Assembly: GCA_964187785.1 (NCBI GenBank) | Contig: OZ076409.1 | Location: 74,774,001-74,838,000, forward strand | Source: Amphiscolops sp. MND2022 | Lineage: Eukaryota | Reading direction: 5' to 3' | Length of the DNA stretch: 64,000 bases | Shown: piece by piece, positions 1 to 64,000 of the stretch | Layout: every line of letters begins with the position of its first letter | Position numbering within the stretch: position 1 is the first letter of the stretch | Notes under the pieces: model-generated | Databases searched by the model: none | The model's input: only the letters and a program-made list of their open reading frames with translations | What the model was told of the DNA's origin: nothing | Translations under genes and position numbers: made by a program

Positions 1-684
1 TTTTTTCCGTTATTTGGGCCCCCAAAGTGGGGGAAAAGACCCCCCAACCAGTAAAGCAAGTGAATGCATGTGGAAAGCCCTTGTTTAGAGGAGAAAAATG
101 CCGTTTAGAACGTCTTTTTATCTTGGCTCAACGTTGACTTATGACGTTTTGAAGGTGATGTTTGGAGGTGTAAATCACGTGAATAGTAAACGTTATGAGT
201 ATTTATCTGATCTGAAAGCCATTGAGATGCAATATGGTTTGCTCAAAACGTAATTCATGGCAGTTTGGCAATCAATCAACACCCTTTGTTGTCGTTTGAC
301 ATACTTTTTTGTTGTTATAATAAAAATTTTGTGTATTTGTTCATTTTTTTCTCATCAAATAACTTGAAACAGTTGAGTACATTCCATCCCCCCTTCCGGG
401 GGAGATGAGAATGTACTCGCAAAAAGCAGCGAATTACGGCCCTTACCTTCCCGAGCTACGCAGTATAAGGATTACATATTGGTTCCGACATTTTCATAGA
501 GTTAAATCTTGGTAATCTGTCTGGATATGCAGAAAAATCAGCACGTGCCTTTTAATACCAAGTTGCTCACAACGACAATTATTTTATATCAACGCCCCCA
601 TATTTATCAACGCCCCCCGTCCGTGGGCATGCCGAGGCATGCCCTTCGACGACGTATACCAAGATATACATCGAGCGCGTTAGC
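1..684 (+). mobile_element. Unit U0 (partial, 3' half of an E-type unit)
   Basis: Nearly identical to 53649-54332. Long hairpin at 375-418 and terminal palindrome at 625-644. Confidence 0.7.
607..657 (+). promoter_or_regulatory. Conserved sub-terminal motif CAACGCCCMCCGTCYGT-GGGCATGCCGAGGCATGCCC-TTCGACGACGTAT (example; at 33 of 38 unit ends)
   Basis: 9-bp inverted repeat around GA. In the copies measured it starts 55-73 bp before CTAG. It matches RRRCWWGYYY x2 at 19/20 positions. Function is inferred only. Confidence 0.6.
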
Positions 685-691
685 CTAGGTG
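685..691 (+). other. Invariant junction core CTAGGTG (first of 38); candidate recombination or nicking site
   Basis: Present at every unit boundary; left and right flanks assort largely independently. Confidence 0.85.
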
Positions 692-1970
692 CCGGGATTT
701 CTATTCGATAAAGTATGTGGCGCGTGTGGGTAGGGCCCCTGGCGCGCTCTTGGGTATGGTGTTCACCAGCTAGGAAACAGGGGTCGATTTTTCGGGATCT
801 CCTAAACTAGCCACACGATTTGGCTGAAATTTGGCACACGTACTCCCCTCGGCATGGTGAAGATGATTCCCTACTAGCGTTTTGCTCGCAAAATTTTTTT
901 TGTTGTCCAAAATAACGGTTTTTGGGGGAAAATTTTGAACTTTTTTTAAATTTCATCTTATATCTCGCCACGGGTTTACGCTAGCGCTTCAAAACCCTGC
1001 TAAAGAAAGCTTGCAAACTGTCTCAGGAATGCGGTGTGAAGTTTTCAGCTCAATCGGACTTAAACTCAGGGAGATATAGCGTTTTTCCGGAGCGGGGGGG
1101 TTTCATTTTTCTAACGGTCCAGCTTATCTTAGCCATTTTTTCGAAAATGTACTCGCCTAAAGACCTCCCCTGGCCGGTTTTATTCCCAGCAAAACCATTT
1201 GGCCCTAAATACGGAGTTTCAGCGTTCCAGCATTCCCGGGCGAAAAGTTGTGAGACTTAGAAAATTTCAAAAATTTTCAAATTTTTTTTTTCCGTTTTCC
1301 GCCCTCCCCCCCGAGGGGAAAAGACCCCCCAACCAGTAATTTGAGTGAATTCATGTGGAAAGGCCATGTTTAGAGGAGAAAAATCCCGTTTAAATTGTCT
1401 TTTTATCTTTATTCAACGTTGACTTATGACGTTTTGAAGGTGATGTTTGGAGGTGTGAAGCACGTGAAAAGTAAACGTTATGAGTTTTTATCTGATCTGA
1501 AAGCCATTGAGATGCAACCTGTTTTGCTCAAAACGTAATTCATATCAGTTTGGTAGTCAATCAACACCCTTTGTTGTCATTTGACATCTTTTTTTGTTGA
1601 TATAAGAAAAAATTTCGTGTATTTATTCATTTTTTTCTCATCAAATAACTTGAAACAGTTGAGTACATTCCATCCCCCCTTCACGGGGGAGATGAGAATG
1701 TACTCGCAAAAAGCCCCGAACTACGACCCTTACCTTCCTGAGCTACGCAGTATAAAGATTGCATATTGGTTCCGACATTTTGATAGAGTTATATCTTGGT
1801 AATCTGTCTGGGTATGCAGAAAAACCAGCACGTGCTTTTTTATACCAAGTTGCTCACAACGACATTTATTTTATATCAACGCCCCCATATTTATCAACGC
1901 CCCCCGTCCGTGGGCATGCCGAGGCATGCCCTTCGACGACGTATACCAAGATATGTTCGAGCGCGTTAGC
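685..1970 (+). mobile_element. Unit U1, type E, 1286 bp
   Basis: Head CTAGGTGCCGGGATTTCTATTCG; tail palindrome at 1912; similar to U23/U24/U29. Confidence 0.7.
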
Positions 1971-3359
1971 CTAGGTGGTTGGGGCGGTCCCCAGAACGCA
2001 CAAGGAGGCGCGGGGAGGGTCCTGCGCCGACGTAGAATAATTTCATATAATACTAGTATCCTACATGGGTGTTTTAGAGGCGATTTTGGAATCTAACCGT
2101 AGGATTTGGATAATTTTTTGCATGCGGCCATAACTCGAAATTCTAAGAACTTTTTCCTACTGTCATTTTCCCCGCAAATTTTTTTTTGTTGACTCACGGC
2201 CAAAAAACCGGAAATAACGTCCTTTTTAGACGTTATATCCGAAGTGTCGTCATAACTTTTTTCCAGGGCATGCTAGCGTTCTCGTTCACTTTTACACTTA
2301 GTTGCAGCATCTCAAAATACAACTGGTGGAAAATTTTGATTGCATTCGGATCACCCCCCACCGAGATAGAAGGGTCCCCCCCTCCAGTTTTACCCCCCAA
2401 ATTTGCAAAATAGCCAATTTTGAGCATGAAGCCGAGGATTTAGCGTACCCGCACCCTCCTGATGTTTTGTTGTACGTATTGGGGTCAATCTGACGACATG
2501 TGTGGTTTTCACCCCCAACCCCCCCTTGGACCGGAAATGACTCTTTTTTGTGTTTTTTGGCAGAATTTAGCCTTTTTCATTATTAGGCAGTCGTTTTAGG
2601 GACTCCTAGCAGGATATCGAAATTGAAATACAACCTGATCACAACCCAGTGACAACATGTTGGCCATTTGGAGGTATCATCATGACCGGAAGTGGGGTCA
2701 ACCCCCCTTTTTGTGACCGCTTTTTGACCTTGTGCACCAAAATGCCAACATCTTGAGGCCTAATGAGGCATTCAAATCTGTACAAAGATAAAATGTTAGA
2801 CAACCGAAGTCCCGGAAGATCTTTAGCATATACCGGAAGTTACCCCCCATGACCGGAAGTTACCCAATGTGACCGGAAATGGTCCAAAAATTAATGTAAA
2901 GTTGAATTTTTCACTATTTCAAGACCACTTAATTGAAACTTTTCAATCTCAAAACTAGCGTACTGGCTTGTTTTGCTGAATTTATGGAAATTGATGAGCT
3001 CTATCGCCCCCGATAGCCTTCGAAGTTGACCTTGCGTCAACTTTGTAGGCTATCGATAAAGAAAAATGAACAACAAAGTACATTGTTGCTCTCGTTTTTT
3101 TCCCGTTGTTTTTCCTCAAACATTCTTGAGACATATACATGGCCGTTAGTTGAAATCAATGTTTAGCCCATGTTATAGCTGGAGCAGCGAAGCGTTACAC
3201 AGACTAGTGTGGTTTTGAAATCACACTATTTAAATTAACAACTGACCGTCTTAGTCAACTCCACACATTCATACCAACGCCCACCGTCTGTGGGCATGCC
3301 GAGGCATGCCCTTCGACGACGTATGACGAATCCACTCCAACGACACCCGCAGTCCTCAG
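1971..3359 (+). mobile_element. Unit U2, type A, 1389 bp
   Basis: Head CTAGGTGGTTGGGGCGGTCCCCAG; CGATAGCC hairpin at 3011-3055; tail ...GTCCTCAG. Confidence 0.7.
2832..2880 (+). repeat. Triad of ACCGGAAG/AT motifs at exactly 20-bp spacing (example; A, B and C units)
   Basis: ACCGGAA at 2832, 2852, 2872; also 6428/6448/6468 and 4262(ATCGGAA)/4282/4302. Confidence 0.75.
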
Positions 3360-5552
3360 CTAGGTGGAGGTTATTTTATAATAATTAATGTGTTTTTTTC
3401 CGGAGTTTGTGGCTTTGGAAAAAACAAAAGGCGAGAAATCGTGCACTCCGGGCTGAACCGTATACACTCAAATTTCGCCCATTTTTTATACGATCTCGAA
3501 ACCCAGCCGTACGATTTTGCGCAAAATTTGCATGCGGCTACAAAATCAGATTCTAAGAACTATTTCCTGGTGACATTTTTTTGAAATTTTTGTGTACGTT
3601 TCCCCCCCGCCCCCTAAAGGGGTCACTTTTCCCCACTTTTGCACTTATGAGTCAAATTCTCAAACCTGGTGGATCTGAGCGTATTCCTGACGGGGACAAC
3701 TTTTAACAAGCGCTCCTCAGTCGACCTTTTTGACTTTTTACTTTGGTGGTACGTTCACCCCCCGAGGAGGAAATTGCGTTTTTGTGACTTCCGGTCGAGG
3801 CTTTTTTCACCCAAAAATTAGAATTAAGCCAGTTTTGAGCAGGAAGGAGTGGATTTAAAGTGCCTGTACCCTGCTAAAAATTTGTTGGGCTTGTAGCGAT
3901 ATATCTCATACCAAGTCTGGTTTTCACCCCCAAACCCCCCTTGAGACCAAAATTCACCCAAAGTTTTTTACCTCTGTTTGTAGTTTTTTTACCGAATATC
4001 GTCATTTCCATGGGTACGGAGTTGAATTAGGGGCTCCTAATAGGGTACCGATGTTCAAGTACACTTGCAGTGCAACTGAGTGACCCTTTTTGGGCCTCTC
4101 CTGTGTTCGGCAAGGACCGGAAGTGGTGTAACCCCCCCTTTTTTGACGTTTGTTGACCTTGAGACTCGCGCTTAGATGACGTTTATGTCGCGCAAATCCT
4201 ACAAACAAGTATTAGGATGTCATGCTAGCCAACTAGAGAGCAGTAAGGGAAACAATAATATATCGGAAGTAACCCCCCGTGACCGGAAGTTGTCATTTTT
4301 GACCGGAAATGGTCCAAAACCTAGCGTTAAAGCAGTTTTTCATTGCTTTTAAAGTCAACTTCTTACATTTTTCAATCTGCGCGAGCTTTTCTTCAGGTTC
4401 GTTTTTGTTGCCGGTGCACAGCAACGAATATACAACTGTAAAATTTTCGCTATAAAATCGTCGGAGAGAGAAATAACGGAATATTTGGAGTTTTTTTCGA
4501 AAATATTAGTCTATATCTGTCATTTTTACCCAATGTTATTCAACAGTAGAACCACAGATTTTATTCTCTGCCCAAAAATATGCCTAACAAATTCACCTGT
4601 CCCTTTGGTTGCAGTTTGAGCATTCTAGCTTTTTCTGGTCACAAGTAAGGGGACTTGAAAAAGTTTCAAAAACTTTTCCGAAAAATTTTTCTAAACGTCA
4701 TGTCTCCCAAAGTTAAGAAACTTCCGCACAACTAGGATTACAAGTGAATGCACGTGGTAAGACCTCTAATTGGAGAGAAAAATTCAGTTTAGAACGTCTC
4801 TTTATCGTAACGTGACGTTAAGAGAAGTTGCTTTGAATGCGAGCTTGATGAGACGTCGAGAAGTAACAGTGTGTAAATGGAACCTATGTCTCGACAAATA
4901 CTCATCGGAATACATGAGATGAACCCCAATTACCCTCAATTTCAGTTGCCTAGTACAACAACGTCTTCCAAGGACCCTTTAATCTTTTTGATAAGCGTTG
5001 AAGTCATCAATAGATTGAGTTCGCAAGAAACAATTGAGTACATTCTCATCTCTCCCCATCGGGTGAGATGAGAATGTTTTTGCTGAAAGCCAGGTACTAC
5101 GGCCCAATTTTGTTTCATTGCGACGCATTCTGTGCTTTAGCACATAGATACTTTTATTCCGTCTCACTTTTTGTATACACTCTGATTTGTTGTTATGAAT
5201 TTCTCGTCATTACTTTACATAAACTAATTACCATAAAACTTTAACGTCAAAGCCACATTCATTTAGACACCCACCATTCCGTAGGTATGCCGAGGTATGC
5301 CATTCGAAGATGTAGGTCAAACGCAAATGCGATAAAAATAGTGCTGAAAATCGGAAACAGTGACAAACAATTTTGACTTTTTGATATTTGTTAGGTTTTC
5401 ATATGGAACTTACACATCACTGACAATTCAAAACATTCCAGCTGACGCTCACATACAAACATCAACGCCCACCGTCTGTGGGCATGCCGAGGCATGCCCT
5501 TCGACGACGTATAGCAAATTCCTTTAATATCTACACCCAATTGCGGTAGCTG
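3360..5552 (+). mobile_element. Unit U3, type B, 2193 bp
   Basis: Head CTAGGTGGAGGTTATTTTATA; near-identical to U18. Confidence 0.7.
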
Positions 5553-6951
5553 CTAGGTGGTCGGGTATTTTTTTTTACTCGTAGATGGCGTTTGCGAGGC
5601 TTTGGGGAGGGCCCCGTGCCGAGCCTGTACCGAAATTTACCACATACCAGAAGTGGTATAAATATTCGAGATCTCAAAAACTAACCGTTAGAATTCTCTG
5701 AAATTTTGCATGTGGCTCTTAATCAATGAGTAATGAAAAAGTGTAGGAGTGACGGTTGCTGAAAAAGTTGCCTTTGTTGCACTTTTTGCGCAATTTTTGT
5801 CGCATTGTTGCGTTTTTTATGTCATTTTCCACTTTGGAGGCAAAAAAGTCACAGATGCTTTGTTCCTAGCGTATCAAGTGTGGTGCACGAAAAGTTGCAG
5901 CACCTTCAATTACGTATGCTGAAAAACTTTGGTTGCCCTCGGCTTACCCCCCACAGAGATAGAGAGGTGCTTCCGGTTATTTTTGACCCCTAAATTTGGG
6001 AAAATGCTAATTTTCGTAATAAAGCTGTAGATTTAGCGTGTGCACACCCTGCAGAAGATTTGTTGGGCATTTTGAGATAGATCCGATGACATGCGTTCAG
6101 TTCACCCCCATCACCCCCTGGACCGGAAATGAACTTTTTTGTGTCCTTTCAGACCGGAAGTCTCCATTTTCAACGGTAAGGAGTCCTTGTACGAACAACT
6201 CGCAGGGCATCAAAATTGAAGTACAATGTGGGGTGAGCCTAGTTACCACGTGTTGTCCAGTCATGGGTACCGCCATGACCGGAAACGGGGTCAAAAACCC
6301 CCCTATTGGTCCTTTTTTTAATCAGTTTGACTAGTGTTTTGTCCACATTCAAGTCGCATAAGCAAATTAAACCAGTGTGAGCATAGACTGCATGTTCACT
6401 GCGTAGACGTAACTGACGCTGCCATATACCGGAAGTAACCCCCTCTGACCGGAAGTGGTCAATTTTGACCGGAAATGGTCCAAAAAGTAGCGTAAATGCA
6501 GTTTTTCTTTGCTTTTTAAGGTCAAGTTATTACTTTCTTTTCAATTTGAATGCTATTTTCCACGCAAAAAGCTAACATCGTTGCATGTTTTGCTGAAAAC
6601 CTGAAAAGTGCCCACCTTTATCACCCCCGATAGCCTTTCAAGTTTACCTTGGGTCAATCTTGAAGGCTATCTGTACTTAAAACGAAAAATAGAGTTAATT
6701 AGATTTCTCCTTTACGTTGACATTTTTCCTTCACATTAATTTGTTATGAAAAGACTTTTTTCCAACTTAAAGATCTAAAAATTGGTCAAAAGGTGCCACC
6801 CTGACAAAGATTATTTGCAATTGAAGTAAACTGAGAAAGAAGGTAGTATTAGTCGACATCACACATTTTTACCAACGCCCACCGTCTGTGGGCATGCCGA
6901 GGCATGCCCTTCGACGACGTATGCCCAATATACGCGTTAGCGCGGTAGCAG
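5553..6951 (+). mobile_element. Unit U4, type C, 1399 bp
   Basis: Head CTAGGTGGTCGGGTATTTT; GATAGCC hairpin; related to U15. Confidence 0.7.
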
Positions 6952-9328
6952 CTAGGTGGTCGGGGTGTTTCCCAGCCGTTTTGGCCGCGCGGGGAGGGAC
7001 CCGTTCAGCGGCCCAGGTAATTAAGATTTTGTCATTAAAAAAATGACCCATCCGGAAAGCGATTTCGAAACCCACCCGTAGGATCCCTCTGAATTTTTGC
7101 ATGCACCTCCGTATAACAGATGTAAGATAAAGTCAGCAAGGGCGTTTTCAGTTCTAAACGGGGAATGTTGACCAAAAAGCGCAATTTATGTCCAAAAAAA
7201 TGCAATTTTTCGACTTTTTTATTTTTGACGGCCAACAGCTCTTTTCCAGATGCCCGCCCAAGTCATAAACCGGAGTAAGCTTTTGTTGGGCACTTCGTGA
7301 AGAATCTTTAGGGTGATTTTCGTTTCATTCCTATTTCCTGACGTTGACTTATGGTTGGTTGAAAAAACGCAACATTTGTTACAAAAAGTGCTTTTGGTAC
7401 TCAAGGGCCCATAACTCGTGACATAATCAATTGAGCAAGTTCGTGTATAATTACGATTTTGTTGCCTATCTATAGGAGAACAAACAAGCAGGAATAAAAT
7501 TTTCTGTGGGAAGACGTCAAAAAAAGATATCAAAGGTTTTATACTCAATAAAATGGTGTTTTTCGATTATCGTGGAAAAAATGTAAAAGGGTGGCATTTT
7601 TCGGCTGTTCAAGGTAGCGGGTATTTCATTGCAGTTAATAACTCACCTCTAGTAGTCATTTACTTGGATGATTTTCAATGTTGATAAATTGCATGATAAA
7701 CTTCATTTTTTGCGTCACCAATATTGACACCCACGATTTCAGTCAATTTTTTCGCGTTCACGTTTTTGAGTGGATATAACTTTTTTCCAGTGCGTTTTAC
7801 GGTCATCATCCAGGAGCACAAAATTGTTGGCCGTCTTAAGCAGAAAATATATGGTAAGTTTAGAGTCATTTGAAACGTTTTTGAAATGTCCAGAGATGCA
7901 CAAATTTACAGTTTTTTTGCCCACAAAACACTTTTTTACGAAACAAAAACACTTTTTGCCAAAAAAGTCAAACTTTGTCCACACAACTTAGATTGCAAGT
8001 GAATGCATGCGGAGAGTACTTGAAATGATGGGAAAAATGAGCTATAGAACGCTCATTTACGACAACCTGACGTGGACTTAGGATAATTTGAAAAAGTACG
8101 AAAAAAAAGAACAACGGTTCCAAAACAATCAGTTTGTAGTAAATGGCCAATAACTCCATACACAACCCTCCGCGCAAGCTGGTGTCCAAGTACGTTTTTG
8201 TTACCCGTGAATAGTGCAACAAATAAGTAAAAGTAAAACTTTATGTAGAGAATCGTCGGAGAAAGAAATAACGGGATTTTTTATCACATTTAAGAGACAA
8301 AATTGAAAAATTAGTCTATTCCTGGCATTTTACCTAAACTTTTTCGACAGTACACATACAGGAGGTAAAATTCGTCCAATATCATGCCTAACAAAACTAT
8401 TTGATCCATTGGTCGCAATTTGAGCGTTCCACCTTTCCCCAGTCATAAATTATGGGACTTCGAAAATTTTCAAAAGTTCCATTTTTCAACAAAATTTCAA
8501 ATTCAGGCCTCCCAAAGGTAAGAAAGTTCCACACAACTAGGATTGCAAGTGGTTGCATGTGGAAAGTGCTCGAACCGACAAGAAAAATGGGCTTTAGAAC
8601 GTCTCTCTATCGTAACCTGACGTTGACTTATGATGTTTTGAATGTGATACTGCTACGTGCTCGAGAAGTGTAAGTGGAACATATGTCTCGTTGAATACTC
8701 ATCGGAATACATTCAATGAACCCAATCACCCTAAATTGCAGTTTCCTAGTGCAACAACGTCTGTCAAGGACCTTTTTTGATAAGAGTCGAAATTATTATT
8801 AAATTCAGTTAGCAAGAAACACTTGAGTACATTCTCATCTCTCCCCATCGGGGGAGATGAGAATGTACTTGCTAAAACGGCTTCTTTGTTTTCATGCGAT
8901 GGATTCTGTGCCTTGCCACACATATAACTTTGTTTTGTGTGACCTTGCGTATATACTTTGACTTGTCATAATAAATTTCTTCTCGTAAATTTACGTAAAT
9001 CAACAATGCATCTACAATGCACCTTCAACGTCAAAGCCAAATAAATATAGCTGGCCACCGTCCGTAGGCAGAGCAAGGCATGCTTTTTGACGACGTATGC
9101 CGAAACACAAACGCGAACAAAACTGCTGAAAATCAGAAACAGTGACCAACAATTTTGACTGTTTGACATATGGTAGGTTTTTATATGGAACTTACACATC
9201 ACTGATATTTCACAACATTTCAGCTGACGCCCACCTACCACTATCAACGCGCACCGTCAGTGGGCATGCCGAGGCATGCCCTTCGACGACGTATGGCTAA
9301 TACCTTCAGCGACGCCCCCGCGCTCCCC
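6952..9328 (+). mobile_element. Unit U5, type D, 2377 bp
   Basis: Head CTAGGTGGTCGGGGTGTTTCCCAGCC; near-identical to U11. Confidence 0.7.
8825..8870 (+). repeat. Long bulged inverted repeat GAGTACATTC..CATCTC/GAGATG..GAATGTACT (example)
   Basis: About 20-bp stem, present in all types except A, C and H. Confidence 0.85.
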
Positions 9329-10716
9329 CTAGGTGGTTGGGGCGGTCCCCAGAACGCACAAGGAGGCGCGGGGAGGGTCCTGCGCCGACGTAGAATAATT
9401 TCATATAATACTAGTATCCTACATGGGTGTTTTAGAGGCGATTTTGGAATCTAACCGTAGGATTTGGATAATTTTTTGCATGCGGCCATAACTCGAAATT
9501 CTAAGAACTTTTTCTTACTGTCATTTTCCCCGCAAATTGTTTTTCGTTGACTTATGGCCGAAAAACCGGAAATAACGTCCTTTTTAGACGTTATATCCGA
9601 AGTGTCGTCATAACTTTTTTCCAGGGCATGCTAGCGTTCTCGTTCACTTTTACACTTAGTTGCAGCATCTCAAAATACAACTGGTGGAAAATTTTGGTTG
9701 CATTCGGATCACCCCCCACCGAGATAGTAGGGTTCCCCCCTCCAGTTTTACCCCCCAAATTTGCAAAATAGCCAATTTTGAGCATGAAGCCGAGGATTTA
9801 GCGTACCCGCACCCTTCTGATGTTTTGTTGTACGTATTGGGGTCAATCTGACCACATGTGTGGTTTTCACCCCCAACCCCCCCTGGGACCGGAAATGACA
9901 TTTTTTTGTGTTTTTTGGCAGAATTTAGCCTTTTTCATTATTAGGCAGTCGTTTTAGGGACTCTTAGCAGGATATCGAAATTGAAATACAACCTGATCAC
10001 AACCCAGTGACAACATGTTGGCCACTTGGAGGTATCATCATGACCGGAAGTGGGGTCAACCCCCCTTTTTGTGACCGCTTTTTGACCTTGTGCACCAAAA
10101 TGCCAACATCTTGAGGCCTAATGAGGCATTCAAATCTGTACAAAGATAAAATGTTAGACAACCGAAGTCCCGGAAGATCTTTAGCATATACCGGAAGTTA
10201 CCCCCCATGACCGGAAGTTACCCAATGTGACCGGAAATGGTCCAAAAATTAATGTAAAGTTGAATTTTTCACTACTTCAAGACCACTTAATTGAAACTTT
10301 TCAATCTCAAAACTAGTGTACTGGCTTGTTTTGCTGAATTTATGGAAATTGATGAGCTCTATCGCCCCCGATAGCCTTCGAAGTTGACCTTCCGTCAACT
10401 TTGGAGGCTATCGATAAAGAAAAATGAACAACAAAGTACATTGTTGCTCTCGTTTTTTCCCGTTGTTTTTCCTCAAACATTCTTGAGACATATACATGGC
10501 CGTTAGTTGAAATCAATATTTAGGCCATGTTATAGCTGGAGCAGCGAAGCGTTACACAGACTAGTGTGGTTTTGAAATCACACTATTTAAATTAACAACT
10601 GACCGTCTTAGTCAACTCCACACATTCATACCAACGCCCAACGTCTGTGGGCATGCCGAGGCATGCCCTTCGACGACGTATGACGAATCCATTCCAACGA
10701 CACCCGCAGTCCTCAG
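9329..10716 (+). mobile_element. Unit U6, type A, 1388 bp
   Basis: Near-identical to U2 and U16. Confidence 0.7.
10369..10413 (+). repeat. Alternative long inverted repeat CGATAGCCTTCGAAGTTGAC/GTCAACTTTGGAGGCTATCG of A and C units (example)
   Basis: 20-bp stem with two G-T pairs and a 5-nt loop. Confidence 0.85.
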
Positions 10717-12004
10717 CTAGGTGGCCGGAAATTTTTTTTTTCATCAAAATCTTTGCCATTGGGGGAGGGGCCCCGGATGGCCAGTAGTACGGGATAGCTT
10801 CCTACCAAATCCAGATGGAAAAAACGTGATTTCGGAAACTAGCCGTCAGAATTTGCTCAAATTTTGCATACGGCTTCCTATGACAATCCTAAGAACTAAT
10901 CCCCACTGGCATTTTGCCCAAAAAACGCAAAAAGTTGGTCAAAATCTTAGTTTTTTGGTCAAAAAATGGCAATTTTTCGAAAAAAATTTTTTTCAGAGAC
11001 AATTACTCGTAACTGGTTCACCCAGCGCAATAACGCCTAGCTGATTTATTGTTGGGCACTTCATGAGGAGTGCGTATACAGTTTTTCGTCCAGATCGGAA
11101 AAAAATTGACTAAGTATTAGCCGGAATTCGGACGCATTTTTTCGCAAATTTTTGAAAACCTAGTCTATCTCTGCCGTTTTTTGCCCAGATTTTTTTCCAG
11201 GTCCTCTCCTAAAGGCCTCCCCTGGCCGGTTTACTTCCCAGAAAAACCATTTGGCCCTAAATACGGAGTTTCAGCGTTCTAGCATTCCCGGGCGAAAAGA
11301 TGTGGGACTTAGAAAAAATTCAAAATTTTTCAAAAATTTTTTTTTTCGTTTTCCGGCCCCCCAATGAAGGGGAACGACCCCCCAACGAGGATTGTTGGTG
11401 AATTCACGTGGAAAGGCCTTGTTTTGTGGAGCAAATTGCCGTTTAGAGCGACTTTTTATCTTAACTTGACGTTGACCTCTGTCGTTTTGAATTTGATATT
11501 AGTATGTGTTGAGCATGTGAAAAGTTGATGATTTCAGTTGTTCTCTCGTGTTCAAGCCATTGAGATACAAGCGGTAGTGATCAAAATGTGATTTATCGCA
11601 ATTTGGTGGTGCTTTTGGTGTATTTTGATTCTTTTAAATAAAAAGTTGTTCTTTATATATTTGGTGTATTGATTCAAATGAACAAGAAACAGTTGAGTAC
11701 ATTTCATCTCCCCCCTTGTGGGGGAGATGAGGATGTACCCGCTAAATGACACGCACAATGGCCCAATTTTATTTTTATGCGACGTTCTCTAGGCTTTTGC
11801 GCAAGCCCACTAAAATTTAGACTGGTTTCCTTTTCTTTTACTCCAAAATTTTCCGTACTAACCACCTTACGCACCACCAGCTCAACGTAACATCTGTAAC
11901 GTCAACGCCACACACTCTCACTAACGCCCACCGTCCGTGGGCATGCCGAGGCATGCCCTTCGACGACGTATGCCAAATAGCGCCATAGGGCGCAAACTTG
12001 TCCG
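10717..12004 (+). mobile_element. Unit U7, type F, 1288 bp (single copy here)
   Basis: Head CTAGGTGGCCGGAAATTT; has the head hairpin, GAGTAC hairpin and terminal palindrome. Confidence 0.7.
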
Positions 12005-14382
12005 CTAGGTGGTCGGGGTGTGTTTCCCAGCCAATTTTGCCGCGCGGGGAGGGACCCGTTCAGCGGCCCAGGTCATTATTTTTTTACATTAAAAAAAACG
12101 ATACCCCGGAAAGCGATTTCGAAACCCACCCGTAGGATCCCTCTGAATTTTTGCATACACCTCCGTATAACAGATGTAAGAAAAAGTCAGCAAGGGCGTT
12201 TTCAGTTCTAAACGGGGAATGTTGACCAAAAAGCGCAATTTATGTCCAAAAAAATGCAATTTTTCGACTTTTTTATTTTTGACGGCCCATAGCGTTTTCC
12301 CAGATGCCCGCCCAAGTCATAAACCGGAATAAACTTTTGTTGGGCACTTCGTGAAGAATCTTTAGGGTGATTTTCGTTTCAATCCTATTTCCTGACGTTG
12401 ACTTATGGTTGGGTGAAAAAACGCAACATTTGTCACAAAAAGTGCTTTTGGTACTCAAGGCCCCATAACTCGTGACATAATCAATTGAGCAAGTTCGTGT
12501 ATACCTACGATTTTGTTGCCTATCTCTAGGAGAACAAACAAGGGGAAACAAAATTTTCTGTGGGAAATCGTCAAAAAAAGATATCACAGGTTTTATACTC
12601 AATAAAACAGTGTTTTTCGGTTATCGTGGAAAAAAAGTAAAATAGTGGCATTTTTCGGCTGTTTAAGGTAGCGGGTATTTTATTGCAGTTATTAACTCAC
12701 CTCTAGTAGTCATTTACTTGGATGATTTTCACTTTTGATAAATTGCATGATAAACTTCATTTTTCGCGTCACCAATATTGACACCCACGATTACAGTCAA
12801 ATTTTTCGCGTTCACGTTTTTGAGTGGATATAACTTTTTTCCAGTGCGTTTTACGGTCTTCATCCAGGAGCACAAAATTGTTGGCCGTCTTAAGCAGAAA
12901 ATATATGGTAAGTTTAGAGTCATTTGAAACGTTTTTGAAATGTCCAGAGATGCACAATTTTACAGTTTTTTTGCCCACAAAACACTATTTTACGAAACCC
13001 AACACTTCTTGCCAAAAAAGTCAAACTTCGTCCACACAACATAGATTGCAAGTGGATGCATGCGGAGAGTACTTGAAATGATAAGAAAAATGAGCTATAG
13101 AACGCTCATTTACGACAACCTGACGTGGACTTAGGATAATTTGAAAAATTACGAAAATAAAGAACAACGGTTCCAAAACAATCAGTTTGTAGTAAATGGC
13201 CAATAACTCCATACACAACCCACCGCGCAAGCTAGTGTCCAAGTACGTTTTTGTTACCCGTGAACAGTGCAACAAATAAGTAAAGGTAAAACTTTATGAA
13301 GAATATCGTCAGTGGAAGAAATAACGTGATTTTATGTCACATTTGAGTGACAAATTTGAAAAATTAGTCTATTCCGGGCATTTTACCTAAACTTTTTCGA
13401 CAGTACACATACAGGGGGTAAAATTGGCCAAATATCATGCCTAACAAAACTATTTGATCCATTGGCCGCAATTTGAGCGTTCCACCTTTCCCCAGTCATA
13501 AATTATGGGACTTCGAAAATTTTCAAAATTTCCATTTTTCAACAAAATTTCAAATTCAGGCCCCCCAAAGGTAAGAAAGTTCCACACAACTAGGATTGCA
13601 AGTGGTTGCATGTGGAAAGTACTCGAACTGACGAGAAAAATGGGCTTTAGAACGTCTCTCTATCGTAACCTGACGTTGACTTATGATGTTTTGAATGTGA
13701 GATTGCTACTGGGTCGATAAGTGTAAGTGGAACATATGTCTCGTCGAAAACTCATCGGAATACATCCAATGAACCCCAATCACCCTCAATTGCAGTTTCC
13801 TAGTGCAACAACGTCTGTCAAGGACCTTTTTTGATAAGAGTCGAAATTATTATTAAATTCAGTTAGCAAGAAACACCTGAGTACATTCTCATCTCTCCCC
13901 ATCGGGGGAGATGAGAATGTACTTGCAAATTGGCCTCATTTGTTTTCATGCGAGGCATTCTGTGCTTTGGCACACATAGATAACTTTGTTTTGTCTGTCT
14001 TTTTGCATATACTTTAAATTGTCATTAGAAATTTGCCGACTTTACTTTACGTAAAATTAACTTTCTACCATGCACCTTTAACGTCAAAGCCACATAAATT
14101 TAGACTCCTATCATCGAAAAACATACCGCGGCATCTTTTTCGATGACGTATGCCGAAACACAAATGTGAAAAAAAGTGATGAGATTCAGAAACAGTGACA
14201 AACAATTTTTACTATTTGACATAAGGTAGGTTTTTATATGGACCTTACACATCACTGATATTTAATAACAATCCAGCTGACGAACACATACCAACATCAC
14301 CGCCCACCGTCCGTAGGCATGCCGAGGCATGCCTTTCGACGACGTATGCCTAATCCATTCCTCCGACGCCCCCACTCCGCCC
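12005..14382 (+). mobile_element. Unit U8, type D, 2378 bp
   Basis: Near-identical to U13; variant palindrome AGGCATGCCGAGGCATGCCT. Confidence 0.7.
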
Positions 14383-15769
14383 CTAGGTGGTCGGGGCGGT
14401 CCCCAGAACGCACAAGGAGGCGCGGGGAGGGTCCTGCGCCGACGTAGAATAATTTCATATAATACTAGTATCCTACATGGGTGTTTTAGAAGCGATTTTG
14501 GAAACTAACCGTAGGATTTGGATAATTTTTTGCATGCGGCCTTAACTCGAAATTCTAAGAACTTTTTCCTACTGTCATTTCCCCCTCAAATTGTTTTGTG
14601 TTGACTTATGGCCGAAAAACCGGAAATAACGTCCTTTTTAGACGTTATATCCGAAGTGTCGTCATAACTTTTTTCCAGGGCATGCTAGCGTTCTTGTTCA
14701 ATTTTACACTTAGTTGCAGCATCTCGAAATACAACTGGTGGAAAATTTCGGTTGCATTCGGATCACCCCCCACCGAGATACAAGGGTTCCCCCCTCCAGT
14801 TTTACCCCCCAAAATTGCAAAAAAGCCAATTTTGAGCATGAAGCCGAGGATTTAGCGTACCCGCACCCTTCTGATGTTTTGTTGTAAGTATTGGGGTCAA
14901 TCTGACCACATGTGTGGTTTTCACCCCCAACCCCCCCTGGGACCGGAAATGACATTTTTTGTGTTTTTCGGCGGAAATTAGCTTTTTTTCTTTAGTAGGC
15001 AGTTGTTTTAGGGACTCCTAGCAGGATATCGAAATTGAAATACAACCTGATCACAACCCAGAGACAACATGTTGGCCATTTGGAGGTACAATCATGACCG
15101 GAAGTGGGGTCAACCCCACTTTTTGTGACCGCTTTTTGACCTTGTGCACCAAAAGGCCAACAACTTGAGGCCTAATGACGCATTCAAATCTGTACAAAGA
15201 TAGAATGTTAGACAACCGAAGTCCCGGAAGCTCTTGAGCATATACCGGAAGTCACCCCCCATGACCGGAAGTTACCCAATGTGACCGGAAAAGGTCCAAA
15301 ATTTAATGTAAAGTTAATTTTTTCACTATTTCAAGACCACTTCGTTGAACGTTTTCAATCCCAAAACTAGCGTTTTGGCTTATTTTGTGAATTTATGGAA
15401 ATTGATGAGCTCTATCACCCCCGATAGCCTTCGAAGTTGACCTTGCGTCAACTTTGGAGGCTATCGAATCTGAAAATGAACAACAAAGCACATTGTTGCT
15501 CTCGTTTTTTTCCGTTGTTTTTTCTCAAACATTCTTGAGACATATACATGGCCGTTAGTTGAAATCGATATTTTAGGCCATGTTATAGCGGGAGTAGCGA
15601 CGCGTTACACAAGCTAGTGTGGTTTTGAACTTACATTATTCAAGATAACAAATGATCGTCTTAGTCAACGCCACACATTCATACCAACGCCCACCGTCTG
15701 TGGGCATGCCGAGGCATGCCCTTCGACGACGTATGAGGAATCTACTCCAACGACGCCCGCAGTCCTCAG
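14383..15769 (+). mobile_element. Unit U9, type A variant, 1387 bp
   Basis: Head CTAGGTGGTCGGGGCGGTCCCCAG; same tail as other A units. Confidence 0.7.
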
Positions 15770-17958
15770 CTAGGTGGAGGTTATTTTATAATAATTAAAG
15801 TGTTTTTTTCCGGAGTTTGTGGCTTTGGAAAAAACAAAAGGCGAGAAATTGGGCACTCCGGGCTGAACCGTATACACTCAAAATTCGCCCAATATTTATA
15901 CGATCTCGAAACCCAGCCGTACGATTTGGCTGAAAATTTGCATGCGGCTAAAAAATCAGATTCTAAGAACTATTTCCTGCTGACATTTTTTTGAAATTTT
16001 TGTGTACGTTTCCCCCCCGCCCCCTAAAGGGGTCAATTTTCCCCAATTTTGCACTTATGAGTCAAATTCTCAAAACTGGTGGATCTGAGCGTATTCCCAG
16101 CGGAGACAACTTTTAACGAGCGCTCTTCAGTAGACCTTTTTGACTTTTTACTTTGGTGGTAGGTTCACCCCCCAAGGAGGAAATGGCTTTTTTGTGACTT
16201 CCGGTCGAGACTTTTTTCACCCAAAAAATAGAAATAAGCCAGTTTTGAGCAGGAAGGAGTGGATTTGAAGTGTCTGTACCCTTCTAAAAATTTGTTGGGC
16301 TTGTAGCGATATATCTCATACCAAGTCTGGTTTTCACCCCCAAACCCCCCTTGGGACCAAAATTCACCCAAACTTTTTTACCTCTGTTTGTAGTTTTTTT
16401 GCAAATTGTCGTCATTTCCATGGGTAAAGAGTTGAATTAGGGGCTCCTAATAGGGTACCAATATTCAAGTACACTTGCAGTGCAACTGAGTGACCCTTGT
16501 TGGGCCTCTCGTGTGCTCGGCAAGGACCGGAAGTGGTGTAAACCCCCCTTTTTTGACGTTTGTTGACCTTGAGTCTCGCGCTTAGATGACGTTTATGTCG
16601 CGCAAGTCCTACAAACCAGTATTCGGATGACACGCTAGCCAACTAGAGAGCAATACGGGAAACCATAACATACCGGAAGTAACCCTCCGTGACCGGAAGT
16701 TGTCATTTTTGGCCGGAAATGGTCCAAAACCTAGCGTAAAAGCAGTTTTTCTTTGCTTTTAAAGTCAACTTATTACAATTTTCAATCTGCGCGAGCTTGT
16801 CCTAAGGTTCGTTCTGTTGCCAGTGCACACTTTAACAAATATACATCTGTAAAATTTTCGCTATAATATCGTCGGAGAGAGAAATAACGGGTTTATGGGA
16901 CTTTTTTCAAAAACGATAGTCTGTATCTGTCTTTTTTACCCAACGTTTTTCAACAGTAGAACCACAGGGGTTAGTCTCTGCCCAAATATATGCCTAACAA
17001 AACCAGTTCACCCATTGGTTGCAATTTGAGCGTTCTAGCTTTGCCAGGTCACAAGTTATGAGACTTGAAAAGTTTCCAAAATTTTTTCCGAAAATTTGTT
17101 TCTAAACTTCATGTCTCCCAAAGTTAAGAATCTTCCGCACAACTAGGATTGCAAGTGAATGCATGTGGTAGAACCTTTAAATGGAGAGAAAATATCCGTA
17201 TAGAACGTCTCTTTATCGTATTTTGACGTCGAGAGATGTTGCTTTGAATGCCAGCTTGATAAGACGTCGAGTAGTAACAGTGTGTAAATGGAACATATGT
17301 CTCAACAAATACTCATCGGAATACATGCGATGAAACCCAATTACCCTCAATTTCAGTTGCCTAGTACAACAACGTCTTCCAAGGAACTTTTAATCTTTTT
17401 GAGAAGTGTTGAAGTCATCATTAAATTCAGTTAGCAAGAAACAATTGAGTACATTCTCATCTCTCCCCATCGGGTGAGATGAGAATGTTCTTGCTAAAAG
17501 CCAGGTACTACTGCCCAATTTTGTTTTATTGCGACGCATTCGGTGCTTTAGCACATAGATACTTTTATTCCGTCTCACGTTTTGTATACACTCTGATTTG
17601 TTGTTATAAATTTCTCGTCATTACTTTACATAAACTAACTACAATCGTGAACTTCAACGTCATAGCCAAATTCATTTAGACGCCCACCTTTCCGTGGGTA
17701 TGCCGAGGTATGCCTTTCGAAGACGTATGTCAAAACGCAAATGCGATAAAAAAGGTGCTGATATTCGGAAACAGTGACAAACAAATTGACTATTTGATAT
17801 TTGGTAGGTTTTTATATGGAACTTACACATCACTGACATTTCAAAACATTCCAGCTGACGGCCACATACGAACATCAACGCCCACCGTCCGTGGGCATGC
17901 CGAGGCATGCCCTTCGACGACGTATGGCAAATACCTTCATCGACGCCTCCACATTCCC
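15770..17958 (+). mobile_element. Unit U10, type B variant, 2189 bp
   Basis: B head; the last ~30 bp are D-like. Confidence 0.7.
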
Positions 17959-20334
17959 CTAGGTGGTCGGGGTGTTTCCCAGCCGGTTTGGCCGCGCGGG
18001 GAGGGACCCGTTCAGCGGCCCAGGTAATTAAGATTTTGTCATTAAAAAAATGACCCATCCGGAAAGCGATTTCGAAACCCACCCGTAGGATCCCTCTGAA
18101 TTTTTGCATGCACCTCCGTATAACAGATGTAAGATAAAGTCAGCAAGGGCGTTTTCAGTTCTAAACGGGGAATGTTGACCAAAAAGCGCAATTTATGTCC
18201 AAAAAAATGCAATTTTTCGACTTTTTTATTTTTGACGGCCAACAGCTCTTTTCCAGATGCCCGCCCAAGTCATAAACCGGAGTAAGCTTTTGTTGGGCAC
18301 TTCGTGAAGAATCTTTAGGGTGATTTTCGTTTCAATCCTATTTCCTGACGTTGACTTATGGTTGGTTGAAAAAACGCAACATTTGTTACAAAAAGTGCTT
18401 TTGGTACTCAAGGGCCCATAACTCGTGACATAATCAATTGAGCAAGTTCGTGTATACTTACAATTTTGTTGCCTATCTATAGGAGAACAAACAAGCAGAA
18501 ACAAAATTGTCTGTGGGAAGACGTCAAAAAAAGATATCAAAGGTTTTATACTCAATAAAATGGTGTTTTTCGATTATCGTGGAAAAAATGTAAAAGGGTG
18601 GCATTTTTCGGCTGTTCAAGGTAGCGGGTAGTTTATTGCAGTTATTAACTCACCTCTAGTAGTCATTTACTTGGATGATTTTCAATGTTGATAAATTGCA
18701 TGATAAACTTCATTTTTTGCGTCACCAATATTGACACCCACGATTTCAGTCAATTTTTTCGCGTTCACGTTTTTGAGTGGATATAACTTTTTTCCAGTGC
18801 GTTTTACGGTCATCATCCAGGAGCACAAAATTGTTGGCCGTCTTAAGCAGAAAATATATGGTAAGTTTAGAGTCATTTGAAACGTTTTTGAAATGTCCAG
18901 AGATGCACAAATTTACAGTTTTTTTGCCCACAAAACACTATTTTACGAAACCCAACACTTTTTGCCAAAAAAGTCAAACTTTGTCCACACAACTTAGATT
19001 GCAAGTGAATGCATGCGGAGAGTAGTTGAAATGATGGGAAAAATGAGCTATAGAACGCTCATTTACGACAACCTGACGTGGACTTAGGATAATTTGAAAA
19101 AGTACGAAAAAAAAGAACAACGGTTCCAAAACAATCAGTTTGTAGTAAATGGCCAATAACTCCATACACAACCCTCCGCGCAAGCTAGTGTCCAAGTACG
19201 TTTTTGTTACCCGTGAACAGTGCAACAAATAAGTAAAAGTAAAACTTTATGTAGAGAATCGTCGGAGAAAGAAATAACGGGATTTTTTATCACATTTAAG
19301 AGACAAAATTGAAAAATTAGTCTATTCCTGGCATTTTACCTAAACTTTTTCGACAGTACACATACAGGAGGTAAAATTCGCCCAATATCATGCCTAACAA
19401 AACTATTTGATCCATTGGCCGCAATTTGAGCGTTCCACCTTTCCCCAGTCATAAATTATGGGACTTCGAAAATTTTCAAAAGTTCCATTTTTCAACAAAA
19501 TTTCAAATTCAGGCCTCCCAAAGGTAAGAAAGTTCCACACAACTAGGATTGCAAGTGGTTGCATGTGGAAAGTGCTCGAACCGACAAGAAAAATGGGCTT
19601 TAGAACGTCTCTCTATCGTAACCTGACGTTGACTTATGATGTTTTGAATGTGATACTGCTACGTGCTCGAGAAGTGTAAGTGGAACATATGTCTCGTTGA
19701 ATACTCATCGGAATACATTCAATGAACCCAATCACCCTAAATTGCAGTTTCCTAGTGCAACAACGTCTGTCAAGGACCTTTTTTGATAAGAGTCGAAATT
19801 ATTATTAAATTCAGTTAGCAAGAAACACTTGAGTACATTCTCATCTCTCCCCATCGGGGGAGATGAGAATGTACTTGCTAAAACGGCTTCTTTGTTTTCA
19901 TGCGATGGATTCTGTGCCTTGCCACACATATAACTTTGTTTTGTGTGACCTTGCGTATATACTTTGACTTGTCATTATAAATTTCTTCTCGTAAATTTAC
20001 GTAAATCAACAATGCATCTACAATGCACCTTCAACGTCAAAGCCAAATAAATATAGCTGGCCACCGTCCGTAGGCAGAGCAAGGCATGCTTTTTGACGAC
20101 GTATGCCGAAACACAAACGCAAACAAAACTGCTGAAAATCAGAAACAGTGACCAACAATTTTGACTGTTTGACATATGGTAGGTTTTTATATGGAACTTA
20201 CACATCACTGATATTTCACAACATTTCAGCTGACGCCCACCTACCACTATCAACGCGCACCGTCAGTGGGCATGCCGAGGCATGCCCTTCGACGACGTAT
20301 GGCTAACACCTTCAGCGACGCCCCCGCGCTCCCC
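17959..20334 (+). mobile_element. Unit U11, type D, 2376 bp
   Basis: Near-identical to U5. Confidence 0.7.
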
Positions 20335-22709
20335 CTAGGTGGTCGGGGTTGTTCCCAGCCGTTTTGGCCGCGCGGGGAGGGACCCGTTCAGCGGCCCTGG
20401 TAATTAAGATTTTGTCATTGAAAAAAATGACCACCCGGAAAGCGATTTCGAAACCCACCCGTAGGATCCCTCTGAATTTTTGCATACACCTCCGTATAAC
20501 AGTTGTAAGAAAAAGTCAGCAAGGACGTTTTCAGTTCTAAACGGGGAATGTTGACCAAAAAGCGCAATTTATGTCCAAAAAAATGCAATTTTTCGACTTT
20601 TTTATTTTTGACGGCCCACAGCTCTTTTCCAGATGCCCGCCCAAGTCATAAACCGGAGAGAACTTTTGTTGGGCACTTCGTGAAGAATCTTTAGGGTGAT
20701 TTTTGTTTCAATCCTATTTCCTCACGTTGACTTCTATGTGACGCAATTAGGTGACAAATTCGGTAAAAAAACGCAATTTTGGTACTCAAGGGCCCATAAC
20801 TCGTTACAGAGTCAATTTAGCAAGTTCATTTACTTTTACGTTTTTGTTGCCGATCTATGGGCAAACAATTAAGCAAGAACAAATTTTTCTGTGAAACATC
20901 GTCAAAAAAAGATATCACAGGTTTCAAAAACGCAAAAAATGTACTTTTTTGGATTTTGTGGAAAAAATAGAAAAAGGTGGCATCTACCGGCTGTTTCAGG
21001 TAGCGGATATTTTATTGCAGTTAATAACTCACCTTTAGTAGTCATTTACTTGGATGGTATTTGACTTTGATAAAAGGCATGATAACTTTCATTTTTCGCC
21101 TCACCAATATTGACACCCACGACTACAGTCGATTCGTCGAATTCACGTATTTAACTGGACATAACTTTTTTCCAGAGCGTTTTACGGTCCTCACACAGGA
21201 GTGCAAAATTGTTGCCCGTCTTAAACGGAAGGCATATAGTGAGTTTAGAGTAATTTGAAACGTTTTTGACATGTCCAGAGATGCACAAATTTACAGTTTT
21301 TTTGCCCACAAAACACTATTTTACGAAACCGAACACTTTTTGCCAAAAAAGTCAAACTTCGTCCACACAACTTAGATTGCAAGTGGATTCATGCGAAGAG
21401 TACTTGAAATGACGAGAAAAATGAGCTAAAGAACGCTCATTTACGACAACTTGACGTGGACTTAAGATAATTTGAAAATCACAAAAAAAGAACAACGATT
21501 CCAAAACAATCAGTTTGTAGTAAATGGCCAATAACTCCATACACAACCCTCCGCGCAAGATAGTGAACAAGTACGTTTTTATTACCTGTAAGCAGTGCAA
21601 CAGATAAGCGGAAGTAAAACTTTATGTAGAAAATCGTCGGGGAAAGAAATAACGGGATTTTATATCACATTTAGGTGACAAAATTCAAAAATCAGTCTAT
21701 CCATGGCATTTTCCCTAATATTTTTCGACAATACACCCACACGGGGTGAAATCTGCCTAAAATTGTGCCTACTAATACTATTTGATCCTTTGGCCACAAA
21801 TTGAGCGTTCTAGTTTTCCCAGTAAAAATTTATGGGACTTCGAAAATTTTCAAAATTTCCATTTTTCTACAAAATTTTAACTTCAGGCCTCCCAAAGTTA
21901 AGAAAGTTCCACACAACTAGGATTGCAAGTGGATGCATGTGGAAAGTACTCGAATAGACGAGAAAAGAGGGCTATAGAACGTCTCTCTATCGTAAGCTGA
22001 CGTTGACTTATGACGTTTTGAATGTGAGTTTGCTAAGGTGTCGAGAAGTCAAAATGTGTAAGTGGAACATATGTCTCGTCGAAAACTCATCGGAATACAT
22101 TCAATGAACCCCAATTACCCTCACTGTTAGTTGCGTACTGCAACAACGTCCTTCGAGGTCCTTTTTTGATAAGTGTCGAAATCATTATTAAATTCAGTTA
22201 GCAAGAAACACTTGAGTACATTCTCATCTCTCCCCATAGGGGGAGATGAGAATGTACTTGCTAAAATGGCCTCCTTGTTTTCATGCGATGGATTCTGTGC
22301 TTTGCCGCATATACAACTTTGTTTTATGACTTTTGGTATTTACTTTTTCTTGTCATTATAAATTTCCTTTTCCTACATTTACGTAAAATTAACTTTCTAC
22401 CATGAGCCTTTAAAGTCAAAGCCAAATAAATTTAGAAGCACACCATCCTTAGGCATGGCAAGGCATGTTTTTTGTTGACGTATACCAAAACTCAAATGCG
22501 ACCAAAAGTCCTGAAATTTACAATCAGTGACAAACAATTTTGACTATATGACATATGGTAGGTGTTTATATGGAACCTTCTCTGATATTTCAAAAAATTC
22601 CAGTTGACGCCCACATACCATCATCAACGCCCACCGTCCGTGGGCATGCCGAGGCATGCCCTTCGACGACGTATACCAATTACCCTCTTACCGACGCCCC
22701 CGCCCACCT
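20335..22709 (+). mobile_element. Unit U12, type D variant, 2375 bp
   Basis: D head; diverged interior related to U19/U20/U25. Confidence 0.7.
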
Positions 22710-25087
22710 CTAGGTGGTCGGGGTGTGTTTCCCAGCCAATTTTGCCGCGCGGGGAGGGACCCGTTCAGCGGCCCAGGTCATTATTTTTTTACATTAAAAA
22801 AAACGATACCCCGGAAAGCGATTTCGAAACCCACCCGTAGGATCCCTCTGAATTTTTGCATACACCTCCGTATAACAGATGTAAGAAAAAGTCAGCAAGG
22901 GCGTTTTCAGTTCTAAACGGGGAATGTTGACCAAAAAGCGCAATTTATGTCCAAAAAAATGCAATTTTTCGACTTTTTTATTTTTGACGGCCCATAGCGT
23001 TTTCCCAGATGCCCGCCCAAGTCATAAACCGGAGTAAACTTTTGTTGGGCACTTCGTGAAGAATCTTTAGGGTGATTTTCGTTTCAATCCTATTTCCTGA
23101 CGTTGACTTATGGTTGGGTGAAAAAACGCAACATTTGTCACAAAAAGTGCTTTTGGTACTCAAGGCCCCATAACTCGTGACATAATCAATTGAGCAAGTT
23201 CGTGTATACCTACGATTTTGTTGCCTATCTCTAGGAGAACAAACAAGGGGATACAAACTTTTCTGTGGGAAATCGTCAAAAAAAGATATCACAGGTTTTA
23301 TACTCAATAAAACAGTGTTTTTCGGTTATCGTGGAAAAAATGTAAAATAGTGGCATTTTTCGGCTGTTTAAGGTAGCGGGTATTTTATTGCAGTTATTAA
23401 CTCACCTCTAGTAGTCATTTACTTGGATGATTTTCACTTTTGATAAATTGCATGATAAACTTCATTTTTCGCGTCACCAATATTGACACCCACGATTACA
23501 GTCAAATTTTTCGCGTTCACGTTTTTGAGTGGATATAACTTTTTTCCAGTGCGTTTTACGGTCTTCATCCAGGAGCACAAAATTGTTGGCCGTCTTAAGC
23601 AGAAAATATATGGTAAGTTTAGAGTCATTTGAAACGTTTTTGAAATGTCCAGAGATGCACAAATTTACAGTTTTTTTGCCCACAAAACACTATTTTACGA
23701 AACCCAACACTTTTTGCCAAAAAAGTCAAACTTCGTCCACACAACATAGATTGCAAGTGGATGCATGCGGAGAGTACTTGAAATGATAAGAAAAATGAGC
23801 TATAGAACGCTCATTTACGACAACCTGACGTGGACTTAGGATAATTTGAAAAATTACGAAAATAAAGAACAACGGTTCCAAAACAATCAGTTTGTAGTAA
23901 ATGGCCAATAACTCCATACACAACCCACCGCGCAAGCTAGTGTCCAAGTACGTTTTTGTTACCCGTGAACAGTGCAACAAATAAGTAAAGGTAAAACTTT
24001 ATGAAGAATATCGTCAGTGGAAGAAATAACGTGATTTTATGTCACATTTGAGTGACAAATTTGAAAAATTAGTCTATTCCGGGCATTTTACCTAAACTTT
24101 TTCGACAGTACACATACAGGGGATAAAATTGGCCAAATATCATGCCTAACAAAACTATTTGATCCATTGGCCGCAATTTGAGCGTTCCACCTTTCCCCAG
24201 TCATAAATTATGGCACTTCGAAAATTTTCAAAATTTCCATTTTTCAACAAAATTTCAAATTCAGGCCCCCCAAAGGTAAGAAAGTTCCACACAACTAGGA
24301 TTGCAAGTGGTTGCATGTGGAAAGTACTTGAACTGACGAGAAAAATGGGCTTTAGAACGTCTCTCTATCGTAACCTGACGTTGACTTATGATGTTTTGAA
24401 TGTGAGATTGCTACGGGGTCGAGAAGTGTAAGTGGAACATATGTCTCGTCGAAAACTCATCGGAATACATCCAATGAACCCCAATCACCCTCAATTGCAG
24501 TTTCCTAGTGCAACAACGTCTGTCAAGGACCTTTTTTGATAAGAGTCGAAATTATTATTAAATTCAGTTAGCAAGAAACACCTGAGTACATTCTCATCTC
24601 TCCCCATCGGGGGAGATGAGAATGTACTTGCAAATTGGCCTCATTTGTTTTCATGCGAGGCATTCTGTGCTTTGGCACACATAGATAACTTTGTTTTGTC
24701 TGTCTTTTTGCATATACTTTAAATTGTCATTAGAAATTTGCCGACTTTACTTTACGTAAAATTAACTTTCTACCATGCACCTTTAACGTCAAAGCCACAT
24801 AAATTTAGACTCCTATCATCGAAAAACATACCGCGGCATCTTTTTCGATGACGTATGCCGAAACACAAATGTGAAAAAAAGTGATGAGATTCAGAAACAG
24901 TGACAAACAATTTTTACTATTTGACATAAGGTAGGTTTTTATATGGACCTTACACATCACTGATATTTAATAACAATCCAGCTGACGAACACATACCAAC
25001 ATCACCGCCCACCGTCCGTAGGCATGCCGAGGCATGCCTTTCGACGACGTATGCCCAATCCATTCCTCCGACGCCCCCACTCCGCCC
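22710..25087 (+). mobile_element. Unit U13, type D, 2378 bp
   Basis: Near-identical to U8. Confidence 0.7.
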
Positions 25088-26361
25088 CTAGGTGGCCGGG
25101 AACTTTTTTTCCTGCATTTTTCTGTCCAATTGGGGGAGGGGCCCCAAGTGGCTGTTATCCGGTTTTACTACCTACCCTAAACACGCTCAAAAAATGACGA
25201 TCTCGAAAACCACCCCTTAGATTTTCCTGAAACTTTGCATACAGGCCTAGAATCAAATCCTAAGAACTATTTCCTACTGGCGTTTTTCCGAATTTTTTCA
25301 AAAAGTTGGTCAAAAATGCAACAAAAGTTGCCAATGGACATAAAAAACGCAACTTTTCGACTTTGAGGGCTCATAACTTTTTCCAGAGTGCCCGGAGCAA
25401 TTCACACAGTGAGAACAATATTGCTCAGCATTGTTGGAGGAGTGCGTGGACAAATTTGGGGTTGAATTGGATGAAAATTGACTGAGAAATAAACGAAAAT
25501 TTTGGTGCATTTGTTGCAAATACCAGTTTATCTCTGCCATTTTCGCCCAAAATTTTTCCCAGAGCCTTTACAGGAGGCAACCCCTGCCCAAATTTCTGCC
25601 GAGCAAACCCTTTTGGCCCTAAATACGAGGTTTCAGCGTTCTAGCATTTCCTGGCAAAAAGTTGTGAGACTCAGAAAAATTTCAAAAAAACGCAAAAATT
25701 GTAAAAATTAACTTCTGGCGTCCCAAAGTCAAAAAACTTTCACACAACTAGTATTGCAAGTGAATGCATGTGGAAAGTACTTGCATAGACGAGAAAAATG
25801 AGCTATAGAACGACTCTGTAGCTTAATCTGACGTTGACTTATGACATTTTGAGTGTGAGCTTCCTATAGGATTTTAATGTCAAAAATGAGATTTTGTAAG
25901 TCATGTCTAATCAAAAACTCATCGGAATACGTTCAATCATCCCCATAGCTGTTCAATTACAGTGGCTCAGTAGAGCAACGCCATTTAATGTCCTTGGACC
26001 CATTTTGAAAATTTTCCTTACCGTCTTATTCGTCCGATATCACGAAACAGTTGAGTACATTCCATCTCCCCCCTTGTGGGGGAGATGAGAATGTACTCGC
26101 CAAAGACCTGATACAGTGGCCCATATTGAGTTTTATTTGACTTTTCTCACGATATTGCACACGGATAGCTGTGTTTGGTAAAAGTTTTCCTTTGCACAAT
26201 GTCTCCAGAAGCTAAACCACTTCTTTAGCTTACACTTCTACTCAAACATCACCAACGTCAACGCCACATACTCGCATCAACGCCCACCGTCCGTGGGCAT
26301 GCCGAGGCATGCCCTTCGACGACGTATGCCAAATAGCGCCACAGGGCGCCCCCAATTTCCG
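25088..26361 (+). mobile_element. Unit U14, type G, 1274 bp (single copy here)
   Basis: Head CTAGGTGGCCGGGAACTTTT; shared motifs present. Confidence 0.7.
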
Positions 26362-27751
26362 CTAGGTGGTCGGGTATTTTTTTTTACTCGTAGATGGCGT
26401 TTGCGAGGCTTTGGGGAGGGCCCCGTGCCGAGCCTGTACCGAAATTTACCACATACCAGAAGTGTCCGATTTAATCGAGATCTCAAAAACTAACCGTTAG
26501 AATTCTCTGAAATTTCGCATGTGGCCCCTAATCAATGAGTAATGAAAAAGTGTAGGAGTGACGGTTGCTGAAAAACTTGTCTTTGTTGCACTTTTTGCGC
26601 AATTTTTGTCGCATTGTTGCGTTTTTTATGTCATTTTCGACTTTTCAAGCAAAAAACTCATAGATGCTTTGTTCCTAGCGTATCAAGTGTGGAGCACGAA
26701 AAGTTGCAGCATCTTCCATTACGTATGCTGAGAAAATTTGGTTGCCCTCGGATTACCCCCCACAGAGATAGAGGGGTGCATCCGGGTGTTTTTGACCCCT
26801 AAATTTGGGAAATTGCTAATTTTCGTAATAAAGCCGTAGATTTAGCGCGTGCACACCCTGCTGAAGATTTGTTAGGCATTTTGAGATAGATCCGATGACA
26901 TGCGTTGAGTTCACCCCCATCACCCCCTTGACCGGAAATGAACGTTTTTGTGCACTTTCAGACCGGAAGTCTCCATTTTCACCGGTAAGGAGGCATTGTA
27001 CGAGCAACTAGCAGGATATCAAAAGTGAAGTATAACCTGGGGTCAACTTAATGACCACGTGTTGTCCAGTCATGGGTTTCGCTATGACCGGAAATGGGCT
27101 TAAAACCCCCTTTTGGTAGTATTTTTATCAATTTTCCTTGTGCTTGGTCCACATTCAAGTTGCGTAAGTCAGTTGAACCAGTGAGAGCATAAAATATATA
27201 TTCACTGCGTAGTCGTAACTGACACTGCCAGATACCGGAAGTAACCCCCTGTGACCGGAAGAGGTCAATTTTGACCGGAAATGGTCCAAAAAGTAGCGTA
27301 AATGCAGTTTTCAAGGCTTTTTAAGGTCAAGTTATTAGTATCTTTCAATTTGAATGCTTTTTTCCACGCAAAAAGCTAACATCGTTGCATGTTTTGCTGA
27401 AGATCGGAAAAGTGATTACCATTATCACCCCCGATAGCCTTTCAAGTTGACCTTTGGTCAATCTTGAAGGCTATCTGTTCTGAAAACGAAAAATAGTGGA
27501 ATTTTGTTTCCTCCTTTCTCTTGATATTTTTCCTTCAAGTCAATTTGTCAAAAAAAAGACATTTGTTCAACTGAGTTATCTGAATCCTGTCCAGAGGTGT
27601 CACCCGGACGAATACCATTTCAAGCTGAAGTACACAAATCAGGGTAGTATTAGACATCACACACTCCTACCAACTCCCACCGTCTGTGGGCATGCCGAGG
27701 CATGCCCTTCGACGACGTATGCCAAATAGCGCTACAGGGCACCCACATTTG
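26362..27751 (+). mobile_element. Unit U15, type C, 1390 bp
   Basis: Same head as U4 but a different tail. Confidence 0.7.
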
Positions 27752-29133
27752 CTAGGTGGTTGGGGCGGTCCCCAGAACGCACAAGGAGGCGCGGGGAGGG
27801 TCCTGCGCCGACGTAGAATAATTTCATATAATACTAGTATCCTACATGGGTGTTTTAGAGGCGATTTTGGAATCTAACCGTAGGATTTGGATAATTTTTT
27901 GCATGCGGCCATAGCTCGAAATTCTAAGAACTTTTTCCTACTGTCATTTTCCCCGCAAATTGTTTTTTGTTGGCCGAAAAACCGGAAATAACGTCCTTTT
28001 TAGACGTTATATCCGAAGTGTCGTCATAACTTTTTTCCAGGGCATGCTAGCGTTCTCGTTCACTTTTACACTTAGTTGCAGCATCTCAAAATACAACTGG
28101 TGGAAAATTTTGGTTGCATTCGCATCACCCCCCACCGAGATAGAAGGGTTCCCCCCTCCAGTTTTACCCCCCAAATTTTCAAAATAGCCAATTTTGAGCA
28201 TGAAGCCGAGGATTTAGCGTACCCGCACCCTCCTGATGTTTTGTTGTACGTATTGGGGTCAATCTGACGACATGTGTGGTTTTCACCCCCAACCCCCCCT
28301 TGGACCGGAAATGACACTTTTTTGTGTTTTTTGGCAGATTTTAGCCTTTTTCATTATTAGGCAGTCGTTTTAGGGACTCCTAGCAGGATATCGAAATTGA
28401 AATACAACCTGATCACAACCCAGTGACAACATGTTGGCCACTTGGAGGTATCATCATGACCGGAAGTGGGGTCAACCCCTCTTTTTGTGACCGCTTTTTG
28501 ACCTTGTGCACCAAAATGCCAACATCTTGAGGCCTAATGAGGCATTCAAATCTGTACAAAGATAAAATGTTAGACAACCGAAGTCCCGGAAGATCTTCAG
28601 CATATACCGGAAGTTACCCCCCATGACCGGAAGTTACCCAATGTGACCGGAAATGGTCTAAAAATTAATGTAAAGTTGAATTTTTCACTATTTCAAGACC
28701 ACTTAATTGAAACTTTTCAATCTCAAAACTAGCGTACTGGCTTGTTTTGCTGAATTTATGGAAATTGATGAGCTCTATCGCCCCCGATAGCCTTCGAAGT
28801 TGACCTTGCGTCAACTTTGGAGGCTATCGATAAAGAAAAATGAACAACAAAGTACATTGTTGCTCTCGTTTTTCTCCCGTTGTTTTTCCTCAAACATTCT
28901 TGAGACAAATACATGGCCGTTAGTTGAAATCAATATTTAGCCCATGTTATAGCTGGAGCAGCGAAGCGTTACACAGACTAGTGTGGTTTTGAAATCACAC
29001 TATTTAAATTAACAACTGACCGTCTTAGTCAACTCCACACATTCATACCAACGCCCACCGTCTGTGGGCATGCCGAGGCATGCCCTTCGACGACGTATGA
29101 CGAATACACTCCAACGACAACCGCAGTCCTCAG
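27752..29133 (+). mobile_element. Unit U16, type A, 1382 bp
   Basis: Near-identical to U2/U6. Confidence 0.7.
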
Positions 29134-30525
29134 CTAGGTGGTCGGGGCGGTCCCCAGAACGCACATGGAGGCGCGGGGAGGGTCCTGCGCCGACGTAGAA
29201 TAATTTCATAAAATACTATTATCCTACATGGGTGTTTTGGAAGCGATTTTGGAACCTACCCGTCAGATTTGGATAATTTTTTGCATGCAGCCATAACTCG
29301 AAATTCTAAGAACTTTTTCTTTCTGTCATTTTCCCCGCAAATTGTTTTTTGTTGACTTATGGCCGAAAAACCGGAAATAACGTCCTTTTTAGACGTTATA
29401 TCCGAAGTGTCGTCATAACTTTTTTCCAGGGCATGATAGCGTTCTCCTTCACTTTTACACTTTGTTTTAGCATCTCAAAATACAACTGGTGGAAAATTTT
29501 GGTTGCATTCGGATCACCCCCCACCGAGATAGAAGGGTTCCCCCCTCCAGTTTTACCCCCCAAAATTGAAAAAATACCAATTTTGAGCATGAAGCCGTGG
29601 ATTTAGCGAATCCTCACCCCCCTGATGTTTTGTCGGACATGTTAGGGTCAATCTGGTGACATGTGTGGTTTTCACCCCCAACCCCCCCTGGGACCGGAAA
29701 TGACACTTTTTTGTGTTTTTTGACAAAAATGAGCCTTTTTGATTAGTAGGGAGTCGTTTTTGGGCCTCCTAGCAGGATATCGAAGTTGAAATACAACTTG
29801 ATCACAACCCAGTGACAACATGTTGGCCAGTTGCAGGTACCATCATGACCGGAAGTGGGGTCAAACCCCCCTTTTTGTGACCGCTTTTTGAACTTGTGCA
29901 CCAAAATGCCAACAACTTGAGGCCTAATGACGCATTCAAATCTGTACAAAGATAGAACGTTAGACAACGGAAGTCCCGCAAGCTCTTTAGCATATACCGG
30001 ACGTCACCCCCCATGACCGGAAGTTGTCCAGTATGACCGGAAATGGTCCAAAAATTCATGTAAAATTAACTTTTTCACTTATTGAAGACCACTTCGTTGA
30101 ACATTTTCAATCCCAAAACTAGCGTACTAGCTGGTGGCGTTGAATTTATGGAAACTGAGGAGCTTTATCACCCCCGATAGCCTTCGAAGTTGACCTTGCG
30201 TCAACTTTGGAGGCTATCGATTCTGAAAATGAACAACAAAGTACTTTGTTGCTCTCGTTTTTTTTTTCCGTTTTTTTCCTCAAATATTGTTGAGACATAC
30301 ACATGGCCGTTAGTTAAAATCAATATTTTAGCCCATGTTATAGCGTGAGTAGCGAAGCGTTACACAGGCTGGTGTGGTTTTGAACTGTAATTATTTTAAA
30401 CTAAAAAAAGACCCTCTTAGTCAACTCCACACATTCATACCAACGCCCACCGTCTGTGGGCATGCCGAGGCATGCCCTTCGACGACGTATGACGAATCCA
30501 TTCCAACGACACCCGCAGTCCTCAG
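29134..30525 (+). mobile_element. Unit U17, type A variant, 1392 bp
   Basis: A head and tail with a more diverged interior. Confidence 0.7.
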
Positions 30526-32718
30526 CTAGGTGGAGGTTATTTTATAATAATTAATGTGTTTTTTTCCGGAGTTTGTGGCTTTGGAAAAAACAAAAGGCGA
30601 GAAATCGGGCACTCCGGGCTGAACCGTATACACTCAAATTTCGCCCATTTTTTATACGATCTCGAAACTCAGCCGTACGATTTGGCTGAAAATTTGCATG
30701 CGGCTACAAATTGAGATTCTAAGAACTATTTCCTGGTGACATTTTTTTGAAATTTTTGTGTACGTTTCCCCCCCGCCCCCTAAAGGGGCCAATTTTCCCC
30801 ACTTTTGCACTTATGAGTCAAATTCTCAAAACTGGTGGATCTGAGCGTATTCCCGCCGGGGACAACTTTTAACAAGCGCTCCTCAGTAGACCTTCATGAC
30901 TTTTTACTTTGGTGGTACGTTCACCCCCCGAGGAGGAAATTGCGTTTTTGTGACTTCCGGTCGAGGCTTTTTTCACCCAAAAATTAGATTTAAGCCAGTT
31001 TTGAGCAGGAAGGAGTGGATTTAAAGTGCCTGTACCCTGCTAAAAATTTGTTGGGCTTGTAGCGATATATCTCATACCAAGTCTGGTTTTCACCCCCAAA
31101 CCCCCCTTGAGACCAAAATTCACCCAAAGTTTTTTACCTCTGTTTGTAGTTTTTTTACCGAATATCGTCATTTCCATGGGTAAGGAGTTGAATTAGGGGC
31201 TCCTAATAGGGTACCAATGTTCAAGTACACTTGCAGTGCAACTGATTGACCCTTTTTGGGCCTCTCCTGTGTTCGGCAAGGACCGGAAGCGGTGTAACCC
31301 CCCCTTTTTTGACGTTTGTTGACCTTGAGACTCGCGCTTAGATGACGTTTATGTCGCGCGAATCCTACAAACAAGTATTAGGATGACATGCTAGCCAACT
31401 AGAGAGCAGTAAGGGAAACAATATTATACCGGAAGTAACCCCCCGTGACCGGAAGTTGTCATTTTTGACCGCAAATGGTCCAAAACCTAGCGTAAAAGCA
31501 GTTTTTCATTGCTTTTAAAGTCAACTTCTTACATTTTTCAATCTGCGCGAGCTTTTCTTCAGGTTCGTTTTTGTTGCCAGTGCACAGCAACGAATATACA
31601 ACTGTAAAATTTTCGCTATAAAATTGTCGGAGAGAGAAATAACGGATTATTTGGACTTTTTTTCAAAAATATTAGTCTACATCTGTCATTTTTACCCAAT
31701 GTTACTCAACAGTAGAACCACAGGTTTTATTCTCTGCCCAAAAATATGCCTAACAAATTCACCTGTCCCTTTGGTTGCAGTTTGAGCATTCTAGCTTTAC
31801 CTGGTCACAAGTTAGGGGACTTGAAAAAGTTTCAAAAATTTTTCCGAAAAATTTTTCTAAACGTCATGTCTCCCAAAGTTAAGAAACTTCCGCACAACTA
31901 GGATTACAAGTGAATGCACGTGGTAAGACCTGAAATTGGAGAGAAAAATTCAGTTTGGAACGTCTCTTTATCGTAACGTGACGTTAAGAGAAGTTGCTTT
32001 GAATGCGAGCTTGATGAGACGTCGAGAAGTAACAGTGTGTAAATGGAACCTATGTCTCGACAAATACTCATCGGAATACATGAGATGAACCCCAATTACC
32101 CTCAATTTCAGTTGCCTAGTACAACAACGTCTTCCAAGGACCCTTTAATCTTTTTGATAAGCGTTGAAGTCATCATTAGCTTGAGTTCGCAAGAAACAAT
32201 TGAGTACATTCTCATCTCTCCCCATCGGGTGAGATGAGAATGTTTTTGCTAAAAGCCAGGTACTACGGCCCAATTTTGTTTTATTGCGACGCATTCTGTG
32301 CTTTAGCACATAGATACTTTTATTCCGTCTCACTTTTTGTATACACTCTGATTTGTTGTTATAAATTTCTCGTCATTACTTTACATAAACTAATTACCAT
32401 AAAACTTTAACGTCAAAGCCACATTCATTTAGACGCCCACCATTCCGTAGGTATGCCGAGGTATGCCATTCAAAGATGTATGCCAAACGCAAATGCGATA
32501 AAATTAGTGCTGAAAATCGGAAACAGTGACAAACAGTTTTGACTTTTTGATATTTGTTAGGTTTTCATATGGAACTTACACATCACTGACAATTCAAAAC
32601 ATTCCAGCTGACGCTCACATACAAACATCAACGCCCACCGTCTGTGGGCATGCCGAGGCATGCCCTTCGACGACGTATAGCAAATTCCTTTAATATCTAC
32701 ACCCAATTGCGGTAGCAG
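30526..32718 (+). mobile_element. Unit U18, type B, 2193 bp
   Basis: Near-identical to U3. Confidence 0.7.
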
Positions 32719-35098
32719 CTAGGTGGTCGGGGTGTGTTTCCCAGCCGTTTTTGCCGCGCGGGGAGGGACCCGTTCAGCGGCCCTGGTAATTCAAAATGTA
32801 CATTCAAAAAGTGACCACCCTGAAAGCGATTTCGAAACCCACCCGTAGGATCCCTCTGAATTTTTGCATACACCTCCGTATAACAGATGTAAGAAAAAGT
32901 CAGCAAGGGCGTTTTCAGTTCTAAACGGGGAATGTTGACCAAAAAGCGCAATTTATGTCCAAAAAAATGCAATTTTTCGACTTTTTTATTTTTGACGGTC
33001 AACAGCTCTTTTCCAGATGCCCGCCCAAGTCATAAACCGGAGAGAGCTTTTGTTGGGCACTTCGTGAAGAATCTTCAGGGTGATTTTCATTTCAATCGTA
33101 TTTCCTGACGTTGACTTTTATGTGACGCAATTAGGTGACAAATTGGGTGAAAAAACGCAATTTTGGTACTATAGGGCTCATAACTCGTTACAGAGTCAGT
33201 TTAGCAAGTTCATTTATATTTACGTTTTTGTTGTCTATCTATAAACAAACAATTAGGCAGAGACAAAATTTTCTGTGAAACATCGTGAAAAAAAGATATC
33301 ACAGGTGTAAAAAACGCAAAAAATGTACTTTTTCGGATTTCGTGGAAAAAATTCAAAAAAGTCACATCTACCGGCTGTTTCAGGTAGCGGGGTTTTTATT
33401 GCAGTTAATAGCTTACCTTTAGCAGTCATTTACTTGGATGGTTTTTGATTTTGATGAATTGCATGAAAACTTTCATTTTTTGCCTCACCAATATTGACAC
33501 CCACGACTACAGTCGATTTTTCGAAATCACGTATTTAACTGGATATAACGTTTTTCCTGTGCGTTTTACGGTCCTCACACAGGGGTGCAAAATTGTTCCC
33601 CGTCTTAAACAGAGGGCATATGGTGAGTTTAGAGTAATTTGAAACGTTTTTGAAATGTCCAGAGATGAACAAATTTACGGTTTTTTTGCCCACAAAACAC
33701 TATTTTACGAAACCCAACACGTTTTGCCAAAAAAGACAAACTTCGTCCACACAACTTAGATTGCAAGTGGATGCATGCGAAGAGCACTTGAAATGACGAG
33801 AAAAATGAGCTATAGAACGTTCCTTTACGACCACCTGACGTGGACTTAAGATAATTTGAAAAATCACAAAAAAGAACAACGGTTCCAAAACAATCAGTTT
33901 GTAGTAAATGGCCAAAAACTCCATACACAACCCTCCGCGCAAGATAGTGTACGAGTACGTTTTTATAACCAGTGAGCAGTGCAACAAATAAGCAAAAGTA
34001 AAACTTTATGTAGAAAATCGTCGGGAAAAGAAAAACGGGATTTTATATCACATTTAGGTGACAAAATTCAAAAATCAGTCTATCCATGGCATTTTCCTTA
34101 ATATTTTTCGACAATACACCCACACTGGGTAAAATCTGCCTAAAATTGTGCCTACTAATACTATTTGATCATTTGGCCGCAAATTGAGCGTTCTAGTTTC
34201 CCCAGTCAAAAATTATGGGACTTCGAAATTTTTCAAAATTTTCATTTTTCAACAAAATTTCAACTTCAGGCCTCCCAAAGGTAAGAAAAACCCACACAAC
34301 TAGGATTGCAAGTGGATGCATGTGGAAAGTACTTGAATAGACGAGATTAATGGGCTTTAGAACGTCTCTCTATCGTATTTTGACGTTGACTTATGATGTT
34401 TTGAATGTGAGTTTGCTAAGGGGTCGAGAAGTCAAAGTGTAAAAGTGGAACATATGTCTCGTCGAAAACTCATCGGTATACATGCAATGAACCCCAATCA
34501 CCCTCAATTACAGATGACTAGTGCAACAACGTCTGTCAAGGACATTTTTTGATAAGTGTCGAAATCACTACTAAATTCAGTTAGTAAGAAACTCTTGGGT
34601 ACATTCTCATCTCTCCCCATCGGGGGAGATGAGAATGTACTTGCTAAAACGGTATCTTTTGTTTTCATGCGAGACATTATGTGCTTCGGCACATAGAAAA
34701 CTTTGTGTTGTCTGACTTTTCGTATATACGTTAATTTTTCATGAATTTTCTCGTCATTACGTAACAAAAACTTTCTACCATTCACCTTTAACTTTAGATT
34801 CCTAATAATAAATTTAGACTCCTGTCGTCGAAAAACATACTGAGGCATGTTTTTCGACGACGTATGCCGAAACATAAATGCGAACAAAAGTGCTGAATTT
34901 CAGAATCAGTGACAAACAATTTTGACTATTTGACATATGGTAGCTTTTTATATGGATCTTACACATCACTGATATTTCACAACATTCCAGCTGACGCCCA
35001 CAATCCAACATCAACGCCCATCGTCTGTGGGCATGCCGAGGCATGCCCTTCGACGACGTATGGCTAATACCTTCAACGACGCCCCCACCTTCCCCCGT
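32719..35098 (+). mobile_element. Unit U19, type D variant, 2380 bp
   Basis: Near-identical to the adjacent U20. Confidence 0.7.
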
Positions 35099-37480
35099 CT
35101 AGGTGGTCGGGGTGTGTTTCCCAGCCGATTTTGCCGCGCGGGGAGGGACCCGTTCAGCGGCCCTGGTAATTCAAAATGTACATTCAAAAAGTGACCACCC
35201 TGAAAGCGATTTCGAAACCCACCCGTAGGATCCCTCTGAATTTTTGCATACACCTCCGTATAACAGATGTAAGAAAAAGTCAGCAAGGGCGTTTTCAGTT
35301 CTAAACGGGGAATGTTGACCAAAAAGCGCAATTTATGTCCAAAAAAATGCAATTTTTCGACTTTTTTATTTTTGACGGTCAACAGCTCTTTTCCAGATGC
35401 CCGCCCAAGTCATAAACCGGAGAGAGCTTTTGTTGGGCACTTCGTGAAGAATCTTCAGGGTGATTTTCATTTCAATCGTATTTCCTGACGTTGACTTTTA
35501 TGTGACGCAATTAGGTGACAAATTGGGTGAAAAAACGCAATTTTGGTACTCAAGGGCTCATAACTCGTTACAGAGTCAGTTTAGCAAGTTCATTTATATT
35601 TACGTTTTTGTTGTCTTTCTATAAACAAACAATTAGGCAGGGACAAAATTTTCTGTGAAACATCGTGAAAAAAAGATATCACAGGTGTAAAAAACGCAAA
35701 AAATGTACTTTTTCGGATTTCGTGGAAAAAATTCAAAAAAGTCGCATCTACCGGCTGTTTCAGGTAGCGGGGTTTTTATTGCAGTTAATAGCTTACCTTT
35801 AGCAGTCATTTACTTGGATGGTTTTTGATTTTGATGAATTGCATGAAAACTTTCATTTTTTGCCTCACCAATATTGACACCCACGACTACAGTCGATTTT
35901 TCGAAATCACGTATTTAACTGGAAATAACGTTTTTCCTGTGCGTTTTACGGTCCTCACACAGGCGTGCAAAATTGTTCCCCGTCTTAAACAGAGGGCATA
36001 TGGTGAGTTTAGAGTAATTTGAAACGTTTTTGAAATGTCCAGAGATGAACAAATTTACGGTTTTTTTGCCCACAAAACACTATTTTACGAAACCCAACAC
36101 GTTTTGCCAAAAAAGACAAACTTCGTCCACACAACTTAGATTGCAAGTGGATGCATGCGAAGAGCACTTGAAATGACGAGAAAAATGAGCTATAGAACGT
36201 TCCTTTACGACAACCTGACGTGGACTTAAGATAATTTGAAAAATCACAAAAAAGAACAACGGTTCCAAAACAATCAGTTTGTAGTAAATGGCCAAAAACT
36301 CCATACACAACCCTCCGCGCAAGATAGTGTACGAGTACGTTTTTATAACCAGTGAGCAGTGCAACAAATAAGCAAAAGTAAAACTTTATGTAGAAAATCG
36401 TCGGGAAAAGAAAAACGGGATTTTATATCACATTTAGGTGACAAAATTCAAAAATCAGTCTATCCATGGCATTTTCCTTAATATTTTTCGACAATACACC
36501 CACACTGGGTAAAATCTGCCTAAAATTGTGCCTACTAATACTATTTGATCATTTGGCCGCAAATTGAGCGTTCTAGTTTCCCCAGTCAAAAATTATGGGA
36601 CTTCGAAATTTTTCAAAATTTTCATTTTTCAACAAAATTTCAACTTCAGGCCTCCCAAAGGTAAGAAAAACCCACACAACTAGGATTGCAAGTGGATGCA
36701 TGTGGAAAGTACTTGAATAGACGAGATTAATGGGCTTTAGAACGTCTCTCTATCGTATTTTGACGTTGACTTATGATGTTTTGAATGTGAGTTTGCTAAG
36801 GGGTCGAGAAGTCAAAGTGTAAAAGTGGAACATATGTCTCGTCGAAAACTCATCGGTATACATGCAATGAACCCCAATCACCCTCAATTACAGATGACTA
36901 GTGCAACAACGTCTGTCAAGGACATTTTTTGATAAGTGTCGAAATCACTACTAAATTCAGTTAGTAAGAAACTCTTGGGTACATTCTCATCTCTCCCCAT
37001 CGGGGGAGATGAGAATGTACTTGCTAAAACGGTATCTTTTGTTTTCATGCGAGACATTATGTGCTTCGGCACATAGAAAACTTTGTGTTGTCTGACTTTT
37101 CGTATATACGTTAATTTTTCATGAATTTTCTCGTCATTACGTAACAAAAACTTTCTACCATTCACCTTTAACTTTAGATTCCTATTATAATAAATTTAGA
37201 CTCCTGTCGTCGAAAAACATACTGAGGCATGTTTTTCGACGACGTATGCCGAAACATAAATGCGAACAAAAGTGCTGAATTTCAGAATCAGTGACAAACA
37301 ATTTTGAATATTTGACATATGGTAGCTTTTTATATGGATCTTACACATCACTGATATTTCACAACATTCCAGCTGACGCCCACAATCCAACATCAACGCC
37401 CATCGTCTGTGGGCATGCCGAGGCATGCCCTTCGACGACGTATGGCTAATACCTTCAACGACGCCCCCACCTTCCCCCGT
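35099..37480 (+). mobile_element. Unit U20, type D variant, 2382 bp
   Basis: Tandem near-identical copy of U19. Confidence 0.7.
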
Positions 37481-38551
37481 CTAGGTGGTCAAGGGGGATG
37501 CCCATCAGAAAATATTGCGAGGCCGGGGAGGGTCCCGAGAGCCGAGCACATTCTATCAATTCCTACCTTCAGGATTGCGAAGTATTTCAACCGATCTCGA
37601 AATTCACCCGTAGGATTTGTCTGAAACTTTGCATGTGGCTTTATCCCAAAAATTTAAGAATTTTTTTCTTCTGACGTTTTTCCAGGAAAATTCATTTTGT
37701 AGGGTTTTTTTTGCGTTTTTTTTGGTTTTTTTCATCTTTTTTCATCTTTGATTAATCAATGACCGAATCAAAGGCCATTTTCACCATGAAGGAAAGCCCG
37801 TAGCGGCAAAGTGCACTTTTATGAAAATCATCAACGGTCAACGGTCTTTCGAACGGTCCGAAAAAATTTCCCCCCGGGGGAAACCAAAGTGCCGAAAAGT
37901 GCCAAAATTATTTTTTTGACTGAATCACTTTGATCAAATTGATGATTTGAGCAGCCGGAACGGTCCGCACGGTCTCGGACAATAAGGTCAAAAATTGTCA
38001 GCATCCAATGGGGGTTCCAAAAATGTAATTCGTTCACCTGTAGGAGACATCAGAAAAAAGTTGATTTTTGGGGTATATGTCATTATGAGTGATTGGATGA
38101 GAAATACTTGTATCACTTTCAGTTGGATATGATGCAGCACAGGAAGCAGCTGCAGCAAACTTGAAACTGATTATGGGGCTGGGGTTTACCCTCTGTATCG
38201 AGCAAAATAGCCCTTGGACATAAGTTGTGCCAAAAAATGCCTCAAAGTGATGATTTGGTTATTGCAAATCGATCAGCAAAATTTATTGTCACCGGTGTTC
38301 CGAGAGTTGCGCAGCATCTCGCAGGAACAACGGTGCTTGCTTAGAAAGCAAAAAACCACAAAATCCTTTGAGTTAAGTTGACGGCAGTCACCATAGACAT
38401 TCACTCGTCAGGGTGATGATATTTATCGTTCAATCCCAGAATAACTTACAAAAAATTGCTAGCCTCAATATTTCTTTTTCATACTCCATTAGCAAAGGTT
38501 GCGCTGTTAAGTTTAGGCCTTTTACTAGCAGTGCTCTAAATCGCTCCATCG
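37481..38551 (+). mobile_element. Unit U21, type H, 1071 bp (outlier)
   Basis: Has the head hairpin (GGGGAGGGTCCC) and the +150 box. The remainder is unique here and lacks the long hairpin and terminal palindrome. Confidence 0.6.
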
Positions 38552-40742
38552 CTAGGTGGAGGTTATTTTATAATAATTAAAGTGTTTTTTTCCGGAGTTT
38601 GTGGCTTTGGAAAAAACAAAAGGCGAGAAATTGGGCACTCCGGGCTGAACCGTATACACTCAAAATTCGCCCAATATTTATACGATCTCGAAACCCAGCC
38701 GTACGATTTGGCTGAAAATTTGCATGCGGCTAAAAAATCAGATTCTAAGAACTATTTCCTGCTGACATTTTTTTGAAATTTTTGTGTACGTTTCCCCCCC
38801 GCCCCCTAAAGGGGTCAATTTTCCCCAATTTTGCACTTATGAGTCAAATTCTCAAAACTGGTGGATCTGAGCGTATTCCCAGCGGGGACAACTTTTAACA
38901 AGCGCTCTTCAGTAGACCTTTTTGACTTTTTACTTTGGTGGTAGGTTCACCCCCCAAGGAGGAAATGGCGTTTTTGTGACTTCCGGTCGAGACTTTTTTC
39001 ACCCAAAAAATTGAAATAAGCCAGTTTTGAGCAGGAAGGAGTGGATTTGAAGTGTCTGTACCCTGCTAAAAATTTGTTGGGCTTGTAGCGATATATCTCA
39101 TACCAAGTCTGGTTTTCATCCCCAAACCCCCCTTGGGACCAAAATTCAAACAAACATTTTACCTCTATTTGTCGTTTTTTTCACAAAATGTCGTCATTTC
39201 TATCGGCAAAGATTTGAATTAGGGGCTCCTAATAGCGTACCAAAGTTCAAGTACACTTGGAGTGCAATTGAGTGACCCTTTTTGGGCCTCTCGTGTGTTC
39301 GGCAATGACCGGAAGTGGTATAAACCCCCCTTTTTTGACGTTTGTTGACCTTGAGACTCGCGCTTAGATGACGTTTGTGTCGCGCAAATCCTACAAACCA
39401 GTATTAGGATGACATGCTAGCCAACTAGAGAGCAATAAGGGAAACTATACTATACCGGAAGTAACCCCCTCTTGACCGGAAGTTGTCATTTTTGACCGGA
39501 AATGGTCCAAAACCTAGCGTGAAAGCAGTTTTTCATTGCTTTTAATGTCAACTTAATACTTTTTTCACTCTGCGCGAGCTTGCCTTCAGGTCCGTTAGTG
39601 TTGCCCGTGCACACTGCAACAAATATACATCTGTAAAGATTTGGCTATAATTTCGTCGGAGAGAGAAATAACGGATTTTTGTGATTTTTTTTCAAAAATA
39701 TTAGTCTTTATCTGTCATTTTTACTCAACGTTATTGAAAAGTAGAACCACAGGTGTTAGTCTCTGCACAAATATATGTCTAACAAAAGCACTTGTTCCAT
39801 TGGTTGCAGTTTGAGCGATCTAGTTTTGCCTCGTCACAAGTTAGGGGACTTGAAAAACTTTCAAAATCTTTTCCGAACTTTTTTCTAAACGTCACGTCTC
39901 TCAAAGTTAAGAAACTTCCTCACAACTAGGACTGCAAGTGAATGCATGTGGTAAGACCTATAAATGGAGAGAAAAACTCCGTTTAGGACGTCTCTTTATC
40001 TTAACGTGACGCTAAGAGATGTTGCTTTGAATGTGAGTTTGATATTGCGTCGAGAAGTAAAAGCGTGTAAATGGAACATTTGTCTCGATAAATACTCATT
40101 GCACAACACGCGATGAACCCCAATTACCCTCAGTTTCAGTTGTTTAGTACATCAACGTCTTCCAAAGACCTTTTATCTATTTTGAAAAGTGTCGAAATCA
40201 ATATTGATATCAGTTATCATGAAACACTTGAGTACATTCTCATCTCTCCCCATCGGGTGAGATGAGAATGTTCTTGCTAAAAGCCAGGTACTACGGCCCC
40301 CTTTTGTTTTAATACGATGCATTCTCTGCTTTAGCACATATATATTTTATTTCGCCTGATTGCTTGTATACTCTCTGACTTGTTGTTATAAATCTCTCGT
40401 CATTACTTTACATAAATATACAACCAAAAATCATTATCGTCAACGCCACATACATTTAGACGCCCACCATTCCGTAGGTATGTCGAGGCATACCTTTCGA
40501 TTACGTATGTCAAAACGCAAACGCGATAAAAAGTGCTGAAAGTCTGAAACAGTGACAAACAATTTAGACTATTTGACATATGGTAGGTTTTAATATGGGA
40601 GTTACACATCACTGACATTTCACATCATTCCAGCTGACGCCCACATACCAACATCAACGCCCACCGTCCGTGGGCATGCCGAGGCATGCCCTTCGACGAC
40701 GTATGCCAATTTCTGCATATCTACACTCAATTGCGGTAGCAG
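38552..40742 (+). mobile_element. Unit U22, type B variant, 2191 bp
   Basis: 5' part like U10; tail GCGGTAGCAG like U18. Confidence 0.7.
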
Positions 40743-42030
40743 CTAGGTGCCGGGATTTCTATTCGATAAAGTATGTGGCGCGCCTTGGGTAGGGTCCCTT
40801 GCGCGCTCTTGGGTATGGTGTTCACCAGCTAGGAAACAGGGGTCGATTTTTCGGGATCTCCTAAACTAGCCACACGATTTGGCTGAAATTTGGCACACGT
40901 ACTCCCCTCGGCACGGTGAAGATGATTTCCTACTGACGTTTTTCCCGCAAAATTTTTTTTGTTGTCCAAAATAACGGTTTTTGGGGTAAAATTTTGAACT
41001 TTTTTTAAATTTCATCTTATATCTCGCCACCGGTTTACGCTAGCGCTTCAAAACCCTGCTAAAGAAAGCTTGCAAACTGTCTCAGGAATGCGGTGTGAAA
41101 TTTTCAGCTCAATCGGACTTAAACTCGGGGAGATATAGCGTTTTTCCGGAGCGGGGGGGTTTCATTTTTCTAACGGTCCAGCTTATCTTTGCCATTTTTT
41201 CGAAAATGTACTCGCCTAAAGACCTCCCCTGGCCGGTTTTATTCCCAGCAAAACCATTTGGCCCTAAATACGGAGTTTCAGCGTTCCAGCATTCCCGGGC
41301 GAAAAGTTGTGGGACTTAGAAAAGTTCAAAAATTTTCAAAAAATTTTTTTTCCGTTATTTGGGCCCCCAAAGTGGGGGAAAAGACCCCCCAACCAGTAAG
41401 GCAAGTGAATGCATGTGCAAAGCCCTTGTTTAGAGGAGAAAAATGCCGTTTAGAACGTCTTTTTATCTTGGCTCAACGTTGACTTATGACGTTTTGAAGG
41501 TGATGTTTGGAGGTGTAAAGCACGTGAATAGTAAACGTTTTGAGTATTTATCTGATCTGAAAGCCATTGAGATGCAATATGGTTTGCTCAAAACGTAATT
41601 CATGGCAGTTTGGCAATCAATCAACAACCTTTGTTGTCGTTTGACATACTTTTTTGTTGTTATAATAAAAAATTTTGTGTATTTATTCATTTTTTTCTCA
41701 TCAAATAACTTGAAACAGTTGAGTACATTCCATCCCCCCTTCCGGGGGAGATGAGAATGTACTCGCAAAAAGCACCGAACTACGGCCCTTACCTTCCCGA
41801 GCTACGCAGTATAAGGATTACATATTGGTTCCGACGTTTTCATAGAGTTAAATCTTGGTAATCTGTCTGGATATGCAGAAAAACCAGCACGTGCTTTTTT
41901 ATACCAAGTTGCTTACAACGACAATTATTTTATATCAACGCCCCCATATTTATCAACGCCCACCGTCCGTGGGCATGCCGAGGCATGCCCTTCGACGACG
42001 TATACCAAGATATACATCGAGCGCGTTAGC
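40743..42030 (+). mobile_element. Unit U23, type E, 1288 bp
   Basis: E head; tail ATATACATCGAGCGCGTTAGC. Confidence 0.7.
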
Positions 42031-43318
42031 CTAGGTGCCGGGATTTCTATTCGATAAAGTATGTGGCGCGCCTTGGGTAGGGTCCCTTGCGCGCTCTTGG
42101 GTATGGTGTTCACCAGCTAGGAAATAGGGGTCGATTTTTCGGGATCTCCTAAACTAGCCACACGATTTGGCTGAAATTTGGCACACGTACTCCCCTCGGC
42201 ATGGTGAAGATGATTCCCTACTAGCGTTTTGCTCGCAAAATTTTTTTTGTTGTCCAAAATAACGGTTTTTGGGGTAAAATTTTGAATTTTTTTTAAATTT
42301 CATCTTATATCTCGCCACGGGTTTACGCTAGCGCTTCAAAAACTTGCTAAAGAAAGCTTGCAAACTGTCTCAGGAATGCGGTGTGAAATTTTCAGCACAA
42401 TCGGACTTAAACTCAAGGAGATATAGCGTTTTTCCGGAGCGGGGGGGTTTCATTTTTCTAACGGTCCAGCTTATCTTAGCCATTTTTTCGAAAATGTACT
42501 CGCCTAAAGACCTCCCCTGGCCGGTTTTATTCCCAGCAAAACCATTTGGCCCTAAATACGGAGTTTCAGCGTTCCAGCATTCCCGGGCGAAAAGTTGTGG
42601 GACTTAGAAAAATTCAAAAATTTTCAAAAAAATTTTTTTCCGTTTTCCGCCCTCCCCCCCTAGGGGAAAAGACCCCCCAACCAGTAATTTGAGTGAATTC
42701 ATGTGGAAAGGCCATGTTTAGAGGAGAAAAATCCCGTTTAAATCGTCTTTTTATCTTTATTCAACGTTGACTTATGACGTTTTGAAGGTGATGTTTGGAA
42801 GGTGTGAAGCACGTGAAAAGTAAACGTTATGAGTATTTATCTGATCTGAAAGCCATTGAGATGCAATCTGTTTTGCTCAAAACGTAATTCATATCCGTTT
42901 GGTAGTCAATCAACACCCTTTGTTGTCATTTGACATCTTTTTTTGTTGATATAAAAAAAAATTTGTGTATTTATTCATTTTTTTCTCATCAAATAACTTG
43001 AAACAGTTGAGTACATTCCATCCCCCCTTCACGGGGGAGATGAGAATGTACTCGCAAAAAGCCCCAAACTACGGTCCTTACCTTCCTGAGCTACGCAGTA
43101 TAAAGATTGCATATTGGTTCCGACATTTTGATAGAGTTATATCTTGGTAATCTGTCTGGGTATGCAGAAAAACCAGCACGTGCTTTTTTATACCAAGTTG
43201 CTCACAACGACATTTATTTTATATCAACGCCCCCATATTTATCAACGCCCACCGTCCGTGGGCATGCCGAGGCATGCCCTTCGACGACGTATACCAAGAT
43301 ATGTTCGAGCGCGTTAGC
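42031..43318 (+). mobile_element. Unit U24, type E, 1288 bp
   Basis: Close to U1; tail ATATGTTCGAGCGCGTTAGC. Confidence 0.7.
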
Positions 43319-45717
43319 CTAGGTGGTCGGGGTGTGTTTCCCAGCCAATTTTGCCGCGCGGGGAGGGACCCGTTCAGCGGCCCAGGTCATTATTTTTTTT
43401 ACATTAAAAAAAACGATACCCCGGAAAGCGATTTCGAAACCCACCCGTAGGATCCCTCTGAATTTTTGCATACACCTCCGTATAACAGATGTAAGAAAAA
43501 GTCAGCAAGGGCGTTTTCAATTCTAAATGGGGAATGTTGACCAAAAAGCGCAATTTATGTCCAAAAAAATGCAATTTTCCGACTTTTTTATTTTTGACGG
43601 CCCACAGCTCTTTTCCAGATGCCCGCCCAAGTCATAAACCGGAGTAAACTTTTGTTGGGCACTTCGTGAAGAATCTTTAGGGTGATTTTCGTTTCAATCC
43701 TATTTCCTGACGTTGACTTCTATGTGACGCAATTAGGTGCAAAATTGGGTGAAAAAACGCAATTTTGGTACTCAAGGGCTCATAACTCGTTACAGAGTCA
43801 ATTTAGCAAGTTGATTTATATCGACGTTTTTGTTGCCTACTTATAGGCAAACAATTAAGCAGAAACAAAATTTTCTGTGAGACATCGTCAAAAAAAGATA
43901 TCACTTGTTTAAAAAACGCAAAAAATGTAGTTTTTTGGATTTCGTGAAAAAAATATAAAAAGGTGGCGTCTACCGGCTGTTACAGGTAGCGGGTATTTTA
44001 TTGCAGTTAATAACTCACCTTTAGTAGTCATTTACTTGGATGGTTTTTGATTTTGAGAAAATGCATGATAACTTTCATTTTTTGCCTCACCAATATTGAC
44101 ACCCACGACTACCGTCGATTTTTCGAGTTCACGTATTCAACTGGATATACTTTTTTTCCAGTGCGTTTTACGGTCCTCACACAGGAGTGCAAAAATGTTG
44201 CCCATCTTAAACAGAAGGCATATGGTGAGTTTAGAGTAATTTGAAAGGTTTTCGACATGTCCAGAGATGCACAAATTTACAGTTTTTTTGCCCACAAAAC
44301 ACTATTTTACGAAACCCAACACTTTTTGCCAAAAATGTGAAACTTCGTCCACACAACTTAGATTGCAAGTGGGTGCATGCGGAGAGTACTCGAAATAACG
44401 AGAAAAATGAGCTAACGAACGCTCATTTACGACAACTTGACGTGGACTTAAGACATTTTGAAAATCACAAAAAAAGGACAACGATTTCAAAACAATCAGT
44501 TTGTAGTAAATGGCCAATAACTCCATACACAACCCTCCGAGCAAGCTAGTGTCCAATTACGTTTTTATTACCTGTGAGCAATGCAACAAATAATCAAAAG
44601 TAAAAGTTTATGTAGAAAATCGTCGGGGAAAGAAATAACGGGATTTTATATCACATTTAAGTGACAAAATTCAAAAATTAGTCTATCCATGGCATTTTCC
44701 CTAATATTTTTCGACAATACGCACACACGGGGTAAAATCTGCCTAAAACTGTGCCTACTAATACTATTTGATCCATTGGCAGCAAATTGTGCGTTCTAGT
44801 TCTAGTTTTCCCATTCAAAAATTATGCGACTTCGAAAATTTTCAAAATTTTCATTTTTCAACAAAATTTCAACTTCAGGCCTCCCGAAGGTAAGAAAAAC
44901 CCACACAACTATGATTGCAAGTGAATGCATGTGGAAAGTACTTGAACAGACAAGAAAAATGGGCTATAGAACGTCTCTCTATCGTAACCTGACGTTGACT
45001 TATGATGTTTTGAATGTGAGATTGCTACAGGGTCGAGAAGTCAAAGTGTGTAAGTGGAACATATGTCTCGTCGAAAACTCATCGGAAAACTTTCAGTGAA
45101 CCCCAAACACACTCAATTGCAGTTGCCTAGTGCAACAACGTCTTTTCAAGGACCTTTTACTTATTCTGAAAAGTGTCGAAATCATTATTAAATTCAGTTA
45201 GCAAGAAACACTTGAGTACATTCTCATCTCTCCCCATCGGGGGAGATGAGAATGTACTTGCTAAAACGGTCCCCTTTGTTTTCACGCGAGGCATTCTGTG
45301 CTTTGGCACATGAATACCTTTGTTATGTCTGACGTTTCGGATAAACGGTGACTTTTCATTAAATTTCCCGTCATTACTTTACGTAACATAATCTTTCTAC
45401 CATTCAACTTTAACTTCAAAGCCACATAAATTTAGACTCCTATCGTCGATAAACATACCGTGGCATGTTTTTCGATGACGTATGCCAAAACACAAACGCG
45501 AACAAAAGTGCTAAATTTCAGAAACAGTGACAAACAATTTTGACTGTTTGGTATAACATTTGGTAGGTTCTTATATGGAACTTACTCATCACTGATATTT
45601 CACAACATTCCAGCTGACGCCCACATACCAACATTAACGTCCACCGTCCGTGGGCATGCCGAGGCATGCCCTTCGACGACGTATGGCAAATAATTTATGC
45701 GACACCCCCGCCCACCT
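43319..45717 (+). mobile_element. Unit U25, type D variant, 2399 bp
   Basis: D head; tail ...CCCACCT. Confidence 0.7.
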
Positions 45718-48093
45718 CTAGGTGGTCGGGGTGTGTTTCCCAGCCGAATTTGCCGCGCGGGGAGGGACCCGTTCAGCGGCCCAGGTCATTATTTTTTTAC
45801 ATTAAAAAAAACGATACCCCGGAAAGCGATTTCGAAACCCACCCGTAGGATCCCTCTGAATTTTTGCATACACCTCCGTATAACAGTTCTAAGAAAAAGT
45901 CAGCAAGGGCGTTTTCAGTTCTAAACGGGGAATGTTGACCAAAAAGCGCAATTTATGTCCAAAAAAATGCAATTTTTCGACTTTTTTATTTTTGACGGCC
46001 CATAGCTCTTTTCCAGATGCCCGCCCAAGTCATAAACCGGAGAAAACTTTTGTTGGGCACTTCGTGAAGAATCATTAGGGTGATTTTCGTTTCAATCGTA
46101 TTTCCTGACGTTGACTTATAGTTGGGTGAAAAAACGCAACATTTGTTACAAAAAGTGCTTTTGGTACTCAAGGGCCCATAACTCGTGACATAATCAACTG
46201 AGCAAGTTCGTGTATAATTACAATTTTGTTGCCTATCTATAGGAGAACAAACAAGCAGAAACAAAATTTTCTGTGGGAAATCGTCAAAAAAAGATATCAC
46301 AGGTTTTATACTCAATAAAACAGTGTGTTTCGGTTATCGTGGAAAAAATGTAAAATGGTGGCATTTTTCGGCTGTTCAAGGTAGCGGGTATTTTATTGCA
46401 GTTATTAACTCACCTCTAGTAGTCATTTACTTGGATGATTTTCACTTTTGATAAATTGCATGATAAACTTCATTTTTTGCGTCACCAATATTGACACCCA
46501 AGATTACGGTCAAATTTTTCGCGTTCACGTGTTTAAATGGATATAACTTTTTTCCAGTGTGTTTTACGGTTCTCACACAGGAGTGCAAAATTGTTGCCCG
46601 TCTTAAATGGAAAGTATATGGTGAGTTTAGAGTAATTTGAAAAGTTTTTGAAATGTCCAGAGATGCACAAATTTACAGTTTTTTTGCCCACAAAACACTA
46701 TTTTACGAAACCCAACACTTTTTGCCAAAAAAGTCAAACTTCGTCCACACAACTTAGATTGCAAGTGGATGCATGCGAAGAGTACTTGAAATGATGAGAA
46801 AAATGAGCTATAGAACGCTCCTTTACGACAACTTGACGTGGACTTAGGATAATTTGAAAAATCACGAAAAAAAAGAACAACGGTTCCAAAACAATCAGTT
46901 TGTAGTTAATGGCCAATAACTCCATACACAACCCTCCGCGCAAGCTAGTGTCCAAGTACGTTTTTGTTACCCGTGGACAGTGCAACAAATAAGTAAAAGT
47001 AAAACTTTATGTAGAGTATCGTCGGAGATAGAAATAACGGGACTTTATATCACATTTAAGAGACAAAATTGAAAAATTAGTCTATTCCTGGCATTTTACC
47101 TAAACTTTTTCGACAGTACACATACAGGAGGTAAAATTGGCCCAATATCATGCCTAACAAAACTATGTGATCCATTGGCCGCAATTTGAGCGTTCCACCT
47201 TTCCCCAGTCATAAATTATGGGACTTCGAAAATTTTCAAAATTTCCATTTTTCAACAAAATTCCAAATTCAGGCCTCCCAAAGGTAAGAAAGTTCCACAC
47301 AACTAGGATTGCAAGTGGTTGCATGTGGAAAGTACTCGAACCGACAAGAAAAATGGGCTTTAGAACGTCTCTCTATCGTAACCTGACGTTGACTTATGAT
47401 GTTTTGAATGTGAGATTGCTACGTGGTCGAGAAATGTAAGTGGAACATATGTCTCGTCGAAAACTCATCTGAATACATTCAATGAACCCCAATCACCCTA
47501 ATTGCAGTTTCTTAGTGCAACAACGTCTGTCAAGGACATTTTTTGATAAGGGTCGAAATTATTATTAAATGCAGTTAGCAAGAGACACTTGAGTACATTC
47601 TCATCTCTCCCCATCGGGGGAGATGAGAATGTACTTGCTAAAACGGTCTTTTTGTTCCCATGCCAGGCGTTCTGTGCTTTGGCACATAAATACCTTTGTT
47701 TCGTCTGACGTTTCGGATAAACGGTGACTTTTCATTAATTTTCCCGTCATTACTTTACGTAACATAATCTTTCTACCATTCACCTTTAACTTCAAAGCCA
47801 CATGAATTTAGACTCCTATCGTCGAAAAACATACCGCGGCATCTTTTTCGACGACGTATGTCGAAACACAAACGCGAACAAAAGTGCTGAATTTCAGAAA
47901 CAGTGACAAACAATTTTGACTGTTTGACATAACATTTGGTAGGTTCTTATATGGAACTTACACATCACTGATATTTCACAACATTCCAGCTGACGCCCAC
48001 ATACCAACATCAACGCCCACCGTCCGTGGGCATGCCGAGGCATGCCCTTCGACGACGTATGGCAAATACTTTTAGCGACGCCCCCGCCCACCT
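45718..48093 (+). mobile_element. Unit U26, type D variant, 2376 bp
   Basis: D head; U5-like interior; U25-like tail. Confidence 0.7.
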
Positions 48094-50471
48094 CTAGGTG
48101 GTCGGGGCGCTCTCCCAACCTCTTCCGCCGCCTCGGGGAGGGTCCTGATTGGCGGCACCCCTTATGGAAAACTTACTGTTAGAAACGCACCAGTGTAATG
48201 CTGATTTCGAAAACCACCCGTACGATTTTGCTCAAATTTTGCATGTAGCTCCCAAATTCCAATACAAGAACTAATTCCTACTGCCATTTTTCCGGGAAAA
48301 CTCAAAAAGTTGGTCAAAAATGACATTTTCTGAGTGAAAAATGGCCATTTTTTGACTTTTTTATTTTTGATCGGCTATAACTTTTTCCAGGGTGCTCGGA
48401 TCGAAAAAAGTTTGTATAGGTAAAGTTGTTTGGCACTTCGGGTAGAACTCGTAGACAAATTTTGGTTGAGATCGGATGAAAATTGACTGAGAAATAACCG
48501 AAAAACCATCGATTTTTTGAAAAAAATTTTGACACACTAGTATGACTCTGCCGTTTTTCGGCCAAAGTTCTTTCTAGAACCTCGTCTAAAGTCCTCCCCT
48601 GGCTGAATTACCTCCCAGCAAAACCATTTGGCCCATTTGCCGAAGTTTCAGCGTTCCAGCATTCCCCGGGTAAAAGATAAATGACTTAGAATTTTTACAA
48701 AAAAATTTCAAAAAAAAATTTTTTTTCTTCAAGCTTCCCAAAGTCAAGGAACTTCCACACAACTAGTATTGCAAGTGAATGCATGTGGAAAGTGCTTGAA
48801 TAGACGAGAAAAATGAGCTATAGAACGACTCTGTAGCTTAACCTGACGTTGACTTATGACAATTTGAGTGCGTGCTTGCTATGTGGTGAAATTGAGGAAC
48901 AACCTAAAATGAAAGCTAAGTCTGATCTAAAACTTACCGAATTGCTTTTATTCAGCCCCAAAGCTGTTCAATTGCCGCTGTGTAGTGCAGCAACACTATC
49001 CAAGGCTTTTTAGGACGTTTTTAAGATGTCATTATGTTCTTTTTGGACAGTTTTTTTTGTACAAATAGGACTTTATTTTTCGGGACCTAACACTTTTTGC
49101 CAAAAAAGTCAAACTTCGTCCACACAACTTAGATTGCAAGTGAATGCATGCGGAGAGTGCATGAAGTGATGAGGAAAATGAGCTATAGAACGCCCGTTTC
49201 CGACAACTTGACATGGACTTATAAGAGTTTGAAAAATCACAAAAAAAATGAACAACAATTCACTAACAGTGAGTTTGTAGTAAATGGCCCATATTTCCAT
49301 ACACAAGATTCTCAGCACAATTCTATACCTTTTCGTTTTTGTTGTCCGTGATTGTGCAACAAATAAGTATTGTTAAAAGTTTCTGTAAAACATCGCCGGA
49401 AAGAGAAAAATGCGGAGTTTATGAGTAATTTTGTTTGAAAAATGACAAAATAGTCTATCTCTGCCGTTTCAGCACAAATTTTTTAAAAAAAGACGCCCAG
49501 TAGGTAACCCATGGGCTAATTTCGTCTCAACAAAACGGTTGGGGTCATTTGCCGCAGTTTTAGCTTTATAGCATTCTCCGGGTAAAAGTTGTTGAACTTA
49601 GAAAATTTTTGAAATTTTTTCAAATTTTTTTTTAACTTCAGGCGGCCCAAAGTCAAGAAACTTCCACACAACTAGGATTGCAAGTAGATGCATGTGGAAA
49701 GCCCAGTAATTGGGGAGAAAAATGCCGTTTAGAACGTCTCTTTATCGTAACTTGATGTTGACTTATGATTCTTTAAATGGGAGCTTGATTTGAGGTTAAG
49801 AAGTCAAAGTGTGTAAATGGAACGTAAGTCTGGTCAAAAACTCATTGGAATACATGCAATGAACCTCAACTTATCCTCAATTACAGTTGTCTAGTGCAAA
49901 GGTCTTTCAAAGTTGTTTCACTTCTTTTGATAAGTGTTGATGGTATAAACCATCAGTTATAGAGAAACACGTAAGTACATTCTCATCTCTCCCCATCGGG
50001 GGAGATGAGAATGTACTCACCAAAGGTCAAAACTACTAAATGCCTTTTTTCTGTACCATTTTATGTCACTGTCGAAACAAACATAAACAAATTAGTTTCC
50101 GACTCCTCCTTGGGGTTTTGGTTTGACTTCTGTAAAAAAAAGGGTACGAGGACTTGGAGATCTTTTAAGTGTTCCAAAAGAGACCTCCTATTTCACACCG
50201 TGGAAAACTTGAAGACATTTGTCATGAAATCACCTACTAGGATTCTCTCTGAGTACGCAAGTTCAATAAGTAACACATTTTATCTTCCATATTTGCTCCG
50301 ATGACCAGGATTGGAAACTAAATTAACCCAAGGTACTTAGCCAAAACGAGCAATACCAACTTTTGATTGAAAACCTCATCACAGTTTTTCTTTGAAAATT
50401 ACCTTCATTGACTTCTCAATTTATCAACTCAATCTCCTTAAGCGGCCCTATTTTGACACAAGCCTGCAGCG
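48094..50471 (+). mobile_element. Unit U27, type I, 2378 bp
   Basis: Three ACACAACT modules and a long hairpin at ~49973. The ~450 bp tail is unrelated to other units and has no palindrome. Confidence 0.65.
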
Positions 50472-51757
50472 CTAGGTGGCCGTGTCTTTTCGACGTGCTT
50501 TTGCATTGAGGAGTGGGTAGGGCCCCGCGACGACCTAGAAGAATTGGATGCTCACCGAAACGTGCAGAATTCTACGAGATCTCATAGTTTGAGCCATACG
50601 ATTTTTCTGAAATTTGGCATGTGGCCTGGAATTGGTGAGTAGGTAAAACGTGTAGAAGGTAATTTTTCCCAAATTCCACTGTGAGAGGAGATATGGGCAA
50701 ATAACGGACCCAAAAATGGCAAAAATGCACATTTTTCAACTTTGTCAGCCAATATCTCTTTTCCAGGTGCCCGTAGCGTTCCGCACGTGGACATCAAAAT
50801 TGCTCAGCGCTGTTGGAGGAGTGCGTGGACAAATTTTGGTTTAAATCGGACTTAAACTTGACGAGAAATTAACGGTTTTTGGGCGTTTCCGGGGTAAATT
50901 TTTTAACGGTCCAGCTTATCTTTGCCATTTTTTCGAAAATGTACATGCCTAAAGGCCTCCCCCTGGCCGAATTTACTCCCAGCAAACCCATTTGACCCTA
51001 AATACGGAGTTTCAGCGTTCCAGCATTCCGGGGCGGAAAGTTGTGGGACTTGGAAAAATTTCAAAATTTTTCCAAAAATTTTTTTCCCGTTTTCCGGGCC
51101 CCCAATGAAGGGGAACGACCCCCCAACCAGTATTTTGAGTGAATTCATGTGGAACGCCCATGTTTGGAGGAGAAAAATGCCGTTTAGCACATCTTTTTAT
51201 CTTAACTTGACATTGACTTATGACGTTTTGAATGTGATGTTAGGATATATGAAGCATGTTAAAAGTTGAAGTTTTGAGTCTTTATCTCATCGGAAAACCA
51301 TTGAGATACAAGCAGTTTTGCTAAAAACGATTTTCATTGTAGGTTAGCAGAGTATTAGTACACTTTGATGTCATTTGAGTATTTTTTTCTTCTCTATAAT
51401 AACTGTTTTTATGTATTTATTCCAATTTATCTCATCTTTTAACATCAAGCAGTTGAGTACATTTCATCTCCCTTTCGGGGGAGATGAGAATGTACTCGCT
51501 AAAAACCTAATGCTATGGCGCCAAAGTTTGGATGGGAAGTTTTCTATGCTTTGAAAAATGTTATTTTTAATTACTTGATTTTTTAAAACAATAATTAACA
51601 TGAAGTACATTACTTGCTCCTACTACTACTACTACCACCATACATCTCTAACGTCAACGCCCCCTGCTTGCATCAACGCCCCATCGTCCGTGGGCATGCC
51701 GAGGCATGCCCTTCGACGACGTATGCCAAATGCCCAGTGCCACGCAGTCTTTCCCCG
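50472..51757 (+). mobile_element. Unit U28, type J, 1286 bp
   Basis: Head CTAGGTGGCCGTGTC; E/F-like middle; terminal palindrome present. Confidence 0.7.
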
Positions 51758-53046
51758 CTAGGTGCCGGGATTTCTATTCGATAAAGTATGTGGCGCGCCT
51801 TGGGTAGGGTCCCTTGCGCGCTCTTGGGTATGGTGTTCACCAGCTAGGAAATAGGGGTCGATTTTTCGGGATCTCCTAAACTAGCCACACGATTTGGCTG
51901 AAATTTGGCACACGTACTCCCCTCGGCACGGTGAAGATGATTTCCTACTGACGTTTTTCCCGCAAAATTTTTTTTGTTGTCCAAAATAACGGTTTTTGGG
52001 GTAAAATTTTGAATTTTTTTTAAATTTTATCTTATATCTCGCCACCGGTTTACGCTAGCGCTTCAGAACCTTGCTAAAGAAAGTTTGCAAACTGTCTCAG
52101 GAATGCTGCGTGAAAAATTCAGCTCAATCGGACTTAAACTCGGGGAGATATAGAGTTTTTCCGGAGCGGGGGGGTTTCATTTTTCTAACGGTCCAGCTTA
52201 TCTTTGCCATTTTTTCGAAAATGCACTCGCCTAAAGGCCTCCCCTGGCCGGTTTTATTCCCAGCAAAACCATTTGGCCCTAAATACGGAGTTTCAGCGTT
52301 CCAGCATTCCCGGGCGAAAAGTTGTGGGACTTAGAAAAGTTCAAAAATTTTCAAAAAATTTTTTTTCCGTTATTTGGGCCCCCAAAGTGGGGGAAAAGAC
52401 CCCCCAACCAGTAAGGCAAGTGAATGCATGTGCAAAGCCCTAGTTTAGAGGAGAAAAATGCCGTTTAGAACGTCTTTTTATCTTGGCTCAATGTTGACTT
52501 ATGACGTTTTGAAGGTGATGTTTGGAGGTGTAAAGCACGTGAAAAGTAAACGTTATGAGTATTTATCTGATCTGAAAGCCATTGAGATGCAACCTGTTTT
52601 GCTCAAAACGTAATTCATATCAGTTTGGTAGTCAATCAACACCCTTTGTTGTCATTTGACATACTTTTTTTGTTGATATAATAAAAAATTTCGTGTATTT
52701 ATTCATTTTTTTCTCATCAAATAACTTGAAACAGTTGAGTACATTCCATCCCCCCTTCACGGGGGAGATGAGAATGTACTCGCAGAAAGCCCCGAACTAC
52801 GGCCCTTACCTTCCTGAGCTACGCAGTATAAAGATTGTATATTGGTTCCGACATTTTGATAGAGTTATATCTTGGTAATCTGTCTGGGTATGCAGAAAAA
52901 CCAGCACGTGCTTTTTTATACCAAGTTGCCCACAACGACATTTATTTTATATCAACGCCCCAATATTTATCAACGCCCCCCGTCCGTGGGCATGCCGAGG
53001 CATGCCCTTCGACGACGTATACCAAGATATGTTCGAGCGCGTTAGC
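51758..53046 (+). mobile_element. Unit U29, type E, 1289 bp
   Basis: U23-like 5' part with a U24-like 3' part. Confidence 0.7.
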
Positions 53047-54332
53047 CTAGGTGCCGGGATTTCCATTCGATAAGGAATTCTGCGCGTGTGGGTAGGGCCC
53101 CTGGCGCGCTCCTGTGTTTTCGGTTTTCCTACTCCAAATTCACACCCCAGTTATCTCCGATCTCGTAAACTATCCATACGATTTGGCTGAAATTTGGCAC
53201 ACGTACCCCCCTCGGCACGGTGAAGATGATTTCCTACTGACGTTTTTCCCGCTAAACATTTTTTGTTGACCAAAATAACGGTTTTTGGGGTAAAATTTTC
53301 AACTTTTTTTAAATTTTATCTTATATCTCGCCACGGGTACACGCTAGCGCTTCCAAACCTTGCTGACGAAAGTTTGCAAACTGTCTCAGGAATGCTGTGT
53401 GAAATTTTCAGCTCAATCGGACTTAAACTCGAGGAGATATAGCGTTTTTCCGGAGCGGGGGGGTTTCATTTTTCTAACGGTCCAGCTTATCTTTGCCATT
53501 TTTTCGAAAATGCACTCGCCTAAAGGCCTCCCCTGGCCGGTTTTATTCCCAGCAAAACCATTTGGCCCTAAATACGGAGTTTCAGCGTTCCAGCATTCCC
53601 GGGCGAAAAGTTGTGGGACTTAGAAAATTTCAAAAATTTTCAAAAATTTTTTTTCCGTTATTTGGGCCCCCAAAGTGGGGGAAAAGACCCCCCAACCAGT
53701 AAAGCAAGTGAAAGCATGTGCAAAGCCCTTGTTTAGAGGAGAAAAATGCCGTTTAGAACGTCTTTTTATCTTGGCTCAACGTTGACTTATGACGTTTTGA
53801 AGGTGATGTTTGGAGGTGTAAATCACGTGAATAGTAAACGTTATGAGTATTTATCTGATCTGAAAGCCATTGAGATGCAATATGGTTTGCTCAAAACGTA
53901 ATTCATGGCAGTTTGGCAATCAATCAACACCCTTTGTTGTCGTTTGACATACTTTTTTGTTGTTATAATAAAAATTTTGTGTATTTGTTCATTTTTTTCT
54001 CATCAAATAACTTGAAACAGTTGAGTACATTCCATCCCCCCTTCCGGGGGAGATGAGAATGTACTCGCAAAAAGCAGCGAATTACGGCCCTTACCTTCCC
54101 GAGCTACGCAGTATAAGGATTACATATTGGTTCCGACATTTTCATAGAGTTAAATCTTGGTAATCTGTCTGGATATGCAGAAAAATCAGCACGTGCCTTT
54201 TAATACCAAGTTGCTCACAACGACAATTATTTTATATCAACGCCCCCATATTTATCAACGCCCCCCGTCCGTGGGCATGCCGAGGCATGCCCTTCGACGA
54301 CGTATACCAAGATATACATCGAGCGCGTTAGC
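53047..54332 (+). mobile_element. Unit U30, type E', 1286 bp
   Basis: E body with a variant head; 3' half matches U0. Confidence 0.7.
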
Positions 54333-55645
54333 CTAGGTGCCCGGATTTCTATTCATTAAAGTATGTTGCGCGTGTGGGTAGGGCCCCTGGCGCGCTCTTG
54401 TGTCCCTGTTCTCATAACTGCAATTTCCGGCAGCATTCTGAGCGATTTTCTAAACTATCCATACGATTCGGCTGAAATTTGGCATGTGAGTTCCTATGAC
54501 AGTTCTAAGAAACATTTCCTACTGGCGTTTTGCCCGGAAAATTTTTTTTGTTGACTTATAACGGTTTTTTTGGCCAAAAAATGCAATTTTTTCAAAAATT
54601 TTTTTTTTCGGAGCCCATATCTTTTTTCAGGGTGCCCGGAGCGGGACGCGTTAAACTGATTATAAACTCTACGGTTCATGGGCTTTACGGAGAACCTAGG
54701 CTCGTTTCGATCGGACAAATAGTCTTGGAGATATAACGGCATTTTTTGGGAATTTTTTGGAAATTTTTCTAACGGTCCAGCTTATCTTTGCCATTTTTTC
54801 GAAAATGTACTCGCCTAAAGGCCTCCCCTGGCCGGTTTTAATCCCAGCAAAACCATTTGGCCCTAAATACGGAGTTTCAGCGTTCCAGCATTCCCGGGCG
54901 AAAAGTTGTGGGACTTAGAAAAATTTCAAAATTTTTCAAAATTTTTTTTTCCGTTTTCCGCCCTCCCCCCCGAGGGGAAAAGACCCCCCAACCAGTAATT
55001 TGAGGGAATTCATGTGGAAAGGCCATGTTTAGAGGAGAAAAATGCCGTTTAGATCGTCTTTTTATTCTAACCTGTCGTTGACTTATGTTGTTTTGAAGGT
55101 GATGTTTGGATGTGTGAAGCATGTGAAAAGGTAATTTATTGTGTCTTTAGCTCTTCTAAAAGCCATTGAGATACACGGTGTGCGACTCAGAACGTGTTTA
55201 GTTCTAATTTAACAATGCATCAACACATTTTTGTGTCTTTTGACTTGATTAAAAAATGTTTTCTTCCCAAAACTTTAAAAAAAATCAACAATTTTTCATC
55301 TTTTTTTCTGATCTCATGACTCGAAACAGTTGAGTACATTCCATCTCCCTTCCCGGGGAGATGAGAATGTACTCTTTAGAGACCAGGTACTACAGTACTT
55401 ACCTTCCCCGAGCAACGCCCCATAAAAATTGCGTTTTGATCCAGATATTTTGACATACTTTTATCTTTGTAATTTGACTGGAAATGAAGAAAATGCCGCA
55501 CGTGCTCTTTTATATCAAGTATCTTAACAACGCCATCTCTTTTACGTCAACGCCCCATACTTTACACCAACGCCCCCCGTCCGTGGGCATGCCGAGGCAT
55601 GCCCTTCGACGACGTGCACCAAAATATGCTCCCAAGCGCGTTAGC
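54333..55645 (+). mobile_element. Unit U31, type K, 1313 bp
   Basis: Head CTAGGTGCCCGGATTTCTATTCATT; close to U37. Confidence 0.7.
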
Positions 55646-56931
55646 CTAGGTGCCAAAACCCAATGGTTTGCCAAACACTTCGAGGGCGGGGTAGGGCCCC
55701 CAGCCCGAGTCAAAAAGTCGAAGACTAACAACTTAAGGCCAATACTAAAACCTCCTATCGATCTCGGAAACGGCCCATCAGATTTTGCTCAAATTTTGCA
55801 TACGGCTTCCTCTAGCGATTCTAAGAACTAATCCCTACTGACGTTTTGCCCGGAAAAATCAAAAAGTGGGTCAAAATCTTAGATTTTTGGTCGAAAAATG
55901 GCGTTTTTTTGGAAAATTTTTTTTCAAGAGCCCATATCTCGCTCCCAGGTGCCCGTAGCGACCAGACCTCGGACGGTACTATTGCTGGGCACTTCGTAAG
56001 GAGCCCGTAGACAAATTTTCGTCCAGATCGGATAAAAATTGATAGAGTAATAGCCGCCGATTTGGCGAATTTTTTCGACATTTTTCGAAATCCCAGTCTA
56101 TCTCTGCCGTTTTTTGCCCAGATTTTTTTCCAGGACCTCTCCTAAAGGCCTCCCCTGGCCGGTTTACCTCCCAGAAAAACCATTTGGCCCTTTTGCCGCA
56201 GTTTCAGCGTTCCAGGATTCCCCGGGTAAAAGTAAAATGTCTTAGAATTTTTTCGAAAAATTTTCAAAATTTTTTTTTTCAACTTCAGGCCTCCCAAAGT
56301 CAAGAAACGTCCACACAACTAGTATTGCAAGTGGATGCATGTGGAAAGTGCTCGAATAGACGAGAAAAATGAGCTATTATAAAGTTCTGTAGCTTAACCT
56401 GACGTTGACTTATGACAATTTTAGTGTGAGCTTGCTATATGGTAAAAAATTTCAAAAATTGAAAATCGAAGCTAAGTCTCATCCAAAACTCATCGGAATA
56501 CGTTCAATCCATACCAAAGCGGTTTATTTCCAGCTGTCCAGTGCAGCAACACCATTAAAGGTCATTTAACCCACATTTATAAGTTTTGACACCGTCTTAT
56601 CCATCCGAAAGTTCGAAACAGTTAAGTACATTCCATCTCCCCTCCGTGGGAGATGGTAATGTACTCGCAAAAAGCCAAGTACTATCGCCCCATTCTACCC
56701 GTAGTGGTGCTAGAAATGCAGTAGCGGGAGCGCCAGGCTGTTTAAAGTAGCCTTTACGGGTGTTGTGACTATGCATTACAAGTCTAACTATGTTACTGAA
56801 CGTGAAAAAATTGTTTCAATCCCAGAATTTTTTTTTCAACTTTAGTATGTCACCAATAAACATATATCCATCTTTCCTACTACAACCACCCTACCACCCG
56901 GCCCCTCGTATCTTTGTTCAACCGTACACGT
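55646..56931 (+). mobile_element. Unit U32, type L, 1286 bp
   Basis: Head CTAGGTGCCAAAACCC; alternative tail TTGTTCAACCGTACACGT. Confidence 0.7.
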
Positions 56932-58196
56932 CTAGGTGCCGGGATTACTATTCGATAAGGAATTTTGCGCGGTTGGGTAGGGCCCCGTGAGCGCGCCAGG
57001 GGATAGTGTTAGAACAACAAGGATTTGGGCATCAGTTGGGAGCGATTTTCTAAACTATCCGTACGATTTGGCTGAAATTTGGCATGAAGCTTCCTTGGAA
57101 CATTCTAAGAACAAATCCCTACTGGCGTTTTGCCGGGAAAAATCGAAATGTTGGTCAAAAATGCAATTTTCCGACCAAATTTTCGGGTAAAATTTTTTTG
57201 AAACGTTATATCTCGCCACAGGGTCACGCTAGCGCCTCGCAACCTATGATCGGGTTTTGTAGGGCGTTGTCTGTAGAACACGTATGCCAAATTTGGTGGC
57301 GATCGGACTTAAACTCAGCGAGTTAGAGCGATTTTTTAGGTGCATTTTTTGACATTTTTTGCGTTTGCCGATTTATCTCTGCCGTTTTTTGCCCAGATTT
57401 TTTTTGAGACCCTCTCCTAAAGACCTCCCCTGGCCGGTTTACCTCCCAGCAAAACCATTTGGCCCTAAATACGAAGTTTCAGCGTTCTAGCATTCCCGGG
57501 CGAAAAGTTGTGGGACTTAGAAAATTTTTTTGGAAACGCAAAATGTGTAAAGTCAACTTCTGGCCTCCCAAAGTCAAGGAACTTCCACACAACTAGTATT
57601 GCAAGTGAATGCATGTGGAGAGTACTTGAATAGACGAGGAAAATGAGCTGTAGAACGTCTCTTTAGCTTAACCTGACGTTGACTTATGACCTTTTGAGTG
57701 TGAGCTTGCTATGCGAGAAAAAATGCAAAACATGAAAATGGAAGCAAAGTATCGTCGAAAACCCATCATAAGATGTTCAACTCATCCTAGAGCGGTTTAT
57801 TTACAGTTGTTCAGTAGAGCAACACCATTCATGATCATGTGACCCATTTTTATGGGGAATGAGATTGTCTTATTCATCCGATAGCCCAAAGCAGTTGAGT
57901 ACATTCCATCTCACCTCCGTGTGAGATGAGAATGTACTAGCTAAAGTCCAGGTACTACAGCCCATATTGGTTTTATGCGACGCTCTGTATGCAAATGAGC
58001 ATACTTGAAATTTTTTTAGCTGATATTTTTTTAAACTGCACTTTGACTCTGACCTGACATACTGAATATTTAGTCCTTATAACATACACATAATTAACGT
58101 CAACGCCCCATCCTTGCATCAACGCCCACCGTCTGTGGGCATGCCGAGGCATGCCCTTCGACGACGCGCACCAAAATATTCCACGAGCGCGTTAGC
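56932..58196 (+). mobile_element. Unit U33, type M, 1265 bp
   Basis: Head CTAGGTGCCGGGATTACTATTCG; terminal palindrome present. Confidence 0.7.
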
Positions 58197-59470
58197 CTAG
58201 GTGCCGGTGTTTTCTTCACATTTGAGGAAGTTGCGCGTGTGGGTAGGGCCCCTGGCGCGCTCCGTTGTCCCTGTGTTTACATCTTAGAAAATTTGAGTAA
58301 AAAATTGGGATCTCGAAAACTGGCCACACGATTTGGCTGAAATTTTGCATACGGCTCCCTATGACAGTTGTAAGAACTAATCCCTAGTGGCGTTTTGCCC
58401 GGAAAATTTTTTTTGTTGACTTATTCACATTTTTAGGGTCAAAAAATAGCGTTTTTTTGAAAAAATTTTTTTTCAGAGACAATTACTCGAAACTGGTGCA
58501 CCCAGCTCAGTAACGCCTAGCTGATTTATTGTTGGGCATTTCATGAGGAGTCCGTATACAAATTTTCGTCCAAATTGGAATAAAATTGATTGAGAAATAA
58601 CTGAAAATTTGAGGAATTTTTTTGGAAATTTTCGAAAACCCAGTCTATCTCTGCCGTTTTTTGCCCAGATTTTTTTTGAGACACTCTCCTAAAGACCTCC
58701 CCTGGCCGGTTTACATCCCAGCAAAACCATTTGGCCCTAAATACGAAGTTTCAGCGTTCTAGCATTCTCGGGCAAAAAGTTGTGGGACTTAGAATTAATT
58801 TTTGGAAACGCAAAATGTGTAAAGTCAACTTCAGGCCTCCCAAAGTCAAAGAACTTCCACACAACTAGGATTGCAAGTGGATGCATGTGGAAAGTACTGG
58901 GATAGACGAGAAAAATGAGCTATAGAACAACTCTGTAGCTTAACTTGACGTTGACTTATGATGTTTTGAATGTGTGCTTGCTAAGGGGTCCCAAATTGAA
59001 AATTTTTAAAGAAAGTTAATATCGTCAAAAATTCATCGGAAAGCCTGCAATATACAGTAGAGCGGGTTCAATTGTAGCTGAATAATGCATCAACACCGTT
59101 CAAGGTCTTTTAACTCAGTTTCAAAATTTTTGACACTGTAATCTTCATCCGAGAGCACAAAACAGTTGAGTACATTCCATCTCCCTTTCGGGGGAGATGA
59201 GAATGTACTCGCTAAAGAACATGTACTACAGCCAATTTTTGTTTTTATGCGAGGTCATTCTATGCTATTGCACACGAACACTTTAGTTTTGACAAACATA
59301 TGTCTTTACATGCTGAATCTTACCTTACCTTTACTTTACGTTTTTGTACAAACTACTACAACAACTCACCCCTTACGTCAACGTCCCATACTTTAAATCA
59401 ACGCCCACCGTCCGTGGGCATGCCGAGGCATGCCCTTCGACGACGTATGCCCTCTCAAACGCGGTAGCCG
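58197..59470 (+). mobile_element. Unit U34, type N, 1274 bp
   Basis: Head CTAGGTGCCGGTGTTTTC; terminal palindrome at 59416. Confidence 0.7.
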
Positions 59471-60733
59471 CTAGGTGGTCGGTATTCTTTACTACCTCAT
59501 GCTTTGAGGGCGGGGTAGGGCCCCCTGCCCGATCCTAATCCTTAGGATTTTAAACATAAGGCCAATAATACGGATTTTGGCGATTTCGAAAACTAACCTT
59601 ACGATTTGGCTGAAATTTTGCATGCGGCTCCCTATGACAGATATAAGAACAAATCCCTACTGGCATTTTGCTGGGAAAATTCAGTTTTTGGGTCAAAATC
59701 ACTATTTTAGGTCCAAAAAATGGCGTTTTTTCGGAAAATTTTTTTTCAAGAGCCCATATCTCGCTCCCAGGTGCTCGGAGCCGGTCGCATGTGGACGTCG
59801 ATATTGCTAGGCACTTCGTAAGGAGTCCGTAGACAAATTTTCGTACAGATCGGATGAAAATTGACTTAGTAATAAAAAACTTTGATTTGCATTTTTTCGA
59901 AAATTTATGAAATCCCAGTGTATCTCTGCCGTTTTTTGCCCAGATTTTTTTCCAGGACCTCTCCTAAAGGCCTCCCCTGGCCGGTTTACCTCCCAGAAAA
60001 ACCATTTAGCCCTTTTGCCGCAGTTTCAGCGTTCCAGGATTCCCCGGGTAAAAGATAAATGACTTAGAATTTTTTCAAAAATTTTTCAATTTTTTTTTTT
60101 CAACTTCAAGCCTCCCAAAGTCAAGAAACTTCCACACAACTAGTATTGCAAGTGGATGCATGTGGAAAGTGCTCGAATAGACGAGAAAAATGAGCTATTA
60201 TAAACCTCTGTAGCTCAACCTGACGTTGACTTATGACAATTTTAGTGAGAGCTTGCTATATGGTAAAAATTCCAAAAATTGAAAATCGAAGCTAAGTCTC
60301 ATCCAAAACTCATCGGAATACGTTCAATCCATCCCAAAGCGGTTTAATTCCAGCTACATAGTGCAGCAACACCATTCAAGACCTTTTGACCCATTTTTAT
60401 AACTTTTGACACCGTCTTATCCATTCGAAAGTTGAAGCAGTTAAGTACATTCCATCTCCCCTCCGTGGGAGATGGTAATGTACGCGCAAAAAGCCAAGTA
60501 CTATTGCCCTTTTTCTACATGGAGTGGACCTAGAAATGCATTAGCGTGAGCTCCACGCTGCTTGCAGTAGCCCTTACAGGTGTTGTACCTTTGTTACAAA
60601 ACTAACTATGTTACTAATCATAAAAAAAATGTTACAATCGAAAAATTATTTTCATTAATTATATTTACACGTTTTGTTGTCAATTACAATAACTACAGCT
60701 ACCGCCCTGGCCTGATTGTTCAACCGTGCACGT
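59471..60733 (+). mobile_element. Unit U35, type O, 1263 bp
   Basis: Head CTAGGTGGTCGGTATTCTTT; alternative tail TTGTTCAACCGTGCACGT. Confidence 0.7.
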
Positions 60734-62024
60734 CTAGGTGCCAATCCCCCCCGGGATGCCACAGCTTCGAGGGCGGGGTAGGGCCCCCTGCCCGAGTCCA
60801 AAACCAACGGCGCTAAACTTCGCGCCAGAAACGTAAGGCGATATAGGATTCTAGAGGCGATTTTCTAAACGAGCCATACGATTTGGCTCAAATTTTGCAT
60901 GCGGCTTCCTCTAGCGATTCTAAGAACTTTTCCCTACTACCATTTTGCCCGGAAAATTTTTTTTGTTGACTTATAGACAATTTTAGGTGCCAAAAATGGC
61001 GTTTTTTCGAAAAATTTTTTTTCAAGAGCCCATATCTCGCTCCCAGGTGCTCGGAGCGGGTCGCATGTGGACGTCAATATTGCTAGGCACTTCGTAAGGA
61101 GTCCGTAGACAAATTTTCGTACAGATCGGATGAAAATTGACTTAGTAATAAAAAACTTTGATTTGCATTTTTTCGAAAATTTCTGAAAACCCAGTCTATC
61201 TCTGCCGTTTTTTGCCCAGATTTTTTTCCAGGACCTCTCCTAAAGGCCTCCCCTGGCCGGTTTACCTCCCAGAAAAACCATTTGGCCCTTTTGCCGCAGT
61301 TTCAGCGTTCCAGGATTCCCCGGGTAAAAGTAAAATGTCTTAGAATTTTTTCGAAAAATTTTCAAAAAATTTTTTTTCAACTTCAGGCCTCCCAAAGTCA
61401 AGAAACGTCCACACAACTAGTATTGCAAGTGGATGCATGTTGAAAGTGCTCGAATAGACGAGAAAAATGAGCTATTATAAAGTTCTGTAGCTTAACCTGA
61501 CGTTGACTTATGACAATTTTAGTGTGAGCTTGCTATGTGAGAAAAAATTTCAAAAATTGAAAATCGAAGCTAAGTCTCATCCAAAACTCATCGGAATACG
61601 TTCAATCCATACCAAAGCGGTTTGTTCCCAGTTGTAGAGTGCAGCAACACCATTCAAGGTCATTTGACCCACTTTAATAGGTTTTGACTTTGTCTTATCC
61701 ATCCGAAAATTCGAAACAGTTAAGTACATTCCATCTCCCCTCCGTGGGAGATGGTAATGTACTCGCAAAAAGCCAAGTATAACCGCCCTATTCTACCCGT
61801 AGTGGTGCTAGAAGAGCAGTAGCGTGAGCTCCAGGTTTGCAGTAGTCTCTATGTGTTATAATTATATTTTTCATAGCTAAAAATCTTACTAAACGTGATA
61901 AAAAAATTACATCACTCAAAATTTTTTCAAATATTATTATATGTCCCCAATTGACGCACGTCAACTATTTCACTACAACCACCCTACCACCCGGCCTCTC
62001 GTATCTTTGTTCAACCGTACACGT
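60734..62024 (+). mobile_element. Unit U36, type P, 1291 bp
   Basis: Head CTAGGTGCCAATCCCC; O-like middle; L-like tail. Confidence 0.7.
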
Positions 62025-63340
62025 CTAGGTGCCCGGATTTCTATTCATTAAAGTATGTTGCGCGTGTGGGTAGGGCCCCTGGCGCGCTCTTGTGTCCCTG
62101 TTCTCATAACTGCAATTTCCGGCAGCATTCTGAGCGATTTTCTAAACTATCCATACGATTCGGCTGAAATTTGGCATGTGAGTTCCTATGACAGTTCTAA
62201 GAAACATTTCCTACTGGCGTTTTGCCCGGAAAATTTTTTTTGTTGACTTATAACGGTTTTTTTGGCCAAAAAATGCGATTTTTTCAAAAAAAATTTTTTT
62301 CGGAGCCCATATCTTTTTTCAGGGTGCCCGGAGCGGGACGCGTTAAACTGATTATAAACTCTACGGTTCATGGGCTTTACGGAGAACCTAGGCTCGTTTC
62401 GATCGGACAAATAGTCTTGGAGATATAACGGCATTTTTTGAGAATTTTTTGGAAATTTTTCTAACGGTCCAGCTTATCTTTGCCATTTTTTCGAAAATGT
62501 ACTCGCCTAAAGGCCTCCCCTGGCCGGTTTTAATCCCAGCAAAACCATTTGGCCCTAAATACGGAGTTTCAGCGTTCCAGCATTCCCGGGCGAAAAGTTG
62601 TGGGACTTAGAAAAATTTCAAAATTTTTCAAAAATTTTTTTTCCGTTTTCCGCCCTCCCCCCCGAGGGGAAAAGACCCCCCAACCAGTAATTTGAGTGAA
62701 TTCATGTGGAAAGGCCATGTTTAGAGAAGAAAAATGCCGTTTAGATCGTCTTTTTATTTTAACCTGTCGTTGACTTATGTTGTTTTGAAGGTGATGTTTG
62801 GATGTGTGAAGCATGTGAAAAGGTAATTTATTGTGTCTTTAGCTCTTCTAAAAGTCATTGAGATACACGGTGTGTGACTCAGAAAGTGTTTAATTCTAAT
62901 TTAGCAATGCATCAACACTTTTTTGTGTCTTTTGACTCTGTTTTAAAAAATTTTTCCGACTAAAATCAAAAATTATTTATAATTATTCACATTTTTTTTC
63001 TGATCTCATGACTCGAAACAGTTGAGTACATTCCATCTCCCTTCACGGGGGAGATGAGAATGTACTCTTTAGAGACCAGGTACTACAGTACTTACCTTCC
63101 CCGAGCAACGCCCCATAAAAATTGCGTTTTGATCCAGATATTTTGACATAATTTTATCTTTGTAATTTGACTGGAAATGAAGAAAATGCCGCACGTGCTC
63201 TTTTATATCAAGTATCTTAACAACGCCATCTCTTTTACGTCAACGCCCCATAGTTCACATCAACGCCCACCGTCCGTGGGCATGCCGAGGCATGCCCTTC
63301 GACGACGTATACCAAGATATACTCCCGAGCGCGGTAGCCG
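62025..63340 (+). mobile_element. Unit U37, type K, 1316 bp
   Basis: Close to U31 with different neighbours. Confidence 0.7.
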
Positions 63341-64000
63341 CTAGGTGGTCGGTATTCTTTACTACCTCATGCTTTGAGGGCGGGGTAGGGCCCCCTGCCC
63401 GATCCTAATCCTTAGGATTTTAAACATAAGGCCAATAATACGGATTTTGGCGATTTCGAAAACTAACCTTACGATTTGGCTGAAATTTTGCATGCGGCTC
63501 CCTATGACAAATATAAGAACAAATCCCTAGTGGCATTTTGCTGGGAAAATTCAGTTTTTGGGTCAAAATCACTATTTTATGTCCAAAAAAAGGCGTTTTT
63601 TCGGAAAATTTTTTTTCAAGAGCCCATATCTCGCTCCCAGGTGCTCGGAGCGGGTCGCATGTGGACGTCGATATTGCTAGGCACTTCGTAAGGAGTCCGT
63701 AGACAAATTTTCGTACAGATCGGATGAAAATTGACTTAGTAATAAAAAACTTTGATTTGCATTTTTTCGAAAATTTATATAATCCCAGTGTATCTCTGCC
63801 GTTTTTTGCCCAGATTTTTTTCCAGGACCTCTCCTAAAGGCCTCCCCTGGCCGGTTTACCTCGCAGAAAAACCATTTGGCCCGTTTGCCGCAGTTTCAGC
63901 GTTCCAGGATTCCCCGGGTAAAAGTAAAATGACTTAGAATTTTTTCGAAAAATTTTCAAATTTTTTTTTTTCAACTTCAGACCTCCCAAAGTCAAGAAAC
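63341..64000 (+). mobile_element. Unit U38 (partial), type O
   Basis: Near-identical to the first 660 bp of U35. Confidence 0.7.

Follow-up and report, generated by a model that had tools for sequence, protein, structure and literature searches.

The locus analysed here raises the question of why a 20-bp palindrome resembling a near-perfect p53-family response element recurs 33 times within 64,000 nucleotides of Amphiscolops sp. MND2022 (contig OZ076409.1, positions 74,774,001 to 74,838,000; this whole stretch is called the window below). The initial annotation regarded it as either a host p53-family site or a hairpin recognised by the mobilising enzyme. The p53 match proved strong, but the dichotomy is too narrow, as neither p53 selection nor a generic hairpin alone accounts for the motif. 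The best reading is that of a composite signal acting in cis during mobilisation, the central 20 bp of which would be occupied by a p53-family tetramer; to this we give a probability of about 0.45; the odds placed on this and other explanations are judgements on an uncertain prior, not computed values. The underlying observation is confirmed: the motif exists, is not a product of chance, and is under tighter constraint than p53 binding would require.

Organisation of the array

The window consists of related units separated by an exact heptamer. Its main features, all on the plus strand, are the following.

1..64000, +, whole window, an array of related non-coding units set head to tail, their order shuffled
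685..691, +, first of the 38 CTAGGTG joints that separate units; every copy is on the plus strand, 0 on the minus strand
685..1977, +, type A unit of 1293 bp, the first that is complete
685..920, +, 5' region with homology across 14 of 14 types, containing a GC-rich motif (728-739) and a conserved motif (about 795-836)

The 38 joints, located from 685 to 63341, delimit 37 complete units of 1078-2406 bp, which BLAST coverage groups into about 14 types. Identity is 84-99.5% within types and 53-78% between 11 representatives; the first ~220 bp are homologous in all 14 types, while the 3' parts differ. Sequence 5' of a joint tracks the upstream unit and sequence 3' of it tracks the downstream unit, with 28 different pairs of types meeting at the 38 joints. 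Eleven pairs of units are at least 95% identical (in one pair the two units adjoin each other), and none of the 11 shares a near-identical neighbour, whether to the left or to the right. That duplicated blocks gave rise to the unit order was rejected on this count, and the units are shown to have been placed singly. Same-type neighbours are commoner than chance (9 vs 3.8, P=0.008); the order is shuffled, yet not fully random. On visual inspection the first 40 kb consist mainly of types B-G and the remainder mainly of types A, A2 and H-M, a regional distribution that may record the order of addition. The 2.4-kb types (6952-9335, 48094-50478) contain internal duplications of the mid-unit conserved region, with 66-78% identity.

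The longest ORF in the window is 145 aa, a single one of 132 stop-to-stop frames from 13 unit types gave a Pfam hit (E=0.007, below the family cut-off), and the window contains no Rfam family at gathering threshold and no tRNA; on these results a coding or RNA-gene nature of the units was rejected. Terminal inverted repeats were not found in comparisons of the first and last 100 bp, the best match being 5-9 nt in 14 of 14 representatives, where the chance level, by arithmetic, is about 6-7 nt. Poly(A) tails or 5' truncations occur at none of the 38 joints. The units are probably non-autonomous mobile DNA, joined by breakage and rejoining within the heptamer.

Exact-pattern scans of viral contigs, metagenome contigs and 185,579 prokaryote genomes gave no match, which, together with the lack of genes, points to a eukaryotic host; internal motifs similar to those of the units occur in non-autonomous elements of animals. 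Two sequencing runs were listed as containing the sequence (shares 0.07 and 0.06), none of them RNA, and these yielded 24 and 9 short low-depth contig pieces over 560-12100, too thin for typing motif variants. One 151-nt contig of run X2 (depth 4.4) joins 1431-1497 directly to 560-643, matching the latter in 83 of 84 letters; this single contig resembles a deletion variant that drops the long internal hairpin described below (hairpin A) and keeps the conserved block around the palindrome.

The palindrome, its block and the hairpins

The features that carry the argument at the 3' ends of the units are listed below.

625..644, +, p53-like palindrome, first of 33 subterminal copies, predicted delta-logKd 0.16
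618..654, +, invariant 37-bp block (-7..+30) enclosing the palindrome; variation among the 33 copies is confined to positions -3, 1 and 20
14315..14334, +, variant copy with G1A+C20T, pairing and p53 consensus both kept
590..615, +, two CAACGCCC-like repeats 5' of the block, conserved in part
375..418, +, hairpin A, long and internal, which precedes the joint by about 270 bp (in long types about 460 bp)

The window contains 31 exact copies of the 20-mer and two with G1A+C20T, all on the plus strand, against 0.00 matches in 100 shuffles. The total of 33 and the placement of a copy at 625..644 agree exactly with the initial annotation, as does the match to the consensus: RRRCWWGYYY twice with no spacer fits at 19 of 20 positions, C/G cores intact, in 33 of 33 copies. 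Sites with at most two mismatches to this consensus number 37 in the window, with 2.0 expected. As read off the sequence at 625..644, the palindrome has 9-bp arms and a GA centre, and each arm carries a self-palindromic 8-mer with a 10-bp period, the 20-mer being a direct repeat and an inverted repeat at once. The possibility of 33 independent p53 matches was rejected: the units are homologous, and the copies descend from one ancestral site. The G1A+C20T variant recurs at 25020-25039, and, as the two units carrying it are 99.5% identical, a single mutational event accounts for both. The palindrome had been described as terminal; it is in fact subterminal, ending 35-53 bp before the CTAGGTG joint, and the continuous spread of this distance, without helical phasing, suits a loosely positioned factor.

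The conserved element is the 37-bp block rather than the 20-mer alone, as invariance reaches 7 bp to the left and 10 bp to the right of the p53 footprint. Between types, identity is 98% in the block, 44% in the upstream flank and 39% in the downstream flank. The longest cross-type word passes through the 20-mer, and a 32-nt exact word through the motif is shared by 11 of 14 types, which bears out the claim that this is the most conserved long motif across types; the best 25-nt word outside the block reaches 4 of 14. On a tree of the 33 unit ends carrying the block, parsimony gives 4.3 changes per column upstream of it and 4.1 close to the joint, compared with 0.1 within the 20-mer and 0.0 within the ten bases that follow. 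The outer CGTC/GACG pair is fixed, the unpaired position -3 varies, and the remaining unpaired bases of the flanks are likewise fixed. Such constraint within non-coding units would be explained most simply by cis-selection on being copied. Some tails 3' of the block are closer to the tail of another type than to that of their own; given these tail swaps, the block may be homogenised by crossovers within it or close to it, and part of the invariance may have this origin.

The 8-9 bp stem of the 20-mer folds in 7 of 7 stretches tested; compared with shuffles, the region of the first copy has a z of -1.4 on the plus strand (unremarkable) and -2.7 on the minus strand. The invariant unpaired flanks, together with the internal four-fold symmetry, make a generic hairpin alone insufficient. 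In the last 30 nt before the joint, a hairpin beats shuffles (P<0.05) in only 4 of 38 ends, and on this count a universal small hairpin right before CTAG was rejected. In types F and G (11975-12004, 26332-26361) a GC hairpin of 5 bp precedes CTAG by 11-12 nt, a placement that corresponds to canonical Helitron geometry; most other types lack it.

Hairpin A occurs also in two of the three types that have no p53-like block. Its covariation, with a two-sided change in 1 of 17 pairs, is too weak for hairpin A to act as a clean positive control, and its one-sided changes are mostly G-U compatible on the plus strand (10 cells vs 2, non-independent). Types B and D, which lack hairpin A, have a long hairpin of unrelated sequence (3011-3055) about 280-305 bp from the joint, so that the structure is kept and the sequence replaced.

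The G-U bias bears on a reading in which the block, at the 3' end of each unit, is a CpG-rich promoter, composed of a site for p53 or another factor and GC-box-like repeats, that transcribes the next unit from the joint, movement being RNA-based. Head-to-tail telomeric retroelements offer an analogue. The fixed orientation, the retained CpGs and the loose spacing to the joint are consistent with this reading, as is the bias itself; but 38 joints without poly(A) tails or 5' truncations, and the lack of any Rfam family at gathering threshold, argue against it, and we give it only a slim chance.

Two groups of sequences depart from the common pattern: units that lack the block, and units that carry a second copy of it.

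55646..56938, +, unit with exact joints and no p53-like block
37481-38558, 48094-50478, 59471-60740, 60734-62031, +, further block-less units
5283..5302, +, internal decayed copy, 197 bp 5' of the subterminal copy
34824..34861, +, internal copy forming a perfect hairpin with 15-bp arms, first p53 core lost (fold z -5.9)
40476..40495, +, internal copy with a paired change 4:17, stem kept and both CWWG cores broken

The block is absent from 5 of 38 unit ends, belonging to three types, and the joints there are nonetheless exact; the block is therefore not essential. A substitute p53 site was not found in these five units with up to three mismatches, spacers of 0-3 and cores required, their best p53 matrix score lying above 1.1. 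Of the units 37481-38558 and 48094-50478, one shares only the first ~220 bp and the other has a unique last ~450 bp; both are possible cases of captured sequence with new 3' ends.

Types C and E have a second copy of the block about 195 bp upstream of the subterminal one, 13 such copies in all, and all 13 are decayed. They show 6-13 differences per 36 positions (ungapped count) and have lost 26 of 65 CpGs, keeping 39, vs none of 165 lost and 165 kept in subterminal copies. Their predicted p53 cost is 0.75-1.65, and at least one core base is lost in 12 of 13. The conversion to a 15-bp-arm hairpin is repeated at 37206-37243, and the perfection of the arms in internal copies is best read as probable arm-to-arm template switching. 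C and E share their 3' part, so the decay probably represents one ancestral event, which redundancy could explain. The pattern that the initial annotation had set against a p53 site, with pairing kept and CWWG lost, was found in some of these internal, apparently retired copies and in none of the 33 subterminal ones. The drift of internal copies to better pairing with loss of the cores counts against the composite reading.

Arm-to-arm copying, visible in the internal copies, and the mosaic tails are also what a functionless block would show if it were kept uniform through gene conversion between units and template switching between its arms. We consider this very improbable, as conservation falls sharply on both sides of the block, the same sequence decays when internal (6-13 differences per 36 positions), and arm copying cannot repair the unpaired flanks.

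Predicted p53 binding and the second constraint

Affinity was predicted with the matrix of measured costs for human p53, the specificity of which may differ from that of the host protein, in Table 2 of Veprintsev and Fersht (PMC2275157). On this human matrix, the predicted delta-logKd relative to the best site is 0.16 for the 31 exact copies, a shortfall of about 1.5-fold at most from the human optimum, and 0.26 for the two variants. Nothing else in the window falls below 0.75, and simulation of 30 windows yielded no value better than 0.39. For a palindrome of random sequence, its arms 9 bp and its centre 2 nt long, the chance of reaching 0.16 is 0.7-2.4e-5, and that of a plain 19/20 consensus match about 3e-4, both figures being per ancestral motif, so that the 33 copies add nothing to them. 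With a score of 0.16 and a chance of about 1e-5, the match is stronger than the near-perfect element originally claimed; these odds are softened, since the number of elements scanned was very large and such symmetry arises cheaply when a palindromic 8-mer is duplicated at 10 bp. Judging from the matrix, a host p53-family protein of the usual specificity, if present, should bind the motif; that host p53 truly reads the site we would put at about even odds.

The mid-unit motif at 54-73 and its homologues (25754, 44915, 48769, 49678) have CAAG and CATG cores 10 bp apart, a p53-like spacing, with poor flanks and a predicted cost of 1.1-1.3. The word TGCATG is strand-biased in the window, with 60 occurrences on the plus strand and 8 on the minus strand.

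The block did not evolve as a p53 site would, with fixed cores and free R/Y flanks: the bases beside the cores, like 17 bp beyond the site, are no less fixed than the cores themselves, which excludes p53 as the sole constraint and does not exclude p53 binding. Twelve substitutions would cost p53 at most 0.05 log, four of them improving the site, and one coupled event was observed, G1A+C20T, at positions that are among the cheapest for p53 to change (total 0.26). G10 is retained in 33 of 33 copies, though C or T would improve predicted binding. At p53-neutral positions 2 changes were observed, where a background of 4.2, 2.5 or 1.25 changes per column would lead one to expect 19.5, 11.6 or 5.8 (P values of 7e-7, 7e-4 and 0.07); the top rate is probably inflated by misalignment, and the test is firm only at a moderate or higher true rate.

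These counts weigh against an ordinary transposon-borne p53 element, one that selection for p53 binding alone would maintain and that inter-unit recombination would render uniform. Functional p53 sites are known in a non-autonomous DNA transposon, zebrafish EnSpm-N6_DR (PMC3485254), as well as in Alu (PMC3032802) and ERV LTRs (cited by PMC3485254/PMC3032802), and to this extent the statement that transposons carry p53 sites is well founded. The precedents share with the present motif a two-decamer p53 site in a multicopy non-autonomous element; together with the near-optimal score on the human matrix and the tail swaps, which show crossovers in or near the block, they favour this explanation. 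However, the EnSpm-N6_DR, Alu and LTR sites vary about as much as the element that carries them, and they act on genes nearby. In EnSpm-N6_DR the p53 sites are 93% identical and the element 90% (PMC3485254); here the values are 98% and about 40%, the site being near-invariant across types that are 53-78% identical, within a longer fixed block and near the joint of a gene-free array. With 2 changes against the 19.5, 11.6 or 5.8 expected, ten invariant bases 3' of the site and no gene in the window to regulate, p53 selection alone is improbable. Fuzzy tandem repeats (PMC3386156) likewise have p53 sites clustered in tandem repeats; those are fast-diverging, intronic and gene-regulating, while the units here are 1-2.4 kb long, with precise bounds, and placed individually.

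The main rival, somewhat less probable than the composite reading, holds that the block is the enzyme's own signal and the p53 match coincidental; p53 might still bind, without consequence. The signal could be a Helitron-like 3' single-stranded DNA hairpin terminator before CTAG or a subterminal double-stranded recombinase site. Invariance at p53-neutral and flanking positions speaks for it, the decayed copy is the one far from the joint, and the arm-to-arm perfection of internal copies shows the capacity of this DNA to fold back. The palindrome before CTAG, the universal 5' end and the replaceable 3' ends also parallel Helraiser (PMC4778049). This explanation demands, however, a coincidence of roughly 1e-5 per palindrome, or about 3e-4 for the 19/20 match, odds that a 10-bp tandem duplication of a palindromic 8-mer would shorten. 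It must also accommodate a distance to CTAG of 35-53 bp instead of about 11, a stem that is fixed here and, in the same account, replaceable in Helraiser, and the absence of the block from three types. The decay of internal copies lends it weak support, being probably a single ancestral event.

In the composite reading, an enzyme encoded elsewhere would break and join DNA inside CTAGGTG, and circles of single units would be inserted at existing joints, building up the array. The block would be selected for helping its unit get copied. A host p53/p63-family tetramer is the candidate partner of the central 20 bp, where it would probably open chromatin or fire transcription beside the joint, in the germline or in stressed cells. 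Since only one coupled event was seen among the twelve p53-neutral or improving options, a second constraint must be added to fix the p53-neutral positions, which may come from an enzyme or cofactor that contacts the CGTC/GACG flanks, or else from single-stranded DNA folding back on itself. The block would act as a booster and not as a strict requirement, because three types persist without it.

The candidate enzyme and the meaning of the array

Comparison with known families places the units in none of them, and their ends fit none fully. A rolling-circle HUH nuclease is the tentative first candidate for the enzyme, and a Crypton-type tyrosine recombinase a possible second; the two are not separable. 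The nuclease would fit CTAG and the palindrome upstream of it, as well as a 5' end common to all units and 3' ends that can be replaced, and the recombinase the lack of inverted repeats together with a shared core (PMC3212892, PMC13465315, PMC9977147).

Helitrons, exemplified by Helraiser (PMC4778049, PMC4067079), resemble the units in a 16-20 nt palindrome before CTAG and in exact head-to-tail joints. The Helraiser palindrome is 19 bp long and lies 11 nt before CTAG, its stem being swappable and the palindrome unneeded for circles; the element cannot do without its left end, can dispense with the hairpin as terminator, and acquires new 3' ends (PMC4778049). A dispensable hairpin, new 3' ends and a conserved 5' end have their counterparts here. 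In contrast to Helitrons, the units have no 5' TC and would start with GTG, the spacing is 35-53 bp vs about 11, the stem sequence is fixed, and the arrays mix types and do not repeat one monomer. The 3' CTRR of Helitrons corresponds to CTAG in 38 of 38 joints only if the cut falls after CTAG, and GTG, not TC, then follows at all 38; the length of the palindrome agrees with that expected about 11 bp from the 3' end, but its distance (35-53 bp) does not. A canonical Helitron was rejected on the 5' terminus and the palindrome distance. A Helentron or HINE was rejected as well, as there are no 12-15 bp subterminal inverted repeats (longest 5-9 nt in 14 of 14) and the joints are not T-rich. Helitron-derived tandem arrays are already known (PMC12001565).

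Cryptons, like the units, have no terminal inverted repeats and carry a short direct repeat at each end, and in their insertion a terminal motif recombines with a matching target (PMC3212892; PMC9977147; PMC13465315). Recombination of this type would rebuild a single core between neighbouring units. The differences are that the core shared at every joint has 7 bp vs the 4-6 bp repeats of Cryptons (the true crossover could be part of it), that no symmetric arms surround it, and that the window contains no recombinase; no mixed head-to-tail Crypton array was found in the literature searched. Microsatellite targeting has been noted for CryptonV (PMC8869645).

Replitrons (PMC10288648) combine short terminal direct repeats with a right-end palindrome, both present here; they are reported from plants, algae and protists, and the right ends of Replitron-1 are fuzzy, unlike those of the units. 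Dada elements (PMC3706591) share a 6-7 bp duplication, the lack of terminal inverted repeats and tandem insertions of two families, but were rejected, as they target small RNA genes (PMC3706591), and here there is no tRNA and no Rfam hit.

The units also differ from these families in forming a mixed array, for which the closest likeness is one of analogy, not membership. Bacterial integron arrays consist of same-orientation shuffled cassettes with a palindrome near the cassette end and a short crossover core. The same three traits are seen here; unlike integron cassettes, the units are non-coding homologues, the crossover lies outside the palindrome, and there is no integrase in the window. 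By this analogy the locus could be an integron-like array in an animal genome, in which excision, copying and re-insertion at the 7-bp core are switched on by host p53/p63 through an optimal site built into each cassette, a proposal that we regard as rather unlikely. If true, a mobile element would have turned the genome guardian into the trigger of its own mobilisation, either in germline cells or following damage to DNA. The SOS control of bacterial integrons provides a parallel for such p53-triggered mobilisation of cassettes. No precedent for a p53 site as a mobilisation signal, and no report of a p53-optimal invariant subterminal signal or of a mixed head-to-tail eukaryotic array of this kind, was found in the literature searched, which included few subscription papers; the family may already have an entry in Repbase or Dfam.

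The p53 sites of transposons are usually read as material borrowed by the host or as a means of repressing the element. If non-coding mobile units keep such a site invariant, the element itself would depend on p53-family binding, and this dependence would make mobilisation in the germline by p53 activation directly testable. The array may prove more important than the motif: should the resemblance to a p53 site be incidental, joints exact over 7 bp and the shuffling of single units would still point to a site-specific eukaryotic DNA mobiliser.

Follow-up and report, generated by a model that had tools for sequence, protein, structure and literature searches.

A mixed head-to-tail array of CTAGGTG-joined units in Amphiscolops sp. 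MND2022, with mainly inherited length classes and a ~182-bp lattice, putatively nucleosomal

The higher-order repeats of alpha satellite come in sizes that step by ~180 bp. Extrachromosomal circular DNA, described as a nucleosome ladder, has size steps of ~180 bp (PMC11660679), as has the array reported here. Among mobile elements, non-autonomous Helitrons (HLE1) and the Helentrons, DINE-1 and HINE elements (HLE2) resemble the array in being non-coding, in making no target duplication, in having a boundary CTAG, and perhaps in their terminal hairpins (PMC13085455, PMC4067079). Replitrons, eukaryotic elements of the HUH Y1 kind, share with it a short terminal direct repeat, oriented insertion, a terminal hairpin, and non-autonomous partners; they are reported from plants, algae, stramenopiles, and probably cryptophytes and haptophytes, and the available text describes no mixed arrays (PMC10288648). 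Cryptons likewise lack inverted repeats, carry a short direct repeat of 4–6 bp at both termini, and have a proposed circular intermediate, with no arrays described in the portion available (PMC3212892). KolobokP, a DNA element of marine invertebrates, has long terminal direct repeats whose length is constrained to about 450 or 660 bp, and forms multimers, possibly via circles; it differs from the array in its short inverted repeats, its target duplications, and the single-family make-up of its multimers, and the paper, in which the word "nucleosome" is absent, draws no chromatin link (PMC9587614).

The window, the whole 64-kb stretch of DNA analysed here, contains 37 complete units of 14 types between positions 685 and 63340 of the + strand, set head to tail with no spacer between neighbours, in the order ABCEDBFDBCDDDGEBBCDDHCAADDIJAAKLMNLLK. 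CTAGGTG occurs 38 times on the + strand, first at 685 and last at 63341, and never on the − strand. This 7-bp joint (e.g., 685..691) is invariant (38/38); the base preceding it is G at 17, C at 13, T at 8, and A at none of the joints, and the base following it is G at 27 and C at 11. Incomplete units lie at both edges, A-like at 1–684 and L-like at 63341–64000, so the array extends past both ends of the window. The longest stop-to-stop frame in the window has 155 codons (31 frames of 100–155 codons), no gene for a helper enzyme was found there, and searches of the window with Rfam at gathering scores and for tRNAs returned no matches. One sequencing run, X1 (share 0.06), matched 35099–42037 with 24 short pieces, two of them at ≥99% and six at 95–99%, and with no joints; no RNA run was listed. 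We found no description of such a mixed array in the open-licence literature, and the cassette family may already be catalogued in repeat databases.

A recount reproduced the unit lengths given in a preliminary description of this DNA, namely 1071 bp (n=1), 1263–1316 bp (n=15, nine at 1286–1291), 1382–1399 bp (n=7), 2189–2193 bp (n=4), and 2375–2399 bp (n=10), together with the equal lengths of distinct types (1286–1289 bp in types A, F, J, and L as named here; 2378 bp in I and D). Its further claim, that length is largely independent of sequence, proved mostly wrong, since the size classes coincide with groups of homologous units. All 15 units of the 1.29-kb class (types A, F, G, J, K, L, M, and N; e.g., 685..1970, + strand), 7.0 periods of ~183 bp long, align colinearly from end to end, and BLAST segments between its types are 67–86% identical. 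The 1.39-kb class (types B and E; seven units; e.g., 1971..3359, +), with two to three CCGGAAGT motifs in each unit, lies off the lattice at 7.6 periods, an exception already recognised in the preliminary description. Type C, which makes up the 2.19-kb class (four units; e.g., 3360..5552, +), combines a B-like 5′ half with a D-like 3′ half, and its interior is offset by about 20 bp from the lattice despite a total length of 12.0 × 183. The 2.38-kb class is exemplified by type D (unit 19, 2380 bp, 32719..35098, +); the single-copy type I (unit 27, 2378 bp, 48094..50471, +) is colinear with D within ±7 bp over about 1–350 and 900–1920. Type H (unit 21, 1071 bp, 37481..38551, +), at 5.85 × 183, has only its first ~250 bp in common with other types.

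Given the colinearity of the 1.29-kb types and of D with I, and the chimeric make-up of C, the independent lengths number, as judged from the alignments, five descent groups and not 37 or 14, and the length classes are mainly inherited from shared ancestors. Quantisation of the five class means under a free period was not significant (p=0.31 for all five and p=0.22 for the best three of five). The 1.29-kb class spans 53 bp, and compensation among its indels was not significant (p=0.16 and 0.22). Descent from a few ancestors with no compensating indels, which the preliminary description named as an outcome that would speak against its proposal, is thus in part what is seen. Regression over the three fitting classes had a slope of 182.0 and an intercept of 11 bp. 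As a rule for class means, the proposed multiples of ~183 bp were thus not supported; the number itself was, as a ~182-bp period inside units and in the equal lengths of unalignable blocks in D and I.

The features common to all types, namely the joint, a hairpin (H2), and a 46-bp block, all lie at the 5′ end. H2 (2007..2028 in unit 2, +) is centred on the motif GGG(A/T)GGG(C/T)CC and reaches z<−1 in 12 of 16 representative units; its outer pairs covary, with changes on both sides in three of six consensus pairs, and type C has a 13-bp stem of unrelated sequence at this site. The 46-bp block (e.g., 2080..2125, +), at unit position ~108–155, is found once per type in all 16 representative units. 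A short, sequence-variable stem about 9–26 nt past the joint (H1; 1980..1993 in unit 2, +) is weakly indicated: z<−1 was obtained in 6/16 representative units versus 3/16 in a control region, again in 6/16 when read on the − strand, and RNAalifold on a MAFFT alignment did not recover it. The strand bias of the hairpins is weak. At the other end of the unit, hairpins are no commoner than expected in the + strand 3′ tails (mean z −0.08; z<−1 in 5/16 representative units), and a hairpin stands 11–12 nt ahead of CTAG in a few tails (units 7 and 14). A long internal inverted repeat with a stem of about 20 bp (e.g., 1660..1706) is found in the 1.29-, 2.19-, and 2.38-kb classes; its motif is missing from B, E, and H. 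The 20-bp palindrome GGGCATGCCGAGGCATGCCC (e.g., 1912..1931) lies roughly 60 bp upstream of the 3′ joint in 32 of the 37 units; it is missing from units 21, 27, 32, 35, and 36 and is therefore not needed for array membership. It matches, with one deviation, the two-half-site consensus of p53.

The ends of the units can be compared with those of the described systems. CTAG, present at 38/38 joints and readable on either strand, corresponds to the 3′ CTRR end of HLE1 Helitrons, and the rolling-circle logic of Helitron-like elements fits the 5′ asymmetry of the array; the 5′ TC and the insertion between A and T of HLE1 are absent, the base after CTAG being G on the + strand (38/38) and C, G, or A, never T, on the − strand. 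Unlike Helitrons, moreover, the array is mixed and self-targeted. The 12–15-bp subterminal inverted repeats of HLE2 are lacking: in the 19 units tested, the longest exact inverted match is 5–9 bp, and a 12-bp match with one mismatch occurs only in units 12 and 25 (2/19), both D copies, where it is probably a C-rich tail facing a G-rich head. The T-rich ends and TT target of HLE2 are also lacking, CTAGGTG having no T run. With Replitrons the array shares a 7-bp repeat common to neighbours and a hairpin (H2, 12/16), a likeness that discriminates weakly. Compared with the 4–6-bp direct repeat of Cryptons (PMC3212892), the joint has 7 bp and no inverted arms, and the window has no recombinase gene. 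The RR..YY termini of Kolobok and KolobokP, with their inverted repeat and target duplication, are not reproduced: the joint allows an AG..CT reading, but the inverted repeat beyond it is missing in 17 of the 19 units tested, and no spacer separates the units. Nucleosome-ladder circular DNAs and higher-order satellites consist of random fragments or recognisable monomers; the size steps of this array, in contrast, have become fixed along the descent of separate, sequence-defined cassettes that meet at a single exact joint, and no recognisable ~180-bp monomer is found within a unit. The marks of nucleosome-phased DNA, a ~10.4-bp AA/TT periodicity and a compositional period on the scale of the repeat length, are both present.

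The relationship between copies and their surroundings bears on how the array was assembled. Eleven of the 67 same-type pairs are at least 95% identical; these pairs are not all separate, members being common to three B pairs and to three A pairs. The head of the following unit is only 42–70% identical in 11/11 pairs, and the upstream tail only 45–58% identical in 9/11; in the other 2/11, the upstream neighbour is also common. Since near-identical copies thus sit among different neighbours and their identity breaks off at the 7-bp joint, the units are probably mobile one at a time, through insertion at a specific site. The last 40 nt find their nearest match in a same-type unit in 25 of 30 multi-copy units, which places the exchange point after the tail, within the 7-bp core, a length too short for homologous recombination. 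The two pairs sharing an upstream neighbour, and the 5/30 tails nearest to another type, indicate that ordinary recombination also acts. The joint is accordingly named here as a candidate crossover or nick site.

In the mechanism that we propose, cassettes of one ancestry would each be copied out alone and would insert into a resident unit's CTAGGTG joint, and a mixed one-way array would grow from such insertions. The observed parts of this mechanism are the homology of the units, their reshuffling one unit at a time with breaks that coincide with the joint, and universal signals that are all 5′; it would also require a circular intermediate and a helper enzyme whose gene lies elsewhere. For that enzyme we tentatively favour, at slightly under an even chance, an HUH rolling-circle type over a tyrosine recombinase. 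Such an enzyme, nicking within the joint, would displace the + strand as far as the origin of the next unit, and stopping there would explain why the 3′ ends have no fixed signal.

A Crypton-like tyrosine recombinase, for which CTAGGTG would be the crossover core common to circle and target joint, is a possible but distinctly less probable mover of the cassettes. Exactly seven invariant bases with sharp edges, an asymmetric core in one orientation, and the absence of both terminal inverted repeats and target duplication would suit it, as would Cryptons with their terminal direct repeats of 4–6 bp and proposed circular intermediate (PMC3212892). However, the sites of such enzymes usually have 11–13-bp inverted arms on both sides (PMC3212892), whereas the left flank is free here, and hairpins whose pairing is preserved by covarying changes suggest that single strands are recognised.

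Within the units, pooled A/T tracts have a period peak at 176–184 bp whose phase is set from the 5′ end, and in D and I the tract peaks recur near 65 mod 183 through eight successive steps. Whole-window periodicity gives a sharp peak at 183.7 bp, and an AA/TT period of 10–10.5 bp reaches z≥4 in six of nine representative units. The best circular harmonic is 7 in 4/8 (A/T tracts) to 6/8 (AT content) of the 1.29-kb types, and the lattice fades over the last ~550 bp of units. Phase coherence against a class-level null gave p=0.37 for all 37 units and p=0.0085 for units 18–37 only, a stretch chosen post hoc because it lacks B and E. Length divided by own period (L/P) is 7.0 in three of four tested 1.29-kb units and 13.0–13.1 for D and I; type C has 12.0 periods by length and 12.3 by its own period, and type B, with its own period of 182.5 bp, gives 7.61. 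The integer nucleosome number suggested earlier therefore holds for the 1.29- and 2.38-kb classes, is doubtful for C, E, and H, and fails for B. A nucleosome link is nonetheless supported at the level of sequence by the A/T-tract period, the AA/TT rhythm, and the duplication offsets, all of which are independent of unit length, and the simplest reading of the lattice would be a nucleosome array. Gap-size histograms showed no clear 10-bp peak for helical-turn sizing of indels; segment states of 346/356/366, 39/49, and 131/151 are suggestive of such steps.

The on-lattice duplication offsets come from D and I, whose segments were placed against the 1.29-kb profile; jump-alignment segments shorter than 70 bp were dropped unless found in three D copies, since a reversed control yielded such segments too. 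In D unit 19, a first mapped segment at offset 0 is followed by segments at 33118–33233 (+177–185, 1 × ~182 bp), 33514–33621 (+542, 3×), 33663–33712 (+727, 4×), 33732–33860 (+368, 2×), 34029–34875 (+914 to +900, 5×), and 34960–35082 (+1091–1098, 6×). In I unit 27, positions 1–936 are 1.29-kb-like, with copies at 49105–49311 (+366) and 49399–50036 (+912). Although I and D have an unalignable middle (350–900) and tail (about 50014–50471), they are equal in total length: each of these two blocks, about 550 and 460 bp long (z 1.3–2.3 and 0.1–1.3), is as long in D as in I, and the register across them is kept within 7 bp. The within-unit paralog offsets that beat the best reversed-decoy score were 168–201, 362–365, 534–555, 729–739, 888–915, 1104, and 1279; no paralogy above the decoy maximum was found in 1.29-kb, B, E, or H units. 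Six of nine offsets fall ≤8 bp from k × 182 (p=0.008, free period), and four jumps lie on the lattice (p=0.013, free period); the six are not independent, as all belong to the one D/I lineage and are cumulative. Off-lattice offsets are −20 bp in C and +87 and −79 bp in B. The 2.38-kb class thus arose from the 1.29-kb one through duplications at offsets of 1–6 × 182 bp (p about 0.01). Whole-step duplications and segment replacements are seen in this lineage only, and retention of the nucleosome register would be a tendency and not a rule, the 1.39-kb class being half a step off.

Joint-specific insertion of non-autonomous self-targeting cassettes, with rearrangements that tend to keep the nucleosome register, is a reading on which we stand evenly divided. 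The lattice steps could come about via exchange in register, via weak selection that favours regular chromatin, or via the two together; in-register rearrangement would account for the data without selection. The stronger model of the preliminary description, in which the units are circular minichromosomes and selection for a whole nucleosome number (7, 12, or 13) fixes length regardless of sequence, we regard as unlikely. The L/P values of 7.0 (three of four tested) and 13.0–13.1, the three-class slope of 182.0 with its 11-bp intercept, the equal lengths of D and I despite about 1 kb that is unalignable, and the description of small circular DNAs as ~180-bp multiples (PMC11660679) favour it. 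Against these, B has a 182.5-bp period but an L/P of 7.61, and five B copies have spread; the class-mean quantisation (p=0.22–0.31) and compensation (p=0.16–0.22) tests, the 53-bp span of the 1.29-kb class, and a chance of about one in five of an intercept ≤20 bp from zero also weigh against it.

Still more doubtful is a complex satellite, that is, higher-order repeats of an ancient ~182-bp monomer shaped by unequal exchange and conversion only, with neither an enzyme of its own nor circles. Faint paralogies at 1×, 3×, 4×, and 7× steps in D, the local clustering of types, the adjacent near-identical units 19 and 20 (99.5%), and the mosaic identity of copies along their length speak for it, but Tandem Repeats Finder recovered only 11–20-bp repeats in the window and no ~180-bp monomer, the 1.29-kb class has no within-unit paralogy above decoys, and the breakpoints fall at the 7-bp joint and not at long homologous blocks. 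Mere numerology, with classes descended from a few ancestors and a chance 183-bp fit, is quite improbable: five descent groups of which three fit (p=0.22) and the whole-array class-level phase (p=0.37) allow it, but the period also appears in base composition and duplication offsets, both free of unit length.

Other readings were also rejected. Introners (GT..AG) do not agree with 24/37 units having another AG ≤22 nt before the joint AG, or with unit starts of GTGG or GTGC and none of GTRAG. A kinetoplast-minicircle or organelle-circle reading was dropped because the bodies of the units form homologous families and carry a nucleosome-scale period, and a rolling-circle amplification artefact predicts runs of identical copies, not mixed types, whereas the closest pairs differ by 0.5%. 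Pattern scans of viral contigs returned no matches for three patterns and eight loci for a looser one, none BLAST-similar to the units at E≤0.01; scans of bacterial and archaeal genomes returned none. A single metagenome match, a 24-bp palindrome lying at 63% GC between genes that resemble bacterial transporters, was taken as chance.

A one-way mixed array built through a 7-bp joint points to a site-specific eukaryotic DNA-joining enzyme, and the ends involved differ from those of canonical Helitrons and from typical Crypton sites alike. The array also offers a countable case for the long-standing proposal that the spacing of chromatin influences how long repeats and mobile elements are, with six duplicated segments of one lineage at 1–6 × 182 bp and an off-lattice sister class as built-in control. 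More speculatively, and with the odds in our view well against it, this could be a eukaryotic integron-like system, in which gene-free cassettes exist as small chromatin circles, insert only at a resident 7-bp joint, and are resized in whole nucleosomes since the circle or array must carry a regular ladder from the 5′ origin. Were that so, this would be a mobile family whose size spectrum follows the nucleosome repeat length of its host.

The window contains 38 copies of CTAGGTG, every one on the plus strand, which delimit 37 units, and the array extends beyond the window at either end. Searches of the window recovered no Rfam families and no tRNA genes, and with a longest open frame of 155 codons the array is non-coding. 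Its GC content is 41% and its CpG observed/expected ratio 0.98, without depletion. The unit lengths given in the preliminary description matched ours exactly for all 37 units. The last ten units (window 50472–64000) all belong to the 1.29-kb class, while types B and E are restricted to units 2–17 (within 685–50471); this spatial sorting suggests local or time-ordered array growth.

Clustering at 80% identity defined 14 sequence types. The earlier proposal that lengths are largely independent of sequence did not survive alignment, because these types fall into five homology-based descent groups that correspond to the length classes. The 15 units of 1263–1316 bp (8 types; 11 representatives aligned) align end to end, and types D and I, each ~2378 bp, stay colinear to within 7 bp across the first ~350 bp and across ~900–1920. 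Type C is a composite of a B-like 5′ half and a D-like 3′ half; B and E are related, and type H has only ~250 bp at its 5′ end in common with other types. For three of the five classes the mean length is no more than 5 bp away from a multiple of 182.9 (p = 0.22 versus random lengths), and a quantisation test on all five gives p = 0.31; a ~183-bp rule would not stand on length arithmetic alone. Total length in the 1.29-kb class has an SD of 14.3 against 18.1 expected when inter-anchor segments are permuted, slightly but not significantly less. Of the simpler account, descent without compensating indels, the descent is borne out, and compensation is not significant (p = 0.16 over 8 types; p = 0.22 over 10 units). 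The length classes are explained by descent. Their nearest precedent is KolobokP of marine invertebrates, whose repeats have two constrained lengths, ~450 and 660 bp (PMC9587614).

Several finer length features were also observed. Type L (units 32, 35 and 36; 55646–56931 and 59471–62024) lacks the 3′ palindrome block, and its tail is barely alignable (z 2.4), yet measures 266 bp versus 261 bp in other 1.29-kb types. Columns 163–543 of the 1.29-kb alignment show three segment-length states (346, 356–358 and 365–367), one helical turn apart, and B and E differ by 10 bp and ~20 bp in two segments; gap histograms gave no confirmation of a general helical-turn rule for segment lengths.

Inside the units, both periodicities proposed earlier, ~183 and ~10.5 bp, were recovered: pooled A/T-tract spacing in 15 representative units peaks at 176–184 bp, and an AA/TT rhythm of 10–10.5 bp reaches z of at least 4 versus shuffles in six of nine units. 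The whole-window spectrum has a sharp peak at 183.7 bp. Nucleosome-wrapped DNA is expected to show both a ~10-bp and a repeat-length scale, an expectation that the two scales here would match. Together with the motifs, this chromatin-scale rhythm would suggest a eukaryotic source, probably an invertebrate. In D and I, eight consecutive steps counted from the 5′ end have their tract peak near 65 modulo 183, the lattice weakening over the final ~550 bp. Dividing unit length by each unit's own period gives 13.0–13.1 for D and I, 7.0 in three of four 1.29-kb units (7.26 in the remaining one), 12.3 for C, 8.25 for E, 6.2 for H and 7.61 for B. Whole-nucleosome lengths thus hold for D, I and most 1.29-kb units tested and fail for B, a clear counter-example that agrees with the earlier remark that the ~1390-bp class does not fit. 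With one random offset per class as the null, phase coherence along the array gives p = 0.37 when every unit is included and p = 0.0085 for units 18–37, a subset picked afterwards for the absence of B and E. The ~182-bp lattice in the DNA is real, and the 1.39-kb class runs counter to any strict whole-nucleosome rule. The off-lattice types B, C and E carry 2–4 copies of CCGGAAGT, an ETS-like motif, in 11/11 units (e.g., window 2685–2880), against 0/26 others; common by descent, this counts as one event. A factor bound there could displace nucleosome phase in these types.

Of 67 same-type pairs, 11 are at least 95% identical; similarity stops at the downstream joint in all 11 and at the upstream joint in nine, although shared members make these fewer than 11 independent events. 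Among the 30 multi-copy units, tail and body move together in 25. The seven bases of CTAGGTG are invariant and the flanking base on each side is variable; the base before CTAG at the 38 joints is G in 17, C in 13, T in 8 and never A. Because pair similarity ends at joints and tails travel with bodies, the exchange point probably lies inside CTAGGTG, and since a stretch of seven bases is too short to support homologous recombination, this points to a site-specific enzyme acting at the joint. The identity mosaic along copies and five swapped tails demonstrate that ordinary recombination is active too.

The features common to every type all lie at the 5′ end: the joint, the predicted hairpin H2, the weaker hairpin H1 and, around position 110, a block of 46 bp. 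H2 has z < −1 in 12 of 16 representative units and H1 in 6 of 16; in type C a 13-bp stem of unrelated sequence persists at H2, and unit tails show no hairpin excess. Near the 3′ joint, a 20-bp palindrome with conserved flanks, which fits the p53 consensus, occurs at window 1912–1931 and in 31 other units (32/37) and is absent from five; together these copies form a dense cluster of candidate p53-family sites. Types C and D carry a degenerate second copy ~196 bp upstream. The same palindrome, as a 24-bp stretch, was met once elsewhere, between transporter-like genes on a bacterial contig of 63% GC (10001–10024), a match put down to chance.

The 5′ origin, free 3′ end, single orientation and hairpins conserved in structure agree with rolling-circle release by an HUH enzyme, to which we give slightly less than an even chance. 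The rolling-circle model is drawn by analogy to replicational release from tandem origins. The enzyme would nick within the joint and displace one strand, the circle would be closed at the origin of the next unit, and its joint would then be transferred into that of a resident unit. Neither such an enzyme nor a circle came to light; the single public sequencing run that had a small share yielded short pieces only and no joints, and is uninformative on circles. The main rival, a tyrosine recombinase that acts on the 7-bp core, is rather unlikely; the units lack the inverted arms usual for such enzymes (PMC3212892). Judged from ends alone, enzyme aside, units partly share the features of Replitrons (PMC10288648) and Cryptons. 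Sizes in nucleosome multiples have been described for eccDNA (PMC11660679) and linker-biased insertion for introners (PMC9860276); the units fail introner tests, and that identity was rejected. By the features in PMC13085455 and PMC4067079, canonical Helitrons (5′ TC and A/T insertion context absent) and Helentrons/HINEs (no subterminal repeats, no T ends) were ruled out. A search of open-licence papers turned up no account of a mixed, self-targeted array of this kind.

When profiles were searched alongside reversed decoys, D, I and C proved to contain internal paralogous segments, offset by 168–201, 362–365, 534–555, 729–739, 888–915, 1104 and 1279 bp; in the 1.29-kb class and in B, E and H, nothing scored higher than the best decoy. 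Placed on the profile of the 1.29-kb class, the segments of D fall at 0, +181, +542, +727, +368, +914 and +1091, and those of I at 0, +366 and +912. Of nine offsets tested (six from D/I and three off-lattice: C +709; B 87 and 103), six depart by no more than 8 bp from a multiple of 182 (p = 0.008, period free; p = 0.013 when four jumps replace cumulative offsets), the on-lattice events all coming from a single lineage. Between D and I, ~350–900 (z 1.3–2.3) and the ~460-bp tails (z 0.1–1.3) are unalignable against block shuffles; despite this, flanks are in register and total lengths are equal, the strongest support for the preliminary reading of selection on circle size or nucleosome number. 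Either selection on length or segment replacement through exchange kept in register along phased nucleosomes would produce this outcome, and sequence cannot tell the two processes apart. The lattice of ~182 bp, itself real, accounts for the step that separates the two largest classes, 1.29 and 2.38 kb.

Follow-up and report, generated by a model that had tools for sequence, protein, structure and literature searches.

A head-to-tail array of non-coding Helitron-like units, likely built by single-copy insertion at existing CTNG^GTG joints

The array and its joints

The window, that is, the whole 64,000-nucleotide stretch of DNA analysed, is a segment of a larger array spanning about C1:70.5-76.5 Mb. 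Its units fall into 14 families when grouped at 84% identity (Table 1), and their order is shuffled along the multi-megabase chain, with no age gradient evident by eye along the arrays.

Table 1. Positions of the array, its joints, selected units and predicted hairpins in the window
Feature	Positions	Strand	Remarks
Head-to-tail array, 37 complete non-coding Helitron-like units and 2 partial	1..64000	+	units of 1.07-2.40 kb
Joint CTAG^GTG, one of 38	6952..6958	+	upstream 3' end CTAG, next 5' end GTG
Unit U3	3364..5556	+	global identity to U18 97.6%
Unit U5, 2.38 kb	6956..9332	+	99.1% to U11, neighbours differ
3' subterminal hairpin, 8-bp stem, CGAG loop	9262..9281	+	45-75 nt before end; predicted folding
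5' subterminal hairpin, conserved GG(G/T)AGGG core	9365..9386	+	predicted folding
Unit U8	12009..14386	+	99.5% to U13, 99.6% to a contig C2 unit
Unit U11	17963..20338	+	global identity to U5 99.1%
Unit U13	22714..25091	+	global identity to U8 99.5%
Unit U14	25092..26365	+	first 963 bp 90% to 5' end of 15-kb RepHel unit, C1:74,936,330
Unit U18	30530..32722	+	100% over 2,193 bp to unit at C2:103,816,349
Adjacent pair U19-U20	32723..37484	+	mutual identity 99.5%
Unit U35	59475..60737	+	first 773 bp 92%, last 70 bp 78% to ends of 14-kb C5 RepHel unit

The heptamer CTAGGTG is present 38 times on the + strand of the window and is absent from the - strand, for an expectation of 2.7 per strand. We extended the unit set to 472 units, taken from the window array and six other arrays. 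Units begin with 5'-GTG and end with CTNG-3', and the joint consensus is CTNG^GTG (442 CTA, 32 CTG, 3 CTC and 2 CTT, n=479), the variable N going with the upstream unit; all 479 heads in arrays begin with GTG and are preceded by CTN. Identity drops across the boundary from about 1.0 within the unit to about 0.3 a few bases beyond the 7-mer. For 406 pairs at least 98% identical, we compared the flanks at which the neighbours are unrelated (346 on the left, 352 on the right): the median identical run past the 7-mer was 1 nt, as compared with 0-1 nt for random pairs. The sequence-only reading had placed the exchange point at CTAGGTG: the sharp boundary at the 7-mer stands, but the exact motif is wider, CTNGGTG.

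That reading had also reported different neighbours for the near-identical units U5/U11, U8/U13, U3/U18 and U31/U37, which we verified (identities in Table 1, and 96.5% globally for U31/U37, which diverge over their last ~30 nt). Similarly, the A-unit tail GTCCTCAGCTAGGTG was found in five copies (3352, 10709, 15762, 29126 and 30518), followed as described by families B, F, B, A and B, and the tail GCGCGTTAGC in eight copies, followed by E, A, D, K, L or N.

Folding predictions give a 3' subterminal hairpin in 381 of the 472 units; this main hairpin lies 45-75 nt from the end, and some tail classes fold no strong 3' hairpin. The outer stem of the predicted 5' hairpin varies by family yet stays complementary (5.07 for a head's own arms vs 3.56 for swapped arms, p=1e-9, 27 distinct heads).

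Autonomous RepHel units

Units of 12-15.6 kb with the same ends lie within the same arrays and encode RepHel, a two-tyrosine HUH Rep-Pif1 helicase, to which a GIY-YIG domain is fused in some of them. Six of the 472 units encode RepHel, and the copy nearest to the window lies outside it, about 19 kb to the right. The 2,378-aa protein P0001 matches Helitron_like_N (PF14214, 38.5 bits), PIF1 (PF05970, 43.1 bits) and GIY-YIG above the Pfam cut-offs, and contains the HUH (HxH) and YxxxY motifs. A PDB sequence search matched the helicase, including that of Helraiser at E 1e-6, and left the Rep unmatched. Within C1:70.5-76.5 Mb, we found 34 of the 124 Rep matches, all on the + strand and none with an internal stop; Rep regions are 99-100% identical at four loci, and many transposases are intact, among them the RepHel at C10:13,509,531-13,516,667.

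The window units have the ends of RepHel units in common, over ~0.8 kb on the 5' side and a short 3' stretch, and both ends of a RepHel unit on C9 are common to 13 short units. This match of ends indicates that the window units are non-autonomous Helitron-like elements, although among the units sampled a close autonomous partner is missing for most window families. The earlier interpretation of the units as mobile is supported, and the enzyme that it left unnamed is found outside the window as RepHel.

An RPA-like accessory gene downstream of RepHel is a lead only: the predicted ORF2 fold, of low confidence (mean pLDDT 42), has RPA, Teb1 and POT1 OB folds as top matches (Z ≤4.4; Atlas 0.86-0.88). 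A metagenome scan gave two loci, too short for ends to show, and a search of sequencing runs gave one run at a 0.05 share, with 3 of 30 bins covered and no joints in it, and no RNA run.

Movement of single units and choice of target

Among the 132 non-edge pairs at least 99% identical, none has both neighbours in common, five have one (1.2 expected) and 127 have none. Of 134 pairs at this identity, 61 are on different contigs, and the copy of U18 on C2, another chromosome-scale contig, has neighbours other than those of U18. The unit comparison revealed one two-unit block that moved together and no blocks of three units in common. These results agree with the proposal that single units rather than blocks are the mobile entity, with the two-unit block as an exception, and that their high identity reflects recent movement. 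Same-family neighbours are in excess on C1 (40 vs 12±3) and near-identical copies are closer together than random, indicating that part of the pattern stems from concatemers, local hopping or local recombination; the adjacent U19-U20 pair is a possible concatemer or local re-insertion. Finally, 138 of the 1,096 pairs at least 98% identical in their first 400 bp are less than 85% identical in their last 400 bp and, judged from such comparisons, units are mosaics of older internal exchange.

One tail type has about 4,900 copies, most of them inside arrays; of the first 100 matches listed for tails, six are solo copies. Solo copies are inserted at CTNG^NT. At the solo site C1:37.45 Mb, 10/10 empty paralogues read through with nothing gained or lost, so that target duplication and deletion are absent at ten sites paralogous to one solo insertion. 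Both flanks are also contiguous in the empty-site paralogues of a C5 solo copy, which are too diverged (~73%) for the cut to be placed. Open 3' ends that had been chosen without regard to the fourth base carry CTNG in 13/13 cases, and T is the second flank base in 19/20 open ends; CTNG precedes 9/12 open 5' ends, with 3/12 exceptions. Tail-to-head joining was counted on the heads of one family: 171 heads follow CTA (not each inspected) and eight do not, of which five lie behind the tail of another unit and three are open. Seven loci have Rep frames that are broken or short, and at none of them does the 3' end run into a recognised head. By expectation, the genome contains about 7.5 million CTNGNT sites, and joints represent ~0.1% of this number.

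We propose, with a probability of about 0.85, that this array of non-coding units with RepHel-type ends arose from units each copied singly and inserted by RepHel at an existing CTNG^GTG joint, the joint likely doubling as insertion target. RepHel would copy a single unit out by rolling circle, and the copy would be inserted at an existing joint, following an IS91-like rule in which the target is the element's own end. The chromosomal joint would match the circle junction in both sequence and hairpins; because of this resemblance, RepHel may treat the joint as a cleavage substrate, integration being the reverse of circle formation, and may prefer joints over millions of CTNG sites. Helraiser forms and re-cleaves precise top-strand end junctions, as described in part of PMC5876387. 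Since each insertion adds a joint, arrays would feed their own growth, which is likely due to the RepHel of the larger units inserting single copies exactly at joints, and since one target serves all families, these would end up shuffled.

An improbable alternative is that these Helitron-like elements have a CTNG preference only, the arrays coming from rolling-circle concatemers and local hopping and persisting because the dispersed copies are lost. The same-family excess, the adjacent 99.5% pairs, the existence of solo copies and the open ends of broken autonomous copies all fit it, and tandem Helitron arrays formed by missed termination are described in parts of PMC4067079 and PMC5876387. 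However, concatemers predict identical neighbours, contrary to the 127/132 pairs given above, identical units are found at precise joints inside arrays of different contigs, and joints are a minute fraction of the expected CTNGNT sites. Preferential survival of array copies could nevertheless mimic targeting, in view of the unjoined 3' ends at the seven loci mentioned above. Unequal crossover or gene conversion within an array of satellite type could shuffle the units by using the conserved tail motifs as homology, and would agree with the mosaic units and the moved two-unit block. It is very unlikely as the source of the shuffling, since it would scatter breakpoints, whereas across the 472 units identity loss is concentrated at the 7-mer and not within the conserved tail motif of ~45 bp, and each unit keeps its own variable 25-45 bp from motif to joint; the lack of three-unit blocks and the clean empty sites of solo insertions also speak against it. 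Crossover or conversion is therefore contradicted as the main process and likely remains a secondary one.

A core common to all joints and the lack of target duplication would also suit cassettes of integron or Crypton type, with a tyrosine recombinase acting at a 7-bp core, and the genome has 4 PF00589 and 24 DUF3504 matches. None of these lies in C1:70.5-76.5 Mb or in the arrays examined, so we rejected a tyrosine recombinase as the enzyme of the autonomous unit; the long units encode RepHel instead, and the core is not kept as a block, N being linked upstream and open ends keeping CTNG or GTG only. This explanation is scarcely credible.

Target choice and the integration step of Helitrons are poorly understood. 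Here the target and the two ends are defined and intact transposases are numerous, which makes integration by RepHel directly testable. If insertion at joints is confirmed, RepHel would be a candidate tool for the site-specific, scarless integration of 1-15-kb cargo at a defined joint, and the arrays would illustrate a route to multi-megabase repeat blocks besides satellite amplification.

Placement among Helitron-like and related elements

The HUH-Y2 RepHel of the autonomous partners and the lack of target duplication place these elements in the Helitron-like superfamily. Like HLE1 and Helraiser, they have an HUH-Y2 Rep fused to a Pif1 helicase, 3' CTAG in most families, a subterminal hairpin, no target duplication, non-autonomous deletion derivatives and, likely, an RPA-like accessory gene downstream. 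In contrast with HLE1, all 479 heads start with GTG and not TC, and the target is CTNG^NT and not A^T. Compared with the CTRR end of HLE1, CTAG or CTGG ends account for 474/479 and CTCG or CTTG for 5/479. The HLE1 motif 2, RGLPH, is found in none of the 139 relatives with a readable motif (of 186), and mixed-family arrays of thousands of units are a further difference.

With HLE2 (Helentron, Helitron2 and proto-Helentron), the elements share hairpins at both ends, an aromatic-x-R before motif 2 (here W-x-R), a C-terminal endonuclease fused to RepHel and, in some relatives, OTU; proto-Helentron likewise ends in CTAG (part of PMC4067079). They differ from HLE2 by a CTNG^NT target instead of T^T and by the lack of terminal T runs. 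Inspection of the termini by eye for 12-16-nt asymmetric inverted repeats showed no more than a 6-8-nt partial match. RGSPH is likewise found in 0/139 readable relatives, and the 13 proteins scanned gave no Pfam match to DUF6570 or AP-endonuclease, the endonuclease being GIY-YIG here. A plant HLE2 with a captured GIY-YIG, reported as one case in part of PMC11417382, differs by its TIRs and TT sites.

Paramecium Helitrons, a third clade (PMC13085455), resemble the present elements in being a separate clade with strict orientation and a target similar to their own 3' end (ends CCAA, C4A2 telomeric repeats), but they target telomeric repeats and not their own joints. This comparison covers orientation, ends and targets. 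The IS91 family also uses HUH-Y2 rolling-circle transposition without target duplication, and its target 5'-CTTG (minor CTCG, CTGG) resembles the terminal cleavage site CTCG; it differs in being prokaryotic and devoid of helicase, and the available part of PMC13181058, the source for this family, describes no self-targeted arrays. Replitrons (PMC10288648) are likewise eukaryotic HUH transposons with orientation-specific insertion but have a Y1 Rep, no helicase and short terminal direct repeats. In the literature searched, which left out Repbase and subscription journals, no account of self-targeted mixed Helitron arrays was found.

In a quick unrooted Rep tree, 34 GNxPH-type rows stand apart from 12 host HLE1/HLE2-type rows (SH-aLRT 99), the references being few, from the source genome only and labelled by motif; all trees come from quick searches, and that of the helicase includes two rows only ~10% filled. 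On these sequence comparisons, the elements follow neither HLE1 nor HLE2 in their ends and target, and they appear to constitute a distinct Rep branch of GNxPH type. We lean, without strong conviction, towards a new major clade within the Helitron-like transposons, marked by a GNxPH Rep, a fused GIY-YIG and an IS91-like CTNG target rule, with self-joint integration in the source genome, whose megabase integron-like arrays would be a self-made safe haven for many transposase lineages and a eukaryotic HUH site-specific system. GNxPH-type Reps are present in 383 database clusters.

Shuffled arrays of single units

In the window, CTAGGTG occurs 38 times on the + strand and never on the other strand (2.7 expected), delimiting 37 units of 1.07-2.40 kb that belong to 14 families and contain no ORF of at least 150 aa. 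The window occupies C1:74,774,001-74,838,000. The array that includes it runs on a single strand, and comparable arrays are present on contigs C2, C5, C7, C8, C9 and C10. The main motif of the tails (3' ends) was counted 4,919 times in the 1.07-Gb assembly, with 6 isolated copies among the first 100 places listed. Units of minority tail classes are clustered (49 adjacent pairs vs 25±3 after shuffling), a hint that lineages may differ in joint preference or have come in bursts.

We segmented 464 kb around the window together with six other arrays into 472 units, a procedure that missed a few CTGGGTG joints. Pairs at least 99% identical numbered 134, of which 61 lie on different contigs; once two edge cases had been set aside, none of the remaining 132 shared both neighbours, five shared one (1.2 predicted by shuffling) and 127 shared none. 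One genuine two-unit block was found. The absence of pairs sharing both neighbours, and the 100% identity of window unit U18 to a unit on C2, support the proposal of the sequence-only reading that single units are mobile and moved recently, and every statement it made about neighbours is correct. It had also placed the exchange point at CTAGGTG, which agrees with the 406 pairs at least 98% identical: identity is about 1.0 within the unit and about 0.3 just beyond the 7-mer, and the identical run past it has a median of 1 nt, like random pairs. Since the break lies there and not in the conserved tail motif, and the variable 25-45 bp between motif and joint stays with its own unit, crossover in that motif is excluded as the main process. 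However, a pure single-unit model is opposed by same-family neighbours above chance on C1 (40 vs 12±3), by near-identical copies lying closer together than expected (36% of them are within 40 kb, against 16% at random) and by the units being mosaics from older internal exchange.

The transposase of the long units

RepHel, the two-Tyr HUH Rep and Pif1 helicase of Helitron-like elements, is encoded by 6 of the 472 units, which measure 12.0-15.6 kb and have the same ends as the others. Its frame is broken in two of the six, and on C9 it is split, likely by an intron. The 2,378-aa RepHel protein on C10 (P0001) carries Helitron_like_N, PIF1 and GIY-YIG, all above Pfam cut-offs, and its HxH and YxxxY motifs are preserved. 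A downstream ORF, conserved in five aligned units, may perhaps encode an RPA-like OB-fold protein. The search for Rep yielded 124 matches, in lineages whose identity ranges from 32 to 100%; the 34 inside C1:70.5-76.5 Mb are all on the + strand, none with an internal stop. In common with RepHel units, window units have up to about 0.8-1 kb of 5' sequence (92% identity for unit U35, 90% for U14) as well as 70-140 bp at the 3' end, and 13 short units have both ends in common with the C9 element. We identified the mover as a divergent Helitron-like transposase. Tyrosine recombinases were rejected for this role: the genome has them, and the arrays examined contain none.

Among the long units, the GIY-YIG motif is seemingly intact where the tail is CACGTCTAG (three units) and degenerate where it is GGCATGCC (three units), and it is therefore improbable that this motif determines the target in cis. 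The autonomous units L096-L098 and L045-L046 share a tail and are almost identical in their Rep regions, while their heads (5' ends) differ and their downstream ORFs are just 50% identical, which suggests module swapping.

Coordinates of the array, of dispersed or autonomous copies and of side observations
Feature	Position	Locus	Detail
Array with the window	C1, about 70.5-76.5 Mb
Minority tail-class clusters	C1:74,960,385-75,002,500; C8:25.64-25.67 Mb
Interrupted 1.39-kb unit	C1:74,707,567	L088-L089	12.2-kb insert of a different element; internal inverted repeat of ~430 bp; without ORF of at least 170 aa
Autonomous unit	C1:74,856,912	L096-L098
Autonomous unit	C10:13,508,294	L045-L046
Additional 219-aa ORF in two autonomous units	1359-2018 of locus	L057	Between RepHel and OB-like ORF; no Pfam match
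Short-frame autonomous copy	C9:45.48 Mb	L215	3' end and flank present three times at ~3.2-kb spacing
Solo copy	C1:37.45 Mb
DUF3504 Crypton-type tyrosine recombinase	C3:2.08 Mb	L002-L004	In-frame 993-bp tandem copies give a 1,055-aa open frame
Tyrosine recombinase differing from Crypton matches	C1368	L001	Small contig; may be non-host DNA

Ends, target and affiliation

All 479 in-array heads are preceded by CTN, the N of CTNG depending on the upstream family. All 13 open 3' ends (those not joined to another unit) that had not been selected on the fourth base read CTNG, and the second flank base is T at 19 of 20 when 7 further ends, obtained with G-containing search patterns, are added. Open 5' ends are preceded by CTNG in 9 of 12 cases; two of the three exceptions (CAGT, GTAG and ATAT) have T before GTG, so the cut was placed at CTNG^GTG. 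These counts exclude an end that is ambiguous (L063) and a joint within an array that is mutated (L025). For the solo copy, 10 of 10 paralogous empty sites read through with zero duplication or loss. Thus, the site targeted by dispersed copies, CTNG^NT, has the very sequence of the joint. Hairpins are predicted at both unit ends, with covariation of the 5' stem over 27 distinct heads.

The superfamily test places these elements among Helitron-like elements, and they probably work like Helitrons. In the excerpts of PMC11417382 and PMC4067079 used here, the known group HLE1 is defined by 5' TC, an A^T target and RGLPH, and HLE2 by a TT target, RGSPH and DUF6570/AP-endonuclease; our elements depart from both definitions on all of these points, DUF6570 and AP-endonuclease having no Pfam hit in the 13 proteins scanned. 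Motif 2 was readable in 139 of 186 database relatives, with RG(S/L/T)(P/L)H in 0 and (G/A)NxxHxH in 123 of the 139. Relatives at E<=0.001 number 383 in a 50%-cluster library, and several of them have a GIY-YIG at the C-terminus. In a quick unrooted Rep tree, 34 rows of this type separate from 12 HLE1/HLE2-type rows (SH-aLRT 99), these references being few, from the host only and labelled by motif. HELIANO, in the part consulted, mentions at least four clusters that are unclassified, and this group could be among them.

According to the available part of PMC13085455, a third clade in Paramecium has a target resembling its own 3' end, as here, but that target sits in telomeric repeats. IS91, for which the target is CTTG and the terminal cleavage site CTCG (excerpt of PMC13181058), follows the same logic as our elements.

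Building of the arrays

Helraiser circles have a precise end-to-end junction whose top strand is precisely cleaved (PMC5876387, in part). The junction of a unit circle would be CTNG^GTG flanked by both hairpins, the same as each chromosomal joint; we infer that RepHel would cleave chromosomal joints and integrate circles there, every integration giving one extra joint. A preference for the sequence alone cannot account for the arrays, because about 7.5 million CTNGNT sites (and 0.3 million CTNGGTG) are expected genome-wide, yet one family has 171 CTA-preceded heads (not each inspected) and 8 non-CTA heads, of which only 3 are open. The main alternative to targeted integration is that survival bias explains the enrichment in arrays. 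Where the Rep frame is broken or short (7 loci), no 3' end is joined to any recognised head; among three loci examined that have a long frame, two are joined on both sides and the third gave no clear call.

Tandem Helitron arrays and adjoining unrelated Helitrons are on record, and the sections seen of PMC4067079 and PMC5148889 attribute them to missed termination or concatemers. The consulted portions of PMC11934779, PMC12001565 and a centromere atlas preprint (10.64898/2026.09.17.752431) describe repeats derived from Helitrons or Helitrons at centromeres and, unlike our data, no shuffled whole-element arrays. Our literature search, with Repbase outside it, found self-targeted mixed Helitron arrays nowhere described. 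The feature picked out by the sequence-only reading is real. Within the window units, ACCGGAA(A/G)T is present in 50 copies, and many families have recurring long internal palindromes.
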